Of a DNA stretch of 64,000 nt, positions 1 to 64,000 are shown piece after piece. This stretch comes from Promethearchaeota archaeon (GTDB lineage: Archaea; Asgardarchaeota; Lokiarchaeia; Sigyniarchaeales; SOKP01). Both the position numbers and the translations under genes were made by a program. Positions within the stretch are counted from its first letter, which is position 1. Every line of letters begins with the position of its first letter. The stretch is from positions 4,027-68,026 of the forward strand of contig JAEOTP010000016.1 of the NCBI GenBank assembly GCA_016839765.1. Direction: 5' to 3'. The notes beneath the pieces were generated by a model. That model ran no database searches. It was not told the origin of the DNA and saw nothing but the letters and a program-made list of their open reading frames with translations.

Positions 1-41
1 TTTAATTTTGTTATAAAAAGAAATAAAAACTCATTAATTAA

Positions 42-635
42 ATGATATTGATGAAAAAAAAATTCGCTGGTACTCTATTTCTTGTAGTTGGAAATTCTGG
101 TTCTGGAAAAGATTCAACAATACAAGGAGCTGTCAAAAAATATCCTAATGATCTAAAAAAATTATATGTTCCAAAAAGGTATATCACACGACCTCCATCC
201 AAAACGGAAGAAAACATCTCAATTTCGCCCGTAGAATTCAAAATGATGTCTAAAGAAGGAAAATTTGCCCTTAAATGGCATATTTATGGATTAGACTATG
301 GGATACCTATTGAAATTGATGAGAAGCTTAAAAACGGTCATCCTGTAGTTGTAAATGTAAGTAGAACTATAATTCCAGAAGCAAGAGAAAGGTATGAAAA
401 TATTAAAGTCATATTTATCGAAGTTCCATTTGATATTACCTTAAAACGCCTTAAAGAACGAACTAGAGAAATAGGAAAAAGGTTAGAAGAAAGAATAGAA
501 AGAGCAAGAAATAATCAACAATTTTCAGAAGCAGATTTTATAGTTAATAATTCTGGTCTTCTTGATAATGCAATTGATCAATTTTTAGATTATGTGATAA
601 AAGTTGTTAAAGAAGTTAAAAGTGGAATGGAATAA
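42..635 (+). CDS. phnN: PhnN/guanylate-kinase-like P-loop kinase (ribose 1,5-bisphosphate phosphokinase family)
   Basis: Walker A GNSGSGKD, RYITRP, WHIYGLDYGIP and VVNVSR motifs typical of PhnN/Gmk-like kinases. Confidence 0.7.
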   Translation: MILMKKKFAGTLFLVVGNSGSGKDSTIQGAVKKYPNDLKKLYVPKRYITRPPSKTEENISISPVEFKMMSKEGKFALKWHIYGLDYGIPIEIDEKLKNGHPVVVNVSRTIIPEARERYENIKVIFIEVPFDITLKRLKERTREIGKRLEERIERARNNQQFSEADFIVNNSGLLDNAIDQFLDYVIKVVKEVKSGME

Positions 636-741
636 AAAAAATAAAATAAAATTTTTTTATTAACAAGAATTATATTTTTTTGTATTTAGATATTAGATTC
701 TAAATGATGGCTCGGTTCGTATAGTGGTTAGTATTGGGGAC

Positions 742-771
742 GATTCTTGAAAAATATTCAAGAATCCCCAC
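742..771 (+). other. tRNA-His intron 1 (position 32/33), 30 nt, BHB-type
   Basis: Intron stem ATTCTTGAA/TTCAAGAAT, central helix GGGG/CCCC and 3-nt bulges AC^G and AC^T. Cleavage after the second bulge nucleotide restores the CTGTGAA loop. Confidence 0.88.
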
Positions 772-784
772 TGTGAATCCTTAG

Positions 785-815
785 TGATTGGGGGAATTTC
801 TCTCCTTTCGGGGAA
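785..815 (+). other. tRNA-His intron 2 (variable loop, position 45/46), 31 nt, BHB-type
   Basis: Central helix CCTT/GGGG, bulges AG^T and AA^A, and an imperfect stem GATTGGGGG/TCTCCTTTC. Removal gives a 4-nt AGAC variable loop. Confidence 0.78.
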
Positions 816-961
816 ACGGGGGTTCGATTCCCCCACCGAGCCCTTCTTAATCTATAATTTCTATTTTTTGTTTTAAATTTAAGTATAATTACATAAAATG
901 GAAGATTAAAATCTGTAGAATTATTTTCTTATATAACTGATACTAATTAATATTTGTAATT

Positions 962-1417
962 ATGGGGATATTAGATCAAGAAAAACTTAGAGACATTCCA
1001 GGATGGGAAAAAAATGCGCCCATTCATATTTGTATGGATGCTGATTATCGAGGATTGACATTTTGTTGTAAACCAGGGCATTCACTAACATTTGGCATTA
1101 AGTGTAAAAGAGATCAAATTCTTGATGAGATCGGAATGACCCCACAGGAATTTATTAAGATTAAAGAGGAATTTTCAAAAGAAAATCAATGGAATTCAGA
1201 TTTAGTATGTTTTGGATCACTTTCTTATTGTTGTATGAGGAGAGGAGGCTGCCCAAGGAGAGATCCTGCTTTAGAGTTAAGATATCCTAATAAATCAAAG
1301 GAAGAGAGGATGAGAAAATATTTTCAAAAGAAGAAAGAGTTAGCAAAGAGAATTTTAGAAGCTGTAAATGATTCAAAAGGAAGAGAGAAAGTTAAGCCAT
1401 ATTTAAAATTTTTATAA
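962..1417 (+). CDS. Methanogenesis marker 9-like Cys-rich domain protein
   Basis: WEKNAPIHIC..DYRGLTFCCKP ... MTPQEFIKIKEEF ... CFGSLSYCC...C..RD follows the methanogenesis marker 9 pattern as I recall it (W..APSH.C.GGD.R.LAFCCPP ... CFGSL.WCC). Confidence 0.7.
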   Translation: MGILDQEKLRDIPGWEKNAPIHICMDADYRGLTFCCKPGHSLTFGIKCKRDQILDEIGMTPQEFIKIKEEFSKENQWNSDLVCFGSLSYCCMRRGGCPRRDPALELRYPNKSKEERMRKYFQKKKELAKRILEAVNDSKGREKVKPYLKFL

Positions 1418-1439
1418 ACTTCATTTTTATTAAGGTAAA

Positions 1440-2399
1440 ATGATAATTTCAATAACTCATGAGCATGATTTAGATGGATTAGGATCTCAAGCAATTATAA
1501 AAAGATATTTTGATTTCTTTTATACTGGAGAAAAGCAAGAATTTAAGCAATTCTTCGCTCATTATTTGGATTTTGTTGAAAAAGTTAAAAAAATCTTAAC
1601 TTCAGATTATCTCCCTTCTCAATTAATTATTACAGATATTGGTTTTAATGAGGATTTTAAAGAACTATTCCCAAAATTGGAAGAAGCAAAAAAAAAAGAC
1701 TGCAGGATACTATGGTTTGACCATCACTTAGTTAGTAATGAGATTAAAGAAAAAATTAAACATTTCACATTTCTTTATATGAATGATCCCTTGAGTTGTG
1801 CTGCCGAAATAGTTAAAGATTATTATTTGCCAAATGACTTAATTGCTATAAAAATAGCAGAATTAGCAAGGGATTCAGATTTTAAAACTAATAAATTTCA
1901 ATTCGCTGATGATTTGCAATTAATTATTGGATATAACCGTGGTGACAGTAAATTTCAAGAAAAATTTAAATTGGTTTCCTTATTATCTAGGGGAGATTTT
2001 CAAGAACCCTGGTTTAATACTCAATTAAAGGAGTTAAAAAGTTGGTTTAATGAAGAATCATTTTTTGCCATAAATCAAGCTAAAATTGTTAATATAAAGG
2101 ATTTTGGGGATTTGGCTATTTCATTTGCAAGAATTAGTGGAGGAAAAATTACTGATTTACTTAAAAAAGAATTTCCAAAAATGAGAGCATATATAGGAAT
2201 CGATACGAGATTTGATGAAATCATTATAAATAGCGAATACATTAATTGTAGAGACTTTGCCATTGAGTTTAATGGTGGAGGCCATAAATCAAGGGCAGGA
2301 TTTAAGTATAAACAAATTTTTTCAGAAAAAGGAGTAATAAATCAACAATTTATTCAAGATATTAAAATGAAATTTACTAAATTTAAAACTAAATACTGA
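1440..2399 (+). CDS. DHH/DHHA1 family phosphoesterase (NrnA/nanoRNase-like)
   Basis: HEHDLDG, ITD, WFDHH and C-terminal GGGH motifs. Confidence 0.88.
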   Translation: MIISITHEHDLDGLGSQAIIKRYFDFFYTGEKQEFKQFFAHYLDFVEKVKKILTSDYLPSQLIITDIGFNEDFKELFPKLEEAKKKDCRILWFDHHLVSNEIKEKIKHFTFLYMNDPLSCAAEIVKDYYLPNDLIAIKIAELARDSDFKTNKFQFADDLQLIIGYNRGDSKFQEKFKLVSLLSRGDFQEPWFNTQLKELKSWFNEESFFAINQAKIVNIKDFGDLAISFARISGGKITDLLKKEFPKMRAYIGIDTRFDEIIINSEYINCRDFAIEFNGGGHKSRAGFKYKQIFSEKGVINQQFIQDIKMKFTKFKTKY

Positions 2400-2616
2400 T
2401 CAATAAATTAAGATATTACGAAGGGATATATTGAAAAAATATTTAGATATTTCAATTTAATCGTGAAGATACGTTTCACGAAATCCTCTGAAAAGAACCT
2501 AATTAAATCGACACATTTTTTTTATTTGAGAACATTTATGAAATTTATAACTTACTTTTTTGACGAATGATAAAACACAAATTTTTTAAATAACAAAAGT
2601 TAAAATACAATTTAAT

Positions 2617-2760
2617 ATGCAGTGGGAAAAAGTTATTTCACACGGATACAGAGAAGATTTGTATATTTATAAAGTCTTGACGCCTCATAATGAGACTGCA
2701 GATGACGACAAAAAAATTTTAAAAAATATTCTTTTAGTAGAAATTGGTAGAGAGGAATAA
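2617..2760 (+). CDS. Small 47-aa ORF below the ORF-track cutoff (MQWEKVISHGYREDLYIYKVLTPHNETADDDKKILKNILLVEIGREE)
   Basis: ATG at 2617 and TAA at 2758-2760, in a GC-richer patch of an otherwise AT-rich spacer; convergent with hsp20. Function unknown. Confidence 0.3.
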   Translation: MQWEKVISHGYREDLYIYKVLTPHNETADDDKKILKNILLVEIGREE

Positions 2761-2769
2761 GATAAGGGT

Positions 2770-3438
2770 TTAATCTCCAATTTCTATATTAGTCGTTTTT
2801 TCATCAATTCTTTTTAATTTAATTTCAAGGATCCCATTAACATATCGTGCTTTAGCGTAATCAGAATTGATTGCGGAAGGCAATTTTACTTCCTTAAAAT
2901 ATTTTCTTTTTGATTCTGGCTTAGTTGATATTGTTAAAGAATCTGTTTTTGCTTCTAATAGTATATCATCTCTAGTAACACCAGGCATTTCTGCTATTAT
3001 AATAAGGTGATTTTCATCTTGATTAACTTCTACCATTGGTTCTCTTTTTTTTTTCACCTTTGTTTTGCCCGTGTAAGATTCGGGCTTTATATTACCAAAA
3101 GAATCAACAATTGGTTTTCCATCTGGTCCAGATGTTATATTAAAGCCATACATTATTGGTTCTTTAAAAAATTTCGATCGGTTCTTCCAAATCTCTCTTG
3201 TAAATTCTTCTGGAGAGAGTTTTTCTAGATCTTTGGGTAAACTTTTGGATATTTGCTTAAAAATTTCTTTAAAGATATGTTGAAATTGTTCTGAATTAAA
3301 AACTTTATTAATATCTACATCTTTAAAAAATTTTTTTGGGTCACCAAACAATTTGAATAAATCGATTGGATCCTTATAATCATCTTCCTCATCCTCGTCT
3401 TCATTTCTATCTTTTGGTGGCATGAACTCACAACTCAT
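2770..3438 (-). CDS. hsp20: Archaeal small heat-shock protein Hsp20
   Basis: YGFNIT.GPDGKP..FGN N-terminal motif plus an alpha-crystallin domain (EMPGV..DDI, Y.KE..LP, A.Y.NGILEIKL). The start may be the second ATG (MPPKD). Confidence 0.92.
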   Translation of the reverse strand: MSCEFMPPKDRNEDEDEEDDYKDPIDLFKLFGDPKKFFKDVDINKVFNSEQFQHIFKEIFKQISKSLPKDLEKLSPEEFTREIWKNRSKFFKEPIMYGFNITSGPDGKPIVDSFGNIKPESYTGKTKVKKKREPMVEVNQDENHLIIIAEMPGVTRDDILLEAKTDSLTISTKPESKRKYFKEVKLPSAINSDYAKARYVNGILEIKLKRIDEKTTNIEIGD

Positions 3439-3661
3439 TTACATATGTATAGATATTATGTTCAATTAAATTTTTAAATTTGAATTTAAATATAAATACA
3501 TAAAGTTAAAAAGTTAATAGCTTATATTCTAGAAAAAATTGTTTAGATTAATAAAGTTATTCCAAATAAAAATTTTGTAATTTTATATTAAAAATATTTG
3601 AGAGTGGATTGTTATTTATTCTGATTTAGATGAGGATGAGAAGGAACTTTATCTTGATGTT

Positions 3662-5425
3662 TTGAGAGAGGCGCCTTTATTACCTTTTTCTAATTTCGTA
3701 TCGCGTGGGGATATTCCCGACCGGATCGATATTGCAAGACCAAGAAGTTATATTGATCGTGAAGTTTATCGGCTTGTTCGTCAAACTTATAGAGATAAAT
3801 CATCACGATTAATACCAATTTTAGGATCAGCTGGTACGGGCAAAACACACGCATATCATTCCTTTAAAGATAAAGAACGAGAAAATAGAAAAAAATTAGA
3901 ACAAGTTACTGAAGAAGAAGAAATCGAAGTTAGTCAATTAGAGCCCGTAGATTGGAGTATCGTCTATGTTCCTAGCCCTCCAGCAAGTATTAGAGTTTTG
4001 CTACATGTATATACCTGTATGATTGAAGAATTAGGTGCTGAAATTCTTGATGTTGTCTCAGAAAGATTAGTAAAGGACAAATGGGGTGGTAAGAAAGGAG
4101 GAATCTTTCAAAAACCTAAAATTGATGAGGTTATTCAGAAAGGAATAAGAGAATTTCCTGGTGTTTTTGCAGATTGTGTAAAAGCATTAGTATTATACCA
4201 ACTAGATAAAAACAAAAAGGCTTTAGCAGAAAGATGGCTGCTTGGTGAAGATTTAGAAGATGACGAATTAAATGAATTAGGAATCAACAGTGTTGTTGAG
4301 GAAGATGATGTCTGTTTAGCCATGATTAAAATCATCACAGACAACTTAGATAGAGTTCTTATTCTTTATTTTGACGAGCTTGAATCGCCATATCGTATGC
4401 TTGGTGAAACAGCTGAGCAAAAATTTTTGGAAATCTTAAAAAGATTATATAATGAAGTAAAGGGGCTAGTTATTACCATTGCTGTTTTAAAAGAAATATG
4501 GCCTCGGATTTTAGAAATAGCAGATCCACCTTTACGTTCAAGAATGGAACCTGAACAAGATTTAAAACCATTTAGCTTAAATGATTTAAAGATCTTCTAT
4601 TCAAGGACTATGGAGGCTTTTTGGGACAATAATAATTTGAATCCTCCGCTTTATCCTTTGTTTCCTATAAATGAAAAAATAATAGAAATGATTTATGAAA
4701 AAACGCAAGGAAACCCAAGAAATTCTATAAAGCTTTGCAGGAGATTCATCGATAAAGTGGTGATGGAAGAAATGACTATAGAAGAATTAATGAAAGCTGG
4801 TTCAGAAATAGTTGCTTCCCCTAGGCCCCCAACCATGGAAACTGAAGAGGAAGTAATCGATTTTTCAAAACCAAGAGAAATTGTTAAGAAAACTATAGAA
4901 GAAATTTTAGCAGAAGAAGAATATGCGATAGATGTTAATCCCTCCTCTGTAGCTGGAGCAGCACTAAAAAGTATTATCAAGGTCGGTGAAGAAAAAAGTA
5001 TAAAATTTAAAACACAAATGGAATTTAAATTCAAGTTGGGTAAAAGAAGCCAAACTTTAGCAGCTCTAATTGACACAAAAGATAAAAAATGGGGCTTAGA
5101 AATCCCATCAATAAAAACTTTTGATAGAAGCGCGGGGGTTGCGGGTTATTATGCTGCAAAACGATTGAAAGACGCTATTGATGAAAATGCTATTGACGCT
5201 GCAATTTTAATAGTGCCAACAGGAAGTAGTGGAGCTAAATTTGAAATGATATTAGACAACAATCCAAACATCCGTAAAGTAGAGATCAATAATGAGTTAG
5301 GCGAACAATTAATTGCTAATGCATTATCTTATCCTACTAAGGAAGGATGGGAGATTGCAAAAATTATATTTCCAGATATAGGAGATTATAAGCCTCCTGA
5401 GGAAGAAACCCCTTCAGAAGATTAA
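3662..5425 (+). CDS. AAA+ P-loop ATPase with an uncharacterised C-terminal alpha/beta domain
   Basis: Walker A GSAGTGKT, Walker B LILYFDELE, Arg finger LRSRM and sensor-2 GNPRN. The frame is open upstream to 3602, so the true start may be earlier. Confidence 0.8.
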   Translation: MREAPLLPFSNFVSRGDIPDRIDIARPRSYIDREVYRLVRQTYRDKSSRLIPILGSAGTGKTHAYHSFKDKERENRKKLEQVTEEEEIEVSQLEPVDWSIVYVPSPPASIRVLLHVYTCMIEELGAEILDVVSERLVKDKWGGKKGGIFQKPKIDEVIQKGIREFPGVFADCVKALVLYQLDKNKKALAERWLLGEDLEDDELNELGINSVVEEDDVCLAMIKIITDNLDRVLILYFDELESPYRMLGETAEQKFLEILKRLYNEVKGLVITIAVLKEIWPRILEIADPPLRSRMEPEQDLKPFSLNDLKIFYSRTMEAFWDNNNLNPPLYPLFPINEKIIEMIYEKTQGNPRNSIKLCRRFIDKVVMEEMTIEELMKAGSEIVASPRPPTMETEEEVIDFSKPREIVKKTIEEILAEEEYAIDVNPSSVAGAALKSIIKVGEEKSIKFKTQMEFKFKLGKRSQTLAALIDTKDKKWGLEIPSIKTFDRSAGVAGYYAAKRLKDAIDENAIDAAILIVPTGSSGAKFEMILDNNPNIRKVEINNELGEQLIANALSYPTKEGWEIAKIIFPDIGDYKPPEEETPSED

Positions 5426-5486
5426 GAAAGTTAATGTAAAGAAAATATTATTTTTTCTACTTTTTAATACTTAATTGTCTTATTAT

Positions 5487-6413
5487 TTAAAGATTTTCGA
5501 AGAAATCTTTAAATTTTTTATCCATGCTAAATAACTCTTTTGCTGATTGATCAGCTCTTTTAAGTTCATTAGACATTTGAATTAATGATTCAGATAATTC
5601 TTGTTCTTCAAATGAATTTGATATATTAATTAACTTATTTACTGGTTTAATTAGTTCATGATATAAATGTAGTTTATTTTGGCGCAATAATTCAATGAGC
5701 TTCTCAATATCTCTAAGCAATAATTCTTTCTCCTTCATAAGATCAGGGAATTTTTCAATTTGTTCTGCTTTATTTTCCAAAAAAGACTTTATTTCAGTCT
5801 CTTGAATTAGTTCTGCTAATTCTGCTGCTTTTAAAAAGCTTTTCATTGCTTTTTTATATAATTTTTCGTGTAGTAGTTGTTCAGCAAGTTTAATTTCATC
5901 AGATAGCTTTTCAGGGATTTCTTCACCAAGATTAATTAATTCTCTTGCTTCTTGAAGTTTGCCATTATCAATCATCTTTTTAGTTTTATCATCAATAGTA
6001 TTCTTAACTAAAGCAGGTTCCTTTAATTTTTCCATCAGTGAGAAGATAGAATTCAATTCATCTTTAAGTAAATCTTCCATTTTCGCCCTATCTTTAGAGA
6101 AGTTTTGCACTATTTTTTCAGAAATCTGGTTGATAATACTTTTTAATGACATTAAATCTTCTTCTTCTTTCAGAATAAAAGCTATAAATAAATTATCTTT
6201 TTCGATAGATTTTGCATCAATCTTACTTGAAAAATACCTTAAATCATTTTGATGTGCTGATGCATTCATAAATTCTTTATCAACATGATTTTCTGTAAAT
6301 TCTTTTAAAATCTCAGATGATATTTTACTTTCTTGGGATAAATAATATTCTGCAATTACATTAGGTCCAAAAGATACATCTATCTCATAAAGAATAATTC
6401 CAACAGGCGACAT
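5487..6413 (-). CDS. Longin/uDENN-like domain protein with helical C-terminus (eukaryotic-signature-like)
   Basis: N-terminal GIILYEIDVSFGPNV (F-D/x-x-x-G-P pattern of uDENN/NPR2-type longins), then FSSK...FIAFILKEEE and alpha-helical repeats. Confidence 0.6.
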   Translation of the reverse strand: MSPVGIILYEIDVSFGPNVIAEYYLSQESKISSEILKEFTENHVDKEFMNASAHQNDLRYFSSKIDAKSIEKDNLFIAFILKEEEDLMSLKSIINQISEKIVQNFSKDRAKMEDLLKDELNSIFSLMEKLKEPALVKNTIDDKTKKMIDNGKLQEARELINLGEEIPEKLSDEIKLAEQLLHEKLYKKAMKSFLKAAELAELIQETEIKSFLENKAEQIEKFPDLMKEKELLLRDIEKLIELLRQNKLHLYHELIKPVNKLINISNSFEEQELSESLIQMSNELKRADQSAKELFSMDKKFKDFFENL

Positions 6414-6556
6414 TTTTTTTAACTCCTCATTAAATTGATATTTTTATATTTAATAGTTAATTAGCATTTAATTAAAAATTTTTATACCATCTTAATTATT
6501 TAGTTAATAGTCAAAATTAGGAATAAAAGATCGCGTTTTTAGTTAAAATTATATAT

Positions 6557-7240
6557 CTATTTTTTATATTTAAAAACTTCTTCTCCTTTCATTGAGTTAA
6601 TTGAGAGCCCTCTTTTATATCTTGCGTATTTTTCAAATTTTTCCTCAAATACAATATCAATTTCATCTAATGGTAAATCCGCATGTACACCCCTATCTTT
6701 TACATATTCACCAAAACGGTTCCCATTATCATCATAAGGAGGAAAGACTGCATCATTTTCCCCATCAAATTCAACCATTGGGAGAAAGCCTCCTTTAATA
6801 GCCGTAGCTTCATCAAAGGAAGGGGTTAATTTTATCCATCTATTATTCAAATAAAATTCACTATAACCGTGATAATACATAACATTATGTCCCATAAAGT
6901 CGATGACTCTTTGGGACACTTTATGATTTATTAAGTCTACTAAATGAATTCGGGCTGGAATTCCAACTGCTCTGGCAAATGAAGATAATAAAATGGATTT
7001 AGAAACGCAGAAACCATTTTTTCTGCGTAAAGTTACACTAGCTTTAAAATTTGATTTCGAATTGGGCAAATATGTTGCCATATTATATTTAATTTCATTT
7101 CTTACCCAGTAAAATAAAACAATTGCTTTTTCTTTATCTGTTTCTAAATCTTTTGTAATTTCTAATGCTTTATTTTTAACGATTTTTTTGTCAAAATCAT
7201 AAAATTCAGTTGGTTGAAGATATATTGAAAAATCCTCCAT
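6557..7240 (-). CDS. Transglutaminase-like protein
   Basis: Catalytic triad context GFCVSKS..L..FARAVGIPAR, YYHGYSEFY and W.KL.PSFD. Confidence 0.9.
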   Translation of the reverse strand: MEDFSIYLQPTEFYDFDKKIVKNKALEITKDLETDKEKAIVLFYWVRNEIKYNMATYLPNSKSNFKASVTLRRKNGFCVSKSILLSSFARAVGIPARIHLVDLINHKVSQRVIDFMGHNVMYYHGYSEFYLNNRWIKLTPSFDEATAIKGGFLPMVEFDGENDAVFPPYDDNGNRFGEYVKDRGVHADLPLDEIDIVFEEKFEKYARYKRGLSINSMKGEEVFKYKK

Positions 7241-7290
7241 GATTAGAAAAAAATGAGATTACTTTATAATTTTTTTATAATAATTAGGAA

Positions 7291-9141
7291 TTAAATTCCT
7301 AATTCTTCTAATTTTTCCTTTGTTGGCCATCCAGTTTCCCATTCCCAACCCCTTATTTCATAGTACTTTTTAAGGTTTTCGTCCAATTCAAGTTTATTTC
7401 CAGCAGTACCTCCATATGGAATAGGGGTCTTATTAATTTTTGTCAAGTGATCATCGCCTCTTGTTACCCCCAGTTTACAAGAAATTAATCGTTTAACATT
7501 ATTTGCTCTCTCTCCTGCTTTTAACATCTTTTTTTTGTTTCCCAAGCTTTTAAACCCAGTAGCTGCTTGAAATATTTTTGTAAGATGAGGAATGTTTACA
7601 TACGGTTTATTACAAATCACTCCAGAATCATACAAGTTAGCTAAATCTTGCATATTGATAACATCTTTTTCTCTCCCGTTGATATCAAATCTATCTGCTC
7701 TTTTTATACCCGTTATATTAGCACCATTCCCGTCAATATTATAAAATTCTCCTTTTTCGTGACTCGCACCACAGCAACATGTCATATAAGAAAGAGCTTG
7801 GCCATCATATGCTCTTGGATCATGCATAGGCATTTCCAGTCCTTTAACATGTGCTGCTAGCTCTGGATCAACTCCAAGTGCTTCTGCCATGATTTTCACT
7901 CCTTCAGAAAGTAATTTACCTATACCTTCTGTCTTGGAAATTTTCTCAACGAGTTTTAAGATCAGCTCACCATTTCCCCATTTGATATCTTCTAATTTAA
8001 TATCTGAAAGATGTTTTTTGATATTATCAATGCTAATTTTATTCTCAACAAGATAAATTAAGAACGCAATTGAAACACCCGCCGAAATTGTGTCAATTCC
8101 ATCAATATTACATAAGTGATTAGCTTCTAAAATTGGCTCCCATTCAAAATTACCGCATAATGGACCAAATGCTGCAAGTGTTTCATATTCAGGTCCATCA
8201 ATTTCTAACTCATTCCCATCTTTTTCATAAATCGTAGTTCTTCCACACCCTATAGTACAACCTGCACAATAGTAATTCAAAACAGGATACTTTTCCTTTA
8301 ACGCTCTTCCTGTAAGTTTTTCCGCAATAAATTCTGATTTGGTGAAATAATACGCAGGAACATCTCCAACGACCATTCCCATATCAGTATAACATGCTGT
8401 CCCATAATGGGACTGAAACTGCACAGCAAAAGAGGCTTCTATTCCTGCTCTAGCTAATGTTACAGATTTTTTCATTTGCTCAAAATCAGCATATTCAATT
8501 TTTTTAGTACCCTTCATAGCAATAGCTTTCAGTTTCCTATAACCCATAAGCGCTCCAAATCCGCATCTGCCTGCAGCCCTTCCTTCGTCATTGATAACAC
8601 AAGCATACTTTACTAAATTTTCTCCACCCTTTCCGATGCATGCGACACGAATCTTCTCATCCTTGAGCTCGTTTTTTATAATATCGATCGTTTCATATGT
8701 GCTTTTTCCCCAAATATTCTCAGCACTCTTAAATTCTATGATTCCATTATCTATAGCCAAGTATATAGGTTTCTCTGAATCTCCAGTTATTACGATCGCA
8801 TCAAATCCACTCCTTTTTAAGGCGATTGGAAATTGGCCTCCGGAGGTTGACTCTCCCCACACTCTGGTAAGTGGAGATATTCCAGTAACCGAATATCTTC
8901 CGCTTGAAGGCGTTATTGAGCCCGTAAGTGGTCCAGTAGCGAATATTAGAGGATTAATACTGGCATATGGATTCCGTTTCAACATTTCATAATCTTCATC
9001 AGATAATAAGTCGTAAGTGAGTTTTGCGGATAAACCAACACCACCAACAAAATTTTCAGCGACTTTAGGATCAAGTTCCTTTATTTCCACTTTCTTAGAA
9101 TCTAAATCAATATAGACAATTTTACCATTATATCCTAACAT
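7291..9141 (-). CDS. aor: Tungsten-dependent aldehyde:ferredoxin oxidoreductase
   Basis: GGVGL, SPLT..WGES.SGG, GRAAGRCG.GA.MG..KLKAI, C..C..GC, EYET, D.IS and HVKGLE.PMHDPR motifs. Confidence 0.95.
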   Translation of the reverse strand: MLGYNGKIVYIDLDSKKVEIKELDPKVAENFVGGVGLSAKLTYDLLSDEDYEMLKRNPYASINPLIFATGPLTGSITPSSGRYSVTGISPLTRVWGESTSGGQFPIALKRSGFDAIVITGDSEKPIYLAIDNGIIEFKSAENIWGKSTYETIDIIKNELKDEKIRVACIGKGGENLVKYACVINDEGRAAGRCGFGALMGYRKLKAIAMKGTKKIEYADFEQMKKSVTLARAGIEASFAVQFQSHYGTACYTDMGMVVGDVPAYYFTKSEFIAEKLTGRALKEKYPVLNYYCAGCTIGCGRTTIYEKDGNELEIDGPEYETLAAFGPLCGNFEWEPILEANHLCNIDGIDTISAGVSIAFLIYLVENKISIDNIKKHLSDIKLEDIKWGNGELILKLVEKISKTEGIGKLLSEGVKIMAEALGVDPELAAHVKGLEMPMHDPRAYDGQALSYMTCCCGASHEKGEFYNIDGNGANITGIKRADRFDINGREKDVINMQDLANLYDSGVICNKPYVNIPHLTKIFQAATGFKSLGNKKKMLKAGERANNVKRLISCKLGVTRGDDHLTKINKTPIPYGGTAGNKLELDENLKKYYEIRGWEWETGWPTKEKLEELGI

Positions 9142-9163
9142 TTCTCTCCTCTGATTTTATTTA

Positions 9164-10477
9164 TCACATGTAATATAGTTTCATTAAATCATCTATTTTA
9201 TTTTCATATACGATTTCAAAAATTTTATTAATCTGAGGCTTATCTAAATATCGTGAAGAAAAGAGAGTGTCCACATCGCTAAAAGCATTATTAATCAACT
9301 GATTCATTTTATTCATATATTCTTCCCGAGAAATCTTTGGTTTCTCAAGATGATTGATAGAAAGTGGACATTGAACTTTTTTCAGAAAGTCCTGCATTTT
9401 TCCCAATAATTCCTTTAAAATTTGATCATTTGCTTTTTTATTCACTTCAACTCCAAAAATTTTTGCTATATCTAGAAATCTATCTGTTACTTTTGCTTGG
9501 TATGCAACAGAAGCGCATAAAAATAATCCTACTGCTACACCATGATGGACATGGAAAATACCTCCAAAGGAATGACCTAAACTATGTTCTAAACCTGCAG
9601 AACCTGTATTTATAAACCCCAATCCTGCAATATAAGCAGCCATTTGCATTTTTTCACGGGCTTCAATATCATTTCTCCTTTTTACTGCCCGAGGTAGAAA
9701 TTCTAAGATCATTTCTATAGCTTTAATGTTATGCATATCCGTATAAGGAGTACTTCCATATAATACATACGATCCTATTGAATGCGCCAAAGCATCTATC
9801 CCAGTACCCATTGTTAAATAAGTCGGCATGGTTTTAGTGAATTCAGGGTTTAAAACTACGATATCAGGACAGAATTCATATAGAGGAACAGCTATTTTTT
9901 TGGGAGGATCTCTTCTTGTATCTGTGACCATCGCATTAAAAGAAGCCTCTGCTCCTGTTCCACTAGTTGTCGGTATAGCCGCTAAAAAATGAACTTTTTT
10001 GCGTAAACCCAAATATGAAGGCATCATCATAGTGTTAACATTCACTAACGGCTGTTCATAGTAAAGTAGAATTATTTTTGCCATATCTATAGCAGAACCA
10101 CCTCCTATAGCTATCATTATCTTTGGGTCATATTCTTTGCATATCTCAACAGCTTGCATTACTGATTTTAAAGGCACTTCAGGAATTACATTATCAAAAA
10201 TACAACTATCAATAGCTCTAAGCTTTTTTAATTGATTAGCAACTTTTTCACCGAATTTCCTTAGTTCTGGATCTACAATAATTAAAGTACGCTTTTCATC
10301 AGGATTTAAACACGCACCCAATAAAATTATGAAATCATTTAGACTGTTCGTTCCAGTAAATGTATACTTGGGCGACACAATAGCACAGTGATATCCGCGC
10401 ATTGCATTACTAGCTGCTTTTAAATATAAATTCCTTAAATTCGGATCTTCATACCAACTAATATCTCTTTTTGACAT
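9164..10477 (-). CDS. Iron-containing alcohol dehydrogenase
   Basis: IGGGSAID, IPTTSGTGAE, DALAH, GLEHSLGH and HVHHG metal ligands. Confidence 0.92.
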   Translation of the reverse strand: MSKRDISWYEDPNLRNLYLKAASNAMRGYHCAIVSPKYTFTGTNSLNDFIILLGACLNPDEKRTLIIVDPELRKFGEKVANQLKKLRAIDSCIFDNVIPEVPLKSVMQAVEICKEYDPKIMIAIGGGSAIDMAKIILLYYEQPLVNVNTMMMPSYLGLRKKVHFLAAIPTTSGTGAEASFNAMVTDTRRDPPKKIAVPLYEFCPDIVVLNPEFTKTMPTYLTMGTGIDALAHSIGSYVLYGSTPYTDMHNIKAIEMILEFLPRAVKRRNDIEAREKMQMAAYIAGLGFINTGSAGLEHSLGHSFGGIFHVHHGVAVGLFLCASVAYQAKVTDRFLDIAKIFGVEVNKKANDQILKELLGKMQDFLKKVQCPLSINHLEKPKISREEYMNKMNQLINNAFSDVDTLFSSRYLDKPQINKIFEIVYENKIDDLMKLYYM

Positions 10478-10611
10478 CTAATAACCTCAAAACTAACGAT
10501 TTTCTCATGTGGGATAAATTTTTTGTAATTTATAATTGTATCCAGAATGTAAATAGAAAATTAGACAAAAAAAGAAAATTTATTTAATAGATTTAAATAA
10601 AAAGAAAAAAA

Positions 10612-12030
10612 TTAAAGAGATTTAATTGCTTCCTTTACTGATTTTTCAAAAAGTATGCAAATCATATCTGCATCTTCATCATTAATAATAAGGGGAGGCT
10701 TAACTTTTAAAGTATTTTGAATGTAATAACCTGCTGTAGACATGATCTGCATTTGTTCACCAAAAAAGATTCCATTTTTCCATCCAATATGGATCAATTT
10801 GTTTAATAGCTCATTATGAGGTTCACGGGATTCACCATCTTTTATAAACTCCACACCAATAAATAAACCAGGCCCCCTAACATCACCTATCTGTGGAATA
10901 TCTTCTGAGAGATCTTTGATAAATGAGGATATTATCTTTCCTAATTTTGCTGCACTTTCCGGTATCTTATGTTTTTGTAAAATCTCAATATTAACTAAAC
11001 ATGCCGCCATTGCTAATGATGGTGAAGAAAACGTGGAATGTTCCTCAAATTCCGTTAACATCCGTAATTTAGGTTTTGCTACTGTAATTCCAATGGGAAC
11101 CCCCGCTGCGGCTGCTTTAGTTAAAGTCATAATATCGGGAGAGACATCTTTACCGTAAGTGGCTTCATACCATTCAGTTGCAAACATTTTTCCAGTACGC
11201 CCAAAACCTGTTTGAGCCTCATCATAAATTAACAAAATATTATTATTTCGACATATTTCCTTTAAACCCATTAAAAAGTCAACTGGAGCAGGAATTTGAC
11301 CTCCAGGACCTTGCATAGGTTCAATAATACAACCAATTGGGTTACCAGTAGCATACATTTCTATTTGTTGGCGAACCATTTCTAAACATTCTAAATTACA
11401 AGATTTATCTCTTATTCCCCCAAGACCTTCCTTATAATTCCATGGACATCGATAACAGTAAGGATAAAAAGTTCTGAGCCAATGCTCTGTTCCAAAACCA
11501 GAAAATCTCATGGGTAGCCGTTGAGAAGCTCCCATCATAACTAAACTTGAACCATGATAACCCCTTCGGAAAACAATAAATTGATCTCCCTTCTTATTAT
11601 TTATCATTGCCAATCTTATGGCGCATTCAAGAGCCCATCCTCCTCCAGAATTATTTACACTTACTCTTCCACCTTTCAATTGGCCTGGTACAATTTCCGC
11701 AATTTTATTAGCAAATCTAATCCTAATAGGCGTTAGAAAATATGACCATGCATGAGTGGTTATCTGAGATTGAAGACCTAATGTATAAGTTATATCCGGA
11801 TTATTATGCCCTAAATTATAAACCCATGCTTGAGATGTACAATCTAAAATCTCCCTTCCATCATGAGTTTTAAAATATATTGATCCTGGAGCTATAGCTC
11901 CCATATAAACAATATCTCGATCTTTAACTAAAAGATGATCTTTTTTACATCGTTCAATTTCATCTTGAGATAAGGGACTAAGTAAAATTTTATCGATCTC
12001 TTCTTTTGACAAATATCTTGGTTCTTGCAT
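10612..12030 (-). CDS. Class III PLP-dependent aminotransferase
   Basis: LDCTSQ..V.NLGH, F..GYHG, EPMQGPGG, DEAQTGFGRTG and the PLP lysine in PDIMTLTK. Confidence 0.93.
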   Translation of the reverse strand: MQEPRYLSKEEIDKILLSPLSQDEIERCKKDHLLVKDRDIVYMGAIAPGSIYFKTHDGREILDCTSQAWVYNLGHNNPDITYTLGLQSQITTHAWSYFLTPIRIRFANKIAEIVPGQLKGGRVSVNNSGGGWALECAIRLAMINNKKGDQFIVFRRGYHGSSLVMMGASQRLPMRFSGFGTEHWLRTFYPYCYRCPWNYKEGLGGIRDKSCNLECLEMVRQQIEMYATGNPIGCIIEPMQGPGGQIPAPVDFLMGLKEICRNNNILLIYDEAQTGFGRTGKMFATEWYEATYGKDVSPDIMTLTKAAAAGVPIGITVAKPKLRMLTEFEEHSTFSSPSLAMAACLVNIEILQKHKIPESAAKLGKIISSFIKDLSEDIPQIGDVRGPGLFIGVEFIKDGESREPHNELLNKLIHIGWKNGIFFGEQMQIMSTAGYYIQNTLKVKPPLIINDEDADMICILFEKSVKEAIKSL

Positions 12031-12117
12031 ACTATATCAAATAGATTTTTAATTATTATTAAAACTAATATGAACTAATATGAATGAACATTATATAAAA
12101 GTATTTTCCAACTAAAT

Positions 12118-13414
12118 TTAAATCTTCGAGGCGATAAAATCTATGATATCAACAACTTTAATTTTTTCTTTAACCATAGTATCCATTTCTTCATAAGCGT
12201 TGTTTAAGTTATTTATGCAAAATGGACAGCTAGTTGTTAAAATTTGAGCACTACTGTCAACTGCTTCTCTAATACGTTCTTTAGAGATTTTAACCGCTAA
12301 CTCTGGAAATTGGCTTTTTACCCCACCACCCGCGCCACAACACCAAGCATTATTTCTATTTCTCTTCATTTCTATTAATTCAATTCCTGGAATATTAGTA
12401 ATGACTTCACGAGGTATATCATAAAGATTCATGTGGCGACCTAAATGGCAAGGGTCGTGGTAAGTTACCTTTACTTTTTCTCCTTCTTCCTTTTTAAAAG
12501 GAATTTGATTATTATTAAGCAATTCAATTATTATTTCTGTTATATGCTTTACTTCAAATGGTAATTTTTCACCTAATAATTCAGGATAATCTTTTTTCCA
12601 CGTTCGATAACATCCTGCACAAGCGGTAAAGAGAGTCTTAGCACCCCTTTCCTTGAATTCTTCAATATTATGTTTAATCGTTTCAGTTAATGATTTTTCA
12701 TCACCAATACGTATGGCAATTGAGCCACAACACCATTCATCTTTGGTCATTGCTATTTCTTTTCCTGCCGCTTTTAAAATTTTCATCATATTTTTTAATG
12801 TTTCTACCTGTCTTAAAGGTATACTACATCCCCCAAAAAACATTAGTTCTCCCTTTTCCTTAATTTCGGGAAATTCTTTTATCCAATCGAATTTTTCATC
12901 TATATCCTCCCCATATGGATTTCTCATCTTATCATCGTTCATATATTCGACTAAATCACTATGTCTTTCAAGAGGAGCAAAACCAGCTTCAACCAAATCT
13001 TTTCTTAATGCATCCCAAACTTTAACATGATCAATCCAATTACACGTAGGGAGGGTAATATATTCATTTTGAGACATATGACATACTTCAGTACAATTTC
13101 CACATACCGAGCATTGATATACCCATTCTGCAAGCTCTCTACTCAATGGGATTTGTCCTTCTAATATACTCTTGAGGACATTCATCCTCCCTCTTGAAAA
13201 ATATAATTCAAATCCCTCATCTTCCATTGCCTCTTTAACGGGACATGTCAGATATCTCCCAACAACAGGTCGAATGGCGTAACCACAATCTCCACAACCC
13301 AGGCAGGGTTTACGATCGATATCATAAACCTTTCTGCGATCATGGATAATTTCCAAAACCTATACAAGAGAATATGGCTTTCCATTCCTTTTTTAGATGT
13401 TTTAATTCACTCAT
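12118..13414 (-). CDS. HdrD/GlcF-like Fe-S oxidoreductase subunit (2x ferredoxin motif + 2x CCG domain), intron-containing: join(13414..13362,13300..12118), 411 aa
   Basis: ATG at 13414, 10 nt after the SDR stop. The spliced N-terminus is MSELKHLKKEWKAIFSCMGCGDCGYAIRPVVGRYLTCPV. Downstream motifs are CSVCGNCTEVC, WCCGS, CAGC, YHDPCHLGR, CCGAGGG and SCPFC. The ORF track starts this gene at TTG 13356, inside intron A. Confidence 0.85.
13301..13331 (-). other. mRNA BHB intron B, 31 nt (AGGTTTATGATATCGATCGTAAACCCTGCCT)
   Basis: 10-bp stem GGTTTATGAT/ATCGTAAACC, 4-bp central helix GCAG/CTGC, 3-nt bulges AA^A and CT^G, and a 9-bp outer helix TCCATGATC/GGTTGTGGA (with G-U pairs). Confidence 0.85.
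13332..13361 (-). other. mRNA BHB intron A, 30 nt (AGGTTTTGGAAATTATCCATGATCGCAGAA)
   Basis: Stem GGTTTTGGA/TCCATGATC (8 of 9 pairs), central helix TTGT/GCAG, bulges AT^A and AA^G (after B is removed). It contains an in-frame TGA at 13342-13340. Confidence 0.8.
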
Positions 13415-13424
13415 ATTTTTCACA

Positions 13425-14288
13425 TTAAAATATATAAACTAGTTTTTCACTAATTTTCCATAATTTCGTTTGTAGAGATTCATCATAAGTCAATTTGTGT
13501 GATTTTACAGGTTTACAGTTCTTAAAATATTTTCCCGTAATTCCTTCCACTTCGGGCGATGATGCGAGATATACGGAAGTTCTTGCCGCTTCTTCTGGGC
13601 TTTTTGTCAATGGTGATATTAAAGAGAGAAAAATTTTGGAACGTTTTTTAGTTGGAGCTGTCATTTTTGTTCTTGCATGACCTGGATGAAGTGCATTTAC
13701 AGTTACACCAGTTCCATTTAATCTACGTGCCAATTCATATGTGAATAGTACTAACGCAAATTTAGCATTTGCATATGCTTTTTGAGAAGAATATTTTTCC
13801 TCAGACATTAAATCATCAAAATTTATTTTAAAATAGAGATGAATATTTGATGAAACATTTATAATTCGGGAAGGAGCGCTGTTTTTAATGACATCAAGTA
13901 AAGAATTTGTTAATAAGAAATGTGCCAAATAATCGACTGCAAATGTGCTCTCATATCCATTTTCAGTTTCTATTCTTTTTCTATTAAAGATACCGGCATT
14001 ATTTATTAAAACATGTAAATATTTGTAATTCTGTTTGAATTCTTTAGCCACATTTTCAACTGATTTTAAAGAAGCTAGATCTGCGATTAAAAGATCGATT
14101 TTTTCATTACCTGATTTATCTTTGATCTCATTTTGTGCTCTTTCTGCTTTTTCTCTATTTCGACATATCATTATGATATGATATCCCTTTATTGCTAGTT
14201 GCATGGCGGTTTCTATCCCAATACCAGCATTGGCTCCCGTAATCACACAAAATCTTTTGTTAGACTTATAATTTTTGTTAATCATCAT
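13425..14288 (-). CDS. Short-chain dehydrogenase/reductase (retinol dehydrogenase-like subfamily)
   Basis: TGANAGIG, LINNAG, SRIINVSS, YANAK and NALHPG motifs. Confidence 0.93.
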   Translation of the reverse strand: MMINKNYKSNKRFCVITGANAGIGIETAMQLAIKGYHIIMICRNREKAERAQNEIKDKSGNEKIDLLIADLASLKSVENVAKEFKQNYKYLHVLINNAGIFNRKRIETENGYESTFAVDYLAHFLLTNSLLDVIKNSAPSRIINVSSNIHLYFKINFDDLMSEEKYSSQKAYANAKFALVLFTYELARRLNGTGVTVNALHPGHARTKMTAPTKKRSKIFLSLISPLTKSPEEAARTSVYLASSPEVEGITGKYFKNCKPVKSHKLTYDESLQTKLWKISEKLVYIF

Positions 14289-14306
14289 TTCTAAAAATTA
14301 TTATTT

Positions 14307-15818
14307 TTACTCCCAAAAATTAAATTTACCTCTACTCAATATCATATTTGGGTCTAAATTTTTTTTAATAGATGTCATTAAGTTATAAAATTCTTCTGAA
14401 TAAGCTCCAATATCTACCATAAAACGAGATACATAATCACCCATCATATACCATTGCACTCCATGTCTAATTACTCTTTCTAAGAGAGATTTCCATAGCT
14501 TTATGTTAGTTTCTTTGATTAAATCATGGATTTCACCATCATAATACCTCCAAAAGCTTACAAAACCAGCTGTTATCTCAACATTATTACCATCTACTAA
14601 TGGTACAGGTCCACTACCTGAAATCGGCCGAACATTGGTAATATCGAAAATTTTTCGCATATCTGATTCGTGCTCAATATCCCATTGATCAATGTCTTGT
14701 AAAATTTTAGGAAATGCAGAAATTGGACAAAAACACTCTGCTGATAATGGTTGCATTGATGGGTACATCCCCCATAAATTATGATAAAATTGCCAATGCC
14801 CTTGTTCTGCATAATGCCATTTAGCAATATTACCGTCCTTAATCTCAGGGCCTAAAAATTCAGATTTCTTGCCTAATATTATCTCATCCAAATTTTTAAC
14901 TCGTTCTTCTAATTCTATCTTACTATTTGCTTCAATAGTATAAAAGAACATACCAAGTTTACGTTTTATACCTTCCCATAATGGAAACATACCTCGTTCG
15001 GATCCAATAGCAACAACTACATCCGGAATAAACATAGCATCATAAACATCTATGCCTTTTTGCCTAATTTCGGTCATGATTTGAGCTGCTGTCTCAGCAG
15101 ATTTTCGGGGCATCAAAAATGTTTTATAGTCTGCAAACTTTGGTTTAGGAAATATTTGTAGAGATACTTTTGTTTTAACCCCAAATATTCCATTGTCGCC
15201 ACAAAATAATCCAGCTAAGTCAGGTCCATTTCCAAATCTATTAAACGGATATTTCGAAAATTTATTTGCTTGAGAACCAGTCTCTATAATTTCACCAGTA
15301 GGTAAGACTACTTCTAACGAAACTAATTGATTTGTACAAGCTCCATATTTTGCACAACCACCACCTCCCACAGAATGATGGGAAATTCCTCCTCCAACAG
15401 AAGCAGACATTCCTGAACCAGGCCCCATACATCCTGTATAAAGCCCATAATGACAAAGATATTCATTTAATTTACCCCATGAGATTCCGGCTTCTATTGT
15501 AACGATTAGATTATCCTCATCCAAATTAATAATATTATTCATTCTTTTCATGTCTAGAACAATACCACCATCTCCAATGGGTTTACTGCCGCCAAACTCA
15601 CAGATTCCCCCACCGCGAGGTATGACCGGCATATTATTTTCATTCGCAACTTTAAGAATTTCTGAAATTTCTTTAGCATCTTTAGGTCTAATTACTATAT
15701 CAGGCACACCTTGTAATACAAGATCTACATTTCTAGAGTAAGCGTGTCGTACATAAATGCTGTTAGAGAGAAATTTTTTGGATACAATTTTTTCTAATTT
15801 TTGGTAAATTTCAGTCAT
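14307..15818 (-). CDS. FAD-binding oxidoreductase (GlcD/D-lactate dehydrogenase/VAO superfamily)
   Basis: PDIVIRP, PRGGG, VLDMKRMN.I, EAG, SVGG, LEVVLPTGE, GPDL.GLF.G..G.FGV.T and LDPNMILSRG motifs. Confidence 0.9.
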   Translation of the reverse strand: MTEIYQKLEKIVSKKFLSNSIYVRHAYSRNVDLVLQGVPDIVIRPKDAKEISEILKVANENNMPVIPRGGGICEFGGSKPIGDGGIVLDMKRMNNIINLDEDNLIVTIEAGISWGKLNEYLCHYGLYTGCMGPGSGMSASVGGGISHHSVGGGGCAKYGACTNQLVSLEVVLPTGEIIETGSQANKFSKYPFNRFGNGPDLAGLFCGDNGIFGVKTKVSLQIFPKPKFADYKTFLMPRKSAETAAQIMTEIRQKGIDVYDAMFIPDVVVAIGSERGMFPLWEGIKRKLGMFFYTIEANSKIELEERVKNLDEIILGKKSEFLGPEIKDGNIAKWHYAEQGHWQFYHNLWGMYPSMQPLSAECFCPISAFPKILQDIDQWDIEHESDMRKIFDITNVRPISGSGPVPLVDGNNVEITAGFVSFWRYYDGEIHDLIKETNIKLWKSLLERVIRHGVQWYMMGDYVSRFMVDIGAYSEEFYNLMTSIKKNLDPNMILSRGKFNFWE

Positions 15819-15951
15819 AATTTTAACTTAAATGGCTAAATTAGTTATCTTGTTAATTTTATTTAATAAAAATTAATTCTTTTTATATTTATAACTTAAC
15901 GAGTAGAAATTTTCATTTTTTAATATTTTACTATAAAAGGTTTTATAGAAG

Positions 15952-16545
15952 TTGAAAAAGAGAATAAAGTATACAATCATCTTAATAATTTTTTTGCTTC
16001 TAACAATTCCTATTTATTTTAATGTGTTTACAGATTTTTTTTTTATTAACGAATTTAATATAATTATATCTGTAATTCTTGTAATAGGTTTTTTGACACT
16101 CTTTTTAATCGGAAAAGTCATTGAAGTTTATGGTTATAATGCAGAAATTATTAAAGTAATGGAAAAGCATGATATCATAAATTCATTTGTTGAAGGTAAT
16201 AATAAAATTATCAGATGGTTAGGATTTCTTGTAATTATAATAATTGAAGAATTAGTTTTTAGATATTATTTAGTTGGACTATTAAACATTCAATCATATT
16301 TAGGAGAAATGCTAATAATCCTAATCTCAAGTATAATCTTTTCAATCTTTCATATCCATACTTGGTTTTCTTATAAAAATGTAAGAATTTTGACTATCTT
16401 TCTTATCTATTCATTTTTCTTAGGATTATTTAATGGATATCTTCTTCTAACTTTAGGAATAATCCCTTGTATTCTAGTTCATTATAGTCTAGCTTCTATT
16501 CTATATTATGGTATTTATAAACGTTATTTTAAAGTTAAAACATAA
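15952..16545 (+). CDS. CPBP (CAAX protease/Abi) intramembrane glutamic endopeptidase
   Basis: Multiple TM segments; EELVFR, FSIFH and ILVH motifs. Confidence 0.85.
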   Translation: MKKRIKYTIILIIFLLLTIPIYFNVFTDFFFINEFNIIISVILVIGFLTLFLIGKVIEVYGYNAEIIKVMEKHDIINSFVEGNNKIIRWLGFLVIIIIEELVFRYYLVGLLNIQSYLGEMLIILISSIIFSIFHIHTWFSYKNVRILTIFLIYSFFLGLFNGYLLLTLGIIPCILVHYSLASILYYGIYKRYFKVKT

Positions 16546-16572
16546 AAAAAAATAATAAAAATATATTATAAA

Positions 16573-18303
16573 TTATTTATTCCTTAAGGCTTTCTTGTCT
16601 ACTTTACCAACAGTAGTCAATGGCATTTCTTTTATAATTTCGATAAATCTAGGAACCTTATATTTAGCTAAATTTTCTTGAGCGAATTTCATTATATCTG
16701 CCTTAGTTTCTTGTGAAGCTTCATATCCTTCCTTTAATAAAACATATAATTTTACTAACTCTGAACCCGGACGATCTGGATCTGGAATGCCCACACTAGA
16801 ACAAAGCTCAATTGCAGGATGTTTATTCATCTTATCGTCAACCTCTACGCTAAAGACTTTATAACCACTAACAATTATCATATCTTTTGTACGATCGACA
16901 ATTGTAATATATCCATCCTCATCCATAACTCCAACATCACCGGAATAAAACCAACCATCTTTAAGAGCATTTTCTGTTTCTTTTGGTTTATTCCAATAGC
17001 CACTAAATATTTGAGGACCTCGTATAGCAATCTCTCCTGGAGTACCTAAGGGAACTTCTTTACTCCTGTCCGTTACATCTACTAATTTCACTTCTGTATT
17101 AGGAAATGGAACTCCTACAGTCCCAATTTTCTTTTTACCAAGGTAAGGATTCATTGTAACTCCAGGAGATGCTTCAGTCATCCCATAAGCTTCCACTACT
17201 TTACCTTTACCTGCGACTTCCTCAAATTCATTTATACTCTTTGTTGGGAATGGAGCTGCACCTGAGATATAACCTTGAACCGAACTCAGATCTATTTTTT
17301 TAAATTTCCGATTTTTTAAAAGCATCATATAGAGAGTTGGAACATTATACATTAGTAATATTCTACCTTCATACTCTTTTATTTTACTTGTCATATAATT
17401 TGTATCACGAGGATCTGGTACTAAAATTTGAGCCCAAGCCATATAAACTGTTTGTATGCAAAATTGTAAACCTGCTAAATGAAAGAATGGAAATCCAGAA
17501 ATATTTATAGCGCTACCTGGATCTGCTGAAGGTTCAAACCAATGTTCTACGATTTGTAACATTGATATTAGGTTTCTATGTGTTAATATTGCTCCTTTTG
17601 GAGGACCTGTAGTTCCACCTGTATATTGGAGAAGTAGCGTAGTATCAGGTTCAATTATTACATCAGGTCCTTCATCACCTGAATATTTTTCCATTATTTC
17701 ATTATAAGTAAAATATTTCAAACCCTCTATAGGTAAAACTTTCCCGAAAGGAACTTTTCCAATTTTTATTAATTGCTCTTTCATTGATGGTTCTAAATCC
17801 AAAATATCGGCTACATTTGTTGTTATTACAATCTTAACTTCTATACCTCCCATTAGAAGCGCTTCCCTAACTTTTTCCTCATAAAAAGAATCGAGTGTTA
17901 TAATCGCAGCAGCTCCACAATCTTTTAATTGATAGTTGATCTCATTTGGAGATAAGAGGAAATTCATCCCTGATGCAGCACAACTTGCACAGAAAGTACC
18001 AAATAATGCTACAATGAATTGAGGAATATTTGGCAGATTGATAACTACTCTATCCCCCTTTTTTATTCCATTTTGAGCAAGAAAGTTCGCAAAACTATTA
18101 ATAAACCTTCCAGCTTCTCTAAAAGAAGCGCATGCACCTTGAAAATCATAACAAAGACTATCTGGATATTTATCAACTGTCCTTCTAAGCATTTCTGCTA
18201 ATGAATAGATTTCTAAATCTAATATAGGTTTAACATGTTCATCATAAGATTTTAACCATATTTTATTGGAATATGGACTGCCTTCCATCATTTTCTCAGC
18301 CAT
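16573..18303 (-). CDS. Long-chain fatty-acid--CoA ligase (AMP-binding)
   Basis: YTGGTTGPPKG, YGMTE, GWFYSGD, DRTKDMI.VSG.KV and GKVDK motifs. Confidence 0.93.
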   Translation of the reverse strand: MAEKMMEGSPYSNKIWLKSYDEHVKPILDLEIYSLAEMLRRTVDKYPDSLCYDFQGACASFREAGRFINSFANFLAQNGIKKGDRVVINLPNIPQFIVALFGTFCASCAASGMNFLLSPNEINYQLKDCGAAAIITLDSFYEEKVREALLMGGIEVKIVITTNVADILDLEPSMKEQLIKIGKVPFGKVLPIEGLKYFTYNEIMEKYSGDEGPDVIIEPDTTLLLQYTGGTTGPPKGAILTHRNLISMLQIVEHWFEPSADPGSAINISGFPFFHLAGLQFCIQTVYMAWAQILVPDPRDTNYMTSKIKEYEGRILLMYNVPTLYMMLLKNRKFKKIDLSSVQGYISGAAPFPTKSINEFEEVAGKGKVVEAYGMTEASPGVTMNPYLGKKKIGTVGVPFPNTEVKLVDVTDRSKEVPLGTPGEIAIRGPQIFSGYWNKPKETENALKDGWFYSGDVGVMDEDGYITIVDRTKDMIIVSGYKVFSVEVDDKMNKHPAIELCSSVGIPDPDRPGSELVKLYVLLKEGYEASQETKADIMKFAQENLAKYKVPRFIEIIKEMPLTTVGKVDKKALRNK

Positions 18304-18400
18304 TATTGATCATTTAAAAAATTTTTTAAGCAAATTTAACTACTTTTAATAGTATTTCTATTGTCGGATTTATATTTAAAATTAATTATATGTTTTCTCG

Positions 18401-19474
18401 TTGATATATGTGTCTGATGAAACTTATTTGAAACTAAGAGATTTTCTAAATCAATTTCCTTTAGGGTTTCCTGAAACTTCTTCTCAAGTTGAATTAAAAA
18501 TCTTAAAAAGGCTTTTTAATGAAGAAGAAGCAGAAATAGCGATAGTATTAACCCATATTCCTGAAGAGGCACAAAAAATTGCTAAAAGGATTGAGATGGA
18601 TGTTAAATATTTGGAAGAAAAATTAGAATTAATGGCAAAAAAAGGGTTAATCTTTAGAATGAAAAGGGATAATAAAACCCTCTTTAATGCTATCCCTTTT
18701 ATGATTGGTTTATATGAATATTCCGTTAAAAAAGTAGATAAAGAGCTTGCTAAGTATTATAAAGAATATTATGATGCTGCATATCAAGATGAAATGGGTT
18801 TAAGCAATGTCCCGGGATTTAAAGTAGTCCCTATTGAAGAAACAATTGAACCAAATACTACACTTTATCCTTACCATAAATTAAAAGAGAGTATTAAAAA
18901 TGCAAGAGTAATATCTGTAACAGATTGCATTTGTCGTAAGGAAGCAAAATTAAATGGAGAAGGATGCGATTATCCTATTGAAACCTGTCTTAGTTTTGGA
19001 GTCGCTGCCGAATACTATATTGAAAATGGGATAGGAAGAGAAATAACTGCTGATGAGGCAATCAAAATTATCGAACAAGCTGATGAAGCTGGCTTAGTTC
19101 ATGCTGGAGCAAACTCTAAACATTTATCAAATATATGTAATTGCTGTCCTTGTTGTTGCGGATCAATGAAAGGAATTACAAAGAAAGGACTTGACAAACA
19201 TAAATTTATGAATGCCATGTTTGAATCAATTATAGATGAAGAAATCTGTATTAATTGCGGAACATGTGTTGAACGGTGTCCTGTAGGAGCTATAGAAATG
19301 GAAAATATCGCTGTTGTATCAAGAAAAAAGTGTCTTGGATGTGGATTATGCGCTACAGCGTGTCCTGAAGACGCAATAACTTTACAGTTGAGAGAAGATG
19401 GAGAGGAACCTTTCAATCGAGTGATGGAGATGGGTTTGGCAATCCTAAAAGGAAAAAGAGAGAATCTTAATTAA
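18401..19474 (+). CDS. 4Fe-4S dicluster protein with N-terminal winged-helix-like region
   Basis: DCICR, CLSFG, ICNCCPCCC and C-terminal CINCGTCVERCP / CLGCGLCATACP ferredoxin motifs. Confidence 0.85.
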   Translation: MIYVSDETYLKLRDFLNQFPLGFPETSSQVELKILKRLFNEEEAEIAIVLTHIPEEAQKIAKRIEMDVKYLEEKLELMAKKGLIFRMKRDNKTLFNAIPFMIGLYEYSVKKVDKELAKYYKEYYDAAYQDEMGLSNVPGFKVVPIEETIEPNTTLYPYHKLKESIKNARVISVTDCICRKEAKLNGEGCDYPIETCLSFGVAAEYYIENGIGREITADEAIKIIEQADEAGLVHAGANSKHLSNICNCCPCCCGSMKGITKKGLDKHKFMNAMFESIIDEEICINCGTCVERCPVGAIEMENIAVVSRKKCLGCGLCATACPEDAITLQLREDGEEPFNRVMEMGLAILKGKRENLN

Positions 19475-19571
19475 ATTCATTTGAAAATCAAAAATTCTAT
19501 AGTATCTTTTTTTATTAAATCAGCAATTCATAAGTTATTCTTAATAACTTAAAATAATTTGATTCATAATT

Positions 19572-20735
19572 ATGAGTAAAGTTGGCATTGCCACACTTCC
19601 TCTACATGGTTCTAAAGCTCCTGGTTGGCTTTTAAAAAGAATGGTTATTTTAGGAAGGCCAATTTTCAAAATCTTATATGATATGGAAGGGGCAGATGGT
19701 ATAATTCGTCGATTATCTGATACATTTTGGTTTCAAGGTTTGGCTTGTATTCTAGGGTTTGACTGGCATTCAAGTGGTTGTACTACAGTCTTAGGAGGTG
19801 TCTTAAAACAGATTATTACTCCTGAGGAGCATGGATTAATTATTGCGGGGGGAAAAGGAAAAACTTCTTTAAAAATAAAAGAACACTTAAAAAATAATGC
19901 AAAAAGGTTGGATTTTAGTGATGAAAACATTGAAGAACTAAGCAATATTAGCAGACTGGTGGCAAAAGTAGACAATGCCGCAATTCAGGATGGCTTTTCT
20001 TTATATCATCACTTAATGTTAGTTTCGGAAAAAAATTGGGGAATTATTCAACAAGGGCTTGATACAAATATAAGAAAAGCTAGAAGGTATCATTGGATAT
20101 CTGAAGGATTAGAAAGTTATTTGGATGATCCTCATAGTGATATTAACACAGAAGTATATAAAGATAAAGTACTCAATATGGCATCAAAAGAGAGTTCAGA
20201 TTGCAGAAAAGTTTCTATTGATCTAATATCAGAGGGATCAAAATCAATTCGGCGTTATTTGACAAAACTAAAAAATAAAAACCAAACAAGTTTACAGGAT
20301 TTTATGATAAATAGTGATAAAATCAAATTACAAAAGATTTCAAACTTGAATATGCCAATACCATTCACCTTAAAATGGGAATGCGTGGAAATGGCCAAAG
20401 AACTGACTACAAATGATTATACAGAATTATTAAAAATTCAAGGGATCGGTCCTGGAATGATAAGAGCTTTAGCTCTTATATCAGAATTTATATGGGGTCA
20501 GCCTCCAAGCTGGAAGGACCCTGCCAAGTATTCTTTTGCTGTTGGAGGGAAAGATGGAATTCCCTATCCTGTGAATTTAAAAAGAATGGAACAATGTGCT
20601 GAGATTTTAGAAGAAGCAATAGATTTATCTCACTTAAAGGAGAATGAAAAACTTAATGCTTTAAAAAGATTACATAAATATAAGAGTAGAGCTAACGACT
20701 ATTTTCTACCTAATAGGGAAATGACATTTTATTGA
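19572..20735 (+). CDS. DUF763 family protein
   Basis: LPLHG.KAP.WL..RM, RLSD.FWFQ....LGFDWHSSG.TT, LVAKVD....QDG..LYHH and FAVGGKDG.PYPV motifs. Confidence 0.88.
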   Translation: MSKVGIATLPLHGSKAPGWLLKRMVILGRPIFKILYDMEGADGIIRRLSDTFWFQGLACILGFDWHSSGCTTVLGGVLKQIITPEEHGLIIAGGKGKTSLKIKEHLKNNAKRLDFSDENIEELSNISRLVAKVDNAAIQDGFSLYHHLMLVSEKNWGIIQQGLDTNIRKARRYHWISEGLESYLDDPHSDINTEVYKDKVLNMASKESSDCRKVSIDLISEGSKSIRRYLTKLKNKNQTSLQDFMINSDKIKLQKISNLNMPIPFTLKWECVEMAKELTTNDYTELLKIQGIGPGMIRALALISEFIWGQPPSWKDPAKYSFAVGGKDGIPYPVNLKRMEQCAEILEEAIDLSHLKENEKLNALKRLHKYKSRANDYFLPNREMTFY

Positions 20736-20767
20736 AAATAAAATAAAAAAAGAGAAATAAAAAGAGT

Positions 20768-21292
20768 TTAATATTGTTCTACTTCAATTATATTGGCTTT
20801 GAATCCTTTACCGCAATGAGCACAATAGGCTACTCTTCTATCAGCTAATTGCTGATGCATTCTTTCAGTAAACTCAGCACCACATTCAGTACAGTAAGCA
20901 GCATTAGATTCAAGTTCATAAAATTCTTTTATTACTGGTCGTATATGTTCTACTTCTGGTTCTTTTTGTACTTGGGGAAAAACTTGTTGTTCTTCTTGTT
21001 CTTGTTTAATTGGTCTGGGTTTACCTGAAATGAGATAATATAATGCCTCAAATAGTTTGTAGAATAGGAGTCCAATACTTTTTAGGAGAAGATAGGTACC
21101 TTTTAGAATATAATAAACTAAGTATGCAACTCCTTTTAATATATAGTAAACCAGAATGACAGTAAGAACCAATATCGCAGCAATTCCAATAACAACTAAT
21201 ACTTGACCATAAAGAGGAATAGTTAAAAACCAATTCATAAATTCTTCCCAATAATACATAGCAGTTTCAGCAACCTTATTCCAATCAACCAT
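20768..21292 (-). CDS. Membrane protein with C-terminal zinc ribbon
   Basis: Long hydrophobic N-terminal half; CTECG ... CAHCG. Confidence 0.7.
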   Translation of the reverse strand: MVDWNKVAETAMYYWEEFMNWFLTIPLYGQVLVVIGIAAILVLTVILVYYILKGVAYLVYYILKGTYLLLKSIGLLFYKLFEALYYLISGKPRPIKQEQEEQQVFPQVQKEPEVEHIRPVIKEFYELESNAAYCTECGAEFTERMHQQLADRRVAYCAHCGKGFKANIIEVEQY

Positions 21293-21419
21293 CTATTTAC
21301 CACCTTTATTGAAATTTTTTGTATTTTTAATTATTGAGTGTTTTTAGCGGAATAAAAAAAATTTGGAGTCCAATTTTTGGGATTATCCTAAATAGGTTAA
21401 AAAATAAGGTGTACTAAAT

Positions 21420-22805
21420 TTAACAATTTGATTTCTTAAAATCGTACATCATTTTAAATGCTTTAATGGTATGATTTATTTGAGTCATTATAGGAATGTT
21501 ATATTTATCAGTATATTTTAAAAAATAATCTACAACCCATCTTGAACCAAAAACGCAAGTGATAATTGGTTTCTCGTATTTATATGAAAGTTTTTTCATA
21601 TCTTTCATATGGGGCATAATTGGTATAGAAAAGGTTTGAAGCGGTTTTTTAGGGACTGCAAAAATATATAATAATGCATCAACATTTTTATCTTCAAATA
21701 AAGCATTTAAAGCAGGGCGAAATGTAGAGAATAACGAGGGTCCTAAATCCACAGGGTTATTTATCGATGTCCATGTGGGAGAAATTGATTCTAAAGCTTT
21801 AACCGTATGTTTATCTAATATTGCGAGTTTTAATCCTAACTTTTCAATTAGATCGCATGCAAGTATACCTAAACTTCCCGATGTAGTTATTATTGCAATA
21901 TTTTTTCCCTTAGGTAGAGGTTGATTGGCAAACACTTGTGCGATATTAAACATCTCAAAAAAATCAGTAACTCGAAATACATTTGGAAATTTTTTAAAAA
22001 CTGCATCATATATTTTATCATTACCAGCAATAGAGCCTGTATGGCTTTTTATTGCTCTTGATCCTGAATCACTACGTCCATTTTTTAAGATTAATACTGG
22101 TTTACTCATCTTTTTGAAAACTTTTAATAATTCTTGACCTCTTTTAACCCCCTCTAAGTAAATTGTGATTACATCTGTATTTGGATCCTTTTCAAGGTAT
22201 TCTAGCATATCAACCTCATCAACATCAACTTTATTCCCTAAAGTTATTGATTTAGAAAAACTAATTTTTTGATTAGACCCCCAATCAATAAAGATATTCC
22301 CTAATACTCCAGATTGAGCAATTATCGAAATTTTTCCTCCCTCTAATGTGTCACTAAAGTCTACTTCAGCACTAGTGAACTTGTTATAGAAATTCGTTAC
22401 ACCAACGCAGTTTGGACCTATAATCCTGATTCCAGTAGTTTTGGCAATTCTTTCAATTTCATTTTGGATTTCAATATACTTTTTAATCCCTGTTTCAGTA
22501 AATCCAGCAGATTCGATAATAATACCCTTAACTCCTTTTTCCACACAATTTTTTACTGATTCAAGGACCATATCGTTATTAACAATAATAATTGCTAAGT
22601 CAATATCCTCCGGAATTTCCGCAACATTTTTATAAGTCTTATGCCCAAAAATAGTATCTTTATTAGGGTTCACTGGATAAGTTTTAAAATCAGATTGTAA
22701 GAGATATTCGGTTGTCCAATATCCAAATTTAAATGATTCTGAAGCACCAATAAGGGCAATAGATTTTGGTTCAAAAAATACATCCATATTAGAAATAGAA
22801 ATCAC
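21420..22805 (-). CDS. acdA: ADP-forming acyl-CoA synthetase alpha subunit (CoA-binding)
   Basis: PKSIALIGAS, YPVNP, IIGPNC.G, QSG, GNKVDV, YLEG, LKNGRS..GSRAIKSHTG (phospho-His) and NNPVDL. The start is probably the internal ATG (MDVFF). Confidence 0.88.
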   Translation of the reverse strand: MISISNMDVFFEPKSIALIGASESFKFGYWTTEYLLQSDFKTYPVNPNKDTIFGHKTYKNVAEIPEDIDLAIIIVNNDMVLESVKNCVEKGVKGIIIESAGFTETGIKKYIEIQNEIERIAKTTGIRIIGPNCVGVTNFYNKFTSAEVDFSDTLEGGKISIIAQSGVLGNIFIDWGSNQKISFSKSITLGNKVDVDEVDMLEYLEKDPNTDVITIYLEGVKRGQELLKVFKKMSKPVLILKNGRSDSGSRAIKSHTGSIAGNDKIYDAVFKKFPNVFRVTDFFEMFNIAQVFANQPLPKGKNIAIITTSGSLGILACDLIEKLGLKLAILDKHTVKALESISPTWTSINNPVDLGPSLFSTFRPALNALFEDKNVDALLYIFAVPKKPLQTFSIPIMPHMKDMKKLSYKYEKPIITCVFGSRWVVDYFLKYTDKYNIPIMTQINHTIKAFKMMYDFKKSNC

Positions 22806-22935
22806 GATTTAACTTTTTAATTTAGAAATTAATATATAGATTACCTTGAGCAAATAAAAATTATTGTGAAGTTATAATTATTCCAGAATAAACTTAACAG
22901 AAATCAAATTTAAAAATAAAAAAGAATTTTGATTT

Positions 22936-23559
22936 TTATTTACTATGATTTTTTCGTTTCTCTCTCATTATTGTAAAAATTATAGTGATGCATGTTATTA
23001 CGCTACTTCCTAAAAGAAGAGGAATATCATAACTAGGAATTCCTCTAGGAGTTTCATACACATCTTCAAAAGAATATGAGAAGTTTGTGCTTAGCATATC
23101 TTCATCTGCGTTTAAAAAGATAAAATAATAGCCCACTTCTCCAGTACCTTTTCCCCAATATGGATTTTCCCAAGTTCGATCTTGAACTGATACCTCATCT
23201 TTAGAGAGAACTATATAATCTGATTGATAGAGATCATAAAAAAGGCTAAAATCTTCATTTTGATCGTAAAAATCTCCTATAGAACTATCTGAGATTGCTA
23301 AAAAATCGATTAAAACATTTATGTTTGAACTAGTGTAATTGTATTTAACACCCTTAAGATGTAACCCTCCATAATATCCAAGTGATATATATTCTCCAAA
23401 ATCTAACGGTACATCGCTCGCTACGGAATTAATATTCAAAGTATATGGTGAACCTTTTGTGTTAATCCCCGAAGAATAAATATAACTAAAGAAAGGTAAG
23501 AGTGTACTAATTAATCCTATAAAACAAAGAATAAATTTATAGTTTAGATTTTTCTTCAT
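22936..23559 (-). CDS. Secreted/surface protein with Loki-CTERM-like C-terminal anchor
   Basis: N-terminal hydrophobic signal; C-terminal GIPSYD, then a TM helix and a basic tail REKRK. Confidence 0.65.
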   Translation of the reverse strand: MKKNLNYKFILCFIGLISTLLPFFSYIYSSGINTKGSPYTLNINSVASDVPLDFGEYISLGYYGGLHLKGVKYNYTSSNINVLIDFLAISDSSIGDFYDQNEDFSLFYDLYQSDYIVLSKDEVSVQDRTWENPYWGKGTGEVGYYFIFLNADEDMLSTNFSYSFEDVYETPRGIPSYDIPLLLGSSVITCITIIFTIMREKRKNHSK

Positions 23560-23775
23560 GATTTTTGCCTCACAGAGACGTTTTTGATGTTATTAAATAA
23601 TAATAAAAATTCGTAATCGAATATTTAATATTTGTTATCATATTAAATTTTCAAAAAAAGTAATTCTAAATTAGAAATAGAAACCACTTTTTAGTCGGAC
23701 TATTTAACTTTTAATTTAGAAACAAATATATAAATTACCTTAAGTAAATACGAAATTATTTTTAGTGAAGTAATT

Positions 23776-24303
23776 TTGGTAATTGTTAACATTATATGTC
23801 CGATATGTAAAAAGTGTAAGGGTATCAATATTCCCGAGTTCATAAATCCTCAAAAATCACATTTACTTACCATCTCAATACCAAAAGGAATGATTTGTGA
23901 ACATCATTTTCAGGTATTTGTAGACAAAAACTATAACATTCGGGGATACCAAAAAGTAGACATCGAATTAAAAAATAGTGTTATTAATAGAGATTTGGAG
24001 GACCATGACATATCAAAGCACTTCACAATTGAAGATAATCTTATTAAATTTGATCCAAAATCTATTAATTACAACAAGGAAGACGCTTTAGAAATAGAAG
24101 ATAAATTTGATAAGAATAAAGTGATGTCTCTAAAAGACATTTATAATGAATTTTGGGAATTTATTGATAATAAAAATTCCTTTTTCAGTGAGTTTATAAA
24201 ACATGATAAAAGAAGAAAAATTTCAGACCTAGAAAATGAGAATTTGAATGTTAAGGATTTTATCTTGAGTCTCGAAAATGAAATCCAAAACAATAATCCC
24301 TAA
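23776..24303 (+). CDS. Hypothetical protein with N-terminal Cys/His zinc-binding motif
   Basis: ICPIC ... IPKGMICEHHFQVFVDKNY.IRGYQKVD. Confidence 0.65.
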   Translation: MVIVNIICPICKKCKGINIPEFINPQKSHLLTISIPKGMICEHHFQVFVDKNYNIRGYQKVDIELKNSVINRDLEDHDISKHFTIEDNLIKFDPKSINYNKEDALEIEDKFDKNKVMSLKDIYNEFWEFIDNKNSFFSEFIKHDKRRKISDLENENLNVKDFILSLENEIQNNNP

Positions 24304-24501
24304 AAAAAAGGAGAATTTGAATTTTTAAAACTGTTATCTTTTTTTAAAATATTTGTATACTGACATTAAGTTTTTAAGATAGAAAATTTACTAATCTTTT
24401 ATATAGAGCTACATAATTTCTAAAATTTAATCATTTAAAAATAAATTTTAATCATTCTTGATTAAGATTTAATTTAATTAACCCTTTGAGAGTATTATGG
24501 A

Positions 24502-25656
24502 ATGAATATCGGTGGATTAATTAAAAAAGAGTTTGGAAGAATTAAATCTGATAAAAGAACTTTAATTTTATTATTTGTTATTCCCGTTATTCTAATTATC
24601 ATATTTGGTCTTACTACTGGAGTAGGGCCAACTAAATTTTTTACCGCAGCAATTATAACTCGGGATGAGATGCCTACTTATGATAATTTTCCCACAAATT
24701 CATCTCAATTTGACGATATATTTATATCAATTATGCAACATAATACAACCACTTGGGATCTTCATCAATTTTTTAATTGCACTAATTTAGAAGATTATGA
24801 TAATGCTTTTGACAAATGTATTCAATTTATTAAAAACGATATTGTGGATGCGTTTATTGTGTTACCTGAAAATTTCTCTGAATCTGTGGAAAACAAAATA
24901 AATCCAGTAGTAATTTATTACATCGATGGTTCAGATATGACTGCTACTAGTTCAATTGAAGTAGCCATCCAAGAACCAATTGCGCTATTTAGAGTGCAAG
25001 CTGATTTACTCGAAAATTTCACAATTATGGTTCCTTATTTAGAATTTGATGTTCCATTCTGGGAATCCCAATTATTAAATTATGCTCTACCCATGATTCT
25101 TCCAATAATAATACTTGGTACTACAATGAATCTAACCTCTCTCTCTATTGTATCCGAAGGTCCCTTACCTAGGATGCTGATTACTCCAACAACAAAGAGG
25201 GAAATTATTTTAAGCAAATTAATAGCAAATACAGCAATCATGATCCTCCAATCTACTGAAATTTTTATAATGTCAGCATTTTTCGGTCTTTATAGCCTTG
25301 GCTCCCTCTTCAATTTATATTTAGTTCTTATTATGATTGGTTTTTGTGGTATTTGCATGGGATTGTTTATATCTGCACTTAGCCCAACAGAACAAGGAGC
25401 AAATCAAATGTATCTCATAATGTTCATCGTTATAATTATGTTTTCCGGATCCTTTATACCACCAGAGCTAATTTCACCAGAGATGCAGTATGTTATTAAT
25501 ATACTTCCCTTAAGTCATGCTTTTCCTTTAGTAACGGACATAATATTAAAGGGTTTAGGGCTAAATTTAGAGCATGTATTAGTTCTGAATCTCAATTCCG
25601 TAATTTTTGTACTTTTAGCTTATGTAATTTATCGATTTAAAAAGATTGAGGTGTAA
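24502..25656 (+). CDS. ABC-2 type permease with extracytoplasmic loop
   Basis: GLIKKEF..IK.DKR, single N-terminal TM, ectodomain, five C-terminal TMs, R.LITPT.KREIILSK, FSG.FIP and ILPLSH. Confidence 0.9.
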   Translation: MNIGGLIKKEFGRIKSDKRTLILLFVIPVILIIIFGLTTGVGPTKFFTAAIITRDEMPTYDNFPTNSSQFDDIFISIMQHNTTTWDLHQFFNCTNLEDYDNAFDKCIQFIKNDIVDAFIVLPENFSESVENKINPVVIYYIDGSDMTATSSIEVAIQEPIALFRVQADLLENFTIMVPYLEFDVPFWESQLLNYALPMILPIIILGTTMNLTSLSIVSEGPLPRMLITPTTKREIILSKLIANTAIMILQSTEIFIMSAFFGLYSLGSLFNLYLVLIMIGFCGICMGLFISALSPTEQGANQMYLIMFIVIIMFSGSFIPPELISPEMQYVINILPLSHAFPLVTDIILKGLGLNLEHVLVLNLNSVIFVLLAYVIYRFKKIEV

Positions 25657-26893
25657 GACAATAGGATCCAGAAGAAGAGCCAAAAAGTTAAGACCTACCA
25701 CAACGAAAAAAAAAAGTATTAAATTACGAGGCTCTTTGTATAGAATTATTCGCCAAATTAAAAAGGAGTTTAAGCTTCTATGGACAGATAAATTCAATTT
25801 AATTCTTGCAATTATTATACCCCCTGTAGTTATCCTCCTCTTTGGGTCCATGTTAAATGCCATACCTCCAACACCCCAGCCTGTTCCATGTGTGGTTATT
25901 TCTTATGATTCTAATACCATTATAAATCCAAATAACTATACAGAATCACGAATAAATAATTATACCATCCCCTACGTGAACGCAGTAAATAAATCAGAAT
26001 TATTAAAACTAGAGCATTTTTATAATGCAAGTGAGGAAATCTACGCTATGGAAACCGCAAGGATGCAATTAATCTCTGGAAAAATTAAGGTAATAATTTC
26101 AATCCCCACAGATTTTTCAGAGTTCATTATATGGGGGCTTCCAGCATTAATTGATTGTATTCCTGATTCTTCAGATGTTCAACATATTCAAGATAATTTA
26201 AATGCGGTATATGATTCTGTGAAGATTTTTATAAATGAGAATAACTTAACTCCGCAATTTATAATCCAAGGTTATGAAGAATTTGCAATACCAGAAGGAT
26301 ATAGTCTTAGATTTAATTATAATGCAACTTTATTACTTTCCTTTATAGCATTTGGCGTATCGATGGTTTTAACAATTCTAGTTGTTGTTCAAGAAAAACC
26401 TGTAGCAAGATTATTACTTACTCCTGTAAAAAGAACTGAGATACTCCTTTCGAAATATTTTGCCTATATGCTTGTTTTAGTTCTCCAAATAATATTGTTA
26501 ATTATTAGCACTATGGTATGTGGATTATATCTTGTAGGAAGTTTATTAAATTTCTTTTTAGCTCTTTATATAGTAGGATTTAGTGGTTTATCAATGGGAT
26601 TGTTTATAAGTAGTATAAGTAAAACAAAAACAGAAGCAAATCAGTTATTTTTTGCTTTTATGATTGTTATTTTATTACTTAGCGGGATTTTTATTCCTAT
26701 TGATGCCATGCCGATATATCTACAAGTATTTGCTTACATACTACCTTTATCCCATGGAGATCCTATGATAAAAAGTGTAGTGACAAAGGGTAAATCTGTA
26801 TTTGGATTTGATTTTTATGTACTTCTAGGCATAAGCTTCCTTTTTCTTATAATATCTTTTATAATATTTAAAAAAAGGAGATACGAGGTGTAA
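25646..26893 (+). CDS. ABC-2 type permease (second subunit); likely true start ATA 25661
   Basis: KKEFKLLWTDK, RLLLTPVKRTEILLSK, LSGIFIPID.MP and ILPLSH. GAGGTG (25648-25653) lies 7 nt before the in-frame ATA at 25661. Confidence 0.88.
   Translation: MRCKTIGSRRRAKKLRPTTTKKKSIKLRGSLYRIIRQIKKEFKLLWTDKFNLILAIIIPPVVILLFGSMLNAIPPTPQPVPCVVISYDSNTIINPNNYTESRINNYTIPYVNAVNKSELLKLEHFYNASEEIYAMETARMQLISGKIKVIISIPTDFSEFIIWGLPALIDCIPDSSDVQHIQDNLNAVYDSVKIFINENNLTPQFIIQGYEEFAIPEGYSLRFNYNATLLLSFIAFGVSMVLTILVVVQEKPVARLLLTPVKRTEILLSKYFAYMLVLVLQIILLIISTMVCGLYLVGSLLNFFLALYIVGFSGLSMGLFISSISKTKTEANQLFFAFMIVILLLSGIFIPIDAMPIYLQVFAYILPLSHGDPMIKSVVTKGKSVFGFDFYVLLGISFLFLIISFIIFKKRRYEV
25648..25653 (+). promoter_or_regulatory. 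Shine-Dalgarno GAGGTG embedded in the last codons (Glu-Val-stop) of the upstream permease
   Basis: The same GAGGTG recurs at 26885, 27902, 31077 and 36017, each 4-7 nt before a downstream start. Confidence 0.6.
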
Positions 26894-26905
26894 GATATAA
26901 GCTCA

Positions 26906-27895
26906 TTGATTCCAAAAAGACCAATGGTTGAAGTTAATAATTTAAATGTAATTTTTGGTAAGGCACATATAGTTCATAATGTTTCGTTTACAGTAAATGA
27001 AGGCGAAGTTATAGGGTTATTCGGAATTTCGGGAGCAGGAAAAACAACAATTATAAGAGTTTTAACATGTCAAATTGATAAAAAGAATTGGAATGGTAAT
27101 GTACGGGTTACAGGTTTATCCCCAGCAAATAAAAAAAACCATCCCAAAATTCTTAGTAATATTGGCTATGTTCCTCAACTTGAACTATTAAATTTATATT
27201 TTGAATTAAGCCCCCTAGTGAATGTAGAAGTATTTACTTCTACTTATGGAATGTCAAAAAAACAAGCGCGAAGAATAGCTAAAGAATTATTTGAAATCTT
27301 AGATATCCCAAAGGATACTTGGAAGAAACGAGTAAAACATATGAGTGGAGGAGAAAAGAAAAGACTATCTATGGCTATTGGTTTAATTCATAATCCAAAT
27401 GTTTTATTTCTTGACGAACCCACTACTGGCGTTGATGCCTCTAAACGCTACGATATTCTTAGCTATTTGAAGAAGCTTAACAAGAAATTAAAAACCACGA
27501 TGTTTATAATCACACATGACTTAGAAGCCGCATTAATATGTGATAAAACTGCAATATTGCGAGAAGGCAAATTATTAGAGTTTGAAACACCCCAAAAATT
27601 AATTTTATCTTTACCAAGTGAGGGTTTAGTTGCAAGATTTACAGTTGAAAATTTAAATGAAGAATTAATTGATATGATAAAAAAGTTTGAACCGATAAGA
27701 AAAGTATTACGAGTAGGAAATGAGGTTATTGAGATTTTGATGGACGATTTTGAACAAAATTTACCAAATCTTATACAATTCTTAATTAATAAAGGTATCA
27801 AAATTAAATCAATGAGTAGGGATATAGCCAGTTTTAGGAGGTTCTTTCAAATTAGGATTCAAGAAGAAGAGGAAAAAGAAAAAACTTTAAATTAA
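26906..27895 (+). CDS. ABC transporter ATP-binding protein; possible start ATA 26897
   Basis: Walker A GISGAGKT, Q-loop GYVPQ, signature MSGGEKKR, Walker B LFLDEPT and H-loop ITHD. Confidence 0.95.
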   Translation: MIPKRPMVEVNNLNVIFGKAHIVHNVSFTVNEGEVIGLFGISGAGKTTIIRVLTCQIDKKNWNGNVRVTGLSPANKKNHPKILSNIGYVPQLELLNLYFELSPLVNVEVFTSTYGMSKKQARRIAKELFEILDIPKDTWKKRVKHMSGGEKKRLSMAIGLIHNPNVLFLDEPTTGVDASKRYDILSYLKKLNKKLKTTMFIITHDLEAALICDKTAILREGKLLEFETPQKLILSLPSEGLVARFTVENLNEELIDMIKKFEPIRKVLRVGNEVIEILMDDFEQNLPNLIQFLINKGIKIKSMSRDIASFRRFFQIRIQEEEEKEKTLN

Positions 27896-27911
27896 AAAAA
27901 AGAGGTGTTGA

Positions 27912-30900
27912 TTGATTATAAAACTGAGCCGAACGGGTAAAAGAAGACTAAAAAATTTTGTTCTCTTACTTCTTCTTATTGGAACTCCAATCTTCACCTT
28001 CATTCTTGTAAACACTCGCTTTATTTCATATATTGATGAAGAAAGTGTGGAATATGTCAAAAGAAATGCTGCCTTATTTACAAAGTCCCATCAAAATGAT
28101 GACGGATTATTTTTAGAACCAGACTTAGATACTAATTTTAGAGCCATTGATTCTATTAATTTCACCCATGTGAATAATACAGATTCTCGTTTAATAAATC
28201 CCAACAATTTAAGAAATGATTTAATTAAAAAACTGGCCCCAAATTTCTTTTTCGACTACATATTTGAAAAACAAAATATTAATGGAGCCTATTCAGATAT
28301 AGGTGGTTTAGGGAATATGATTTCTACCTATGAAGCAATAAAAACAATTGAGGTGGCAAATAAATCTTACCTTAATCGTAAAATAATGGAAAATAAAACA
28401 ATCGAAATTATTAATTATCTAAATGATTCATTGAATGGAAATGGGTTGGGATTTAAGGTTGCTCCCCTTTTGAATTATTCGGACATCATCTCAACATCTT
28501 ATGCAATTGAATTAGCCCAAATTCTTTCGGGAGCTTCGATATTAAATAATAAAAATATAAGTAAATATATAAATTCTACATGGGTAATAACAGGGGGGTA
28601 TGCTTTGACTAATTTCTCCTTAATTCCTACTCCTGAAACCACTTTTCATGGAATTCGAGCATATATTGGCATGAATATGACTTATGATAATGCGAGTGAA
28701 TTTGCTATTTCATCCTATATTAACTCATCATATAATATGGATGGGGGTTTTAGAAATAGTCTTGGGCTGATTTCTGACATTGAATCAACATATTACTGTT
28801 TAGCATCTTTAGATTTATTAAATTTACCTATAATTAATGAAAATACTACTCTTAATTTCATTTTAAATTGCAGTAATCCAGACGGAGGTTTTAGTCAGCA
28901 TCCAGTTTTTACAACACCATCAGACTTTAATTATGGTTGGGCTGCAATGAAAGCCTTATCAATTTTAGAAAAATTATATAACTTTACACCCAGTATTGAA
29001 AATAGAATAAATGAAATAAAACTTAATTATTATAACTGGTTGCATGATCACCAAGCAATAAATTCTTTATTTGGTCATATCACTTTAGAATATAATTATT
29101 TTGGAGTTTTAGCATTAAGAAATTATAGTCCTGAAAATCTATATGAATGGATTAATACCACACAGACCGATAATATATTAGCTTATGTTTATAATTGTTA
29201 TAATATAGAGGATGGTGGCTTTGGTTCAAGACCGGATTTAAATTCTACTCTTTTTTCAACGTATTGTGCCCTGAATTTAATCAACTTTATTGAACCGTAT
29301 GAGTTAAATCAATTTCACGAGCAAAATAAATCAAAAACCATACACTATTTAGTAGGTCTCCAAAATCCTGATGGAGGTTTTAGAGTCGGAAATGATATTG
29401 ATTTTTTACTTTCCTTATTCGGCCCGTATTATAACTATTTCCTAAATTTAATCAATACAAATGTTTCTATGGTGGAAAGTACGTATTGGGCATTAATTTC
29501 GCTTGACATACTTCAAAGTAGTCATTTAATTGATCGAAATAACCTTTCACATTGGATAAAATCATGTCAAAATCCAGACGGAGGTTTTTCAATTTTTATT
29601 GGATTTCATAGTGATATAATCTCTACATATTTTGGTCTTGAAATATTTAACCAATTTTTTTCTTCTGAACCAATGGCCAAGATTGCTGTAATTGAATTCT
29701 TAAAACTTGCGCAAATGTCTGATGGAAGTTTTTCAATATTACCCGCTATAGGTCAATTCATAGAATTACCATCAACATTTTTAGTTACATATTTAGCGTC
29801 TAAGGCTCTCTACGATTACCGTTTTCAACCAGAAGATATTCAAGGAGCATTAAATTGGTATAGAGAATGCATAAGTGAAACAACTGGGGGTTTTGGAGAT
29901 AACCCGGGTTTTGGAGGAGATTTAAGAAATGCCGCTTATGGAATAGTTATAATTGATGAACTAAAACATGATCAGGCTTTTGATTCTAAACCATGGAATG
30001 ATTTGTTATTTTATATTCTTATTGTTGAGCTTATAGGTTTCGGATTATTTATCTTATTGAAGTTATATCAGAGGCTTTCTATTCCACAGAGGATAAAATT
30101 ATTATTTGGAATAGGAGAAAAGTTAACTCCGTCATACCTGCAACAATTTCCTGCTATAAACTGCGAAAATTTTAGTGTATATGCTGGTGGGACATTGATA
30201 GTTGATTCAGTATCAATGAGTATATCGCATGGTAAAATTCTTGGCATTCTAGGAGAAAGTGGAGCTGGGAAGTCAACATTTATAAAGGGTTTACTAGGTA
30301 TGAGAAAAACCACAGGATTTTGCCAAATTTATGGAATGAACATGAGTAAGAGAACATCAAAAAGAATACGACCCATTTATGGTTATGTACCTCAAGATTT
30401 GGGAAAACTTTATCATAATTTCACCACTTTAGAAAATTTATTATATTTTGGGAATCAATATGGATTGACTGAAAAAGAGATAATAAGTAAATCTAAAAGG
30501 ATACTGAGAAGCTTAGATATTGAAGACAAGATGCAAGAATTAGTAAAAAATTTATCTGGGGGCGAAAAAAGGCGAGTTAGTATTGCTATTGGTTTGACAC
30601 ATTCCCCAATTTTTCTTATTTTAGATGAACCAACTTCTGGATTAGATCCAATAATAAGGGAGAGTTTATGGCTAACACTTACAAAAATTAATGAGCAATT
30701 TAAAACCACACTAATAGTTATCACACATTATCCAGAAGAATCGCGTTTTTGTAATGATGTAGCAATTTTCGGGAGAAAACGGGGCATGATTGATTTTGGA
30801 AAGCCAAAAGAACTGCTAGATCAATTACCAGGGAAAGGACGCTCAGTGGAGCTACAGTTTTATAAGCCTATTGAAAATGCCATAGAATCGCTTGAATCTA

Positions 30901-31103
30901 TTGAAGGCATCGAAAAGGTTTTAGAAAATAAGGTTGGAACAAATTTTTCAATCTTTACCAACTTAAATGTAAATGAATTATTTAATAAAATAGAAAATGT
31001 AATTGGTAACGATTCTGTTCAATTATTAAAACAAATAGATTCAAAGATGGAACAATTCTTTAGATATAAAGCTATGGAGGTGCCTAAAATTGAAAAGCTT
31101 TAA
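27912..31103 (+). CDS. Fusion: TM - prenyltransferase/squalene-cyclase-like alpha/alpha repeat ectodomain - TM - ABC ATPase
   Basis: About eight (C/Q)xNxDGGF-type repeats with ..STY.AL helices between two TM segments. The NBD has GESGAGKS, LSGGEKRR, LILDEPT and ITHY. Confidence 0.85.
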   Translation: MIIKLSRTGKRRLKNFVLLLLLIGTPIFTFILVNTRFISYIDEESVEYVKRNAALFTKSHQNDDGLFLEPDLDTNFRAIDSINFTHVNNTDSRLINPNNLRNDLIKKLAPNFFFDYIFEKQNINGAYSDIGGLGNMISTYEAIKTIEVANKSYLNRKIMENKTIEIINYLNDSLNGNGLGFKVAPLLNYSDIISTSYAIELAQILSGASILNNKNISKYINSTWVITGGYALTNFSLIPTPETTFHGIRAYIGMNMTYDNASEFAISSYINSSYNMDGGFRNSLGLISDIESTYYCLASLDLLNLPIINENTTLNFILNCSNPDGGFSQHPVFTTPSDFNYGWAAMKALSILEKLYNFTPSIENRINEIKLNYYNWLHDHQAINSLFGHITLEYNYFGVLALRNYSPENLYEWINTTQTDNILAYVYNCYNIEDGGFGSRPDLNSTLFSTYCALNLINFIEPYELNQFHEQNKSKTIHYLVGLQNPDGGFRVGNDIDFLLSLFGPYYNYFLNLINTNVSMVESTYWALISLDILQSSHLIDRNNLSHWIKSCQNPDGGFSIFIGFHSDIISTYFGLEIFNQFFSSEPMAKIAVIEFLKLAQMSDGSFSILPAIGQFIELPSTFLVTYLASKALYDYRFQPEDIQGALNWYRECISETTGGFGDNPGFGGDLRNAAYGIVIIDELKHDQAFDSKPWNDLLFYILIVELIGFGLFILLKLYQRLSIPQRIKLLFGIGEKLTPSYLQQFPAINCENFSVYAGGTLIVDSVSMSISHGKILGILGESGAGKSTFIKGLLGMRKTTGFCQIYGMNMSKRTSKRIRPIYGYVPQDLGKLYHNFTTLENLLYFGNQYGLTEKEIISKSKRILRSLDIEDKMQELVKNLSGGEKRRVSIAIGLTHSPIFLILDEPTSGLDPIIRESLWLTLTKINEQFKTTLIVITHYPEESRFCNDVAIFGRKRGMIDFGKPKELLDQLPGKGRSVELQFYKPIENAIESLESIEGIEKVLENKVGTNFSIFTNLNVNELFNKIENVIGNDSVQLLKQIDSKMEQFFRYKAMEVPKIEKL

Positions 31104-32793
31104 AATGAGCGAACTAGAGCGCCTTAGACTAAAAACTTTAGACGCTATACGCTTTTCTAAACGATTTTGGATGACATATAGGGAAAATACTTTTGGAATT
31201 GCCTCTATTATAAATTTAGTTTATAAAAAGTCTTTTTTTGAAGTTTTATTCTTTACAAATAAAGATGTTCTAGAGAAGGGAGTCCCTTTATTAAAAATTT
31301 ATACTCCTATCGAAGAGCAAATAGATTTTGATGAAATCATAGTAGAACCTGATTTTGATGATGATGGACTTGTTAGTCCGGTGAAAATCATCGGTCGAAT
31401 GAGAAAGCTTATAAGAAGAGAGTTTCAGAAACATTTAGCATTCTTGGATAAAGAAATAGAACTTCTTGATGAAATATATGAAAATTTCCCCATAGATAAT
31501 ATTCCTTACCATAGAGAAATAGGCATTTATTTCCCTGATTTTGTAGTAAAGCTTAACATAAATTTTGAAAAATTTCCATCTATTCCTTCCTTTTCTTTTT
31601 CAAAAACTCTTTCAAGAATTGTAAGTGAAAGAGAATTTAACGAATCTGCTATTATCACAGACTGGAATGAATTAAACCCACCTCATATATATGAGTTAGT
31701 AGAAAAATTAACTCAAATTGTAACCGATCGTTTAAAAGTAGAACCTATAAAATTTAATTCTCAACACCTTGTGGTTGATAATTTTTCAATAGGGGGTAAT
31801 ATAAAAGACATCTCATTTAAGATCCATAGAGGTAAATCAATAGGGATTGTTTATGATAAAGAATTGTTCGAGAATGCGGAGCATAGTTTGACATTATTAA
31901 AACTTTTTGAGGCTATATCAGGTGAACATCCTAATTTTTCAGGCAGAATTGAGATCTTTGGTAGATATGTTCAATTATTACCCGCATATGATATGGAGAG
32001 AATTTTTATCTTACCCCAAGCTTATGAGTCAAAATTAACTAAAATGAAGCTTAAAAAAGCAGTTCAATATAGTATAGATATTAAGGGTATCCTTAAAGAA
32101 AGAAAAGTTGCTTTGGATAAGGTTTTAAAAAATGCAGGATTAACTTCTAAAATGGGAGATATCGTGAATGATCTTCTTACAGAAGCACCTCTTTTACAAT
32201 TTACTCGGAGGAAAGAATTTATTAAAAATGCTTTAACAGCCACGGGTTTGTGGAATAAAAAGAAAAAAAGATTTTCTCAATTAACACCTTTAGAATTTTT
32301 ACTATTTTCAATTGGAAGAGCATTGCTTCAATCACCTATAATTGTAATGTTTTCAATACCTTTTGGATTACTTAATAGAATAGACTTTGAGAAATTCAAC
32401 AAATATATGAATCGCATAAAAGAAGTATTCCATATAATACTTATTTTTCATGGCCCAGAAGGAATTGCTTCAAAATGTGATCAAATTCTAACTGTTTCTC
32501 AAAGTGTATCTAAAATAGGAACCCATGAGGACTACATCAATGCACTACCATATGCGGGTGAATATATTACAGTTGAATTCAATAATGCAGATGAGAATTT
32601 AATTAAGAAAATAAATGAATTCGAAGAAGTTAATAGAATAATTGAAGAAAGGAAAAATGAAAAATATAAGATATACATAAAAGAAAATCCAGATAAATTA
32701 ATAATAAATTTAACAGAATTGTTTGGAGCAAATCTTTTTAGCTTCAAAATTTCAAAAGCATCAATAGGTGATTATTTAGAATTTAACCAATAA
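31090..32793 (+). CDS. Degenerate ABC ATPase with N-terminal RWD/UBC-like region
   Basis: The NBD scaffold is recognisable (ISFKIHRGKSIG, FSGRIEIFG, ILPQ, SIGRALLQSP), but Walker A GK, LSGG and Walker B DE are lost. The N-terminal region has KLNINFEKFPSIP ... WNELNPPHIYELV. Confidence 0.7.
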   Translation: MKSFKMSELERLRLKTLDAIRFSKRFWMTYRENTFGIASIINLVYKKSFFEVLFFTNKDVLEKGVPLLKIYTPIEEQIDFDEIIVEPDFDDDGLVSPVKIIGRMRKLIRREFQKHLAFLDKEIELLDEIYENFPIDNIPYHREIGIYFPDFVVKLNINFEKFPSIPSFSFSKTLSRIVSEREFNESAIITDWNELNPPHIYELVEKLTQIVTDRLKVEPIKFNSQHLVVDNFSIGGNIKDISFKIHRGKSIGIVYDKELFENAEHSLTLLKLFEAISGEHPNFSGRIEIFGRYVQLLPAYDMERIFILPQAYESKLTKMKLKKAVQYSIDIKGILKERKVALDKVLKNAGLTSKMGDIVNDLLTEAPLLQFTRRKEFIKNALTATGLWNKKKKRFSQLTPLEFLLFSIGRALLQSPIIVMFSIPFGLLNRIDFEKFNKYMNRIKEVFHIILIFHGPEGIASKCDQILTVSQSVSKIGTHEDYINALPYAGEYITVEFNNADENLIKKINEFEEVNRIIEERKNEKYKIYIKENPDKLIINLTELFGANLFSFKISKASIGDYLEFNQ

Positions 32794-32809
32794 ATTATGA
32801 GGTAATTGT

Positions 32810-33613
32810 ATGTTTAAGAGTCTTTATATTATGGATGAAAATGGAATTGTTTTATATTCTAAAAATTTTATGAGAGAGAAGTATGATGATAATATTTTAG
32901 TAGGATTTTTCGCATCAATCGCTAATTTTAGCAGGGAAGCATTAGGAAGTGTAATTAAAAACGTTGATTTAGGACAAAATAATAAGCTTATCTTACTTCC
33001 CATCTCAGAAGAAAATCTACTAGGAGCTGTAATTGTTAGTTCAAATGATAATAACCAGTTAATTTTAACTATTTTAAGAGATATTTTACAAGATTTTATT
33101 GATACTTTCGCTCCAGATTTCGATCCTGAAAAAATTTTTGAGGAGGAAATGGAAAAAATAATCCAAAATAATATGAAAGGTAAAATAATGCAATCACCAA
33201 AAATTAGATTTTTACTTGCTTGGTTAATTGCGGCACCATTATCGTATCTACTTATTTTTTTAAGTATTTTCGCTACGGATTTTCTTTATTCTATTTTTCG
33301 GCTGAACCAATATTTAAATCCTGCCCAAATTTTAACTCGCTTTACGCCATCCTTAATTTTATTATCAACAGTAAATATAGTCATACTATTTCTGCTTCCA
33401 AACTTAATCCTTGGGTATCTTTCTCCCAATTGGAAAATCGCTACAGTAAATTCTTTTATACATTTGGCGGTTACAATAACGTTATATTTCTTTTCTATAG
33501 AACCTAACTTTGCATACATAATTGTAGGATACCTCCCCTTAGCGTTAATTTTTTCATTGTTCTTCCTTTTCATCGGTATTCGTTATTCTTCAAAAAAATT
33601 CTTAAAAAAATAA
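32810..33613 (+). CDS. Longin-like domain fused to multi-pass membrane domain
   Basis: KSLYIMDENGIVLYSKNF ... LVGFFASIANFSRE ... IKNVDLG longin pattern followed by about four TM helices. Confidence 0.7.
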   Translation: MFKSLYIMDENGIVLYSKNFMREKYDDNILVGFFASIANFSREALGSVIKNVDLGQNNKLILLPISEENLLGAVIVSSNDNNQLILTILRDILQDFIDTFAPDFDPEKIFEEEMEKIIQNNMKGKIMQSPKIRFLLAWLIAAPLSYLLIFLSIFATDFLYSIFRLNQYLNPAQILTRFTPSLILLSTVNIVILFLLPNLILGYLSPNWKIATVNSFIHLAVTITLYFFSIEPNFAYIIVGYLPLALIFSLFFLFIGIRYSSKKFLKK

Positions 33614-33778
33614 TTAAAATTAATCTTAATTCTATCATTTTCTACTCATTTGTGTATAAAAAATTTCATAATACGAATCATTAAATAACCCAATTTTTAT
33701 CTATCTATTTAGCTAGAAAAGGGTTAACAATTAGGTCAAACTTATCTTCTGATAGAGATAAAGACTGTTGATAATATT

Positions 33779-36028
33779 TTGAGCAATAAAAATCTTAAGT
33801 TGGACTTTAATGTCGGAAATTATAAGTCTATTTTTAATACTATACCTACTCCCACTTATATCTGGAAAGTAGATAATGATGATTTCAAATTAATTGATTG
33901 TAATAAAGCAGCAGAAATTATTACTGAAGGAAAAATTTTAGATTATTTAGGTTTAAGTTTAATAGACATATATGATGAAGATTCTGAAGTCTCTAAGGAT
34001 CTAAAAAAGTGTTTTTATGAAAAAATTAATTTTTCAAAAGAAATGCTTTATAAATATAAGAGTACTGGTAAACAGAAGGTTCTTTATACAACCTATAACT
34101 TTATACCACCGAATCTTGTTATTGTCTTTACAGAAGATATCAGTAAACAAAAAGAAGCAGAAAGTTTATTGAAAAAGACTGAAGGCGAAAAATCTATAAT
34201 ATTAGAAAGCATTTCAGAGCATATTGTTTATCAAGATTTAAATAATAGAATTATCTGGACAAATAAAGCCGCAGCAGATTCAGTTGGTTTAACTAGCGAT
34301 CAATTAATTGGAAAAAAATGTCATAAGATTTGGAATAACCGTGATGATAAATGTCCTGGTTGTCCAGTTATTTCTGCAGTTGAAACTTGTAAACCGACTA
34401 TGGCAGAAATGACTACTCCAGATGGCAGAGTATGGTTAGTTAAAGGATTTCCCGTTTTTGATGAAAAAGGAAATGTTATAGCCGCTGTTGAAATCACTAA
34501 TGAAATTACAAAGATTAAACAGGCTGAAGAAAAATTAAAAGTTTCAGAACTACAATATCGTAATACAATTGATTCAATGGGCGATGCTATACACGTCATT
34601 GATAAAGATTTAAGACTTATTCTTATTAATCCAGCAATTATAAGATGGCTTGAGGTTTTAGGTTTACAAACCGATGTTATAGGTAAAAAACTAAATGAGG
34701 CCTTTCCTTTTTTACCTGAAAAAGTTCTTGATGAATACAAACAGGTATTAGATTCTGGAGAAACCCTTATTACGGACGAGGAGACTTTTATTAAGGGAAA
34801 AACTTACTGTACTGAATCTCGAAAGATTCCAATAATTAGTAAGGGAAAGATAAATCAAATTGTAACTATTGTCCGTGATTTTGGTGAAAGGAAAATCTCT
34901 GAGCAAAAATTAAAAGCATCAGAAAAAAAGTTTCGTCACCTTTTTGACACTTCTCCTTATGGCATAGTATTGTTAGATCTTAAAGGCGATATAATCGATT
35001 GTAACACATCTACAAATAGGTTTTTATCAAAACATACGATAGATGATTTGATTGGTAGAAATTTTAGAGAAATTTGGTTCATTCATGAAAAAAACAAAAA
35101 TTTAATATCTTTTTTCGAAAACATAATTGAAAGAGTAATAAATGGTGAAAAGATTAAAAATTTGGAATTCCCTATAAATAGATCACTTGGAGGTATAATT
35201 TGGGTAAATAGTAGTATATCATTGACAAAGTTAGGAGACGAATCATTAATACAATTCATATTAGAGGATATTTCAGATAAAAAAAAAGCTGCAACCGAGT
35301 TAAAAGAATCAGAAAAAAGATATCGTGAAGCTTTTAATCGTTCTAATTTTTATAAGGATCTTTTCGCTCATGATATAAATAATATTTTTCAAAATATTCA
35401 ATCATCCTCTGAATTACTCTCTTTATTATTAGATGAAATGAATATTACTAAAGGAAATAATTTTGTAGATATTATTAAAGATCAAATTATTAGAGGCTCA
35501 ACTTTAATTTCAAATGTAAGGAAACTTTCAGAAATTGAAGAAATTGAATCTCCATTGAAAAAAGTTGAATTATTTGGAGTTCTTAATGAAGTTAAGAATT
35601 ATATCATTAAATCCTTTCAAAATAGAAAGATTAATCTTGAAATTCTCTCTGATGAAAAGCAAATATTTGTTAATGCAAATGAGATATTACCAGATGTATT
35701 TGAAAATATTTTAATTAATGCTATAAGATATAACCAAAACTCTTTAATAGAATTAATGATAAGGGTGTCTAAAGACATTTCTGATGGAAAAAATTTCATT
35801 CGAATGGAATTTATCGACAACGGTATCGGCATTCCAAATGAAATGAAAGAAAAAGTTTTTCAGAGAGGTTATAATCACAGGGGTATTATTAAGGGCTTGG
35901 GGCTGGGATTAACACTTGTAAAGAAAGTAATTGGAATTTACAATGGACAAATTTGGGTCGAAGATAAAGTTATTGGTGATTACACTCAAGGAAGTAAATT
36001 TATATTATTAATCCCAGAGGTGGAGTAA
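33779..36028 (+). CDS. Cytoplasmic multi-PAS sensor histidine kinase
   Basis: About four PAS repeats, H-box FAHDINN, N-box FENILINAIRY, DNGIGIP and GLGLGL; no TM segment. Confidence 0.93.
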   Translation: MSNKNLKLDFNVGNYKSIFNTIPTPTYIWKVDNDDFKLIDCNKAAEIITEGKILDYLGLSLIDIYDEDSEVSKDLKKCFYEKINFSKEMLYKYKSTGKQKVLYTTYNFIPPNLVIVFTEDISKQKEAESLLKKTEGEKSIILESISEHIVYQDLNNRIIWTNKAAADSVGLTSDQLIGKKCHKIWNNRDDKCPGCPVISAVETCKPTMAEMTTPDGRVWLVKGFPVFDEKGNVIAAVEITNEITKIKQAEEKLKVSELQYRNTIDSMGDAIHVIDKDLRLILINPAIIRWLEVLGLQTDVIGKKLNEAFPFLPEKVLDEYKQVLDSGETLITDEETFIKGKTYCTESRKIPIISKGKINQIVTIVRDFGERKISEQKLKASEKKFRHLFDTSPYGIVLLDLKGDIIDCNTSTNRFLSKHTIDDLIGRNFREIWFIHEKNKNLISFFENIIERVINGEKIKNLEFPINRSLGGIIWVNSSISLTKLGDESLIQFILEDISDKKKAATELKESEKRYREAFNRSNFYKDLFAHDINNIFQNIQSSSELLSLLLDEMNITKGNNFVDIIKDQIIRGSTLISNVRKLSEIEEIESPLKKVELFGVLNEVKNYIIKSFQNRKINLEILSDEKQIFVNANEILPDVFENILINAIRYNQNSLIELMIRVSKDISDGKNFIRMEFIDNGIGIPNEMKEKVFQRGYNHRGIIKGLGLGLTLVKKVIGIYNGQIWVEDKVIGDYTQGSKFILLIPEVE

Positions 36029-36029
36029 T

Positions 36030-36410
36030 TTGACTTCAATTTTGATTGTAGAGGATGACATATACCTGCAAAAATTATATGAAATGATGTTAAAAACCCA
36101 AGGATTTAAGATAATTGGCAAAGCAGGGAATGGCTCTGAAGCAATTAATATTTTTAAGGCTCTACGAAATAAACCTGACATTGTTTTGATGGATCACAGA
36201 ATGCCCATTAAAAATGGAATCGATACTACTCTCGAACTTACTAGATTAAATTCTCATACTAAAATTATATTTATTAGCGCAGATAATTCCGTGAAAAAAC
36301 AGGCGCTCTCAATTGGAGCAAAGAGTTTTATTGAAAAACCGTTCAGTATTGATCAACTAAATAATGTAATTAAGAAAGTTATAGAAAACTCTAAAGTTGT
36401 GAATAATTAA
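36030..36410 (+). CDS. Stand-alone response regulator (receiver domain)
   Basis: ILIVEDD, PDIVLMDHRMP (phospho-Asp), ISA and KPF. Confidence 0.95.
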   Translation: MTSILIVEDDIYLQKLYEMMLKTQGFKIIGKAGNGSEAINIFKALRNKPDIVLMDHRMPIKNGIDTTLELTRLNSHTKIIFISADNSVKKQALSIGAKSFIEKPFSIDQLNNVIKKVIENSKVVNN

Positions 36411-36613
36411 GCAAAAGCAAAGCGGTTATTCTATTTTGATTTTGAAAAAAAAATTATGATTTTTAAATAATTTTTTTATCTTTATAAGAAATCATCATTG
36501 CAATTATAAGAAAAAATCTTCCTTTTTTTGAAAAACCCCATAACAAATTTAAAATTCAGTACTTAATTTTCTAAAATAATTTGTTAAACTTAAAAAATCA
36601 AAAAATATGAAGA

Positions 36614-38122
36614 TTGGTTAAAAGGTTAAGGTTTATGAGCTATAAATTAGCAGATGAAAAAGATTTAGAAGCTATGATTGGTATTGTGGGAAAAGATTAT
36701 GCTACCAATAACAAGGCAATTACAGCGTCATATCTTTCCAAATCTGTAATGGGATTAGAGTCACAAATTCCTGATATCGTCATACGCCCTAAATACGTAG
36801 AAGAGATTCGTAAAATACTACTTTACTGCTCTGCAGAAAAAATTGCAGTCTCACCGATTTCAGCCGGACTATCTGGCGGTTTTGCGTGTCCGACTATTAA
36901 GCCTGCTGGAGTTATGCTTGATTTAGGTAGAATGAATAGAATTATCGAAGTCGATACAGAAAATCGATATGTCGTAGTCGAACCGGGAGTCACGATTGGA
37001 GAGCTGTGGGCTTACATGCACAAGAATTATCCAGAGTGGGCGCCTCCCGTACCAGACGGTGCTCCACCAGCTTCTACCGTAATGGGTGATGCTATCGATC
37101 GAGGGTTTTCCCTTTACACTAGTTCCGTTGGTCCACAAGGTGATAATTTTATGTGCGGTGAGATAGTGTTTCCAAATGGAGATATTGTGCGAACCGGTTC
37201 TTGGGCTCTTCCATTTGCGAAACCGTTCTATAAATACGGACTAGGTCCAGATATCTGGTCCTTTTTAATGGGTTCACAAGGAGCTCTAGGCGTAATGACT
37301 AAAGTTGCAGTTAAAATATATCCACATCCAAAATTTAAGACTGTAGTTGTGTGGGGCATGTCCAATCCTGAGGATATGCAGAACTTAACACTTGAAATTG
37401 GAAAACAAGAATTTGGAATTGCACACAACACCGTTATGGTTCAAGGTGGGAACTATCCATTAGTAATGACACGTTGGCCAAAAGATAAAGTTCCTCACGA
37501 TTATGAATTCTACGAACAGCTAGGAATTAGTAAGTGGTGGATGAATTGGGAGTGCTGGGCACAAACTCAAGAAGAGTTAGATTATGTGGTTAATAGAATC
37601 AATAAAATGGCTGAAGATTTTAAGAAAAATAGAGCTAAAGATCCTGATGGTATAAAACCTCAGGAACTACATCCCAAACAAATCGCAAGCAGATTGAAGA
37701 AACCCAATAAGATTGCGATTCCTTATTCATTCTGGGAGGCAGGATTTTTATTCATTACGTTCTATACACCATGGAACGAATGCGCCCATTTTGCTGAAAT
37801 GTACTGTAAAGCTATGGAAGATCGAGGATTTCCACCAGTAATGTGGATTGCTAGTATTGAGCGTTGTAGGCAAGCAATTTGTATGCCAATTATTTGTTTC
37901 GATAGCACAAAACAATCAGATTTCGAAAAAGTTCAAGAGATGAATAGAGAAACAACAGAATACGCGCTTAAGCAAGGGTGGTTGAATTATCGTCCAGATC
38001 CATACATCCATGCACCTCTCACTTATTCTCAAGCAGGAATGTATTGGAAATATTTGAGGATGATGAAGAAAATGTTTGATCCTAATATGATAATGCATCC
38101 CGGAAGACTTGCTCTTCCTTAA
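36614..38122 (+). CDS. FAD-binding oxidoreductase (GlcD/VAO superfamily); likely start ATG 36636
   Basis: PDIVIRP, MLDLGRMNRIIEVD, VEPGVT, G.IVRTGS, GPD....MGSQG..GVMT and FDPNMIMHPG. Confidence 0.9.
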   Translation: MVKRLRFMSYKLADEKDLEAMIGIVGKDYATNNKAITASYLSKSVMGLESQIPDIVIRPKYVEEIRKILLYCSAEKIAVSPISAGLSGGFACPTIKPAGVMLDLGRMNRIIEVDTENRYVVVEPGVTIGELWAYMHKNYPEWAPPVPDGAPPASTVMGDAIDRGFSLYTSSVGPQGDNFMCGEIVFPNGDIVRTGSWALPFAKPFYKYGLGPDIWSFLMGSQGALGVMTKVAVKIYPHPKFKTVVVWGMSNPEDMQNLTLEIGKQEFGIAHNTVMVQGGNYPLVMTRWPKDKVPHDYEFYEQLGISKWWMNWECWAQTQEELDYVVNRINKMAEDFKKNRAKDPDGIKPQELHPKQIASRLKKPNKIAIPYSFWEAGFLFITFYTPWNECAHFAEMYCKAMEDRGFPPVMWIASIERCRQAICMPIICFDSTKQSDFEKVQEMNRETTEYALKQGWLNYRPDPYIHAPLTYSQAGMYWKYLRMMKKMFDPNMIMHPGRLALP

Positions 38123-38144
38123 TTGAGTAAGGAGGTAAAAAAAA

Positions 38145-39569
38145 ATGGCTAAAACTGGAATGGAAAGATTAAAAGAATTAGAGAAGGAAATATATAAGTG
38201 TATTCACTGTAAAGCATGTAGATTTGCTTATTCGGGAGAGCCCAGTAGAGAAGGGATAGGGGAATATACAGGTAAACAGGGTACAGTTCTTTATGAAGGA
38301 ATGGTTGACGCATGTCCAGCTGGAATAGAATACGGTTGGGAAGCGTTTTGGAACGCCGGTAAAATTTGGATTGCTCGTTCAATTTTAAGCGGAGATTTAG
38401 ATTTTTCTGATGAAGTAAGGGATGTTATAATGCCTTGTATTACTTGTGGACAATGCAGTGCTCAATGTGATAATAAAATTCCAACTGTTGATATTATCGA
38501 ATCATTACGAGCAGCATGTAATGAAGCGGGTATTCCAATGATAGAAAAGCATGAATTAGTGGATAGGCTTGTAAAGGAACTCAATAATCCTTACGGTGGA
38601 AAAGCTGCAGAACGCTTTAAATGGGCAAAAGATGCCGGATTAGAGAAATTTGTTGATAATAAAGAAGCAAAAATTGGCTACTATGTAGGTTGTACTGCAT
38701 CATACCGTCAAGTGGAAGTCGCAATAGCAACTGCGAAACTTTTTGAAATGTTGGGCATCAACTTTACTTTAGTTGGTGATGAGGTATGTTGTGGAAGTCC
38801 TTTCTTTAGAATAGGAGCTGTTGACACTGCACAAGAACTAATGAACAAAAATCTCGAGGCTTTTAAAGGTTTAGAAATGGTTTACTTCAGTTGTGCTGGA
38901 TGTTATAGGACAATCACTTTAGATTATCCAAAATGGATGCCTGAGGGTTCCAAACTACCTTTCAAAACACAACACGCATTTGAATTAGTCACTCGATTAA
39001 TCCAACAAGAAAAAATCAAATTCAAGCCAAATAAAGAGTTAAAAGGAAAGATAGTTACCTATCACGACCCGTGCCATACTGGTCGTCATTTCGGAGTTGA
39101 TTTTGAGCAAGAACTTATCAAACAAAGCAAGAATTTAATGTTCGATATGAGAAAAATCAAAGAGAAAATTGATAAATGGTTTGAAATTCCAAGAATTATT
39201 CTTAGAAAGCTTGAAGAGGATGTTGGAATCGAATTTAGAGAAATGTATCGTATAAAACTGAATAGTATGTGCTGTGGGGCAGGTGGTGGTGTCCGTGCTG
39301 GATATCCTGATTTCTCAATACGCACTGCTAGTTTACGATGTGATGAAGCAAATGCAGTAGAAGCAGATATTTTGACAACCGAATGTCCTTTTTGCTGGAG
39401 GAATCTAACGGATGCTAATGAACTATACAATCATGGCATGAAAGTTATGGGTGTTTTACAAATGATTACTGAATATAATTTATTAGAAATCTTAGATAAT
39501 CCGACTGAAAAAGATTTCTTGACCTCCTCTATAAGGGAACTTGAAGCAGATTCCGAAAAGAAGAAATAA
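38145..39569 (+). CDS. HdrD/GlcF-like Fe-S protein with two CCG domains (intronless paralogue of 12118-13414)
   Basis: CIHCKAC...CP, CITCGQCSAQC, VCCGS, CAGC, YHDPCH, CCGAGGG and ECPFC. Confidence 0.92.
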   Translation: MAKTGMERLKELEKEIYKCIHCKACRFAYSGEPSREGIGEYTGKQGTVLYEGMVDACPAGIEYGWEAFWNAGKIWIARSILSGDLDFSDEVRDVIMPCITCGQCSAQCDNKIPTVDIIESLRAACNEAGIPMIEKHELVDRLVKELNNPYGGKAAERFKWAKDAGLEKFVDNKEAKIGYYVGCTASYRQVEVAIATAKLFEMLGINFTLVGDEVCCGSPFFRIGAVDTAQELMNKNLEAFKGLEMVYFSCAGCYRTITLDYPKWMPEGSKLPFKTQHAFELVTRLIQQEKIKFKPNKELKGKIVTYHDPCHTGRHFGVDFEQELIKQSKNLMFDMRKIKEKIDKWFEIPRIILRKLEEDVGIEFREMYRIKLNSMCCGAGGGVRAGYPDFSIRTASLRCDEANAVEADILTTECPFCWRNLTDANELYNHGMKVMGVLQMITEYNLLEILDNPTEKDFLTSSIRELEADSEKKK

Positions 39570-39776
39570 GGAACTTATTAACTACTAAACTATTTTTTTG
39601 TTTTTCTTATTTTTTATATATTGTCATTTACCTCAAATTTTTCAATTAATAATTGGACAATATTGGGAAAATAGCCAATATTTAAATTGATAGATTTTCT
39701 AGTGTTCTGTTAAGGTATAATTTAAATAATAATTTTAAAATATTATTAAAATAGGAATTCAATTTTGTGAAGGTTT

Positions 39777-41285
39777 ATGAAAAAGAAAAAAGCAATTGCG
39801 ATTATTGCTGCTTTAGTTATTGTAGCGGGAGTAACTACTACGTTACTGCTGGTATTTCTATTTCCCAGTCCAGGAGTATATACAGGTCAAAGGAAAGCAT
39901 TAATCTGCTGTAGTGCAAATGATTTTTTTGGTTCAGAACCTGAGGAACCATTTAATGATGGACATGATTCTAATTTAAATAACATTATTAAAGATGAAGG
40001 GAATTGGTCATTTACTAATATAGAAAATTGTTTAGGACAACATACTATGCTTGAAGCTTATGAAGGGCCTCTAAATGGCAGTTTGCTTATGAAAGCTATT
40101 ATAGATGGACCATTCTCAGGGATTTTTTCTCTTAATTGGACACAATCTGGTTATACTCTTTATGAATATGCTTATTATAATATTTCAGCCATGATTAAAA
40201 TTATAGATACAGGAGGATTAATAGGTAAGGGGGCTCGAATTGGATTACAATGGCTGGATTCCGATGGAGATGTAACTAGAACTGACTGGTCAAATTATAT
40301 TAATAATACAAATTCAGAATGGGCATTTTTAAATTCTACAGGAGTTTGCAATAATGAAACAGGAAAAGAAATAACGGAATTAAAACTTGTGTTATGTGTA
40401 AATTTCACATTATCTATTGCTTTAACAGATTATATTTTCTTTGATTACATCAAAATAGATAAGTGGGTTTTAGTAGATTTAGACAATCCTACTGATCCTG
40501 GTACTCCTCCTCCGCCTCCAGGCATAAATTCAGATGGATTCCCTGCTCAGGCATTACAAGTATATTGGATATTGAAAAATCATGGTTATACAGATGAAAA
40601 TATCTTTTTGATGTTATATTATAAGGATGATGCAGATGGAATTATTGATATTAAGTTAGGTGGTAAACCAGATGATTTAGTTGGTGCAGTTATTGATTTA
40701 GCTAATAACAGTGTAAATGCTACAAGTTTCAAACAAGAGTTAAATGTTTCTTATGCAGGTTCTTTTGCTTCCACCATACAACCACAAGATTATCTAATTA
40801 TATATATGTGTGATCATGGTTCAAATAAAATACCTGGTCAAGCTCCCAATGCTACATTCCATTTTGAAGCGGATAATAGTTTTATTACAGAATTAGAATT
40901 TTATAATTTAGTTAAGCAAATAAATTGTCAGAGAATAATGATAAATGTAGATTGCTGTTTTAGTGGTAATTTTCTAAATCAAAATATTGTTGGTCAGAGC
41001 TGGTATGATATTGAAAATTGTATCATGGTTAGCGCTTCTTCGAATTTACTTGCTTGGTATTATATAAATAATAAAAATCTTGATGGATTTGCAGGTTCCT
41101 GGTTCTTTCATATGTTTTGGGATGCGTTAAATCAGTCTGCGACTATTTACGATGCTTTTAATCATGCCAATATCTGGCCTCCAGCTGCTCGTGGAATGCC
41201 ATTATTTTTGATTCAGAATCCAATGTGGGATGATAATATGGGTATTAATAAAACATTAAGCTTCGATAGCGATCCTCCATTATAG
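39777..41285 (+). CDS. Membrane-anchored C13 (legumain/GPI8-like, caspase-haemoglobinase fold) peptidase with inserted beta-sandwich domain
   Basis: N-terminal TM; GYTDENIFLMLY, catalytic His in IYMCDHGS and Cys in VDCCFSG. Confidence 0.75.
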   Translation: MKKKKAIAIIAALVIVAGVTTTLLLVFLFPSPGVYTGQRKALICCSANDFFGSEPEEPFNDGHDSNLNNIIKDEGNWSFTNIENCLGQHTMLEAYEGPLNGSLLMKAIIDGPFSGIFSLNWTQSGYTLYEYAYYNISAMIKIIDTGGLIGKGARIGLQWLDSDGDVTRTDWSNYINNTNSEWAFLNSTGVCNNETGKEITELKLVLCVNFTLSIALTDYIFFDYIKIDKWVLVDLDNPTDPGTPPPPPGINSDGFPAQALQVYWILKNHGYTDENIFLMLYYKDDADGIIDIKLGGKPDDLVGAVIDLANNSVNATSFKQELNVSYAGSFASTIQPQDYLIIYMCDHGSNKIPGQAPNATFHFEADNSFITELEFYNLVKQINCQRIMINVDCCFSGNFLNQNIVGQSWYDIENCIMVSASSNLLAWYYINNKNLDGFAGSWFFHMFWDALNQSATIYDAFNHANIWPPAARGMPLFLIQNPMWDDNMGINKTLSFDSDPPL

Positions 41286-41426
41286 AGAACTGTATATTTA
41301 ATTTTTATTTTTTTTATCTTTTAGTCTATTTATTAATCATTTTTTGCTACAATTTAGTTCTATCAATGACAAAAAATAAATGTAAAAATTATCATTATAA
41401 TTAAAAGGATTTATGGGGTTTTTTAT

Positions 41427-44400
41427 TTGTCAAACGTAGAAAAGAAAACTGCGTATCCGTATATTACGGAATTCAAAAGAGAACCTTTTGAATCGTTTGT
41501 ACTAATAGATAGGAAAAAAATTGGGAGTTTCCATCTAAGTTATTATAATAAAATCATAAATCTTTATCAATCAAAAGTTAAAACGCTATTTAAAGAGCCT
41601 AGTTTAGACTTAGAGTATTTATATTGGTTTCTCTTATTAGGGAAATATCTGAAAGAGGATCTCACTACTCAAAAACATGAGTTTTATGCTTTCATTAAAA
41701 ATTGTGAAGTGGATATTTTAGAGAAGCATCAAATAAGTTTTAAATTAAATCCTCAATCTAAAGCTGTACCTGATATTTGGTCTTTATATTATGCCCTATC
41801 TAGTTTGCATATATTAGGATTGCTAGAAGAATATCTTCTCTCAAAAGGAAGTAATGATCTTGTAAGAAAAGTTAAAAATTTTATATATGAACATAAAAAA
41901 GGTGAAATTTTTCTCCACTGTCTTGATAAACAATGTGATATTCATAAAAAACCATTTTCTTCAAAGACTTTTTATTATATCCTTGAAATTCTCACACTTA
42001 TAGGTTCAGATGTTAGAGTATTTAAAGAACAATTCCGTATATATTTGAATAGCAGAAAAAAAATTCCTTCCATGCTATTCAAATATCTATCTCTTAAGTA
42101 TTTAAATCTGGATTTAGAAGTAAAAGATAAAGAGCTTCAATATTTCCATCAATTTCAAAAATATGATGGTGGATTTAACTTCTCTAACGGAGAAGGAAAT
42201 ATAGATGATACTTTTTGGATAATTTATACTTTTGATCATTTTTCATGGCTAATGGATTACAACCCTGCCAGAATCTATTCATTCATCAACGAAAATATTC
42301 AAACACTTTTTGAAAGTAGTAATGAACAAGCTTCACTCATATTCCTTAATTTGTCCAAGGTCACAATACTTTTATCTTTTATATGGAAAAAGTTTATTGG
42401 AGAGATTGAAAGGCTGATTTTTAAAGAAATAGAAAAAAATGGATTCGTAGATATTAAACACATAAAAACAGCTTTTGGATTAACCCATGGAATTGAAGAG
42501 ATCATCCTATATATTAATTTAAGTTATAATTTTAAGCTAAAAATCATAAGTAATACATTAGAATTTAATAATTTTCTTATAACCCTCAATGATGGATTAA
42601 AAGTAATTGCGAATGAAATATGTAATCAGTTAAAGGAAAATAGCATAATATCTCTTTCTGACATTCTAAAGAATTATAAATCATCTTATCATTTTGAATC
42701 ATTGAAAATGAAAGAGGATATTATTCCTCTAATTAATGATATGATGGAAAAGAATTTTTTCAAGGGAAATATTCGAACTAAATCAAAATTTCTAGGAAAA
42801 TCAAAATATTACTTTTACTTGGATTTTCTTCTAGATGATGTTATAACTTCTGACATGAAAATAAATACAGAGAAGGTATTAGAAGAAAAAGAAAAATTGG
42901 GTGATATTAAGAATGATATCTATAATATGACTTTAATTTTAAAAAATACCTCCACACAGATTAAAGAAGAAATTGAATCCTATTTACTTCTAGACGAAAT
43001 CGACTATGCAAAAGAACGATTGAGATTTATTTTGAGAAATGCATTATTGGAAGCTGATTTTCTAAATGAAAATATTGAAAATTCATTTAGTCAAGATATG
43101 AGATATATCAATATTCAAGCAGTATTAGCAACTGAAATTAATCAATGGAAAAAAGCATACTCTATAATGCAGAAGAAGCTAAATGCAGTTGAGAAATATT
43201 TAAAAGAAAAAATTTCCGAAAAAGAAGAATTAAAAAAATTTAATGTTATTTTAGATGAATTAAATAATAGAATTTTTGAAATTGGGGAATTTATTAAAAA
43301 AGAATTAGATTCATTTAGAAAATATTTTAGAGAGAAGCTTGAATCTGGTTTTATTAACGATAAATATAATTTAATAATTGGTGAATTTAATAAAATCTCG
43401 AATTATGTAGAGAAGTATGATCATACAATTTATAAAATATCACAACAAATTACGATAAAAGAAGAGAAAGTTTTCAAGAAACATAAGGGAATTATCGATA
43501 ATTGGGTTAACTTAAAAGAAGAATTTGAGTCGATCTTCAATTATTATGCTGAAGGATTTAAATTTTTCGAGCAAACAATTGAAAAAATTGATGGAATTAA
43601 TGATGAAACTGAAAAAGAAATATCTTATATAAAACAAAAAGCAGATGAAAAAATTTCTCAGAATCAATTCAAAGAAGCTTTTGAGATTATAAAAAAGGAT
43701 TCTGAAAGCTTATTAAATCAAAAAATAAAGGAAATAAAGGATCTCAAAATAATTGTCTTAAATCAAATTAAAGCTAATCAAAAACTATTCCTTCTTTTTC
43801 AATATTTAAAAGAAAAATTGGATGTAATAGAAGAATCAATTATAAATTTGGTAGCAGAACAAGTTCAATCGCTAAAGGATGAAGTATTGGAAGAGAGAAA
43901 TAGGGCTAAAATTGAAGATTTTGATAATTTTATATCTGAACAAATTCAGAGATTCAAGATTAGATTAAAATTTTACAAAACTAAACTAAGTGAAGCAAAA
44001 AGTATAAAAATCAAGGATGTAATTGATGGCTTTGACAGAATAATCATAGAATTAGATGATAAGTATAAAATCTTCTTGAAAAAATTAAATAATTTAAAAA
44101 CAATAATACAAAATTTTGATCAAAATTCGATTACAGTTATCCAATGGGAAAATTTTTATGATTATCTAACAACTGAGATTAATAATTTGAAAGAGAATCA
44201 TGTTAATCAAATTATCATTAGTGAAATAGAGATCTGGTCTAAAGAGAAAAAAACTAATAAAGTAGATATAACAGAGCTTGCAAATAAATTAAATTTAAAA
44301 TGCAAATCAGTAATACCTCTCATTAAAGAAATGATAGAATTCTCTAAAATTGAGGGTGATTTAAATGAAGAAAAGAAATCAATGATTGTTCATAATGATG

Positions 44401-45833
44401 ATTATTATAAAAATAAGGAATTAAACACTTATATTGATACTAAGCTTTTGAAATTTCATCAAGAAAAAATTGGGAAGATTTTAGCACTCTATGATTCAGG
44501 AGTTAGAAATAAAAAATTAGCAGTTAATATACTAGAACTAGAGAATAGAATCAAAGAATATTCAGATTTAGAGAACAAAATTAGAATTCAATATGAAGAT
44601 AAAGTAAACCAACTTCAAATTATTGAAGAGAGAGAAGAAAATCTTAACACTAAAAAAGAACTAGAAAATATAATAACAAATGGAAAGATGGCAATTCAAA
44701 AAATAAAAGCCAATTTAAATTTCTTTAATGAGTTCCAAATTTTTATTTCAGAAGAATATAATTTATTAACATTAGATTTTGTGAATAACCTTATCAAAGC
44801 TTTTGAAAATATCGAACATTTTGGTTCTTATGTAAAAGCTATTGAACATTTTGAATCTAAAAAAAGTAAATTTGATGTTAAGGTAAAACATATTGAGGAA
44901 AAGATTAATGAAAAACTAAAAGGGTCACTAACTAAAAATTCTAGTTTCAAACGGCTCGAAACTGAAATAAGGGAGTTTTATGTCCTCAAAAAGAATGAAT
45001 TTGGAGCTTTTTACAAAGCTAAATTGGATAAAATCAATGAAGATATTAATATATTGAAGGATGATACCTACCGAAGTGAATTATTAGACAAAATAAATAA
45101 AATAAAAATACGTTTAAGTCAATTATTAGGAACACTTCAGACTAGAGTTGAAGATTACATAGAATATAAAGAATTTAAAAGAGCTCATGTGAAAGTACAA
45201 AAAAGAGAAAAGAAAATCGAGGTAGAAATTAGAGACGTTTCAAAAAACATAAAAAATTTAGTTAGAGAATATGAAAGAAAGTCAAAGAATTTCGAAACTA
45301 AGAATAGGTATTTACTAGATGATTTTGAGCAGTTTATTAAAGGTTTTCATGATTTAATGAATGAAAAAGTTAAATCTCTAGATGAGATGATAATCAAATC
45401 ATATGTTTCAATGGCGATTAAAGCTGTGGCAGACCAATATTTGACAATAAGCTTTTTACAGAACGAGTTAAAAATAAAGAAACAGAAAATTCAAGAGCAT
45501 TTAATTTCTTTAATAAGTTCAGGGAAATTAGAAGGAAAATATGATCCTCGTATTGGATTGTATTATGAAAATCCAGATCTATTAGATAAAGTAGATGAAT
45601 CTGAACTAGAGGTTATGAAGAAAATGAATTTTAGATTTTATATGTTCTGGAGGCGCCTAAGGAGTTTTGCAAGCCAAAACTATAGTATATTTGCATTCCT
45701 AGCGGCAATTTTATCTATTACCCTCTCATTATTCAATTTTACCGGTCCAGCTATATTTATACTATTATTCGTTTTAGTAATAATACTTGCTTTATATCTA
45801 TTAATTAAACGAAAAAAGCAAGAAAAAATCTGA
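41427..45833 (+). CDS. 1468-aa tail-anchored protein: prenyltransferase-like repeats, coiled coils, PCI-like winged-helix domains, C-terminal TM
   Basis: PDIWSLYYALSSL and QFQKYDGGF...IDDTFW repeats, long K/E-rich heptads, wH-like VDITELANKLNL..I and FLQNELKI...LISLISSGKLEGKYD, and a hydrophobic C-terminus followed by KRKK. Confidence 0.7.
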   Translation: MSNVEKKTAYPYITEFKREPFESFVLIDRKKIGSFHLSYYNKIINLYQSKVKTLFKEPSLDLEYLYWFLLLGKYLKEDLTTQKHEFYAFIKNCEVDILEKHQISFKLNPQSKAVPDIWSLYYALSSLHILGLLEEYLLSKGSNDLVRKVKNFIYEHKKGEIFLHCLDKQCDIHKKPFSSKTFYYILEILTLIGSDVRVFKEQFRIYLNSRKKIPSMLFKYLSLKYLNLDLEVKDKELQYFHQFQKYDGGFNFSNGEGNIDDTFWIIYTFDHFSWLMDYNPARIYSFINENIQTLFESSNEQASLIFLNLSKVTILLSFIWKKFIGEIERLIFKEIEKNGFVDIKHIKTAFGLTHGIEEIILYINLSYNFKLKIISNTLEFNNFLITLNDGLKVIANEICNQLKENSIISLSDILKNYKSSYHFESLKMKEDIIPLINDMMEKNFFKGNIRTKSKFLGKSKYYFYLDFLLDDVITSDMKINTEKVLEEKEKLGDIKNDIYNMTLILKNTSTQIKEEIESYLLLDEIDYAKERLRFILRNALLEADFLNENIENSFSQDMRYINIQAVLATEINQWKKAYSIMQKKLNAVEKYLKEKISEKEELKKFNVILDELNNRIFEIGEFIKKELDSFRKYFREKLESGFINDKYNLIIGEFNKISNYVEKYDHTIYKISQQITIKEEKVFKKHKGIIDNWVNLKEEFESIFNYYAEGFKFFEQTIEKIDGINDETEKEISYIKQKADEKISQNQFKEAFEIIKKDSESLLNQKIKEIKDLKIIVLNQIKANQKLFLLFQYLKEKLDVIEESIINLVAEQVQSLKDEVLEERNRAKIEDFDNFISEQIQRFKIRLKFYKTKLSEAKSIKIKDVIDGFDRIIIELDDKYKIFLKKLNNLKTIIQNFDQNSITVIQWENFYDYLTTEINNLKENHVNQIIISEIEIWSKEKKTNKVDITELANKLNLKCKSVIPLIKEMIEFSKIEGDLNEEKKSMIVHNDDYYKNKELNTYIDTKLLKFHQEKIGKILALYDSGVRNKKLAVNILELENRIKEYSDLENKIRIQYEDKVNQLQIIEEREENLNTKKELENIITNGKMAIQKIKANLNFFNEFQIFISEEYNLLTLDFVNNLIKAFENIEHFGSYVKAIEHFESKKSKFDVKVKHIEEKINEKLKGSLTKNSSFKRLETEIREFYVLKKNEFGAFYKAKLDKINEDINILKDDTYRSELLDKINKIKIRLSQLLGTLQTRVEDYIEYKEFKRAHVKVQKREKKIEVEIRDVSKNIKNLVREYERKSKNFETKNRYLLDDFEQFIKGFHDLMNEKVKSLDEMIIKSYVSMAIKAVADQYLTISFLQNELKIKKQKIQEHLISLISSGKLEGKYDPRIGLYYENPDLLDKVDESELEVMKKMNFRFYMFWRRLRSFASQNYSIFAFLAAILSITLSLFNFTGPAIFILLFVLVIILALYLLIKRKKQEKI

Positions 45834-45856
45834 TTTTCAAATTATATTGACTCTTC

Positions 45857-48010
45857 TTATTCACAATCGGAAATTAATTGGACCATTTCAGCTTGTTTAT
45901 TAATATAACCTAAATAACATGCTTGATTAAAATGTATATAAAATTTATCGTCATAGATCTCTTCTGCGCGGGCAAGATCCTGAAATGCTGAAAAGTTGAG
46001 TATTCCATTTTGCCCATAAATTTTTATTATATTTATGAGAGTTCTTATATTCTTATTTATACTATGATTTTTTTTCTTAAATTGATTAATTTTGCTTCCT
46101 TTTATTTTTAATAAAGATTTTTTTAATTTACCTTTATCTAATTTAATTAAATCATTGATATGTATTATTCCATATTCTTTAAATTCTTGACATTCATTAC
46201 TTTTAGCAAAATTGTCAATTTCTGTAATAATATCTTCAAGCGAACGATTAGCAAGAATTAATTTTTCTCTCTCTCTACGTTCTTTAAAATTTTTGATAAA
46301 ATCTAAGTTATCAACATAAATTATTCTTTTTTGAAAATCAATTTCATGCCTTTCAAGATTTTTGCTTAATTCTAAAGTTGTGGGTTTTGAAAGAATATAA
46401 TTCATTGTCTTTTCCTTTCGAGTGGCAACTTTATGAAAAGGCACATCTACAGTTCCTTCAGTAATAAGGATGTAGCATCTACCTGAAGATTTTCTTCCAG
46501 TTCTTCCTCTTCTTTGAATTAAACGAATTTCAGATGGAACGGGTTCATAGAAAATTATTGCATCTACATTTGGAATATCAAGACCTTCTTCTGCCACACT
46601 AGTTGCGATTAATATATTGATTTCTCCCGATCTAAATTTATCAAGAATATCTAATTGCTTGTATTGAGAAAATCCAAAATCATTAAACTTAGATGCTTGA
46701 CCAATAAATTTCTCTACTTTTAATTTTGTTTTAAATTGATTTGTGATTTTATTTTTTAGATACTCTGCCATTTCGCGAAATTGGGTGAAAATTAAGATTT
46801 TATGATTGTTGTATTCTTGAAATTCCTCTTGAATTATTGATATCACTTTTTCTATTTTAGGATGAGATAATTGCTCATCTGATGTATTTCCTAGCAGATT
46901 TTCTATGAATTTATAGTGTTCTGAATTAATAATTCTTTTTGCTGATAATATATCCTTATCTGACTTTGATTTTATTCTTTCTAAGAACGATTTAAATAAG
47001 GAGTAATTTTGGGTTTCAAGTAAATCTTTACCATGAAGAAGACTAATACAACTAGAACAATAAGAATAAACGGTTTGAATGTTAAGCGCTTCTTCTCTAA
47101 TTATATCAATAACCTTTGGGACTTGATAATATAATAAACTGATATAATCTTCCTCTGATAAGTCAGGTTCATACCCGTTTTCATATCTTAATGATAAAGT
47201 TAAATCTCGAGCGATTCCTAGAAACTCTACTTTTGAATAATACTTTTTATTGGGGACAATTAATTTCCAATCGAAAAATAGTCTTAAATATCTCTCAAAT
47301 AAGTTATACCAAATAGCACTAATTTCCAAAACCTTAATTGGAACATTTACAAACTCTAAAAAAGTATTAATATTATAGATGTATTTTTTTACATCCCCGT
47401 CATCATAGGATTTGAAGATAACATTTTCAATGAATAGATTATCACATAATTGTTGGATGCATGAATAATCTTTACCTGGAGATGCTGTTAATGCTAATAT
47501 TAATGGATCTGAACATGTATTTATATATTCATTTGAAATGAAATTATAAGCATAATTGCCTTTAGTTCGATGTCCTTCATCAAAAATTAATAAAGAGATA
47601 TGTTTTAGATTGTATCTACCTCTTTCAATATCATTTTTAATCACTTGAGGAGTAGAAATTATCACTTTTGAGTTATTAAATAGAGTTATTCTTTTTTCTG
47701 GCTGAATTTTTCCTGTAAATGCAGTAATCTTTTCTATCTCAATATCTAAAAATTTTTGGCATGATGATTTATGTTGAGAAACTAATGGTCTAGTGGGAGC
47801 TAAAATTATTATTTTTGACTTTGGGTACTTTTCTAAAGATTTTGCGATGAGTAAAATGCCAATAATTGTCTTTCCTAAACCAGTTGGTAAAACAACCAGA
47901 GTATTTTTATTGGTACATCGTTTTACAATGTTCTCTTGATAGTGTCGATAAATTACTTTGTTCTCTTTCAAGAAAGATTCATTAAAATACTCCAGTTTTT
48001 GACTTTGCAT
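45857..48010 (-). CDS. Hef/FANCM-like SF2 helicase without recognisable ERCC4 nuclease domain
   Basis: VLPTGLGKT, LAPTRPLV.QH, STPQ, DEGHR, LTASPG, ATSVAEEGLDIP and IQRRGRTGR. Confidence 0.9.
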   Translation of the reverse strand: MQSQKLEYFNESFLKENKVIYRHYQENIVKRCTNKNTLVVLPTGLGKTIIGILLIAKSLEKYPKSKIIILAPTRPLVSQHKSSCQKFLDIEIEKITAFTGKIQPEKRITLFNNSKVIISTPQVIKNDIERGRYNLKHISLLIFDEGHRTKGNYAYNFISNEYINTCSDPLILALTASPGKDYSCIQQLCDNLFIENVIFKSYDDGDVKKYIYNINTFLEFVNVPIKVLEISAIWYNLFERYLRLFFDWKLIVPNKKYYSKVEFLGIARDLTLSLRYENGYEPDLSEEDYISLLYYQVPKVIDIIREEALNIQTVYSYCSSCISLLHGKDLLETQNYSLFKSFLERIKSKSDKDILSAKRIINSEHYKFIENLLGNTSDEQLSHPKIEKVISIIQEEFQEYNNHKILIFTQFREMAEYLKNKITNQFKTKLKVEKFIGQASKFNDFGFSQYKQLDILDKFRSGEINILIATSVAEEGLDIPNVDAIIFYEPVPSEIRLIQRRGRTGRKSSGRCYILITEGTVDVPFHKVATRKEKTMNYILSKPTTLELSKNLERHEIDFQKRIIYVDNLDFIKNFKERREREKLILANRSLEDIITEIDNFAKSNECQEFKEYGIIHINDLIKLDKGKLKKSLLKIKGSKINQFKKKNHSINKNIRTLINIIKIYGQNGILNFSAFQDLARAEEIYDDKFYIHFNQACYLGYINKQAEMVQLISDCE

Positions 48011-48254
48011 GTTAAGGAAAACTTTACATAATTCTATTTAAAAGAGACAACTCTGAAAGATTTTTATAAAATAGGGTAGAATATTATTTTAACCAATTGA
48101 CATAATTTTTGAGAAAAATGACAGAAACTAGTTTTAACAAGTTAACTTGTTAATTGAAATTACCATCCTAATTATAGCTTTAAATAATATCTTCTCTAAA
48201 TTATATTTAGAAATATTAGATATCTAATTTTAATTCAATAGAGTTTATAGAATC

Positions 48255-49592
48255 ATGACTGAATTTGAAGATATAAGAGATACTGAAAGTAGTAAAAAAA
48301 AATATTTGATTTTTGCCTCACCTAGATTTGGAGTAAATATTACTGCAACTATAGTAGATTTTGCTTTACTCACTCTTTATAGTATTGGCTTTAACTTACC
48401 AGCTTGGCAAGTTTTATTGGCTACTGCTATAGGAAAGTTGAGTATTGCTGCTTCTCAATTTCTTTTAGGTTGGATAAGTGATGCTAAATATACTCGATGG
48501 GGAAGGAGAAAACCATATATACTAGTTTTTAGTCCACTTTTCGGTATTTCATTCATATTTCTACTATTACCCAACTTATTCATTGATAGTTCTGATTTAA
48601 TCAGTTTGTTTATATGGTTTTTAATATGGAACATAGCTTATCAAGTTAGTTATGGAGTAACATCACCTTACGAATCATGGGTGGCTGAACAATTCAATTT
48701 ATCAGAGCGGCCGACGGTCTCTCAGTATATGAACATTTTTAACTACATTGGGGTGGGTATTGCAACTGTTTTTACCTTTACTCTCTTAAAGTCTTTTAAG
48801 GATCAAATTGAATCTAATCCTGATATTGTTCCCACCGAATTCTTAATCACAATTTTATCTTTTGGTGCGATTTTGATAATCCTCTTTTACCTCATCGTCT
48901 TTTTCTTCCCAACTGAACCACATTATGAAATTAAATCATCATTAATGGAAAATTTAAAAGAGATAGTAAAAAATAAAAATTATATAATGGTAAACTTAAT
49001 GCAAGGGATAGCTAGTATTGGAATTGCCATTGTTGCTCCTACTATCCTGGCATTTATAGAGGCAATCTTAGATTTTGATACAACGGAATATATAATTGGC
49101 GCTGCAGTTTTAGTCTTAAGTATTTTGATTTTTCTTTACATATGGAAAAAACAGATAGAAAAGAGAGGTAAGAAAAAAACCCTCTTGATTATTTTTCTTT
49201 GTGCTGCTGTAATTTTGCCTTTTTCGTTAGTAGGCCTTATTCCAATGCAAAATACTTTAATATATGGCATATTATTCTTAATTGGGATCGCACTCTCTCT
49301 TGGTGGCTGGTATCTTTTTCCTTATATTATGTATGCTGATTTAGCAGAAGATAGTGAAAAAAAAACCGGTGAATTAAAAGCAGGAATATATAAAGGATTC
49401 TCAAGTATTTTATTAAATATTTTTCAAGCATTAGGTTTAGGACTTTCAGCAGGAATAACTTATCTAATAGGTGATGACTTATTTTATGTATGGTGGGGTC
49501 CTCTTGTCGCTCTTATCCTACTATTTTCTTACTTTTTTACGAAAAAGTATATTACTCTAGACTTCGAATGGGAAGAAAAACAAAGAAAATAA
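48255..49592 (+). CDS. MFS transporter, GPH (Na+/melibiose symporter-like) family
   Basis: About 12 TM segments; GWISDAKYTRWGRRKPY and YADLAED...G..KAGIY. Confidence 0.88.
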   Translation: MTEFEDIRDTESSKKKYLIFASPRFGVNITATIVDFALLTLYSIGFNLPAWQVLLATAIGKLSIAASQFLLGWISDAKYTRWGRRKPYILVFSPLFGISFIFLLLPNLFIDSSDLISLFIWFLIWNIAYQVSYGVTSPYESWVAEQFNLSERPTVSQYMNIFNYIGVGIATVFTFTLLKSFKDQIESNPDIVPTEFLITILSFGAILIILFYLIVFFFPTEPHYEIKSSLMENLKEIVKNKNYIMVNLMQGIASIGIAIVAPTILAFIEAILDFDTTEYIIGAAVLVLSILIFLYIWKKQIEKRGKKKTLLIIFLCAAVILPFSLVGLIPMQNTLIYGILFLIGIALSLGGWYLFPYIMYADLAEDSEKKTGELKAGIYKGFSSILLNIFQALGLGLSAGITYLIGDDLFYVWWGPLVALILLFSYFFTKKYITLDFEWEEKQRK

Positions 49593-49685
49593 TAAATCTT
49601 TTTTTTTAATTTTTATTTAAGTTAATGATATCTTCTATCTTTAAGCTCTTTGAAACAGCTATTAGATAAAAAATAAGATGATCAA

Positions 49686-51266
49686 TTAAATTTTAACGGT
49701 GATTTTTGTCGGTTTTTGTTTTTTTCTAGTATAAATGATATTTTCGATTTTTTTATCAGATTTTTTAGGTATGAATATTGTATCGGGTATTCCGTGTTCC
49801 ATAAATTCTTTTAATTCATCAGAAATTATCGATTTACTCATTCCCATTGAATGAAGCATATCATTTCCGCTTTTAATCACAGTTTTAGCAAAGCGTGGTA
49901 TATTTCGGCCCATCCAATTAAATTTACCAAAAGGATTAGTATATCTTTTTATGAGCATTTGAAGCCAACCCTTACTAAGATAATATGCAGAATATGCTTC
50001 GCCTACTAAGTTATACATTTCATTAGTTGTTAATTGTTCTGTACGCATCATTGGATGAAATAAATCATAATACCTATAATCCTTAGTTGTAACCATTTTT
50101 TTTTCCGACATTTCATTGTAGAACTCCGTTCCTGGAAATGCTGTAATGGGAGTAAATTGAATACAGGTTAGATTAAGGGATCTTGCAAATTGAATATTTT
50201 GTCTTACCATCGTTTTAGTTTCACCTGGAAATCCAATAATAACACCTCCAAATATTGAAATTCCCTGGTCTTGAAGCATAGATACAACATTTTTAATCAT
50301 TTCAGGAGTAGTATTTTGTTTATTCATCGCATCAAGGCTTTGTTGGTGAACTGATTCAATCCCTAGAAAAACTTGTCTCATGCCCGCCTTAGCCATTAAA
50401 TCAACTAACCAAGGATTTCGATATAATGAATCAACTCGGGACTGGCAGGAAAAAAACATTTTATTTGGGACTCCCGAACGAATCATAGTTTCGAGTATTT
50501 TTTTTGTCCGTTTTATTTTAATAGTAAAATTATCTTCACAGAAAAAGATAAAATCGTTTTTCCAATTAATATCATAAATTTCTCGCATGATTCTTTTAGT
50601 TGATTTTGTTCTATAAGTTACAGATTTATTTGAATTCCTCCACATTTTAATAATGCAACAGAATTTACAATTATGAGGACAACCACGTGAAGTTTCAAGT
50701 TGAGCTACTCTTGCACCTAAATAAATATATTTTGCATCATCTAATAAATCTCTTCGAGGCATTGGAAAGTTATCTAAATTACTTTCTAATTGACGCTCTT
50801 TATTATGTTTTACTATTCCATCTTTATCCTTATATGATAAACCATCAATTTGATTTAATAAAATATTATTTCGATTACCGTCAAGATAATCAATTACTTC
50901 TTTAAAAGTATGTTCTCCCTCACCCCGAATGGTGAAATCTACGTCCTTATGCCGTGCTACAAATTTGGGTGCCAAAGTAGGATGATATCCGCCTAATATT
51001 GTATGACAACCTTGTTCTTTAGCCATTTGTGCGACCTCAAATGCGTGATATATTTGAGGTGTCATACTTGTAATAGCTACTACATCATATCGGTTTAAAT
51101 CACTGCGAAATCTCTTTTCATGATATTTATCCACTTTAAAATCAAATAATTTTGCATCATGTTCAGGAACCATTGCAGCGATGGAAATAAGGCTTAAAGG
51201 TGCACCCTTAATAATAGCATCCAACCCTGATTCCAATCGAGCAGGATTAACGTAAAGAATTTTCAT
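49686..51266 (-). CDS. Cobalamin-binding radical SAM protein
   Basis: ILGGYHPT, IRGEGE, ETSRGCPHNCKFC, GIES and GFPGET. Confidence 0.92.
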   Translation of the reverse strand: MKILYVNPARLESGLDAIIKGAPLSLISIAAMVPEHDAKLFDFKVDKYHEKRFRSDLNRYDVVAITSMTPQIYHAFEVAQMAKEQGCHTILGGYHPTLAPKFVARHKDVDFTIRGEGEHTFKEVIDYLDGNRNNILLNQIDGLSYKDKDGIVKHNKERQLESNLDNFPMPRRDLLDDAKYIYLGARVAQLETSRGCPHNCKFCCIIKMWRNSNKSVTYRTKSTKRIMREIYDINWKNDFIFFCEDNFTIKIKRTKKILETMIRSGVPNKMFFSCQSRVDSLYRNPWLVDLMAKAGMRQVFLGIESVHQQSLDAMNKQNTTPEMIKNVVSMLQDQGISIFGGVIIGFPGETKTMVRQNIQFARSLNLTCIQFTPITAFPGTEFYNEMSEKKMVTTKDYRYYDLFHPMMRTEQLTTNEMYNLVGEAYSAYYLSKGWLQMLIKRYTNPFGKFNWMGRNIPRFAKTVIKSGNDMLHSMGMSKSIISDELKEFMEHGIPDTIFIPKKSDKKIENIIYTRKKQKPTKITVKI

Positions 51267-51565
51267 TTTTTTTTAACTTTTTATGTTGTTATTTTTTGTT
51301 AAATTAACTCTTTTCACTCATTAGGAGAAAATTTAAAACATAAAATTAATTAATTACTATTATAAAATAAATGATCCTTAAAATAATTGTTGAATCTACA
51401 TAATTGTTGTTGATTCTATATAGAAGTTTTGTGACAAAACGTCTTAATACTACTTTTTTGAGCTTCTATCAATATCCTACTGTAAAGTATTTCAAATTAA
51501 TTTTATAGACAAAAATATAAAAATCAAATTGACTTACTTTCTTGTAAACTTTGTGAGATGATGAT

Positions 51566-51997
51566 ATACCTAATATAGAAAGAAAAATTGATGTTAATGC
51601 TCCACCTAACATAATTTATGATTGTTTGACAGATATCTCCCTAATTCCTAAATGGAATTCTACCGTAAAAGAAATCACTCAAACTGGACCAAATGAAGGA
51701 TCTATCAAATCAACTAGTGGAGATTATACGTTTACTATTATAGAACGAAAAGAAAATGAAATCCTCACAAGTACAGCAGAAAGCGAGTATTTTACCTCAT
51801 ATGGATATGTTTTAAAGGCGAAGGGTGACTTGACAGAAGTATCTGCATGGATTAATTATAAAATCGTAGAACATGAAGAAATATTAGGAAGAAGTATACT
51901 ATTCATTTTAAATGACTTAAAGGAGTTTGCTGAATACCTTGAAGATGGTGGAGATCCAGATGAATATGATAAAAAGAAAATATTAGTAAGCCATTAA
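51566..51997 (+). CDS. SRPBCC/START-like protein; start extended to ATA 51566 (143 aa)
   Basis: The frame is open from 51557. IPNIERKIDVNAPPNIIYDCLTD....PKWN is the canonical SRPBCC N-terminus, which the ORF-track TTG start at 51626 would truncate. Confidence 0.75.
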   Translation: MPNIERKIDVNAPPNIIYDCLTDISLIPKWNSTVKEITQTGPNEGSIKSTSGDYTFTIIERKENEILTSTAESEYFTSYGYVLKAKGDLTEVSAWINYKIVEHEEILGRSILFILNDLKEFAEYLEDGGDPDEYDKKKILVSH

Positions 51998-52007
51998 TTT
52001 CGCCCTC

Positions 52008-52445
52008 TTGTTTGAAAATTATATTAACAAATATATTTATTTGCACTTTTCTTATCTAGATATATTGAGATATCATCCAGAAACCGTCGAGAAATTTTTA
52101 TTTAGTTTGCAAAATACAAATTCAGCAATTAAGGGAGTCATTTTGCTTTCTGTCGAAGGTTTACCAATTGCATCTACTCTATCTAAAAATATTAATAAAA
52201 GTCAGTTATCTGCTCTTTCTGCTACAATATTAGCAGTAGGAAAGAAAGGAAATACTGAAATGGCTAATGGAGAATTCAATCATTTATATATTAAAGGATC
52301 TAAAGGGGGTGTTTTGGTTTTTCAATTAAGTAAATTTGAGGTAATTGTCGTACTTACGAAAGAAAATGTTAACCTAAAAACGCTCCTAAAAAGTGTAAGT
52401 AACTTTCAATATGAGGGGCATACTTTATTTCGTCTTGAACATTAA
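52008..52445 (+). CDS. Roadblock/LC7 (MglB-like) domain protein
   Basis: IKGVILLSVEGLPIAS, LSALSATIL and GEFNHLYIKGSKG. The true start may be downstream of 52008. Confidence 0.85.
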   Translation: MFENYINKYIYLHFSYLDILRYHPETVEKFLFSLQNTNSAIKGVILLSVEGLPIASTLSKNINKSQLSALSATILAVGKKGNTEMANGEFNHLYIKGSKGGVLVFQLSKFEVIVVLTKENVNLKTLLKSVSNFQYEGHTLFRLEH

Positions 52446-52545
52446 GATAGAGGGAGTAAATTTAAAATTAAAAAAAAACATAACAAAATTCAAAATTAAA
52501 AAAAAATAATGAATTAAATTTAAGATATTTTGTTTCCTATTTACT

Positions 52546-52755
52546 TTAGAAGTATTTAATGGCTAAAAGGATGTCGTCTCGAGTTACTTTCTTTCTTTTT
52601 GAATGCTTTGTTAAACTCAAGGCAGATTTAGTTATTTTTTCAGCTGCCATACCCATCCAATCAACTAGTTCATCCACTGCGTCACGGGCAACAATTATTG
52701 CGCCATTATGTTTCATTAATCTTCTAATAGGACTCCAACTAATATATTCAGACAT
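52546..52755 (-). CDS. Archaeal histone (HMf/HMt family)
   Basis: SPIRRLMK..GA..VA.DAV ... A...TKHSKRKKVTRDDI histone-fold signature, 69 aa. Confidence 0.92.
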   Translation of the reverse strand: MSEYISWSPIRRLMKHNGAIIVARDAVDELVDWMGMAAEKITKSALSLTKHSKRKKVTRDDILLAIKYF

Positions 52756-53194
52756 TTTCTATTCCTCCACTTTTTTATTATTATATTGATATTTTTATTG
52801 ATTTTTGTTATTATTTAATGGTTAGTTAAATAGTAATATATCTTCTATATATTTAAAGATTTTGATGCATACATGATTTTATGAGGAATAAAATGAAAAA
52901 AATATCACGACAAAATTCAGAAATGGTAAAAAGATCAATCTCGTAAAAGTTAGATTTTTTTTATGGAAATTAGAGTTTCGTTAAATATTAAAATTATAAG
53001 ATATAGTAAGATGTCTATTTTCTTCCTCTTTCACTAAACCATGTTTATCTTAAGAAAGATAAAAAATTTGATCAAATTCTGAGATGCTCAATTAAGAATT
53101 TTTGTGTTTTCAATAAGTTAGTAAGTTTCAATTTATATGGAAAAATTGAGGCGAATTAATCAAGTTAATTAAGATTATCCATGAGTTTTAGGAT

Positions 53195-53560
53195 TTGATT
53201 GATATGAGGAAAGAAATCAAAAAAGATTTTATTAATCTCGATTTTTATGAAGGTTTAAGGGCTTATTTTAGCAGCGCTTATACATTTGATCAATGGGGAT
53301 CGACTTGGCAATACGATCAATTGCTTTTTGTTGATGGATATGTAATTTCATCCGATTTATATTATGATTGGACTTTCAATGACAAATTAATAACTCGTGT
53401 ATTATAGGTTGCTCACTGGGATGATGTTCCTGATAGAATTTATCAGTATCTCCTAGAATTGGAGGTGTCTGGAGTAATATCCTACGGAAATTTCTTTTTA
53501 GTGTTTGCAGGGATTACAATTATCTCATTAATTTATGTCTATAAAAAGAAAGAGGTTTAA
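53195..53560 (+). pseudogene. C-terminal remnant of a Loki-CTERM-anchored surface protein with in-frame TAG at 53405
   Basis: The frame continues past TAG as VAHWDD...SGVISYGNFFLVFAGITIISLIYVYKKKEV to TAA 53558. No signal peptide or intact N-terminus is present. Confidence 0.6.
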
Positions 53561-53641
53561 AGTTAAATTAATTCTCTTTCTTAAATTTTTTTTTCGTAAG
53601 CTCTGAAGATAAGATTATAAAAATAACAAATTCTTAAAAAA

Positions 53642-54634
53642 CTAAGACCATATTATTTTTTCATATTTGCATTTAGTACATTCTACGGATTCCCCTTTTT
53701 TTGGAAAAAAAGGTAAGACGGTTCCACAATAATTGCATTCTAAATCATAAATTTGGTCTAAAGTTTCTATTATATTTTCAATTACTAATCGATTTGAGAA
53801 TTCAGTTACGAAATTTGTTAAAATAGAAATAATTATATGAGGATTTTGGGAAGCTACCAACACCTCGATCTTATTAGATTTAAGTTGTCCAATTACTAAT
53901 AGATCAGCCCCTGAAACTAACTCTGTTCCGAAATACCAAGCAATTCTTTTCTCATTATCTTTAATAATTAGTTGAAAGTTGTGATCTTCAATTGTTTGGT
54001 TAAGTTGATAAAATAAATAATCGAAATCATGAATGTTTTCGATACCAATTCCAAAACTCTTAATGCCCCGCTTTATATCTGTTAATTGAAGAAAGCTCCG
54101 TACTTCAGAGCTAGGTAAAATTTTTCTTTCGACAGAGATTGGATCAAATTTTATTGTAACGGGGTCTGAGTCAAGAGCTCGTACAAAATCTGCATTATTT
54201 ATGAAAGTAACGTATGATCTAATTTCGCCATTTTCTTCTAATAACAATGGAGTAAAAAAATTATTTATTTGCTTTTGGGAATTTTCATCTAATTTTTCAA
54301 ACTCAATTCGAATCTGCTTTTCATTTTCTTCAATTAAATCAGAATCTATAATAACCTTTGGTGGGTTACTCCTATTTAGTTGTAAAAAGTCGGGATATCT
54401 TATTCTAATTTTAATTTCTGTAATAGGAGCCATACTTTGGTTGATAATAAGGAGTGAATAAAGGTAATTTCCTCCAAAAGGTTCTAGCTTACATACTAAT
54501 TTTATCTTATTCTCTTGATCTATATATTCTAATGATACTACTTCTTGTTTTTGAGTTTGTTGTGATTTAACATCTCTAAATACGACTAATCCTTGAATGT
54601 CTTTTGGATTGTTATCATCAGGGTTATTTTTCAT
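53642..54634 (-). CDS. Hypothetical: Ig-like sandwich + alpha/beta platform + C-terminal zinc ribbon (adaptin-appendage-like architecture)
   Basis: Beta-rich LYSLLIINQS.APITEIKIRI...QKQINNFFTP, then a KSFG...AWYFGT platform and CNYCG...CTKC. Confidence 0.55.
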   Translation of the reverse strand: MKNNPDDNNPKDIQGLVVFRDVKSQQTQKQEVVSLEYIDQENKIKLVCKLEPFGGNYLYSLLIINQSMAPITEIKIRIRYPDFLQLNRSNPPKVIIDSDLIEENEKQIRIEFEKLDENSQKQINNFFTPLLLEENGEIRSYVTFINNADFVRALDSDPVTIKFDPISVERKILPSSEVRSFLQLTDIKRGIKSFGIGIENIHDFDYLFYQLNQTIEDHNFQLIIKDNEKRIAWYFGTELVSGADLLVIGQLKSNKIEVLVASQNPHIIISILTNFVTEFSNRLVIENIIETLDQIYDLECNYCGTVLPFFPKKGESVECTKCKYEKIIWS

Positions 54635-54760
54635 GGCACTATTAGTATATAACCGACATAAAGAATTTCTATCGTTATTATTAAAAAAGAATATTCTTCC
54701 TTTTATTTTTTTTGACCTTATATTTTTTTTATATATGGATTCTAAATATATATAAAGGTT

Positions 54761-55456
54761 ATGAAAGATTTTGAAGAATTAGATCCTCTCTTTGAGAGCA
54801 AAACAATTAAACCTTCTTTCGATTATGTTCATGTTATTTTAGCTATATTATTATTTGGAGATAACCCTGAAGGTTTGGGAAGATATCGTCTAAAAGAAGA
54901 ATTAATAATAGGAGGAGGTACAGCAAAATCTCTTGTTAAAAAATTAAAGGAAGAGGGCGGTTTTATAGAAGTTCATGTTAAGAATAGTAATAATAAGCAA
55001 CAAATAAAGTCAAAAGGACATGTGTTGACTGAAAGGGGTCTACAGATTCTAATGAAAATTAAAAATAAAATCCCCTTATTAGATGAAGGAGATGTTTCTA
55101 GTTTAAAAAATTTCATAATCAATTCTGAGATTTCAAAATTATATTATTGTTTGGTTAGAGGTGCTGCTGATCGTTTAAAAAGTGGTGTTGAACAAAGAGA
55201 TGCCGCAATTAGATTAGGGGGATTAGGAGCTACTTGCCTTATTTATAATGGAAATGAATTATTATTTCCCTCGTTTTCCTCAGGACAGGAAAATTATGGA
55301 GTAAAAATAAACGATAAAGTTCAATTATACTTCAAAACAAAATTAGTTAATGTAAATATATCTTTTGAAAGAGGAGATGTTATTATTATAGGATCTGGTG
55401 TTAATATAAGAAAAGCAAGGTTAGCGGCTTTGAATGCTGCACTAACTTTATTATAA
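54761..55456 (+). CDS. DUF4443/DUF2111-like winged-helix protein
   Basis: GLGRYRLKEEL.IG.GTAKSL, GH.LTE.G, SGVEQRDAAI..GG.GATCL and GDVIIIG. Confidence 0.7.
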   Translation: MKDFEELDPLFESKTIKPSFDYVHVILAILLFGDNPEGLGRYRLKEELIIGGGTAKSLVKKLKEEGGFIEVHVKNSNNKQQIKSKGHVLTERGLQILMKIKNKIPLLDEGDVSSLKNFIINSEISKLYYCLVRGAADRLKSGVEQRDAAIRLGGLGATCLIYNGNELLFPSFSSGQENYGVKINDKVQLYFKTKLVNVNISFERGDVIIIGSGVNIRKARLAALNAALTLL

Positions 55457-55461
55457 AGAGG

Positions 55462-55971
55462 GTGCTATATATTAGAAACTTAAAATTTGAGAAAGATATA
55501 AAACTTTTCATCAATCAAGATATTTATAAAAAGATAGAACAATGTGTTGATAAAGCTTATCCTAACGAGGCATGTGGTCTAATTTATGGAAAAATTGAAG
55601 AAATCAAGAAAATCAATTTCGAAAATGATTATTCTTATTATTATTATACTAAAAAATTTGAGTGTATAGAATCCTCATTTGAAAGTCCTGTAGCTTTTCT
55701 AATGGATGATTATCTCAAATTAAAAGAAATATCTGAAAAATTTTTAAAAAACTTCAATTTACAATTAATAAGTATCTTTCATTCTCATCCAGGTGGAGCT
55801 TATCCAAGTGGCGTTGATATACCATATATGAGAAGTTACTATGAAGGTAAAATTATAAAATTTAAACATATTATTTGGACAATAATGGATGCTCAAAACA
55901 AAGTATTAAATGGTTTTATCTATATTTTTGATGAACTTAGACAAATTAATATAGATTTTCTTAAGAAGTAG
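55462..55971 (+). CDS. JAB/MPN (JAMM, M67) metalloprotease
   Basis: PNEACGLI and FHSHPGGAYPSGVD (intact E...HxH...S..D). Confidence 0.88.
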   Translation: MLYIRNLKFEKDIKLFINQDIYKKIEQCVDKAYPNEACGLIYGKIEEIKKINFENDYSYYYYTKKFECIESSFESPVAFLMDDYLKLKEISEKFLKNFNLQLISIFHSHPGGAYPSGVDIPYMRSYYEGKIIKFKHIIWTIMDAQNKVLNGFIYIFDELRQINIDFLKK

Positions 55972-55985
55972 TTATTTAAAAAAAA

Positions 55986-56627
55986 TCATTGAATTTGTTT
56001 ATAACCATCTTTAGTAATAATACATAATTGAATTTTAAATCCAGATGCAGCGTCTCTTTCACGAGAGCTAGAAATAGCTGTTTTCACTAATTCAATTCCT
56101 ACATTTGAAGTCATACCAGGCTTCCAATCAGCTTCTAATACACCTAAGGAGAAAGGTCCTCCAGACCCAAAAGCTATAAAATTTTCTTCTTCATAAAGGG
56201 TGCCTAACAAGTCAACTCCATAAAGTTTACCCTTCTTCTCTTTTACTGAGTAACCCCCAATTATCATCATAGCGAGATAATATGATCTGCCACTGAATAA
56301 AATGTTTCTTGTAACGCTAGCAATATGCTTAGGCTCAGGAACTTTTTCCTCTTCAACTTCTTTTAATTTAGATAATGCTGTGAGTTGATTAACTATATAC
56401 TGGCAATCCGCTACCCCTCCAGAAATAGTTGCACATGTATAATCATTTATCTTAAAAAGTTTCTGAGCTTGTTTTGTAGCAACAGTATATCCTGCAGTAG
56501 CTTGAGATTCCGTTCCTACTACGATACCATCCTTTACGATTATTCCAACCGTTGTAGTACTTGATTTAATGATTTTTTCTAAAGAATTTTTATCTAAATT
56601 TAATTTTTTTGCAATATTTTCCATCAT
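55986..56627 (-). CDS. psmB: Proteasome beta subunit
   Basis: Propeptide followed by TTTVGI, ESQATAG, K.FKI, SGGVADCQ and GSG. Confidence 0.95.
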   Translation of the reverse strand: MMENIAKKLNLDKNSLEKIIKSSTTTVGIIVKDGIVVGTESQATAGYTVATKQAQKLFKINDYTCATISGGVADCQYIVNQLTALSKLKEVEEEKVPEPKHIASVTRNILFSGRSYYLAMMIIGGYSVKEKKGKLYGVDLLGTLYEEENFIAFGSGGPFSLGVLEADWKPGMTSNVGIELVKTAISSSRERDAASGFKIQLCIITKDGYKQIQ

Positions 56628-56791
56628 TTTTCTATTATACTTTAAATTACTTTTCTGATAAACTAATTGTTATAATGAATAAATTAATTTTTAGTATATT
56701 TATTTTACTTTTACAGATTATAAACATTTAAATACAAAAATTTTAAAGAAATCATTACCTTTACTACTTACTAATTTAATGATGGTATGTC

Positions 56792-57169
56792 ATGGCTCGT
56801 TCTCAAGCAAGATCAAAAAGAAAATACACAGGAAAAAAATATAAACACTTTAGAAAGAAGAGAAAAAGAGAATTAGAACGCCCTCCCATAGAAACCAGAG
56901 TAGGAGAAGAAAAGAAGAAAAAGCAGAGAGTATTGGGAGGAAATCAAAAGCTTAAATTATTTTCATCTCTATACTTGAATGTTACAGATCCTAATAGCAA
57001 TCAAACTTCCAAGGTGAGAATTTTAAGATTTGATAGTAATGACGCTTCTAAGGATTATAACCGAAGACACATTTTAACTAAAGGTGCGATTGTTGAAACA
57101 GAGCTAGGAAAAGCAAAAGTAACATCTAGACCCGGACAGCACGGAGTTTTAAATGGTGTTTTAATCTAA
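56792..57169 (+). CDS. rps8e: 30S ribosomal protein S8e
   Basis: RSKRK.TG.KY..FRKKRKRELERP, RVLGGN.K, ILTKGAIVETELG.A.VTSRPGQHG.LNG. Confidence 0.97.
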   Translation: MARSQARSKRKYTGKKYKHFRKKRKRELERPPIETRVGEEKKKKQRVLGGNQKLKLFSSLYLNVTDPNSNQTSKVRILRFDSNDASKDYNRRHILTKGAIVETELGKAKVTSRPGQHGVLNGVLI

Positions 57170-57541
57170 TTATTCTTGAATCTTTATATTTTTAACATTT
57201 GCTTTCTTACCTTCAACTATTTCTGTGTTTTTACTCTCACAAAACTTACATTGAAATAATTGAAGTCCAGTTAATTGAGCTTCTTCACTTAAAGTTACTG
57301 TTGATACTTTTCCACATTCCCTACATTTTATTTTACCAGGTACGATCTCAATTTTTAATTCTGCTCCCTCTGCAATTGAGCCAGAAGTTGCCATCTTAAA
57401 TGATTGGCGTAGAAGTTGGGGAACAATTAAAGTTAATTCACCAACTTCTAAATATACTTCAGTAATTTTTTGAGCATTATATTTTAGAGCAGTAGCTTCT
57501 GCTATTTTAAAAATATCATAGGCAAAGGCAAATTCATGCAT
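57170..57541 (-). CDS. hypA: Hydrogenase maturation nickel metallochaperone HypA
   Basis: MHE N-terminus, VGELT, CRECG ... CKFC and EIVEG. Confidence 0.93.
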   Translation of the reverse strand: MHEFAFAYDIFKIAEATALKYNAQKITEVYLEVGELTLIVPQLLRQSFKMATSGSIAEGAELKIEIVPGKIKCRECGKVSTVTLSEEAQLTGLQLFQCKFCESKNTEIVEGKKANVKNIKIQE

Positions 57542-57550
57542 AATAACGAT

Positions 57551-57847
57551 TTATCTCTTGGATTGTGTCTTTTTTAATTCCTTTGCTAATTCAATTAATA
57601 CTTTAGATTTTTTCTTTCCTTTAGTATCTACTAAGATTCTTCCTGGTTCATCCCACCAAGTTCTCGAATATTTATAATTCTTTTCATGTTGAACATTATA
57701 CCCTAAACGCTTAGCAGCATTGTAAAGATCATTTGAATGTATTTTTTCTACGGCAAATTTTCTAGGAATACGCCTACCCTCTGCTCTACTCCTCTTTAAA
57801 TCAAAATATTGAGGCCAGAAGATAATAAAAGGTTTCCGAGAGCGCAT
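57551..57847 (-). CDS. srp19: Signal recognition particle subunit SRP19
   Basis: IFWPQYFD..RSR.EGRRIP, Y.R.WW..PGR and KSKVL..LA. Confidence 0.93.
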   Translation of the reverse strand: MRSRKPFIIFWPQYFDLKRSRAEGRRIPRKFAVEKIHSNDLYNAAKRLGYNVQHEKNYKYSRTWWDEPGRILVDTKGKKKSKVLIELAKELKKTQSKR

Positions 57848-58033
57848 GAAATTATCAAGGTTTTCTATTTTTAAAAATTATAAGTTTAAAAACCCTCTAA
57901 AGAATTTAAAAATTATTAGTACATTGTATAAGGATAATTAAAAATAAATAGAATTTAAGATTTTTAAGTATACAAAACTAAGATAACGCTATTCCAAGTT
58001 CTAAACTCTGAAACTGACATCCCTTTTTTGAAT

Positions 58034-58137
58034 GGGAGGGTGGTCTAGCTTGGTATGATACATTAGCTTGGTTCTTTCAAACTAAATCTAATCGGCTGGG
58101 GGCCGAGTGGTCGGGGGTTCAATTCCCCCCTCTCCCA
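58034..58137 (+). tRNA. tRNA-Pro(GGG) with a non-canonical intron at 27/28
   Basis: Acceptor GGGAGGG/CTCTCCC, D-arm GTCT-AGCTTGGTA-TGAT, T-arm GGGGG-TTCAATT-CCCCC and discriminator A58137. Removing 58062-58091 gives anticodon arm CTCGG-CTGGGGG-CCGAG. CCA is not encoded. Confidence 0.9.
58062..58091 (+). other. tRNA-Pro intron (27/28), 30 nt, relaxed BHB
   Basis: Stem TTAGCTTGG/TCAAACTAA (8 of 9 pairs), central TGAT/ATCT (3 pairs + U-U) and bulges AC^A and AA^T. Confidence 0.8.
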
Positions 58138-58261
58138 TCAACTTTTTTTAAAATATTTTTCTATAAATAACAATTATTAAATTATCGATTGGTGTAACTT
58201 TTTAAGTATCATTATGTTATTTTTTAATTAAAAACCATTTTTATAAGAGAGTGATTCTAAC

Positions 58262-58567
58262 ATGAGTGAAATTCAAGAAACAGATAAAGCTATGCGAGTT
58301 TTCGCAGTTATTGGGGGAATTGTTTCTATTATAGAAACTATCTTAATAATGACCGGAACAGCGATATTGCCTTACGCGGGAATATGGGGGATTTGGGTGT
58401 TGATCTTATCGCTATTGGTTTCAGTTTTAGTGATTGGATTAGGGATTAGGCCAATTCATTATACTCCAACATTTCTAGGAATCTTAGGAGTAGGCTTAAT
58501 TGTCTGTGCTGTTTTGATTGGGGGGATTATAGTACTTTTAGCCACACTTATTGGAGCCATTAGTTAG
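58262..58567 (+). CDS. Small multi-pass membrane protein
   Basis: 101 aa, almost entirely hydrophobic helices. Confidence 0.7.
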   Translation: MSEIQETDKAMRVFAVIGGIVSIIETILIMTGTAILPYAGIWGIWVLILSLLVSVLVIGLGIRPIHYTPTFLGILGVGLIVCAVLIGGIIVLLATLIGAIS

Positions 58568-58593
58568 TATTTCAAATTATATTTTTTCCTTTT

Positions 58594-59457
58594 TTATTGA
58601 TTTAAGTTTACTAGTGCTAGGCTGAGTATTAAAGCACCTTCTATTTCAGATGTTTTACCTACTCTTGATGTATCTATGATTGTAGAATCTAAACCCACAT
58701 AAATAGCTCCATATGCTTTACCACCACCTAAATGAACTAAGGTACGATAGATTAAGTTTCCAGAAATACCGTCTGGAGCAATGATTAAATTTGATTTATT
58801 TTTAAGGCTGGCTTCGATTAATATTTCATCATGTTTAATATTCAATTTAGGATATTTATCCTTAAGATGGTTTACTATTTGTTTAGCTATAGTAATAGTT
58901 TTATCCACATATACATCACGGCCAATATCACCAAGCCTACCTCCACTCAAAATACTTATTCCTGGCTCAATGTCTAAAGATTGAAATAGGATAATCGCAT
59001 TTTCAATAAAATGAATTTTTTTTTGATAATCATTGCACTCATCAATGCCAACAGGTCCAAAAAAGAATTGTTTTCCATCAAAAGACTCAAGTAAAGCTAA
59101 ACGGTTTATTTCTGAAATGTTTAATTTGTGCTTTAAATGCATTAAAAATTTACTAGAACTCAAATTTCCCCTTATTATAGCATTTATGATATTTTCTTTT
59201 AAATAATATATAATTTCTTCTTCTGGCTCACTACTTTCGATTAATTCAATATTATTTTTAGAAGTGCTTGAATTGTTTAATATTTGTGATACTGCTTTTG
59301 GTTCACCAAAAAAATAGATTTTCGATGAATTTTTCTTTAAAAAATATTGAGTTGTTTTAAAAACTTTTAAATTTTGAGATTGCTCACTTCCAAGACCAAT
59401 TCCAATATTAGCAATTTTTCCTTTGGCTAATGATTCAAAAAAATTTAAAATATTCAT
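58594..59457 (-). CDS. mtxX: MtxX / methanogenesis marker 4 family (phosphotransacetylase-like fold)
   Basis: IRGNLSS, RLALLE, FFFGPVGIDE, LSGGRLGD.GR, ILIE, APDGISGNLIYRTL.HLGGG..YGA and IDTSR. Confidence 0.82.
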   Translation of the reverse strand: MNILNFFESLAKGKIANIGIGLGSEQSQNLKVFKTTQYFLKKNSSKIYFFGEPKAVSQILNNSSTSKNNIELIESSEPEEEIIYYLKENIINAIIRGNLSSSKFLMHLKHKLNISEINRLALLESFDGKQFFFGPVGIDECNDYQKKIHFIENAIILFQSLDIEPGISILSGGRLGDIGRDVYVDKTITIAKQIVNHLKDKYPKLNIKHDEILIEASLKNKSNLIIAPDGISGNLIYRTLVHLGGGKAYGAIYVGLDSTIIDTSRVGKTSEIEGALILSLALVNLNQ

Positions 59458-59477
59458 AAAACACTAAAATATGCAAT

Positions 59478-60560
59478 TTAAATAAGACTAAAATAGATAT
59501 AAGCTATAATTATCGTTATTGCATTATAAAAACCATGCATAATAATAACAGCAATAAGATTTTCTTTTCTCCAATAAAATAAAAATCCCAACAATAGGGA
59601 TAATGCAAAGTATGGGAAAAAGTTTAGTAAAAAAGAAAGTAGATAATCTATTGGAGTAGCATTTCCTATTTGGAAAATTCCTATTAAATGGATTAAGGAG
59701 AAGAGTACTGCTGTGATAATAAGCCCTCCGTATTTTCCAACAGTCCTTACTAAACCTTTTTGCATGAATCCTCTAAATAACAATTCTTCTGAAGTACCGA
59801 CGATTGATATCATAATAATAGCCAGAAATATCAGAGCTAAAATGTCAGAATTAGCAAGAATTATATCTATTTCATTTAATGATCCACCTCCCGTAAATAC
59901 AATATCCACACCAAGAATTAATTCCAAAATAATTTCAATAAGGAATGACACTAAAAACACTAAAATTATTCCCAAAACTGCAAATCCTAAACCAATAAAG
60001 ACTTCTTTTATAGGTTTAAAATTATCATTGCCCTTTAGGGTGAATCCTAATAAAGTTAAACGATTATTGAATTTAGGATTTTGAAGATACTTTCCAACAT
60101 AGTAAACTGGAACTAATATAAATATTAATTCAGTAAACGAAAGTATAGCAACAAAATATGGATTAAACATCAAGGCCGTAAGCTCTTCCAAATTCGATAC
60201 AAATGGAAGAAAAAATGACGTTATTATAGTTGTTAAAGAAATCATTAAAATAAAAGCAAGTATAGGAATACCTATTGAGTAAAAGCTACCCCACAATTGT
60301 TTTTCTCCAAGATTTAGAATATCCTCATCTGCAATTTTTTTTTGATCCCATTCAGATCTATATGGATAAATGCCTAGATCTGGAGGTGATGATTGATGTG
60401 AAATAACATTGCTTTTAATATACTCTAAGTCTACTCCACATTTAATACAAAATTTTTGTCTATCTATTTCTGGAAGTTTAAATCCACATGAAGGACAGAA
60501 TGTCCAAACTTTTTTACTTAGAAATATATTTTCCTTGTGTTCTTCTTCATTCATATTCAT
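59478..60560 (-). CDS. Zinc-ribbon + CPBP intramembrane protease
   Basis: CPSCG...FCIKCG, then TM helices with SEELLFRG, FSLIH and IMHG.YN. Confidence 0.85.
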   Translation of the reverse strand: MNMNEEEHKENIFLSKKVWTFCPSCGFKLPEIDRQKFCIKCGVDLEYIKSNVISHQSSPPDLGIYPYRSEWDQKKIADEDILNLGEKQLWGSFYSIGIPILAFILMISLTTIITSFFLPFVSNLEELTALMFNPYFVAILSFTELIFILVPVYYVGKYLQNPKFNNRLTLLGFTLKGNDNFKPIKEVFIGLGFAVLGIILVFLVSFLIEIILELILGVDIVFTGGGSLNEIDIILANSDILALIFLAIIMISIVGTSEELLFRGFMQKGLVRTVGKYGGLIITAVLFSLIHLIGIFQIGNATPIDYLLSFLLNFFPYFALSLLLGFLFYWRKENLIAVIIMHGFYNAITIIIAYIYFSLI

Positions 60561-60648
60561 TTTTATATTATGAATTCACCTAATAATAATTATTTGTTCT
60601 AAATTAAAAATTGATTTGAAATGACAACTAAACAAATAGAACCCGTTT

Positions 60649-62409
60649 TTAATGTGTAAAATAGCAAAATAATTCATTATTATCTCTTTCAATTGGATTA
60701 ACAAATCCATATCTTTCAAACTGCACAGGTTTATTTAAGGGAATGCTTACAAGATTTACTTCCCCAAATCCCTTCGAAATAGTACCGTCTGGTTTTAAAA
60801 TTGATATATTTATATATTCATCTTTAGGAACCCAGTGGATTATTGTAAAATCTCTATTTAATTCTAAACTATAATATTTTGCTTTTACTTTCTTATTCTT
60901 TAAATCCAAAGAATCAATTTCAATGTTTAATAAATCTTTTAGCCGAATAATATCTTTGGATTTCAGCTTTTCAGCATCTCTCTCTGAGATGAAAATGTAT
61001 ATCTTTCCATTTTTTGCTTTTCCTTTTATTTTTCTATTTCCTTTATCAGGATTTGATGGTAATAATAAAGGTTCTGCGCAATATTCTAAGAAAGGAATTT
61101 TTGAAATTTCAATTAATATTGGGTTTTCTACATAAAAATATCTATCTGAAATTTCATCGATTATAGCTTTGTTTTTTGAATATAACCAATCCTCATCAAA
61201 CGTGATACCTGAAAGTGACATTCCAAGATCATATAAAGCTTCTCGTAATGCTTTTGGTTTTATTCCTCTTTTTGCCAAGGATTGTAGACTCCAGGTTCTT
61301 GGATCTTCCCACCCTTCATATTTACCATTTTGTATATTATTTCTTGCTTCTGTTTTACTTAATTTCATATTTGGAAATTTTATTCTTCCATAATGCAAAA
61401 ATTCCGCTTTTTGCCAATTAAAATGATCCCAAATAAAATCTTCAATAAAATCTTCTTTAACTAAATCTATCCCTCTGAGAATGTGCGATACACCAATTAA
61501 ATGGTCATCAATCGCCCAAGAAAATTCCAGCATTGGCCAAACAATGTATTTTTTTCCTGTTCGAGGATGTTCTGCTTCAGAAATCCTCATAATAATTTGA
61601 TCTCTTAAAGCAGGGTCCTTTTGGTCCATACCAGTTTTTAATCTCACTACAGCCTCACCCTCGCTATACTTTTTATGGAGCATATTATTCCATTCCTCTA
61701 GGTTCTTTTCAATAGATTGATCCCTGTGAGGACAATTTCTTTGGTGTTTTTTGTATTTTTCTCTAAATATGTCAGCAGGGCAAAAGCAAACGTATGCGAT
61801 ATTATCATTTAATAGCTTTTCGCAGTATTCATAAAAAATCTCTAATCTTTCACTTTTATAATAAACTTTTGAATATTTAACTCCCAACCAGTTTAATCCT
61901 TCTTCTATTAGCTCATAAGCTTCAAGAATTACATATTTTGCCTTAGGGCTGTCCCTCAATGATTGTGGACTTCCTATTGTATCATCAAAAAATAGAATCA
62001 ACTTCCCGTTGTATCTCCTTACATATTCATCATTTAATATAACCATTCTAGCATTTCCAATGTGTAGCGCACCACTAGGATAAGGTGCTAACCGCATTAC
62101 AATTTTTTTAAAATTAGTAATATTTTGTAAATCTGGTAAAATTTTTTCCTCCTCTTTCGATTCTTTTTTATCTAATGCATGCGGATCTAGTTGTAATAGC
62201 TTTTCTTTTTGTTGCTCGATACTTAATTTTGAGATTTCTTGGATAATATCATCTAAGAGCGGATTTATTTCTTTCGTTTGGGATCTTAAATCTGGTCTTT
62301 GTGCCATTAACTTTCCCATTACTGCCTTTTTATTAGGTTTACCTTGAAATTCAATGGCATTTTTAAGGCCACTTATCCATAATATTTCTTTGATTTCTTT
62401 CTCATTCAT
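60649..62409 (-). CDS. gltX: Glutamate--tRNA ligase (archaeal type)
   Basis: RLAPYPSG.LHIGN, DDT, RLKT, DPALRD..MRI, SHILRG.D and KLSK. Confidence 0.95.
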   Translation of the reverse strand: MNEKEIKEILWISGLKNAIEFQGKPNKKAVMGKLMAQRPDLRSQTKEINPLLDDIIQEISKLSIEQQKEKLLQLDPHALDKKESKEEEKILPDLQNITNFKKIVMRLAPYPSGALHIGNARMVILNDEYVRRYNGKLILFFDDTIGSPQSLRDSPKAKYVILEAYELIEEGLNWLGVKYSKVYYKSERLEIFYEYCEKLLNDNIAYVCFCPADIFREKYKKHQRNCPHRDQSIEKNLEEWNNMLHKKYSEGEAVVRLKTGMDQKDPALRDQIIMRISEAEHPRTGKKYIVWPMLEFSWAIDDHLIGVSHILRGIDLVKEDFIEDFIWDHFNWQKAEFLHYGRIKFPNMKLSKTEARNNIQNGKYEGWEDPRTWSLQSLAKRGIKPKALREALYDLGMSLSGITFDEDWLYSKNKAIIDEISDRYFYVENPILIEISKIPFLEYCAEPLLLPSNPDKGNRKIKGKAKNGKIYIFISERDAEKLKSKDIIRLKDLLNIEIDSLDLKNKKVKAKYYSLELNRDFTIIHWVPKDEYINISILKPDGTISKGFGEVNLVSIPLNKPVQFERYGFVNPIERDNNELFCYFTH

Positions 62410-62550
62410 ATATCAGAATCAACAAAATGGAGGGATGATCTACTAAATCTTAATTTTATTAATAATATATAGTTTTCAAAAAGATAATTTTTTTAGCAAT
62501 TCTTAAATAACAATAATGGTAATAGTCATCTAAAAAGTAGAAGTAAAAAA

Positions 62551-62835
62551 ATGTTTTATCGGGGATATATACTAATAAGACTTAAAACCATAGGTGCCGA
62601 ATGGAAAGTCGTTGAGAAGCTTTCAAGTCTCAAATCAACTGAATCCGAAGAAAATTGGCAAGTGACTTATGTTACACCTGTTTATGGAGGGTGGGATCTT
62701 GTTGTTGAATGCTCATTCACTAAATTACAAGAGTTAGATAAAATTGTGGCTTATATGCGGGTAGATGATCAATTATCTCAGTGGATTGAAGAAACGACTA
62801 CATTAGTATCAAGTAAACCAGATTATTTTGGGTAA
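62551..62835 (+). CDS. Stand-alone Lrp/AsnC-type ligand-binding (RAM) domain protein
   Basis: GYILI.......W.VV..L, VYGGWDLVVE, ELDKIV...R and IEETTTL. Confidence 0.6.
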   Translation: MFYRGYILIRLKTIGAEWKVVEKLSSLKSTESEENWQVTYVTPVYGGWDLVVECSFTKLQELDKIVAYMRVDDQLSQWIEETTTLVSSKPDYFG

Positions 62836-62840
62836 TTTAA

Positions 62841-63512
62841 TCACCTAAATTCATTGATTTCTTTATCTATAATATGTTTTATTACATTTTCAAAAAGGCT
62901 TAAACCCATATGTTTATAACCCTCTACTGAAAAATGTATTCCATCTCCTGTTGTAAATTCTGGTTTTAAGTAATTTTCCTCGTCTTTCATATAAGAATAA
63001 TCAGTAAAAGGAATATTATTTTTTATGAAAAATTCTTTTAATTCTTCATTAAAATCAGATTGAATTATATCATATCTTTGACTTGAAGCTCTTTTAGTTA
63101 TTGGGGGGATCAATCCTCCAATAGAGAATATTTTGTTATCTTTTGAGATTCTATGAAGATCCATTATGTTTTTAAGTATTTTCTGAGTAGAACTGCTCCA
63201 ACCCAAATCATTCGTTCCAATTATTATGATTGAATAATTTGGTTTTGGATTATATGCTATTAAATCATCAATTCTGTATAACAAGCCAGTGGAAGTATCT
63301 CCAGGTATCCCTTTATTTACAAAAATTATCTCTTTTGAGATAGATACCTTTTCTTTATTTATTTTTTTTTCAATATATTCATCGCAGTATTCTTTTAACC
63401 AATATTCATATTGAGACTGAATATTTCCATTTCCCCTTGAAATTCCATCTGAATGGGGATAATATCCAGGCCAACCAGCTGTTAATGAATTACCAAAGCA
63501 TAAAAAAATCAT
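62841..63512 (-). CDS. SGNH/GDSL hydrolase
   Basis: FGNSLTAG, NKGIPGDTS, IGTND and DGIHFS.EGY. Confidence 0.9.
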   Translation of the reverse strand: MIFLCFGNSLTAGWPGYYPHSDGISRGNGNIQSQYEYWLKEYCDEYIEKKINKEKVSISKEIIFVNKGIPGDTSTGLLYRIDDLIAYNPKPNYSIIIIGTNDLGWSSSTQKILKNIMDLHRISKDNKIFSIGGLIPPITKRASSQRYDIIQSDFNEELKEFFIKNNIPFTDYSYMKDEENYLKPEFTTGDGIHFSVEGYKHMGLSLFENVIKHIIDKEINEFR

Positions 63513-63517
63513 TTAAA

Positions 63518-64000
63518 CTACTTCTGAACTATATTTAATAATAGCATTATATCCTGAAGACTTACTTTTGATAAATTTTTTACAATAAGATCAGCATTAA
63601 GGAGTTCATTTTTTCTATGAGTGGTAGTAAGAGCAATTGATTTCATTCCCGCCCGATTTGCGGCCTCAATGCCTACTGGAGCGTCTTCTATAACAAGACA
63701 ATTTTTAGGTTCTGTTTTCAATTTTTTAGCAGAGATTAAAAAGACATCTGGTGATGGTTTTCCATTTTTAACTTCGGCAGCGGTAATTAATACATCAAAA
63801 TCTTCTTTTAATTGTAAAGTATTAATTAATAATTCCACATTTTCACGAGGTCCACTTGAACCAACTGCCAATTTGAAACCATACGATTTAAGTTCTTGGA
63901 TGATTCGTTTCACTCCAGGCAATGGTTTTAATTTATCTTTTACCATTTCTCTATAATATTGTTCTTTTAGAGCTGCCCATTTTTCGACGAGTTCTTGGTC
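63518..64000 (-). CDS. HAD-superfamily phosphatase (beta-PGM-like), 5'-truncated by the window edge
   Basis: PLPGV, AVGSS, GKPSPDVFL and VIEDAPVGIEAA.RAGM. The frame stays open to 64000 (DQELVEKWAALKEQYYREM). Confidence 0.9.
   Translation of the reverse strand, partial: DQELVEKWAALKEQYYREMVKDKLKPLPGVKRIIQELKSYGFKLAVGSSGPRENVELLINTLQLKEDFDVLITAAEVKNGKPSPDVFLISAKKLKTEPKNCLVIEDAPVGIEAANRAGMKSIALTTTHRKNELLNADLIVKNLSKVSLQDIMLLLNIVQK

Follow-up and report, generated by a model that had tools for sequence, protein, structure and literature searches.

Organisation of the tRNA-His locus

Near the start of the window, which is the whole 64,000-nt stretch of DNA analysed here, the parts of a tRNA-like gene are separated by two short inserts. 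Comparative sequence analysis confirmed 709–842 on the forward strand as a real tRNA-His(GUG) gene of a Loki-type Asgard archaeon that carries two small introns, and the gene and its surroundings are laid out as follows.

648–681 (+): candidate promoter boxes, A/T-rich, with AAAATTTTTTTA at 648–659 and TTATATTTTTTT at 670–681 (read from sequence)
709 (+): G-1, genomically encoded, opposite C842 (C73)
710–741 (+): exon 1, tRNA positions 1–32 (acceptor 5′ strand, D arm, anticodon stem 5′ strand and C32)
710–716 (+): acceptor 5′ strand within exon 1, 7 bases, with the D arm and GGGGAC next
742–771 (+): intron 1, 30 nt, site 32/33
772–784 (+): exon 2, TGTGAATCCTTAG, tRNA positions 33–45 (U33, anticodon stem 3′ strand, A44 and G45)
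773–775 (+): anticodon GUG, inside exon 2
785–815 (+): intron 2, 31 nt, site 45/46
816–842 (+): exon 3, tRNA positions 46–73 (A46, C48 and the discriminator C842)
818–834 (+): T arm, perfect, preceded by AC in exon 3
835–841 (+): acceptor 3′ strand in exon 3, with C842 next
843–874 (+): 3′ trailer, with T runs at its end (864–869 and 871–874; read from sequence)

When both inserts were deleted, ARAGORN returned a tRNA-His(gtg) of 73 bases in which none of the four stems was broken, and the deletion of one insert alone gave no intron-free ARAGORN call. The G709–C842 pair extends the acceptor stem to 8 bp. The same G-1/C73 pair is kept in all the orthologues examined, and G-1 was present even in those that had been found without requiring it. 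All three exons follow one another in collinear order within 134 nt, and the gene is neither split nor permuted. CCA is not encoded, as CTT directly follows C73, and the trailer begins with CTC, CTT or CTA in 45/45 orthologous loci. The T runs that end the trailer are a likely terminator, and the A/T-rich boxes upstream of the gene form a candidate archaeal promoter. A AAATTTTTTTA-type box is found ~40–60 nt 5′ of G-1 in most orthologous loci, and this conserved box is a possible BRE/TATA element.

Intron junctions and BHB motifs

The predicted spliced product was identical letter by letter, from G-1 to C73, to the tRNA-His of two intronless orthologues, L024 and L056, both of which are called tRNA-His by ARAGORN. 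L024, which has the same sequence as the spliced product, scored 59.1 bits with the Rfam model RF00005, the gathering score being 29. Because the intronless alleles equal the predicted product exactly, the intron boundaries were fixed without using any motif. Given the intronless product, there is a single possible placement for intron 2 (785–815). For intron 1, three placements (30/31, 31/32 and 32/33) yield one and the same product, because AC is repeated at both ends of the intron, and among these three the BHB register fits 32/33 only.

The BHB rule applied here was a 4-bp helix flanked on each side by a 3-nt bulge that is cut behind its second base; the textbook 37/38 intron obeys this rule and was used as a check on it. 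The central helix of BHB 1 pairs 736–739 (GGGG) with 766–769 (CCCC) at 4/4 positions, its bulges are 740–742 (ACG) and 770–772 (ACT), and its inner hairpin consists of 9 bp formed by 743–751 with 757–765. The central helix of BHB 2 pairs 779–782 (CCTT) with 810–813 (GGGG), again 4/4 and made of two G-C and two G-U pairs, with the bulges 783–785 (AGT) and 814–816 (AAA) and an imperfect inner hairpin within 786–809. The cut after the second bulge base reproduced the 32/33 and 45/46 junctions in the respective BHBs, matching the junctions obtained free of any motif. We estimated that, at the base composition of this genome, a central helix pairs 4/4 by chance in a fixed register with a probability of ~0.024, and that both helices do so with one of ~0.002. 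The initial annotation had proposed two non-canonical introns, at 32/33 and 45/46, each lying in a BHB, and this proposal is upheld by the agreement between the register and the intronless alleles.

The outer helix has one G-U pair at intron 1 and none at intron 2, which falls short of the strict hBHBh′ form. With the outer helices essentially missing, both motifs are therefore of the relaxed BHBh′ type, within the known family, and such relaxed motifs need an EndA of broad specificity. The central helices occupy tRNA positions 27–30 and 40–43, which are the two strands of the anticodon stem. That the anticodon-stem strands are used in this way adds nothing peculiar to the locus, because the BHB geometry forces it for any intron at 32/33 or 45/46.

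Another reading of the same stretch comes from ARAGORN with introns allowed (-i), which called 709–842 as tRNA-Glu(ttc) with a 55-nt intron, i(33,55). The locus would then be another gene, a tRNA-Glu(UUC) with one 55-nt intron, or would be cut in another way, with a single intron at 742–815; our combinatorial solver also gave Pro or Gln products when these were ranked by local motif score alone. We consider these readings highly improbable, as the intronless orthologues fix a tRNA-His(GUG) with exactly the two deletions 742–771 and 785–815, relatives have either intron alone (the 45/46 intron only in L010, the 32/33 intron only in L028 and L041), and G-1/C73 is the histidine identity pair.

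The two-intron tRNA-His(GUG) gene was not seen by the other standard searches. Default ARAGORN found no tRNA in the whole window, and the Rfam tRNA model left 709–842 unreported at the gathering and at permissive thresholds. It had been anticipated that standard scans would miss or mis-call this gene, and both happened: Rfam and default ARAGORN missed it, and ARAGORN -i gave it the wrong identity. Without intron-aware curation, this genome would seem unable to decode His codons.

Other interrupted tRNA genes and the search for a second tRNA-His

The host genome assembly (3.32 Mb, 29.7% GC, 95.9% complete, 96 contigs), in which the window spans C67:4027–68026, gave 15 uninterrupted tRNA genes with ARAGORN and 27 tRNA matches with Rfam. 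Interrupted tRNA genes were surveyed by a de novo, genome-wide census that brought together seeds in the T arm and the acceptor, combinations of BHBs, and ARAGORN. The ranking of this census was unreliable, since high scores went to short spurious "introns", the right His solution did not come first and a tRNA-Pro was mis-solved; it was therefore used only for a rough statement on interruption. In this rough seed-based census, the removal of at least one insert was needed in 19 of the 31 tRNA-like loci, and most detectable tRNA genes of this genome appear to be interrupted.

Two other interrupted genes were noted in and next to the window. The region 58034–58137 (+) is a tRNA-Pro(GGG) gene, by comparison with the intronless tRNA-Pro(TGG) paralogues of relatives, and has one 30-nt intron (58062–58091) at site 27/28, within the anticodon stem, with a central helix of 3/4 and an inner stem of 8/9. 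The Rfam model gave it 35.9 bits with a 45-nt unaligned block, and ARAGORN -i miscalls it as tRNA-SeC. The second is a 133-nt tRNA-like gene (C67:68294–68426) lying ~270 nt past the window end, with two inserts to remove; its anticodon is uncertain, the solver giving Arg(GCG) and ARAGORN -i giving SeC.

A second tRNA-His was searched for throughout the genome by scans that depend on similarity in sequence or on an unbroken anticodon arm. The nhmmer profile of the spliced orthologues matched only the 709–842 locus in the genome, and the next match was a tRNA-Asp. The anticodon-arm scan gave 44 perfect GUG look-alikes, three of which were near a T-arm-like motif, and none of them was a tRNA. To the question of whether this is the only tRNA-His in the genome, both the profile and the anticodon-arm scan gave the same answer, no second gene having been found by either; in an assembly that is 96% complete, 709–842 is the sole tRNA-His gene found, which lends indirect support to its being charged by HisRS and used in translation. 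One "His" candidate, at C34:16614, was rejected. It is a tRNA-Ser(GGA) gene (C34:16614–16728) whose variable arm is long, whose base -1 is T and whose discriminator is G; it is interrupted by a canonical 31-nt intron at 37/38, and the solver had wrongly offered His or Pro for it.

Orthologous loci and their introns

Orthologues were found by BLAST against relatives and by a pattern scan of public genomes, and the gene was recovered from genomes of Promethearchaeota / Promethearchaeia, the Loki-type Asgard archaea. Both the upstream and the downstream flanks were homologous in almost all cases, and the loci are therefore orthologous; tRNA-His was present at the same locus with the same neighbours in ~47 genomes. 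The comparison set consisted of 45 distinct loci and two more with a D-loop intron (L004 and L008). The tRNA-His gene was found to contain 0–4 introns distributed over seven sites (~15/16, 22/23, 32/33, 37/38, 45/46, 58/59 and 59/60), with 14 intron combinations among the 45 loci. The 32/33 plus 45/46 pattern is common to the closest relatives of the window, at a flank identity of 78–98%, and flank identity is ~71–73% for the intronless alleles whose mature sequence is the same. The most interrupted gene seen was that of L037 (RDOE01000024.1, isolate SZ_4_bin8.338), which measures 191 nt and has four introns at 22/23, 32/33, 45/46 and 58/59. The boundaries of the extra D-loop intron (~15/16) of L004 (G018:C18) and L008 (G005:C181) were read by eye. 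One record (L049, DATKTW010000051.1) is titled "Candidatus Nanopelagicaceae bacterium"; its tRNA-His is of Loki type, has three introns and is identical to that of L012, and the record is probably mislabelled or mis-binned.

The exons were near-invariant over the 45 distinct loci, and they were identical across relatives whose flanks had diverged to 70–98% identity. The introns varied in sequence and in presence, with the motif kept: the central helix was 4/4 in 67 of the 74 distinct introns, and the length was exactly 30 nt in 51 of them, following a plan of one bulge base, then a 9-bp stem closed by a 5-nt loop, then four helix bases and two bulge bases. Covariation was scored on 17 different orthologous 30-nt introns at 32/33. 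In these, the inner hairpin had changes on both sides in 8 of its 9 pairs, 88.7% of the cells of the inner stem were paired as compared with 42–58% when the partner was slid, and the covariation score of the hairpin was reached by 0/500 shuffles. At the second site, close relatives have the intron strand GAGG where the window has GGGG, which changes a U-G into a U-A opposite the exon CCTT and gives a better pair. Together, apparent purifying selection on the exons and introns that seem constrained in shape and free in sequence are the look expected of working BHB introns.

These comparisons bear on whether the gene is alive. It could be a decaying or silent tRNA-His pseudogene, the working copy being placed in the unassembled ~4% of the genome or being split or permuted so heavily that it escapes detection; an assembly that is 95.9% complete and in 96 contigs, together with scans that depend on similarity or on an intact anticodon arm, leaves some room for such a copy. 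We hold this to be very unlikely, because the exons have stayed identical among relatives with flanks at 70–98% identity, the BHB geometry has been kept through compensatory changes, the same locus and neighbours hold tRNA-His in ~47 genomes, and no second candidate was seen in the genome. That 709–842 is the single functional tRNA-His(GUG) gene of this genome, with its introns spliced via the BHBs, is predicted with high confidence.

Processing enzymes and the encoded G-1

The host genome encodes two EndA paralogues. EndA alpha (201 aa) contains Pfam PF01974 and PF02778, has the Aeropyrum pernix alpha subunit as its best PDB match (E 3e-37) and keeps the catalytic Tyr142, His150 and Lys181 (Y142, H150, K181). 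Furthermore, it aligns gap-free through the Crenarchaea-specific loop, where its K59 stands opposite K44, and K44 of this loop is known to give broad specificity (PMC5829648). The second paralogue (205 aa) has kept the fold with Ala in place of the catalytic His, and because this His is absent it looks like the structural beta subunit. An RtcB ligase is also encoded (E 1e-170). Judged by these similarities, the host appears to encode both an RNA ligase and a splicing endonuclease that can act on non-canonical sites.

Removal of the inserts without EndA and RtcB, by self-splicing or another nuclease for instance, or the retention of the inserts as expansions, is hardly credible on the present data. 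No evidence supporting it was found; at 30–31 nt the inserts are far below the size of group I or group II ribozymes, the exact BHB register and the covariation indicate recognition by EndA, and inserts that stayed in place would wreck both the variable region and the anticodon stem. In addition, genes for RtcB and for both EndA subunits, alpha and beta, are present.

The initial annotation had also held that G-1 is encoded opposite C73 and that Thg1, which eukaryotes use, is not needed. This was found to be so: G709 and C842 are paired, and a Thg1 domain was found neither in the 96%-complete host genome nor in the four same-genus genomes searched. Thg1-family domains are patchy in Asgard archaea, being found in 13 of 81 sampled genomes. 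The base 5′ of G-1 was T in 42 of the 45 loci and C in the remaining 3. Most Bacteria and Archaea encode their G-1 as a rule (PMC3061083), and the one at this locus is for that reason not special; it agrees with the G-1 of bacterial and most archaeal tRNA-His in being templated opposite C73, in its predicted survival of 5′ processing and in making Thg1 unneeded, and nothing differs here.

Predicted precursor folding and proposed processing pathway

Fold energies were calculated with the acceptor, D and T arms held and are predictions only. The full precursor was predicted at −51.3 kcal/mol with both BHBs and at −44.6 kcal/mol with the anticodon stem. The earlier proposal that the BHB central helices use the anticodon-stem strands and thereby block the stem agrees with this, the double-BHB fold being predicted to be better by ~6.7 kcal/mol. 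With intron 2 removed, the BHB 1 fold was predicted at −40.3 kcal/mol against −36.2 kcal/mol for the anticodon-stem fold; with intron 1 removed, the corresponding predictions were −33.7 kcal/mol for the BHB 2 fold and −35.3 kcal/mol for the anticodon-stem fold. The modelled energies hint that the 45/46 intron would best be cut before or together with the 32/33 intron, which would amount to a weak preferred order. In the unconstrained minimum-energy fold of the precursor, BHB 1 forms and BHB 2 does not, the G run of intron 2 being paired with the C run of the T arm; BHB 2 appears only once the acceptor, D and T arms are constrained.

Beyond what was read directly from the genomes, namely the gene structure, the junctions, the BHB register, the conservation and covariation, the presence of the enzymes and the uniqueness of the gene, we infer that splicing takes place in vivo and uses EndA and RtcB, where RNase P cleaves, and that a weak order is preferred. 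In the pathway proposed, transcription of the locus would yield a precursor no shorter than 134 nt, in which each intervening sequence would fold with the adjacent exon bases into a BHB. As the anticodon-stem strands are borrowed for the central helices, both BHBs could coexist in this precursor and the anticodon stem could not. The heterotetrameric (alpha-beta)2 EndA would cut each 3-nt bulge behind its second base, RtcB would join the three exons, and only then would the anticodon stem (27–31 with 39–43) form. RNase P would spare the encoded G-1, so that Thg1 would be unneeded, and CCA would be added post-transcriptionally.

Relation to known tRNA introns and intron turnover

Asgard archaea whose (alpha-beta)2 EndA carries the L1 loop have been described, and disrupted tRNA genes yet to be identified were predicted for them (Kaneta et al, 2018; PMC5829648). 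A later Asgard study reported that 92–95% of tRNA genes contain introns, many of them with several non-canonical introns (Valentin-Alvarado et al, 2024; PMC11291895). Repeated intron gains at BHB sites were described for 90 Asgard genomes, together with the finding that ~30% of introns are missed by annotators (Goswami et al, 2026; bioRxiv 10.64898/2026.10.13.758758). The present locus has in common with the published multi-intron Asgard tRNAs the Asgard host, at least two introns per gene, the non-canonical sites, the BHB boundaries, an (alpha-beta)2 EndA with L1 loop, gains and losses between close relatives, and the fact of being under-called.

The differences from the published cases concern lineage, length and the gene itself. 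The published Asgard work centres on Atabeyarchaeia, Freyarchaeia and Jordiarchaeia, and Loki lineages are unnamed in the 2026 main text. The published median length of Asgard introns is 22–23 nt, whereas 51/74 introns at this Loki-type locus are exactly 30 nt. This particular tRNA-His gene is absent from the published Asgard descriptions (PMC5829648; PMC11291895; bioRxiv 10.64898/2026.10.13.758758). The gene is a clean new example of a published class, that of multi-intron, non-canonical Asgard tRNA genes. What it adds is a well-controlled Loki-type example, in which intronless alleles fix the junctions, the introns show covariation and the enzymes are encoded; the understanding of tRNA-His identity and of BHB splicing is unchanged by it.

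The tRNA introns of Thermoproteales (Sugahara, 2008; Fujishima, 2010) have features that are shared here, namely up to several introns per gene outside 37/38, a CSL-bearing (alpha-beta)2 EndA and a precursor that needs a non-cloverleaf local fold. Unlike in the Thermoproteales case, the similarity at this locus between introns at different positions was not above that of shuffled controls, and a second copy of either intron was absent in the genome, bar short A/T-rich chance matches. Likewise, the 30-nt module was not enriched genome-wide, with 56 matches having a 3-nt bulge and 43–65 being found when the same hairpin was given a bulge of another size. No signs of intron mobility were thus found in genome copies, in between-position similarity or in module enrichment.

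A bolder reading of the series of loci is that this site is a hotspot of intron turnover, at which the introns would be made by a dedicated templated process and would not be the tolerated leftovers of random insertion. As a candidate process, introns of 30 nt that had been excised would reverse-splice into sites compatible with a BHB and then be copied back into DNA. We think this rather unlikely and put it forward only as a speculation. A second, smaller reading may be placed beside it, in which the splicing order would be obligatory, 45/46 before or with 32/33, and set by competition with the anticodon stem. The presence/absence series at one syntenic locus makes this tRNA-His gene a handy natural experiment on the gain and loss of BHB introns.

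Follow-up and report, generated by a model that had tools for sequence, protein, structure and literature searches.

The short inserts that interrupt two tRNA genes and one protein-coding gene in this Promethearchaeota archaeon (Asgard) raise two questions: are they genuine BHB introns, and do they move? In the window (the whole 64,000-nt stretch of DNA that was analysed), a first-pass annotation had listed five inserts, and all five are present with the positions and lengths it gave. Comparative and structural evidence identifies them as genuine BHB introns of 30–31 nt that interrupt two tRNAs and one mRNA. The explanation that we consider quite probable for the locus as a whole combines five genuine BHB introns, mostly of the relaxed HBh' kind, with ordered splicing of a twin insert in the mRNA, exchange of intron alleles between relatives, and an origin of one member of the twin as a tandem duplicate.

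Introns in tRNA-His and tRNA-Pro

ARAGORN detected no tRNA in the raw window. Once both His segments were deleted, it detected the cloverleaf of tRNA-His(GTG), with an encoded G-1 (709..842, plus strand). Intron-less orthologues in L086 and L054 read GGGGAC|TGTGAATCCTTAG|ACGGGGG, with exons identical to those of the window, so the His junctions are fixed to the base. The first intron (30 nt; 742..771, plus strand) lies between positions 32 and 33. Its central helix, GGGG/CCCC, is flanked by bulges AC|G and AC|U, its loop is AAAUA, and the idealised BHB has an energy of -10.0 kcal/mol. An orthologous intron of 30–31 nt occurs in L085, L087, L057 and L032. The second intron (31 nt; 785..815, plus strand) lies between positions 45 and 46, with central helix CCUU/GGGG and bulges AG|U and AA|A. 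Only 5–6 bp of its inner hairpin are contiguous; at this intron a G-to-A change in L085 and L087 converts a G-U pair to A-U. The His introns of L057 and L032 differ in sequence, yet the central helix is still paired 4/4. Among relatives, tRNA-His carries 0, 2 or 3 introns.

The tRNA-Pro(GGG) gene (58034..58137, plus strand) matches Rfam RF00005 with 35.9 bits and gives a clean cloverleaf, called tRNA-Pro(ggg) by ARAGORN, after its insert is deleted. This 30-nt intron (58062..58091, plus strand) lies between positions 27 and 28. It has no outer helix and is the weakest BHB of the five. A 30-nt intron is kept at this site in L088, L089, L092 and L093, with a double stem change from G-C to A-U that is seen as a compensatory change in L088. 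L090 has no intron at 27/28 and instead carries a 29-nt intron at 37/38. The first-pass annotation had framed such introns by reference to Thermoproteales; the lineage is Asgard (Promethearchaeota), and dense non-canonical tRNA introns have already been published for Asgards (PMC11291895).

A twin insert in an HdrD-like gene

For its two mRNA introns the first-pass annotation had listed no coordinates. The single pair of sites in the window that matches the layouts 1+9+5+9+4+2 and 1+10+4+10+4+2 is on the minus strand, where intron A directly adjoins intron B at the 5' end of a CCG-domain, HdrD-like (Fe-S)-binding gene. What had been counted as two independent invasions of mRNA is thus one twin insert in one gene. 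Exon 1 (13362..13414, minus strand) is an intact ORF of 17 codons plus the AT of Met18 (MSELKHLKKEWKAIFSC), which places the insertion site 53 nt from the start codon. Intron A (30 nt; 13332..13361, minus strand) consists of A + GGUUUUGGA/AAUUA/UCCAUGAUC + GCAG + AA, and exon UUGU pairs with its GCAG. Intron B (31 nt; 13301..13331, minus strand), which has orthologues in relatives, consists of A + GGUUUAUGAU/AUCG/AUCGUAAACC + CUGC + CU. Exon 2 (12118..13300, minus strand), recognised by homology, runs from the G of Met18 through GCGDCGYAIRP... to the stop codon.

Removal of A and B together restores the N-terminus MSELKHLKKEWKAIFSC-M-GCGDC, exactly that of intron-less 411-aa homologues. The spliced product is likewise 411 aa long, its N-terminus MSELKHLKKEWKAIFSCMGCGDCGYAIRP is that of intron-less homologues such as P0012, P0015, P0020 and P0025, and the 411-aa homologues align over 100% of this product. 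The protein contains PF02754 (CCG), and relatives also have PF13183. If A alone is taken out, the result is a frameshift with early stops; if B alone is taken out, the in-frame stop within A remains. The exon junction predicted after splicing is TCTTGTAT|GGGTTGTGG, and the N-terminal peptide predicted if the transcript is spliced is MSELKHLKKEWKAIFSCMGCGDC.

Structure and covariation

An inner hairpin is present in 5/5 introns, and the bulges fall at the exact exon junctions. The central helix is paired 4/4 in His-32/33, His-45/46, A and B, and 3/4 in Pro. Stems of 9–10 bp had been claimed throughout; they are perfect in His-32/33 (9 bp) and B, whereas 7/9 positions pair in His-45/46 in the register of the first-pass annotation and 8/9 in both Pro and A. 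The layout of 1 nt, stem-loop, 4 nt and 2 nt, offered as a special geometry shared by the five, is the generic geometry of BHB cut sites. Because the endonuclease cut sites in any BHB dictate this partition, it is not an independent regularity.

The outer helix has 0–1 bp in the three tRNA introns and 2 bp in A. It is full only in B, where 9 bp (including G-U pairs) join the 3' arm of A to exon 2. The four introns with outer helices of 0–2 bp are of the relaxed HBh' type, which broad-specificity EndA is known to accept as a substrate (PMC5829648).

A BHB energy scan with a threshold of <= -10 kcal/mol returned three matches in the window, whereas 10 dinucleotide shuffles averaged 0.5; two of the three are B and His-32/33. 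The third (63098-63129, plus strand) is antisense to a coding ORF. By structure alone, A and Pro-27/28 are not separable from the shuffle background, and Pro fails the scan filter, so these two introns are validated by comparative evidence.

Given 26 A introns and no prior input, RNAalifold recovers the 4-bp central helix, the bulge of 3 nt and the stem; 9 of 12 pairs carry double changes. Paired cells make up 86.4% of the A alignment compared to 71.7% in shuffles (0/500 reach the observed value), and the covariation score is 0.538 compared to 0.264 in shuffles and <=0.178 when partners are slid. The third base of exon codon Ser16 also covaries with the central strand of A (columns 7/45). B has the same fold, and in relatives the strand that it shares with A switches from A-U to G-C (GCAG/CUGC to GCGG/CCGC). 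The helices of A, B and the Pro stem are therefore maintained by compensatory change in relatives.

Length and distribution among relatives

The AT|G site of the HdrD-like gene could be compared at 81 loci, comprising 54 empty sites (a count that includes L032, which is cut at a contig end so that its true state is not readable), 19 with one insert of 29–34 nt and 8 with two inserts. Orthologues of A (29–34 nt) are found in 26 other loci and orthologues of B in 7. In Promethearchaeota the hdrD intron has a long history and a wide distribution, and it is repeatedly present or absent between close relatives; presence is in fact polymorphic among relatives at every site examined.

Across eight sites in the window and about 30 relatives, intron lengths range from 26 to 34 nt with a mode of 30–31 nt (the survey covered His 15/16, 32/33 and 45/46, Pro 27/28 and 37/38, and hdrD A and B). 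This tight clustering agrees with the size-constrained class proposed by the first-pass annotation, but the mode is not peculiar to this genome. Parsing 121 predicted tRNA introns from two of the three genomes of PMC11291895 (one Atabeyarchaeia, one Freyarchaeia) gave a median of 28 nt, with 52% within 26–34 nt. Other Asgard classes give a similar mode. The size of about 30 nt is a lineage-wide mode rather than a special geometry.

Possible movement of the introns

Spread among tRNAs and into mRNAs had also been proposed. Patchy presence and absence fits this, but spread into mRNAs is only partly supported because no copies were found at other sites and BHB motifs were not enriched in coding sequence. 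A search of 1.39 Mb of related DNA that tolerated up to 5 mismatches gave no intron copy at any other kind of site: matches to the A, B, His and Pro introns were at orthologous sites, in the truncated hdrD paralogue of L008, or scattered 5-mismatch chance matches. The similarity between His-32/33 and A (p ~0.003) is not robust over 21 comparisons. ORF-restoring BHB candidates were no more frequent (125/49,742; 0.25%) than expected from random deletions (245/137,748; 0.18%), and no 10-codon intron-like indels were found in window ORFs with orthologues among the fetched loci. Therefore, our data give no evidence of the hidden in-frame copies that had been suggested. No encoded mobility function (homing endonuclease or reverse transcriptase) was found in the introns, which cannot encode a protein because they are only 26–34 nt long.

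These results would also suit introns that are real but immobile, with one ancient insertion per site, vertical descent and many precise losses. A length of about 30 nt would then be that of the shortest hairpin able to hold a BHB in an AT-rich mesophile, reached by selection and deletion bias and not by descent of a class. Several results favour immobility. Intron sequences do not reappear at other kinds of site, what similarity there is between sites is weak and fails multiple-test correction, and coding sequence is not enriched in BHB motifs. Further points in its favour are the 26–32 nt mode, found within a broad range in other Asgard classes too, and the constant length of orthologous introns whose stems change by compensatory substitution. 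We regard immobility as a real possibility, though the less likely one. Loss alone needs many independent exact losses, some between hosts that are 95–97% identical: hosts with 97.2%, 96.7% and 94.9% protein identity differ in intron state, and at 32/81 loci the nearest neighbour is in a different state. L001 has the same gene order as the window and an identical exon 1 (53/53), yet its intron A differs at 15/30 positions and B is absent. In addition, the position of the tRNA-Pro intron differs among relatives (27/28 in some, 37/38 in L090).

Simple deletion would also not be expected to produce the patches of excess flank divergence that accompany state changes. At distances of up to about 55 nt from the site, divergence relative to the gene body had a median of 3.1x in six close pairs discordant in intron state (three of which include L041), compared to 1.05x in seven concordant pairs. 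The near-site excess has p = 1e-5 for L005/L008 and p = 2e-6 for L023/L041. Intron state and a short stretch of the neighbouring exon change as a unit, a pattern suggesting that intron-plus and intron-minus alleles are swapped by homologous recombination. Adaptation of exon bases to pairing with the intron could account for part of the near-site excess. The NJ tree of the loci is only a rough one, and there are paralogues (two copies in YT_039 and a truncated second copy in L008), which may explain some of the patchiness. Movement of these introns would be better described as allele exchange by recombination, together with local duplication, than as transposition.

Local duplication is suggested by the twin insert. 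A and B resemble each other within loci, with up to 20/30 identical positions (L026; p = 0.001 against structure-preserving shuffles), so that B is probably a local tandem duplicate at the splice junction. A resemblance was also noted between the 5' half of intron A and the start of exon 2.

Predicted splicing of the twin insert

In the mechanism that we propose, each intron would be defined in the transcript by pairing between four exon nucleotides and four nucleotides close to the 3' end of the intron, with a 3-nt bulge on either side of this central helix and a hairpin of 22–24 nt closing the intron. A splicing endonuclease would cut both bulges and an RtcB-type ligase would then join the exons. 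None of the 20 window ORFs scanned against Pfam encodes EndA or RtcB, so the enzyme type that we infer is taken from the literature, in which Asgard EndA is reported as a broad-specificity (alpha-beta)2 enzyme with an L1 loop (PMC5829648).

A and B lie head to tail within the Met18 codon, and GCAG is common to both, being the 3' central strand of A and the 5' central strand of B. The predicted order is B, then A. Once B has been cut out, exon 2 would adjoin the 3' bulge of A and A would become removable; B must precede A because removal of A first leaves B without its partner strand and the mRNA frameshifted. The idealised BHB of B is also the more stable (-13.4 kcal/mol compared to -4.6 kcal/mol for A), and the MFE fold of the precursor contains the B helix.

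Alternatively, the inserts might be unspliced and translation might begin internally, as public annotations assume (at TTG 13356 of the window, or at a TTG or ATG giving 'QKGCGDC' in single-insert relatives). Exon 1 would then be a decaying remnant, and N-termini would read MEIIHDRRK... or MQKGCGDC... and not the peptide predicted from splicing. Gene callers do give products of 412 aa and 396–398 aa (P0001, P0002, P0008, P0011). In the clade of the window such a product is conceivable, since the ORF from TTG 13356 continues across both inserts into exon 2 and keeps C-L-G-C-G-D-C (C-x-x-C-x-x-C; P0001). However, at least one other locus with a twin insert, L012, has a stop that closes the read-through ORF, and single-insert products would lack the first Cys of the cluster motif. 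Exon 1, moreover, is an intact ORF in 27/27 intron-bearing loci (starting with ATG in 25, TTG in L041 and ATT in L064) and encodes the same peptide as intron-less homologues. Its diversity by codon position (4.16/1.10/5.09) is lowest at second positions, as under coding constraint, and the covariation of the insert RNA structure extends to pairing with exon bases. We therefore consider translation of unspliced inserts very improbable. Skipping of the insert by the ribosome, as in phage T4 gene 60, or a programmed frameshift that restores the frame would fit the stable hairpin and the early in-frame TGA in A just after the take-off region, but is scarcely credible: bypassing cannot build Met18 from the AT of exon 1 and the G of exon 2, there are no matched take-off and landing codons, and the same type of motif interrupts tRNAs, where translation plays no part.

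A broader and rather speculative reading, which we think unlikely, is that these endonuclease-dependent introns of about 30 nt form a living Asgard population. Protein genes would gain new introns when an existing splice junction is duplicated in tandem, as B may have arisen from A; twins would stack in an order-dependent way, and recombination through conserved exon flanks would carry them from lineage to lineage. If true, protein genes in the archaea most closely related to eukaryotes could acquire introns by a route that needs no spliceosome.

Comparison with known systems

We found BHB introns in protein genes reported only for cbf5, in other archaea, and no earlier report of the mRNA intron in hdrD; the abundance of tRNA introns in Asgards was already known. 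The cbf5 pre-mRNA intron occurs in Crenarchaeota (Desulfurococcales and Sulfolobales; PMC2738675). Like it, the hdrD case involves short BHB introns in a protein gene, a junction that restores a conserved protein, patchy occurrence among related species and misled gene prediction. Unlike cbf5, the host is an HdrD-like CCG-domain Fe-S gene in the Asgard phylum, interrupted close to its start codon, with two adjacent introns that have a central-helix strand in common and mosaic flanks; splicing here is predicted.

The tRNA introns resemble those of Thermoproteales and other Asgards in occurring several per tRNA, away from 37/38, with relaxed BHBs missed by tRNA finders, and in a host clade reported with the (alpha-beta)2 endonuclease and its L1 loop (PMC11291895; PMC5829648). 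They differ in belonging to another Asgard lineage (Promethearchaeota MAGs) and in their much narrower spread of lengths, with 29–31 nt at five tRNA sites compared to a published range of 9–257 nt. For Thermoproteales, transposition is argued from similar intron sequences found at more than one site; no such case was seen here in the 1.39 Mb of related DNA.

Ordered intron removal in multiple-intron pre-tRNAs was reportedly described by Tocchini-Valentini and co-workers in PNAS in 2009. As there, one BHB would form only after the other intron is removed or the RNA refolded, hence a set order; unlike there, the hdrD introns touch, with no exon base between them, have a common 4-nt strand and lie in an mRNA. 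HAC1/XBP1 splicing uses Ire1 and a tRNA-type ligase such as RtcB, acts on twin stem-loops and is stress-regulated. The hdrD case would share with it a protein endonuclease that reads RNA structure in an mRNA, a tRNA-type ligase and an excision that shifts the reading frame. It would differ in relying on EndA and a BHB, whereas Ire1, twin stem-loops and stress regulation are features of HAC1/XBP1.

Two abutting introns in the hdrD mRNA

The first-pass annotation had described five inserts of 30–31 nt, two of them in an mRNA and three in tRNA genes. Sequence reading, deletion tests and comparison with relatives confirmed all five in length and place. The mRNA inserts, intron A (13361-13332, minus strand) and intron B (13331-13301, minus strand), are adjacent, and are the only elements that fit the two formulas proposed for mRNA introns. 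They interrupt the Met18 codon (AT/G) of hdrD, 53 nt into a gene whose product, named "(Fe-S)-binding protein" or "heterodisulfide reductase subunit D" in source records, has CCG and 4Fe-4S dicluster domains.

Without splicing, the frame opened by ATG 13414 meets a stop within intron A, which also contains the TTG (13356) where the annotated ORF begins. With the full 61 nt deleted, AT meets G and the gene encodes MSELKHLKKEWKAIFSC-M-GCGDCGYAIRP in a protein of 411 aa; dozens of insert-free 411-aa homologues share this N-terminus and align over 100% of the spliced query. Stops remain when A alone or B alone is removed. The predicted spliced junction unites TCTTGTAT with GGGTTGTGG, and the N-terminal peptide predicted from spliced hdrD is MSELKHLKKEWKAIFSCMGCGDCGYAIR.

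Exon 1 is an intact ORF in 27/27 intron-bearing loci, with ATG as the start in 25, TTG in L041 and ATT in L064. Throughout these loci it encodes the same conserved peptide, and second codon positions are the least variable. This pattern argues that exon 1 is translated, and hence that splicing would be required. Public gene calls for intron-bearing hdrD genes have wrong N-termini, with products of 396–412 aa. The 412-aa calls (for example the database protein P0001; 12118-13356 in the window, minus strand) begin MEIIHDRRK... and read through A and B, and those of 396–398 aa begin M/L-QKGCGDC and lack the first cluster cysteine. The read-through ORF of the window's clade keeps C-L-G-C-G-D-C only through chance Cys coding of B's CUGC strand.

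Structure of the introns and order of splicing

Unguided RNAalifold prediction on 26 A introns with 12-nt flanks recovered the 4-bp helix between exon and intron, the 3-nt bulge and the stem, with double changes in 9 of 12 pairs. For the full bulge-helix-bulge (BHB) of A, the share of paired cells is 86.4%, compared to 71.7% when columns are shuffled (0/500). Covariation scores 0.538, the shuffles 0.264, and all slid registers 0.178 or less. Covariation also links the third codon position of Ser16 to the final base of the intron central strand. Intron B has the same architecture as A, and its pairing with the shared strand changes from GCAG/CUGC to GCGG/CCGC among loci. Translational bypass, chance hairpins and a pseudogene were weighed as readings of the inserts and rejected.

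Codon usage before the site differs between alleles. As seen in the last 15 nt of exon 1 (L046 compared with L065, and L005 with L008), intron-less alleles often have AGC or AGT at Ser16 and TGC at Cys17. Intron-bearing alleles have TCN-TGT, which provides the intron's pairing partner, the NUGU strand. Switching between the Ser16 codon families requires at least two substitutions.

Idealised BHB energies were -13.4 kcal/mol for B, -10.0 for the tRNA-His intron at 32/33, -9.5 for that at 45/46, -4.6 for A and +1.5 for the tRNA-Pro intron. Outer helices are nearly absent except in B, and most of the motifs are of the relaxed HBh' type. In each 3-nt bulge the splicing endonuclease cuts between the second and third base, so every BHB intron reads as 1 nt, an inner element, 4 nt and 2 nt; this layout, which had been taken as the mark of a distinct intron class, therefore does not define one. 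The inner elements differ, with contiguous stems of 5–10 bp and internal loops in some.

The GCAG strand is both the 3' central strand of A and the 5' central strand of B, and its pairings with exon UUGU and with CUGC are mutually exclusive. The B motif is far more stable than that of A and forms in the precursor MFE fold. We infer a fixed order in which B is removed before A. If A left first, the upstream strand for B would become UUGU, which could form just 2 of the 4 pairs with CUGC; B, 31 nt long, would be retained and the frame shifted. Removal of B first would bring exon 2 beside the 3' bulge of A (AA/G), with a 3-bp outer helix. An order dependence of splicing is known from pre-tRNAs with multiple introns.

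Introns in tRNA-His and tRNA-Pro

Read from the sequence, the tRNA-His(GTG) gene (709-842) contains inserts at 742-771 (30 nt, position 32/33) and 785-815 (31 nt, 45/46), and the tRNA-Pro(GGG) gene (58034-58137) contains one at 58062-58091 (30 nt, 27/28). Exact removal of the inserts gives standard cloverleaves; tRNA-His with only one deleted does not form one. ARAGORN found zero tRNAs in the raw window and, with its intron search, mistook the two genes for tRNA-Glu and tRNA-SeC; Rfam at the gathering threshold returned tRNA-Pro only from the whole window. The tRNA complements of such MAGs are likely undercounted, with tRNA-His wholly missed by standard finders and tRNA-Pro also missed by ARAGORN.

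Two related loci, L086 (from a metagenome) and L054, have tRNA-His without introns (GGGGAC-TGTGAATCCTTAG-ACGGGGG), which settles the His junctions. In the same comparison L085 and L087 hardly differ from the window, L057 carries a pair of 31-nt introns, and L032 (~10063-10227, minus strand) has three, the extra one being 30 nt long and in the D-loop (15/16 or 16/17). Neighbourhoods of tRNA-Pro in relatives were found via the adjoining SRP19 gene. The 30-nt intron at 27/28 is kept in L088, L089, L092 and L093, with compensatory changes in the stem; in L090 the tRNA-Pro upstream of SRP19 lacks it, with an intron of 29 nt at the canonical 37/38 position instead. A T-arm-like match in L020 was rejected as a tRNA because it is coding sequence.

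Distribution and lengths

A scan of one genome per species gave 80 related loci; together with earlier fetches and the window, 81 were scorable at the Met18 codon. The site was scored as empty in 54 (one of these, L032, only nominally, its contig being cut off there), and holds one insert in 19 and two in 8. Intron A is 29 nt long in 3 loci, 30 in 12, 31 in 11 and 34 in 1, and intron B is 26 nt in 1, 30 in 1 and 31 in 6. Over eight sites all introns are 26–34 nt long and nearly every instance is 29–31 nt. In the 1.39 Mb of related loci the only tRNAs were tRNA-His (window and three loci) and the window's tRNA-Pro, too few for a length census.

For comparison, we parsed 121 predicted tRNA introns in the supplement of PMC11291895, from two of that paper's three genomes (one Atabeyarchaeia, one Freyarchaeia). 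These range from 9 to 257 nt with a median of 28; 21% are 29–31 nt and 52% are 26–34 nt. The mode of ~28–31 nt is thus a wider Asgard trait, and the window's lineage looks tighter in intron length on a sample of two tRNAs and one gene.

Probable exchange of alleles rather than transposition

On the host-protein tree the intron states are intermingled, and pairs that are 97.2%, 96.7% and 94.9% identical differ in state. Among close pairs (gene bodies <9% diverged), a 113-nt stretch around the site is 3.1 times as divergent as the rest where states differ (6 pairs, 3 with L041), compared to a ratio of 1.05 where states agree (7 pairs). L001 shares gene order with the window and has an identical exon 1; its intron A differs at 15 of 30 positions, all in the stem arms, and it has no B. 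All twin-intron loci carry a single A subtype (GGUUUUGGA...UCC), with host genes dispersed over the tree. The simplest reading is that intron-plus and intron-minus alleles are exchanged by homologous recombination via the conserved exon flanks.

The first-pass annotation had proposed a possibly mobile class spreading among tRNAs and into mRNAs. What stands of this is a set of real, size-clustered, polymorphic BHB introns, including one twin in one mRNA; evidence for transposition is lacking. None of the intron sequences turned up at a second type of location in 1.39 Mb; the single additional A-like match belongs to a second, truncated copy of hdrD in L008 that carries A and part of B. Similarity across sites is weak (tRNA-His 32/33 against A, p ~0.003 by structure-preserving shuffles, among 21 comparisons).

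The truncated copy (L008 12803-12900, plus strand) lies downstream of a second FAD-oxidase gene and consists of exon 1, A and the start of B, followed by unrelated sequence. Its A is of the GGUUUUGGA subtype; the intact copy on the same contig has the other A subtype and no B.

There is also no evidence of hidden in-frame copies in other genes, either from an ORF-restoration screen or from orthologue indels. A plain pair-count descriptor scan gave ~190 raw matches on the plus strand alone, with overlapping registers counted, and was replaced by an energy-scored scan with shuffles, which found 3 strong BHB motifs in the window compared to 0.5 expected. In 1.39 Mb there was no excess of BHB motifs that restore ORFs, candidates being no commoner than random deletions; the screen required 70 or more codons to either side, so introns near gene starts, like those of hdrD, escape it. 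The candidates proved to be boundaries between genes on the same strand, or conserved coding motifs such as MEVVLPTGEI of the FAD oxidase. When window ORFs were compared to the loci by tblastn, gaps of 6–14 aa included no intron-like indels, only low-complexity linker indels. The one unexplained motif among the 3 strong ones in the window, a BHB-like hairpin at 63098-63129 (plus strand; 10-bp stem, -10.7 kcal/mol), was rejected as an intron and taken as a chance match. An intact 223-aa ORF (62841-63512, minus strand) runs antisense to it and encodes ...SIGGLIPPIT... opposite it.

Origin of intron B

Within loci A and B are alike (z up to 5), with 20 of 30 positions identical in L026. In the twin-intron loci (the window, L002, L003, L009, L012, L026, L042 and L044), the opening 16 nt of A and of exon 2 coincide at 7–12 positions, compared to a null of 3.8 (SD 1.7); in the window, 13346-13361 and 13285-13300 (minus strand) read AGGTTTTGGAAATTAT and GGGTTGTGGAGATTGT and agree at 12/16. 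No such match was seen in single-intron loci. B begins in a similar way.

A tandem duplication at the splice junction may be the origin of B. Convergence could equally account for the match, as both the 5' arm of A and the start of exon 2 pair with the 3' arm of A, the latter pairing being the outer helix of B. Duplication of exon 2's initial 30 nt as the source of A or B was set aside: full-length similarity to that segment reaches a z of just 2–3, and the strong signal is limited to the first 16 nt of A.

Host lineage and comparison with known systems

Homologues of the window's proteins come nearly all from Asgard MAGs (labelled by submitters as Promethearchaeota, Lokiarchaeota, Hodarchaeota, Hermodarchaeota and Thorarchaeota), so the earlier Thermoproteales framing is inapplicable. 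The G+C content of the window is ~30%, with a maximum of 0.35 in the region of a second pair of genes for a FAD-binding oxidase and a CCG/4Fe-4S protein (36614-38122 and 38145-39569, plus strand; 502 and 474 aa), which has no insert. The Asgard splicing endonuclease is reported to have the (alpha-beta)2 form with an L1 loop, giving a broad substrate range (PMC5829648). Introns are reported in 92–95% of tRNA genes in one Freyarchaeia and two Atabeyarchaeia genomes, often multiple and at non-canonical positions (PMC11291895).

The hdrD intron occurs in Asgard archaea, in about one third of 81 loci in related genomes. With 0, 1 or 2 introns and mosaic flanks, the site offers a natural experiment on how introns are gained, lost and exchanged in the lineage nearest to eukaryotes. 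A wide occurrence of such introns in Asgard mRNAs does not follow; hdrD is the sole case within the sequence examined.

A non-exhaustive literature search found no BHB intron in an Asgard protein gene, which leaves novelty unproven, and no report of abutting BHB introns with a common helix strand in an mRNA. To our knowledge, a head-to-tail intron pair with a fixed splicing order, as proposed here, is undescribed in mRNA. The tRNA introns of the window are in line with published Asgard and Thermoproteales tRNA introns. In protein genes, BHB introns have been documented essentially for cbf5 of Crenarchaeota, and hdrD is so far the second gene family. The closest precedent to the hdrD intron, including its pattern of gain and loss, is the intron of the crenarchaeal cbf5 pre-mRNA (PMC2738675).

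Follow-up and report, generated by a model that had tools for sequence, protein, structure and literature searches.

Comparative evidence for two nested BHB introns in the mRNA of an Fe-S subunit gene of an Asgard archaeon

An Fe-S subunit gene in the window, a stretch of 64,000 nt of DNA from a Promethearchaeota archaeon, is broken by a 61-nt interruption, which very probably represents two BHB introns, A and B, removed in the order B then A by the tRNA-splicing endonuclease EndA together with an RtcB-type ligase. The interruption is precisely absent from orthologues, is non-coding, carries covarying structure in register and is flanked by exons under purifying selection. The comparative data provide strong indirect evidence for mRNA splicing at this gene. 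An earlier note on this DNA had proposed the splicing of a metabolic mRNA, a reading that gains support from the junction, from the polymorphism of 0, 1 or 2 introns and from the covariation.

The interrupted gene and its orthologues

The ATG at 13414 lies 10 nt past the stop of the short-chain dehydrogenase (SDR) ORF (Table 1), and its frame reads MSELKHLKKEWKAIFSC and then IGFGNYP before a TGA at 13342-13340. In silico removal of both introns joined TGTAT to GGGTTGTGG and gave a 411-aa ORF ending at 12118; with A only or B only removed, stop codons remained. The insert statements of the earlier note (the ATG, the 10-nt spacing, the coordinates of A and B, the TGA and the 411-aa ORF) were all confirmed on re-examination. 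By sequence, the 411-aa product was an HdrD/TfrB/GlcF-like Fe-S protein with two CCG domains, and the FAD oxidase directly adjoined the Fe-S gene in most relatives. The start that gene callers give, TTG 13356, is judged to be an annotation artefact. The unspliced ORF from this TTG also has a C-x2-C-x2-C motif in the window (KPCLGCGDC), by coincidence. The argument that splicing restores an intact ferredoxin motif is weaker than the earlier note put it, and it is the relatives, rather than the motif, that refute the TTG-13356 ORF.

Table 1. Features of the Fe-S locus, in positions of the window
Feature	Position	Strand	Description
Exon 1	13362..13414	(-)	ATG + 17 codons + AU of Met18 (MSELKHLKKEWKAIFSC + AU), 53 nt
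61-nt insert between exons	13361-13301	(-)	Putative intron A + intron B
Putative intron A	13332..13361	(-)	30 nt, AGGUUUUGGAAAUUAUCCAUGAUCGCAGAA; positional homologue of the single 29-34-nt introns of relatives
Putative intron B	13301..13331	(-)	31 nt, AGGUUUAUGAUAUCGAUCGUAAACCCUGCCU; canonical hBHBh' motif, exactly at the 3' splice site of A
GCAG common to the central helices of A and B	13334..13337	(-)	BHB pairing
Exon 2	12118..13300	(-)	G completing the Met18 codon, followed by GCGDCGY... up to the stop
ORF start as gene callers give	13248..13356	(-)	TTG 13356, MEIIHDRRKVYDIDRKPCLGCGDC...; covers the whole of B and some of A
Short-chain dehydrogenase (SDR) ORF	13425-14288	(-)	Upstream, same strand cluster
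GlcD-like FAD oxidase	14307-15818	(-)	Upstream, same strand cluster 13425..15818

A contiguous N-terminus ...W-K-A-I-[FM]-S-C-M-G-C-G-D-C-G-Y, equal to the in silico spliced product, was found in 94 of the 120 best orthologues, which bore out the junction ...SC-M-GCGDCGY that had been predicted. Among 52 related loci with an N-terminus, 17 carried a single insert (29, 30, 31 or 34 nt) and 11 a double one (56, 57, 59, 60 or 61 nt), while 24 had no insert, so that the search for intronless orthologues, set beforehand, was successful. The relatives were Asgard MAGs, namely Promethearchaeota (formerly Lokiarchaeota) together with some labelled Hod-, Hermod- or Odinarchaeota, in agreement with the Asgard-like host suggested in the earlier note. 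A gap-free match of the N-terminus to a paralogue at 38145, also noted earlier, was real and had the same Cys spacing, but it was weak (7/17 residues), and the orthologues were far stronger evidence.

The insert site was invariant in the 52 loci, which lie on independent contigs, and in the window, lying between TG[TC]AT and G-GGN-TG, and every insert split the same Met codon (AU/G). In silico splicing produced ORFs of 410-412 aa in all complete loci except L050, which had a separate defect. The insert lengths covered all three phases, and a stop was present in the exon-1 frame of 23 of the 24 distinct inserts, the remaining one shifting the frame. The inserts are not translated, and an intein or other in-frame insertion was ruled out by these same lengths and stops. 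Reading the UGA in intron A as selenocysteine was ruled out by three further stops in frame, and a transposon-like insertion was rejected because no target-site duplication was visible at the boundaries. Intron-bearing loci varied in intron number and showed at least seven hairpin types.

BHB structure, covariation and selection

The central helix of B consists of 4 bp between GCAG (13337-13334) and CUGC (13306-13303), flanked by two 3-nt bulges, AAA (13333-13331) and CUG (13302-13300). The inner stem contains 10 bp (13330-13321 with 13316-13307), and the outer helix 9 bp, three of them G-U pairs (13346-13338 with 13299-13291). The pairing agreed with the stem, helix and bulge lengths given for B in the earlier note, and by the archaeal BHB criterion B is a full hBHBh' motif with two opposite 3-nt bulges and a 4-bp helix. 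The BHB of A is a relaxed form, with a 4/4 central helix formed by UUGU (13367-13364) and GCAG (13337-13334), 3-nt bulges of AUA (13363-13361) and AA+G (13333-13332 plus 13300), an interrupted inner hairpin of 4+4 bp (13360-13338) and an outer helix of 2 bp (13369-13368 with 13299-13298). The insert region folded better than shuffled sequence (z = -3.5), and none of 200 shuffles was as good.

Strict motifs of the B grade (inner stem at least 8 bp, outer helix at least 5 bp) occurred five times on the two strands of the window and not at all in three shuffles. B was the best of the five and the sole short one, the others being long, AT-rich and located inside intact ORFs, such as 31190-31249. 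Motifs of the A grade (inner 4 bp, outer 2 bp) numbered about 700 per strand compared with 580-660 in the shuffles, which is chance level, and the significance of A's motif therefore lies only in the exact protein-junction register and the covariation across relatives. A scan of the window for other BHB-split genes, which required 60 open codons on each side and was blind to short exons and double introns, returned gene-boundary artefacts only. A search for extra copies of the intron sequence in the window gave a single 15-nt match, due to chance, at 47334-47320 within a helicase ORF of 717 aa that is intact. No split matches were found for the FAD-oxidase, SDR and aminotransferase neighbours in related loci. 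The sole tRNA detected in the window with Rfam gathering thresholds (58034-58137) contained extra nucleotides; considered as a check on the cut register, it had no unambiguous parse.

With the splice sites in the relatives placed by exon homology alone, all 15 distinct single introns had a 4/4 central helix flanked by bulges of exactly 3 nt; in the group of L017, L036 and L046, one or both central helices had just 3/4 pairs. In the A motif, 89.7% of cells could pair, compared with 39-48% when the partners were slid by 1-3 columns, and the covariation score of 0.509, against 0.26 in shuffles, was reached by 0 of 500 shuffles. Pair 24:57 of A was found as U-G, G-U, G-C, C-G and U-A. For the B motif, 87.2% paired as against 36-53% after sliding, and its score was likewise reached by 0/500 shuffles; the inner stem GGUUUAUGAU with AUCGUAAACC was replaced by GAUUUAUGAU with AUCAUAAAUC in L025 and L056. 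These results show that compensatory substitution maintains the BHB motifs of both introns. A further helix that pairs the two exons distally (13379-13367 with 13293-13281) was considered as an intron-specific clamp, but intronless alleles paired equally well (8.05 versus 8.9 of 12 positions).

Purifying selection acts on the exons, as shown by dN/dS values of 0.06-0.19 between intron-bearing alleles. The exon-1 peptide was conserved in all orthologues, and its differences among intron-bearing alleles were synonymous, for example GCC ATA TTC TCT versus GCA ATC TTT TCG, both of which encode A-I-F-S. The codon of Ser16 was TCN in 22/22 intron-bearing variants compared with 3/20 intronless ones (Fisher p = 4e-9, the sequences not being independent), and TCN at this position provides the C-G and U-G pairs of the outer helix.

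Proposed order of removal and rival explanations

The GCAG strand takes part in both central helices, so the two motifs are mutually exclusive and B would have to be removed before A. The earlier note had described tandem BHB introns; the presence of two BHB introns held, whereas their independence did not, and the pair appears to be nested in a twintron-like manner through the common GCAG. In the proposed pathway, the gene would be transcribed with its interruption, EndA would excise the introns by cutting after the second nucleotide of each bulge, and the ligase would rejoin the exons. The strong B motif (isolated energy -24.4 kcal/mol, compared with -4.6 for A) would form in step 1 and be cut between 13332 and 13331 and between 13301 and 13300, after which the ends would be ligated. 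The freed GCAG would then pair with the exon-1 UUGU in step 2 to build the weaker, relaxed A motif, which would be cut between 13362 and 13361 and at the new AA/G junction. The minimum-energy fold computed after removal of B contained the AUA bulge, 3/4 central pairs and the A hairpin. Removal of A ahead of B was rejected as unproductive since UUGU would then face CUGC, which leaves B with only 2/4 central pairs; a single 61-nt intron with one BHB was ruled out because UUGU does not pair with CUGC.

The final ligation would rebuild Met18 (AU+G) and the C-x2-C-x2-C motif, with its first Cys from exon 1, in a product of 411 aa. The assumed place of the cut within the bulge was adopted from tRNA introns at position 37/38, for which the geometry is established, and cuts in this register gave exactly the orthologue consensus SCMGCGDC. 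The predicted final junction joins TTCTCTTGTAT to GGGTTGTGGAG (or TCTTGTAT to GGGTTGTGG), and the intermediate expected once B is removed joins CGCAGAA to GGGTTGTGG; A-first removal would instead leave an E1-B intermediate with TGTAT joined to AGGTTTATG. Circular introns are predicted to show the back-splices CCCTGCCT to AGGTTTATG for B and TCGCAGAA to AGGTTTTGG for A. The spliced product should yield the peptide AIFSCMGCGDCGYAIRPVVGR, with AIFSCMGCGDCGY across the junction; the exact spliced protein was absent from a collection of 15 billion proteins. We infer the enzymes, the order of the steps and splicing at the RNA level from these patterns. The first splice site lies just 53 nt into the coding sequence, and under coupled transcription and translation the motif would have to fold in competition with ribosomes.

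Among the alternatives, it is highly improbable that no splicing occurs and that the gene starts at TTG 13356 as publicly annotated, giving a 412-aa protein and leaving the short ATG-13414 frame without meaning. This ORF is open and keeps C-x2-C-x2-C in the window, but the called ORFs of the single-intron relatives begin with [ML]QKGCGDC and are devoid of the first cluster Cys. Orthologues encoding the insert as protein, which the earlier note would have held against splicing, were not what the relatives showed: the TTG-13356 frame contains TGA in L025, and 5 of the 11 residues of the supposed N-terminus differ between the window and L056, where the flanking exons are identical. These changes are non-synonymous yet compensatory in the RNA stem, and exon 1, by contrast, is conserved as protein with synonymous differences only. 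Moreover, AGGU lies just 1-2 nt upstream of the TTG, too close for a ribosome-binding site. A pseudogene, or an artefact of assembly or sequencing, is suggested by the reading frame, which is broken as it stands. This explanation is effectively refuted already and has scarcely any chance of being right, for the insert recurs on 28 independent contigs that come from many samples and several assemblers, which speaks against the assembly artefact named as a refuting outcome in the earlier note; the boundaries are precise and invariant, and the dN/dS values argue against a pseudogene.

Translational bypass, in which ribosomes would hop over 29-61 nt of uncut RNA in the style of phage T4 gene 60, agrees with a gap size near the 50 nt of gene 60 and with the stable hairpin after the take-off region. 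We hold it to be very improbable indeed, since hopping cannot build the Met18 codon from the halves AU and G, matched take-off and landing codons were not seen across the 24 insert variants, and the in-frame codon that precedes exon 2 varies (AAG, CUG, UUG, AGG and others). Bypassing would have no need of a BHB with two-fold symmetry and 3-nt bulges, yet this is the feature that is conserved. There is also a slim chance that a different machinery, for instance an uncharacterized nuclease or some self-cleaving element, removes the insert from the RNA in place of EndA and RtcB, given that A's motif is relaxed and that the cutting and joining enzymes are deduced. The conserved 4-bp helix, the two 3-nt bulges and the second-nucleotide cuts on both strands are, however, precisely the recognition features of EndA, and in the window Rfam matched neither ribozymes nor self-splicing introns. 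An insert of 30 nt is too short for a group I or group II intron, and with inserts of 29-61 nt against a core of hundreds of nucleotides, self-splicing introns and ribozymes were rejected as candidates.

Known systems and wider meaning

The cbf5 intron was also treated, reportedly, by Watanabe 2002 and Yoshinari 2006. Archaeal BHB introns in protein-coding genes have been documented for cbf5 only, in one crenarchaeal clade, and both reviews and primary literature up to 2025 name it as the sole case (PMC12397907, PMC6379350); the cbf5 pre-mRNA intron is found in Desulfurococcales and Sulfolobales (Yokobori 2009, PMC2738675). Our full-text literature search, in which coverage of subscription journals was limited, found no report of BHB introns in Asgard mRNA. 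Like the cbf5 intron, the introns described here are small, of BHB type, misleading for gene prediction and present or absent at one site in a lineage-specific manner. Excision of the cbf5 intron relies on the tRNA splicing endonuclease, in lineages whose EndA is hetero-oligomeric and of broad specificity; throughout the Asgard archaea, EndA is reported to be an (alpha-beta)2 enzyme whose L1 loop allows it to act on relaxed motifs (PMC5829648). The host gene, in contrast, is a metabolic Fe-S subunit rather than an RNA-modification enzyme (a pseudouridine synthase), and the host is an Asgard archaeon rather than a member of TACK; the locus would thus belong to the same intron class and to a family other than that of cbf5. 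Its polymorphism is also much richer, with none, one or two introns per allele and at least seven hairpin types, and the second intron is nested at the splice site of the first. Splicing was shown experimentally for cbf5 and is deduced here.

Introns occur in 92-95% of the tRNA genes of some Asgard genomes (PMC11291895). Archaeal tRNA introns in Thermoproteales and in Atabeya- and Freyarchaeia share the motif and presumably the enzymes, may number several per gene, include relaxed motifs and show evidence of gain and turnover (PMC11291895). They differ from the introns here in that the present host RNA is an mRNA, where the reading frame and competition from translation come into play. The mRNA excision by IRE1 on HAC1/XBP1 and the "SOS splicing" of transposons, both eukaryotic systems of endonuclease and RtcB (PMC12779559), are comparable in being spliceosome-independent and guided by RNA structure, with RtcB-type sealing and a restored frame, as would apply here, but they use different nucleases and recognition motifs and are regulated or defensive. 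As in the case of twintrons, introns within introns that are known as group II/III introns of Euglena plastids, sequential removal would be obligatory and the signal of the outer intron completed once the inner one is gone. Twintrons are, however, self-splicing ribozymes, whereas a protein endonuclease and ligase are proposed here, and B lies exactly at the 3' cut site of A and not inside A. After a non-exhaustive literature search, we know of no description of two tRNA introns with a common central-helix strand that forces their order.

If these comparisons hold, the Fe-S gene, which is metabolic in function, would be the second host gene for archaeal mRNA BHB introns and the first such case from the Asgard group, and the nested pair that needs ordered removal adds a further novelty. 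The public annotation of this gene is wrong in every intron-bearing genome, with N-termini that are truncated or false and devoid of a cluster ligand, and similar errors may hide elsewhere. How splicing would proceed 53 nt from the start codon under coupled transcription and translation is a mechanistic question raised by the locus, and the series of 0-, 1- and 2-intron alleles with their hairpin variants forms a natural experiment on how archaeal introns are gained, precisely lost and co-converted. Only tentatively do we suggest that BHB mini-introns in Asgard protein-coding genes are an active, evolving population, with B acquired via reverse splicing and spread by recombination, a possibility that we regard as doubtful. 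B would then have been inserted by reversed cleavage and ligation precisely where EndA cuts A at its 3' end, and introns with approximately 60-120 nt of flanking exon would be spread or erased between diverged alleles by recombination, in a manner resembling group I intron homing with co-conversion. If the locus is not unique, gene catalogues of Asgard archaea would systematically mis-call split genes, and tolerance of the gain and loss of mRNA introns via the tRNA-splicing machinery would already exist in the archaea most closely related to eukaryotes.

The interrupted gene and its relatives

The minus-strand ATG at 13414, located 10 nt past the stop codon of a short-chain dehydrogenase ORF, opened a frame that read MSELKHLKKEWKAIFSC-IGFGNYP and then ended at a TGA (13342-13340). 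In-silico deletion of the 61-nt insert (13361-13301) fused ...UCU UGU AU with G GGU UGU GGA... and gave a 411-aa protein, MSELKHLKKEWKAIFSCMGCGDCGYAIRP...; stop codons remained if only the first 30 nt or only the last 31 nt of the insert were deleted. The re-derived sequence agreed with the coordinates, translations and helix descriptions of the earlier note throughout. The spliced product contained two CCG domains and a Fer4_8 dicluster region and was similar to TfrB, GlcF, GlpC and HdrD, with scores under every curated cut-off, and its top solved-structure match was an "iron-sulfur-binding reductase", followed by HdrB. A GlcD-like FAD oxidase gene was located upstream of the split gene in the window and directly adjoined the Fe-S gene in most relatives. 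The window also carried a paralogous module, listed in the table.

Positions of the features discussed in the text
Feature	Position	Strand	Remark
Short-chain dehydrogenase ORF	3' end 13425	minus	upstream of split gene
Split gene, exon 1	13414-13362	minus	
Intron A	13361-13332	minus	30 nt
Intron B	13331-13301	minus	31 nt
Split gene, exon 2	13300-12118	minus	
Called 412-aa ORF, MEIIHDRRKVYDIDRKPCLGCGDCGY...	TTG 13356 to 12118	minus	gene-caller prediction; public protein match P0001
Paralogous module	36614-39569	plus	GlcD-like FAD oxidase (502 aa) and CCG-domain Fe-S protein (474 aa), uninterrupted
15-nt exact match to intron A 5' end, AGGTTTTGGAAATTA	47334-47320	minus	within 717-aa helicase ORF
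tRNA gene	58034-58137	plus	104 nt; Rfam 35.9 bits; only one in window

A protein search queried with the in-silico spliced product returned 6806 relatives, of which those with a name were given as Promethearchaeota (as Lokiarchaeota are now called) or as Hod-, Heimdall-, Thor- or Lokiarchaeota MAGs. Among the best 120 of the 6806, in which the N-termini were tallied, 94 had the contiguous N-terminus ...W-K-A-I-[FM]-S-C-M-G-C-G-D-C-G-Y with the predicted junction unbroken, and several orthologues were identical to the predicted spliced product at every residue over the junction. Judged from these sequences, the exon junction is real. The closest relatives, with at least 86% identity, were all without the contiguous N-terminus and started with MEII... 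or [ML]QKGCGDCGY, the latter being the frame left when the insert loses its second half alone. Gene-caller and NCBI models of every intron-bearing allele had wrong or shortened N-termini (MEIIH..., [ML]QKGCGDC... or [ML]GCGDC...; public matches P0001-P0011, P0014, P0048, P0064, P0078, P0089 and others), and the first Fe-S cluster cysteine was missing from them.

Fifty-six related loci were fetched as DNA, 23 from species-representative genomes and 33 from metagenomes, and the N-terminal region was present in 52. The insert was absent in 24 of the 52, single in 17 (29, 30, 31 or 34 nt) and double in 11 (56, 57, 59, 60 or 61 nt), plus the window. Its site was invariant, between TG[TC]AT and G-GGN-TG in every insert-bearing locus, so that the Met18 codon was split AU/G. 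All three phases were represented among the insert lengths; read on from exon 1, 23 of the 24 distinct inserts ran into an in-frame stop, the remaining one shifted the frame, and no insert can be translated through. In-silico splicing gave a 410-412-aa ORF at every complete locus with the sole exception of L050 (JABUBM010001762.1, 31-nt intron), in which an unrelated downstream frameshift or deletion at about locus position 914-941 removed approximately residues 257-277; this copy is probably damaged or misassembled rather than split by a second intron. The protein sequence of exon 1 was kept, with synonymous differences among the intron-bearing alleles, whose dN/dS was 0.06-0.19. On this comparison, the intron-bearing alleles are regarded as working genes, the two parts of which must be joined.

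Structures of introns A and B and the likely order of removal

Splice sites were set from exon homology alone, before the structure was inspected, and alignment rows were placed by register from these sites without structure fitting, except for the A/B split in the double inserts, which was picked by motif score; the cut position within the bulge was adopted from established tRNA geometry. All 15 distinct single introns had a 4/4 central helix, a 5' bulge AUA, a 3' bulge NN/G followed by the inner helix, and an outer helix of 2-3 bp. The best split of the double inserts gave an A of 29-30 nt and a B of 26-31 nt, and the 5' "exon" strand of B was drawn from the end of A. Over the 21 distinct rows of the A motif, 89.7% of cells were paired, versus 39-48% with the partners slid by 1-3 columns; its covariation score was 0.509 versus 0.26 when shuffled (0 of 500 shuffles as high), and the central pair 24:57 was found as U-G, G-U, G-C, C-G and U-A. 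The B motif, with 9 rows, had 87.2% paired, versus 36-53% when slid, none of 500 shuffles matched the score, and both sides had changed at four of the seven inner-stem pairs. In a motif scan of the 64-kb window, B judged alone was the top-scoring BHB and A judged alone was at chance level; the support for the A motif comes from register and covariation in the alignment. The 15-nt stretch that matched the start of intron A, located in an intact helicase ORF, was judged to be chance and not an extra intron copy.

The two introns had been proposed as tandem BHB units; they are adjacent, but they are nested rather than independent, since GCAG (13337-13334) formed both the 3' strand of the A central helix, with UUGU of exon 1 as partner, and the 5' strand of the B central helix, with CUGC as partner. 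The A and B motifs therefore cannot coexist. With A removed first, only 2/4 central pairs remained for B. The computed energies of the isolated motifs were -24.4 kcal/mol for B and -4.6 kcal/mol for A, and GCAG/CUGC and the B stem were formed in the minimum-energy fold of the precursor. The minimum-energy fold without B contained a relaxed motif, made up of the AUA bulge, the A hairpin and 3/4 central pairs. In this model, B would likely be removed first and A second.

B was located exactly at the 3' cleavage position of A. Because all double inserts had the same A type (A-G-[GA]-TTTTGGAA[AT]TTATCC...), the double state probably arose once. The first six nt of B were the same as those of A (AGGUUU), so that the genomic A/B junction GCAGAA/AGGUUU equals the junction expected of a circularised intron A; this likeness was weaker in loci L004 and L011 and absent in L017. 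The repeat may be a trace of the origin of B, or chance.

Other explanations of the insert

Removal of the insert from RNA by some mechanism other than EndA is very unlikely, as all conserved insert features are features that EndA reads. Even less likely is that the annotated TTG ORF is the true protein and that no splicing occurs. This ORF keeps a C-x2-C-x2-C motif in the window, but only because CUGC by chance holds an in-frame UGC; its frame is interrupted by a TGA in L025, a related locus with a 61-nt insert, the first Cys is lost in the unspliced frame of single-intron relatives, and changes in the TTG-ORF stretch are non-synonymous yet compensatory in RNA. Ribosomal bypassing of the insert ranks lower again, being unable to rebuild the split AU/G codon and having no take-off/landing codon pair common to the insert variants. 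The probability is close to nil that the insert is an assembly artefact or the gene a pseudogene, given its presence in 28 independent contigs, which ruled out the artefact raised in the earlier note, and the low dN/dS.

Distribution of intron states and the archaeal context

On a neighbour-joining tree computed from the coding sequences after splicing, intron states were scattered. L025 and the intronless L001 were 97% identical overall, about 100% past nt 180 and 80-83% in the first 120 nt, and L001/L002, L010/L040 and L028/L014 were likewise near-identical except at the 5' end; pairs of unlike intron state had 93-97% identity overall and 80-83% near the intron site. L002 and L044, with the same 30-nt intron, agreed at 95% of positions over the first 60 nt and at 74% overall. 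The pattern suggests that the intron and flanking exon were moved or erased jointly by recombination, or chimeric assemblies or tree error may lie behind the mosaic identity and scattered states. Ser16 (codon 16, 13369-13367) was TCN in 22/22 intron-bearing variants versus 3/20 intronless ones, in which AGY was found in 17/20. TCN supplies both outer-helix pairs of the A motif (C-G, U-G), and the intronless TCN alleles L005, L026 and L027 could be recent precise losses. The intronless 411-aa protein P0125 clustered at 90% identity with the intron-bearing P0009 but had a different N-terminus (MSKLKHLKKEWKGIMSC...), and the pair is a further case of recent intron-state difference with a divergent 5' end.

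As to the preferred reading, splicing by EndA, Asgard archaea possess an (alpha-beta)2 endonuclease with an L1 loop, which gives broad specificity for relaxed motifs (PMC5829648; PMC6379350), and in some Asgard genomes 92-95% of tRNA genes are intron-bearing, a single gene often holding several introns, also at non-canonical positions (PMC11291895). The tRNA gene of the window was about 30 nt above standard length, was not called by default ARAGORN, and was assigned to SeC(UCA) or Leu(CAA), according to settings, when introns were allowed; it carries a long extra arm, a non-canonical intron or both, and no clean BHB could be placed in it.

The earlier note knew of no described Asgard case, and a full-text literature search, with subscription journals mostly outside its reach, likewise gave no paper describing protein-coding genes of Asgard archaea with BHB introns, which are thus provisionally undescribed. 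In papers up to 2025, only the crenarchaeal cbf5 intron was cited for archaeal pre-mRNA splicing. Compared with known archaeal BHB introns, the machinery and motif would be the same, with splicing here predicted from DNA, whereas the lineage, the gene that hosts them and the nested, two-step architecture would be new.

Follow-up and report, generated by a model that had tools for sequence, protein, structure and literature searches.

The minus strand of the window (the whole stretch of DNA analysed, 64,000 nt from a Promethearchaeota archaeon) carries a 61-nt insert that comparative analysis confirmed as two predicted introns of the bulge-helix-bulge (BHB), tRNA type, lying back to back and designated here A and B. 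We consider it probable that codon 18 of an Fe-S protein gene is split by this composite, that B is likely cut before A and is likely a duplicate of A, and that the introns are tolerated. A preliminary description of the locus had proposed two such introns, and all its sequence statements (coordinates, helices, bulges and cut sites) were borne out on the minus strand.

The interrupted gene and the two predicted introns

Removal of positions 13361..13301 (61 nt) from the minus strand fuses the ATG at 13414 with a 412-aa ORF and gives a predicted spliced product of 411 aa with a single terminal stop. The N-terminus of this product, MSELKHLKKEWKAIFSCMGCGDCGYAIRP, is shared by most orthologues; about 90 database orthologues agree with it, and residues 1-29 correspond to the orthologue consensus. 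From its sequence, the encoded protein is an HdrD/GlcF-like Fe-S protein with a 4Fe-4S dicluster domain and two CCG domains. Exon 1 (13362..13414, minus strand) runs from the ATG through 17 codons to AT, bases 1-2 of Met18, and codes for the peptide MSELKHLKKEWKAIFSC, the N-terminus of the 411-aa orthologues. Exon 2 (12118..13300, minus strand) provides the G, continues with GGT TGT GGA GAT TGT to the stop codon and carries the Fer4_8 and the two CCG domains. The interruption is located near the gene start, in codon 18 (Met, AT/G), and cuts at AT^A, AA^A and CT^G would give TGT ATG GGT TGT, restoring the conserved SCMGCGDC in the 411-aa ORF. The predicted mature junction is TCTCTTGTAT joined to GGGTTGTGGAG (core TGTAT-GGGTTG), with MSELKHLKKEWKAIFSCMGCGDC and MSELKHLKKEWKAIFSCMGCGDCGYAIR as predicted N-terminal peptides of the mature protein. 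Among the intron-bearing loci, exon 1 was found as 48 distinct DNA sequences, free of stop codons and with ATG in 44 of the 48, and the entropies at the three codon positions were 0.63, 0.16 and 0.84. Judged by this codon pattern, exon 1 is still under coding selection in intron-bearing genomes.

Intron A (13332..13361, minus strand, 30 nt, AGGTTTTGGAAATTATCCATGATCGCAGAA) contains an in-frame TGA at 13342-13340, and its position and architecture match 54 single introns of relatives. Intron B (13301..13331, minus strand, 31 nt, AGGTTTATGATATCGATCGTAAACCCTGCCT) is located exactly at the 3' cut site of A. In the BHB of A, exon-1 UUGU pairs with GCAG of the intron; the two bulges, AU^A and AA^N, have 3 nt each, and the hairpin of the intron has 9 bp. 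In exon 1, TTGT (13364..13367) corresponds to the third base of a Ser codon plus the Cys codon and forms the 5' strand of this central 4-bp helix; it is followed by the 5' bulge ATA (13361..13363, cut AT^A), which is ATA in all but one of the listed intron alleles. The 5' arm of the inner stem, GGTTTTGGA (13360-13352), has as partner TCCATGATC (13338..13346), which is also the 5' strand of a possible outer helix of B. In the same way, GCAG (13334..13337) is at once the 3' strand of the central helix of A and the 5' strand of that of B, and the bulge AAA (13331..13333, cut AA^A), as read from the sequence, serves as 3' site of A and 5' site of B; its position matches the AA/G 3' site of single introns. 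The analysis supported the earlier proposal that GCAG and the arm TCCATGATC are common to two mutually exclusive BHB folds. The rest of B comprises a 10-bp inner hairpin (13307..13330; GGTTTATGAT at 13330-13321, loop ATCG, ATCGTAAACC at 13316-13307) and the segment 13300..13306, that is, CTGC (13306-13303), the 3' strand of its central helix, and the 3' bulge CTG (13302-13300, cut CT^G). In exon 2, GGTTGTGGA (13291..13299) is the 3' strand of the possible outer helix, 9 of 9 pairs with TCCATGATC (13346-13338) being possible with G-U included. Both A and B exhibit the two opposite 3-nt bulges and the 4-bp helix of a BHB, and the arrangement is twintron-like, with two separable introns that each have their own complete splice signals.

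The sequences of A and B occur nowhere else in the window. A structure-only BHB scan of the window gave about 100 matches per strand compared to 65-84 in shuffles, and the scan with an ORF-merging filter gave 221 uninformative matches. ARAGORN found no tRNA in the window; Rfam reported one 104-nt tRNA gene, about 30 nt over the model and possibly intron-bearing, to which BHB enumeration assigned no intron or introns. Its excess length is a hint of splicing machinery at work in the host. A split gene at 51.3-53.6 kb (2.4 kb without long ORFs) was considered and rejected, small ordinary genes being present there.

Survey and covariation of orthologous loci

Related loci were gathered with an N-terminal alignment; whole-protein alignment gave mostly distant paralogues. 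In the 158 orthologous Asgard loci of this survey, 95 had no insert, 54 had one of 29-34 nt and 9, including the window, had 56-61 nt; two further doubles (L241 and L242) were fetched separately. Every insert in the survey splits the same Met codon (AT/G), and Met18 is invariant in a 22-sequence alignment of intronless orthologues. The inserts at 63 of the 158 loci form covarying BHBs, in agreement with the initial assignment to BHB-type introns. The placing of the A-B boundary at the 3' cut site of A also held: it is matched by the 54 type-A singles and by an A-only allele (L219) of the same A sequence family as the doubles, with no B-only allele among the 54 single-intron loci. Intron B is confined to the 56-61 nt alleles, plus one truncated copy (L197).

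For the single introns, the BHB core was recovered unaided by RNAalifold, and the structure was 92.5% paired compared to 37-48% in slid controls, with 46 compensatory cells against 1-9; none of 500 shuffles came up to this. The A-type central helix (columns 9-12/43-46; 22 sequences) showed 98.9% pairing and lay between unpaired columns of 3 nt. Its column-9 pair (9/46) is found in singles as UA, CG, UG, GU and GC, so that covariation with the intron extends to the third position of the Ser codon in exon 1. The inner helix h' is strong, with 91.9% pairing and compensatory changes in 4 of 4 pairs; the exon-side helix h beside the bulge has only 2-3 bp (84.8% paired), and the outer helix of A at the 3' bulge is absent where exon 2 begins with GAA.

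Pairing in the structure of B was 88%, slid controls gave 39-49%, and 13 cells were compensatory. Its central helix GCAG/CUGC with the bulges AAA and CUG was 90.6% paired in 8 doubles; other doubles exchange GCAG/CUGC for GCGG/CCGC (pair 41/71), three doubles have GCAG/CUGA, a G.A mismatch in this helix, and compensatory variants of the inner helix are present in L162, L241 and L242. In the same 8 doubles the shared arm TCCATGATC showed 84% pairing to columns 16-24 and 86% to columns 77-85, its variation consisting mostly of pair-keeping transitions, with some cells unpaired. The internal AA^A bulge is invariant across all doubles.

We found also that the exons on both sides of the insert can pair. 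In the MFE and centroid structures, an exon-1 segment (13367..13387, minus strand; GAATGG, GCCATA, TCTCT) forms a helix with an exon-2 segment (13272..13293, minus strand; GGAGA, TGTGGT, CCATTC); it is longer than h and situated outside it. The energy of the exon1:exon2 duplex was -10.2 kcal/mol in intronless alleles versus -18.8 and -19.6 kcal/mol in intron-bearing ones, and 34 of 35 nearest-neighbour pairs had the stronger duplex in the intron-bearing allele (p = 3.6e-7). The helix register specific to the window is 80% paired in intron-bearing genes and already 68% paired in intronless ones, therefore the enrichment lies in alternative registers and is visible in the duplex energy, not in fixed pairs. 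By this comparison, the exons co-evolve to pair across the insert, which would clamp the junction.

Folding and predicted order of removal

A 130-nt region around the insert folds at -42 kcal/mol, compared to -27.6 ± 3.7 for dinucleotide shuffles (z = -3.9). Computational folding of both conformers, which the preliminary description had called for, showed the form presenting the B central helix to be more stable than the forced A-BHB form by 1.8-5.4 kcal/mol in 9 of 9 doubles. In the window, the probability of the B helix was 0.72 and that of the A helix 0.001; modelled removal of B raised the latter to 0.18, the mean of single introns. The central helix of A is a weak one: it includes two G-U pairs, and its modelled probability is about 0.18 in single introns too, therefore recognition must lean on the enzyme. 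Removal of A first would leave UUGU/CUGC, with two G-U pairs only, and destroy the central helix of B. The order B then A had been described as obligatory; the greater modelled stability of the B-presenting conformer in all nine doubles makes it the likely order, and together with the loss of the B helix after A-first removal it agrees with the direction proposed, although "must" is here weakened to likely. The frames of the partially spliced forms were as described earlier: with B alone removed, the TGA of A is kept and the reading ends as MSELKHLKKEWKAIFSCIGFGNYP followed by a stop, and with A alone removed it ends as ...SCIGL followed by a stop.

In the MFE structure, the 9-bp outer helix of B is unformed and the A hairpin forms, abutting the B central helix; B is therefore displayed at a three-way junction in relaxed form, unlike a textbook hBHBh' motif. 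With the short outer helix of A and the outer helix of B outside the MFE, the motif grades into the relaxed HBh' class. The Asgard splicing endonuclease EndA is reported to be an (alpha-beta)2-type enzyme with an L1 loop, to have broad specificity and to accept relaxed motifs (PMC5829648), and BHBs are cleaved between bulge nucleotides 2 and 3 (PMC2738675).

The pre-mRNA would thus fold with the long exon1:exon2 helix clamping the junction and with the B-presenting conformer dominant. After endonuclease cleavage at AA^A and CU^G, the end of A would be linked to exon 2 by a ligase of the RtcB type; the predicted intermediate junction is ATCGCAGAA joined to GGGTTGTGG (core GCAGAA-GGGTTG). The freed GCAG could then pair with UUGU, making the BHB of A, which is the substrate of the single-intron relatives, and a second round of cutting and ligation would yield ...TGT ATG GGT TGT... 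and the CxxCxxC cluster motif. The predicted circle junctions are CGCAGAA joined to AGGTTTTGG for A and CCTGCCT joined to AGGTTTATG for B; removal of A first would give CTTGTAT joined to AGGTTTATGAT, or TGTAT joined to AGGTTTATG.

The 61 nt might instead be removed in one step as one intron, with cleavage at just the two outer sites, AU^A and CU^G, or at all three at once, and with the exons joined directly while the exon1:exon2 helix holds them, with no obligatory B-removed intermediate and with a circle junction of CCTGCCT joined to AGGTTTTGG. We regard this as unlikely. The three-way junction of the MFE and centroid structures, where the exon1:exon2 helix draws the outer sites near, would suit such a reaction, as would the relaxed specificity reported for Asgard EndA, and a tandem A-A ancestor could have left in one step. 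However, no 4-bp helix joins the outer bulges, UUGU against CUGC giving two G-U pairs only, whereas conservation or covariation is seen for both GCAG/CUGC and UUGU/GCAG; the invariance of the internal AA^A bulge in all doubles and the A-only allele L219, which fits a B-removed RNA or DNA form, argue also for two separate introns.

Origin, function and related systems

In the double-intron allele L085, A and B are identical at 20 of 30 positions (p<0.0005 versus shuffles). On this resemblance, B more likely arose by tandem duplication of A, followed by divergence, than by insertion of foreign sequence. The earlier proposal that B was inserted at the 3' junction of A was supported as to position, and the identity between the two introns makes a foreign origin less likely. 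A bolder extension, to which we give a rather low probability, is that Asgard mRNA BHB introns are semi-mobile and multiply at their own cleavage sites, B being an RNA-mediated copy of A and intron-plus-flank segments being exchanged between lineages. The copy could arise if the excised intron, once circularised, were reverse-transcribed by a rolling-circle mechanism, or through faulty ligation at the cut 3' site and later recombination of the cDNA, and the exchange of segments would leave co-conversion-like patches. If true, the closest prokaryotic relatives of eukaryotes would display gain, duplication and precise loss of protein-spliced mRNA introns.

The two-step reaction had also been proposed as an AND gate or regulatory checkpoint, in which the order of removal is selected, as a gate or as a timer, to control the amount of enzyme. 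The order dependence suggested by the folding models and a shared arm that stays compatible with both partners are in keeping with such a role, and for the cbf5 intron a function as negative regulator was suggested at one time (PMC2738675). The two steps would, however, rely on the same enzymes and therefore offer no pair of independent inputs; 0, 1 or 2 introns are found in genes whose protein identity is 85-99% (L088 and L162, at 99%, differ in intron state), and one MAG holds a single-intron and a double-intron paralogue (L097 and L098). We did not retain the proposal, a selected checkpoint being improbable here. Because intron state differs among near-identical genes, the introns look dispensable; they look like tolerated selfish or neutral elements, repeatedly lost or exchanged, and like no regulatory device.

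Translation of the unspliced mRNA was a further, still less probable, explanation. A protein of 412 aa would then start from the internal TTG 13356, and the ATG frame upstream of it would be a decaying relic or a 24-aa uORF. Such an uninterrupted ORF exists, database entries are annotated from the internal start, and in the window the ORF retains the CxxCxxC motif (KPCLGCGDC), so that an unspliced product is possible there. But the gene-caller ORFs of most single-intron alleles begin inside the intron and are without the first cluster cysteine (e.g. MQKGCGDCG), which is missing also from the internal-start ORF in some doubles. Exon 1 is coding-conserved and without stop in the 48 distinct intron-bearing alleles, the two exons co-evolve so as to pair with each other over the insert, and covariation within the insert follows a BHB, cutting of which would restore the conserved Met codon exactly. 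Translational bypass of the kind known from phage T4 gene 60, with take-off at GGT 13360-13358 and landing at GGT 13299-13297, would give ...SCIGCGDC across a structured 58-nt gap with a stop codon between matching GGT codons, and has a negligible probability, since single-intron alleles are without matching take-off and landing codons, only cutting at the BHB sites restores the Met18 that is invariant in the 22 intronless orthologues, and bypass does not predict covariation in bulge-helix-bulge register. Frameshifting was rejected as a reading of the insert, as were a pseudogene or assembly error, the architecture recurring in independent assemblies, and group I or II introns, the insert being too short.

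The predicted splicing of two introns from codon 18 is closest to that of the cbf5 pre-mRNA of the Crenarchaeota (Desulfurococcales and Sulfolobales; Watanabe 2002, Yoshinari 2006, Yokobori 2009 = PMC2738675). In both cases a short BHB-type intron splits a critical codon of a protein-coding gene and is gained and lost among relatives, and the cut between bulge nucleotides 2 and 3 by a hetero-oligomeric endonuclease accepting relaxed BHBs is predicted here as well. Unlike cbf5, the present gene codes for an Fe-S/CCG protein in the Asgard phylum, its splicing is a prediction, presence and absence are far patchier, down to near-identical alleles, and a co-evolved exon1:exon2 clamp and two abutting introns that share a strand are found. 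Multiple or non-canonical BHB introns are described in tRNA genes of Thermoproteales (Sugahara 2008 and Fujishima 2010, as cited in PMC4390854). Several introns per transcript, relaxed motifs, turnover and the presumed EndA and ligase are common to both systems, but here the RNA is an mRNA without a tRNA scaffold, and the introns are contiguous with mutually exclusive BHBs.

Twintrons are known among group II/III introns of Euglena plastids, and stwintrons among spliceosomal introns of fungi. There too, an intron is tied to the splice signal of another and removal is sequential, as may hold here; in the present case, by contrast, a protein endonuclease would read RNA shape, and B leaves the sequence of A uninterrupted, abutting it and competing for its 3' strand. 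In HAC1/XBP1 splicing, stress-activated Ire1 and RtcB/Trl1 act on paired stem-loops, and regulation is proven. The feature predicted to be shared is that an mRNA is spliced outside the spliceosome, with a change of frame, by an endonuclease together with a ligase of the tRNA type, whereas proven regulation belongs to HAC1/XBP1 only. A link between RtcB and HAC1 is cited in PMC5829648 (its ref 5).

In the literature searched, we found no paper on Asgard mRNA BHB introns and no description of a shared-strand BHB intron pair. Endonuclease-spliced introns of archaeal protein-coding genes are there known essentially from cbf5, and the present one would be a rare second example. About 40% of the public orthologues of this protein would carry a wrong, truncated N-terminus without a cluster cysteine. 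The shared-strand pair predicts an ordered two-step reaction, and the dozens of natural alleles with 0, 1 or 2 introns make up a comparative series in which BHB recognition without a tRNA scaffold, and the gain, duplication and loss of such introns, may be followed.

The interrupted Fe-S/CCG gene

The gene under study codes for an Fe-S/CCG protein and stands in an operon-like row on the minus strand of the window, whose G+C content is about 30%. The mechanical ORF (12118-13356) is preceded by genes for a FAD-linked oxidase (14307-15818) and a short-chain dehydrogenase (13425-14288) and followed by one for a class-III aminotransferase (10612-12030); the finding concerns its 5' end. The top protein matches were all Asgard archaea, labelled Promethearchaeota, Hodarchaeota, Hermodarchaeota or Thorarchaeota. 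This neighbourhood (10612-15818, minus) is partly retained in two other orthologous loci, with the aminotransferase downstream in L241 and the FAD-linked oxidase upstream in L242, which suggests a conserved dehydrogenase module of unspecified substrate. Elsewhere in the window, a 69-aa ORF (52546-52755, minus) showed, judged by eye, a likeness to the archaeal histone fold.

The frame opened by ATG 13414 reads MSELKHLKKEWKAIFSCIGFGNYP and ends at TGA 13342-13340 on the minus strand; the long Fe-S/CCG ORF lies in a different frame and starts at TTG 13356. The majority of the orthologues in the database have 411 aa with the N-terminus MSELKHLKKEWKAIFSCMGCGDCGYAIRP. Deletion of the 61 nt 13361..13301 joined ...TCT TGT AT to G GGT TGT GGA... 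and led to a 411-aa ORF with exactly this N-terminus and a single terminal stop. Because of this match we take the interruption to be real, with boundaries set by homology.

Comparative support for splicing

We gathered 160 orthologous loci, mostly MAG or metagenome contigs, from species-representative genomes and metagenomes, and scored 158 (157 of the 160 plus the window) by the distance from the exon-1 Cys codon to CGDCG. The insert was absent in 95 loci, had 29-34 nt in 54 (single alleles) and 56-61 nt in 9, the window among them (double alleles). Outside this count stand a further, truncated copy (L197) and two doubles fetched separately (L241 and L242). All the inserts split one Met codon between AT and G. 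[quoted passage not shown] For the full BHB in the singles, 92.5% of cells were paired compared to 37-48% with the partners slid, with 46 compensatory cells compared to 1-9, and none of 500 shuffles reached the observed value. Covariation with the intron extends to the third position of the exon-1 Ser codon, where the pair is UA, CG, UG, GU or GC. Exon 1 of the intron-bearing genomes, in 48 distinct DNA versions, contained zero stop codons and an ATG in 44; its variability by codon position (0.63/0.16/0.84) has the pattern of translated sequence, as in the intronless genes. In most single-intron alleles the sole uninterrupted ORF begins within the intron (MQKGCGDCG...), with the first CxxCxxC cysteine missing. 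Taken together, the insert site, the BHB covariation, the exon-1 coding pattern and the truncated ORFs argue that RNA splicing is the sole reading under which the gene stays functional.

Public entries of the intron-bearing alleles begin inside the intron (MQKGCGDCG..., MLQRGCGDCG..., 396-403 aa), with exon 1 absent along with the cluster's first cysteine; they include the database proteins P0003-P0012, P0096, P0101, P0103 and P0107 (loci L086, L089 and others). By sequence comparison the N-terminal mis-annotation appears systematic, touching about 40% of the orthologues.

Two abutting introns and the probable order of their removal

In the window the 61 nt comprise two putative introns, both on the minus strand. 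Intron A (13361-13332) has the bulges AU^A and AA^A, a central helix of UUGU (13367-64, exon 1) with GCAG (13337-34) and an inner helix of GGUUUUGGA with UCCAUGAUC (8/9 pairs). Intron B (13331-13301), with the bulges AA^A and CU^G, uses the same GCAG strand in a central helix with CUGC (13306-03), and has a 10-bp inner helix, GGUUUAUGAU/AUCGUAAACC, and a possible outer helix, UCCAUGAUC/GGUUGUGGA (9/9 pairs, G-U pairs included). On re-reading of the window, all the coordinates and strings of the preliminary description were correct, as was the AGGTTT start common to A and B; its predictions that removal of B only keeps the TGA and that removal of A only gives a premature stop (...SCIGL*) were both reproduced in silico. 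In cbf5 introns the cut falls between bulge nucleotides 2 and 3 (PMC2738675), and this rule applied to the window gave the same junction as homology. The unspliced ORF from TTG 13356 retains CxxCxxC (KPCLGCGDC; 13301-13356, minus) only because the B helix strand CUGC is an in-frame Cys codon, a chance cysteine present in the window and absent from the double alleles L085 and L097.

In all the single inserts the last part is the complement of exon-1 NUGY plus two nucleotides, and all are of the A type; no B-type insert was found among the single-insert loci. The doubles have in common a distinctive A sequence, aGGUUUUGGAAUUUAUCC...GCRGAA, which L219 carries without B. Across an alignment of eight doubles, the three helices of B were 88% paired compared to 39-49% with the partners slid, with 13 compensatory cells including GCAG/CUGC to GCGG/CCGC, and A's helices were 87% paired; L241 and L242 added compensatory variants in the B inner helix, and a G.A mismatch occurs in the B central helix of three doubles. 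The common arm (columns 30-38) pairs with both partners and its changes are mostly pair-preserving transitions, with a minority of cells unpaired. The arm thus seems kept compatible with both partners, the pattern expected if both helices matter.

Pairing of GCAG with UUGU and with CUGC is mutually exclusive. The conformer with the B central helix was more stable than the forced A-BHB conformer in 9/9 doubles (30-nt flanks), by 1.8-5.4 kcal/mol (-42.0 for B versus -37.0 for A in the window), in thermodynamic models that disregard the enzyme and coupled translation. In the window precursor the pair probability was 0.72 for the B helix and 0.001 for the A helix; in silico removal of B raised the latter to 0.18, equal to the natural single-intron mean. 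The order B then A, as first proposed, is thus favoured by the folding models, and would be the productive path because prior removal of A leaves B with UUGU/CUGC, two G-U pairs only. The MFE and centroid structures lack B's 9-bp outer helix; they show instead a three-way junction, with an exon1:exon2 helix closing it and the A hairpin abutting the B central helix. It is plausible that the enzyme reads B as a relaxed motif, since Asgard archaea were reported with a broad-specificity (alpha-beta)2 endonuclease with an L1 loop (PMC5829648). The 61 nt could also be removed in one step.

The exon1:exon2 pairing, missed in the preliminary description, involves GAAUGG/CCAUUC, GCCAUA/UGUGGU and UCUCU/GGAGA in the window (13272-13293 with 13367-13387). 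The mean predicted duplex energy was -10.2 kcal/mol in intronless alleles (n=86), compared to -18.8 in singles (n=47) and -19.6 in doubles (n=9). Among nearest-neighbour pairs (n=35, 85-99% protein identity), the intron-bearing partner had the stronger duplex in 34/35, with a mean gain of 8.1 kcal/mol (Wilcoxon p = 3.6e-7). No one pairing register accounts for the stronger duplex, and synonymous solutions differ between alleles; as read from the sequence lists, the Ser codon is TCN in all intron-bearing alleles listed and frequently AGY in intronless ones. The helix may serve to clamp the junction, displaying the BHB and keeping the exon ends in place to be ligated.

Relation to known introns and probable origin of B

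The introns of the window have the motif and the presumed machinery of known BHB introns; they differ in gene and lineage from those in cbf5 of Crenarchaeota, the only archaeal mRNA case found by full-text searches of an incomplete library, so that an earlier description elsewhere is possible. The same searches returned nothing on Asgard protein-coding BHB introns or on contiguous BHB introns with a common strand, and we count two features, the twinning of the introns and the clamp between the exons, as apparently new. The window also holds a tRNA gene of 104 nt (58034-58137, plus strand; Rfam 35.9 bits, missed by ARAGORN), about 30 nt over model length in the anticodon/variable region; it could contain one BHB-compatible intron of 14 nt, and an extra hairpin, CGGCUGGGGGCCG, is left over.

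Intron states are dispersed across a neighbour-joining tree of the protein and differ even at 99% product identity (L088 none, L162 double). Among the near-identical gene pairs examined whose intron states differ, two (L110/L190 and L181/L179) have their nucleotide differences clustered in about 60 nt of exon 1 beside the intron site (6-10 mismatches per 30 nt versus 0-2 elsewhere), which suggests allele or segment replacement, co-conversion-like, rather than point decay or gradual change. The MAG YT_039 carries apparent paralogues, L098 (single) and L097 (double), which could alternatively reflect a mix of strains in that bin.

The proposal that these introns form an AND gate or regulatory checkpoint found no support: both steps would use the same enzymes, and the introns look dispensable on short evolutionary scales. 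B had also been seen as inserted at A's 3' junction; a foreign insertion is disfavoured by the A-B identity in L085 and L081. In L085, A and B were identical at 20/30 positions with one gap, beating 2000 shuffles of B (p<0.0005), and L081 gave the same; the likeness had p = 0.02 in the window and was not significant against shuffles in the L113 type. A ends with GCGG in L085, L097 and L081, and the L085 flank CCGCGG is a palindrome, so that a copy of A would supply CCGC to pair with GCGG. This complementarity, the A-B similarity and the common AGGTTT moderately support the view that B arose by tandem duplication of A and then diverged; a newly formed A-A tandem would be immediately spliceable.
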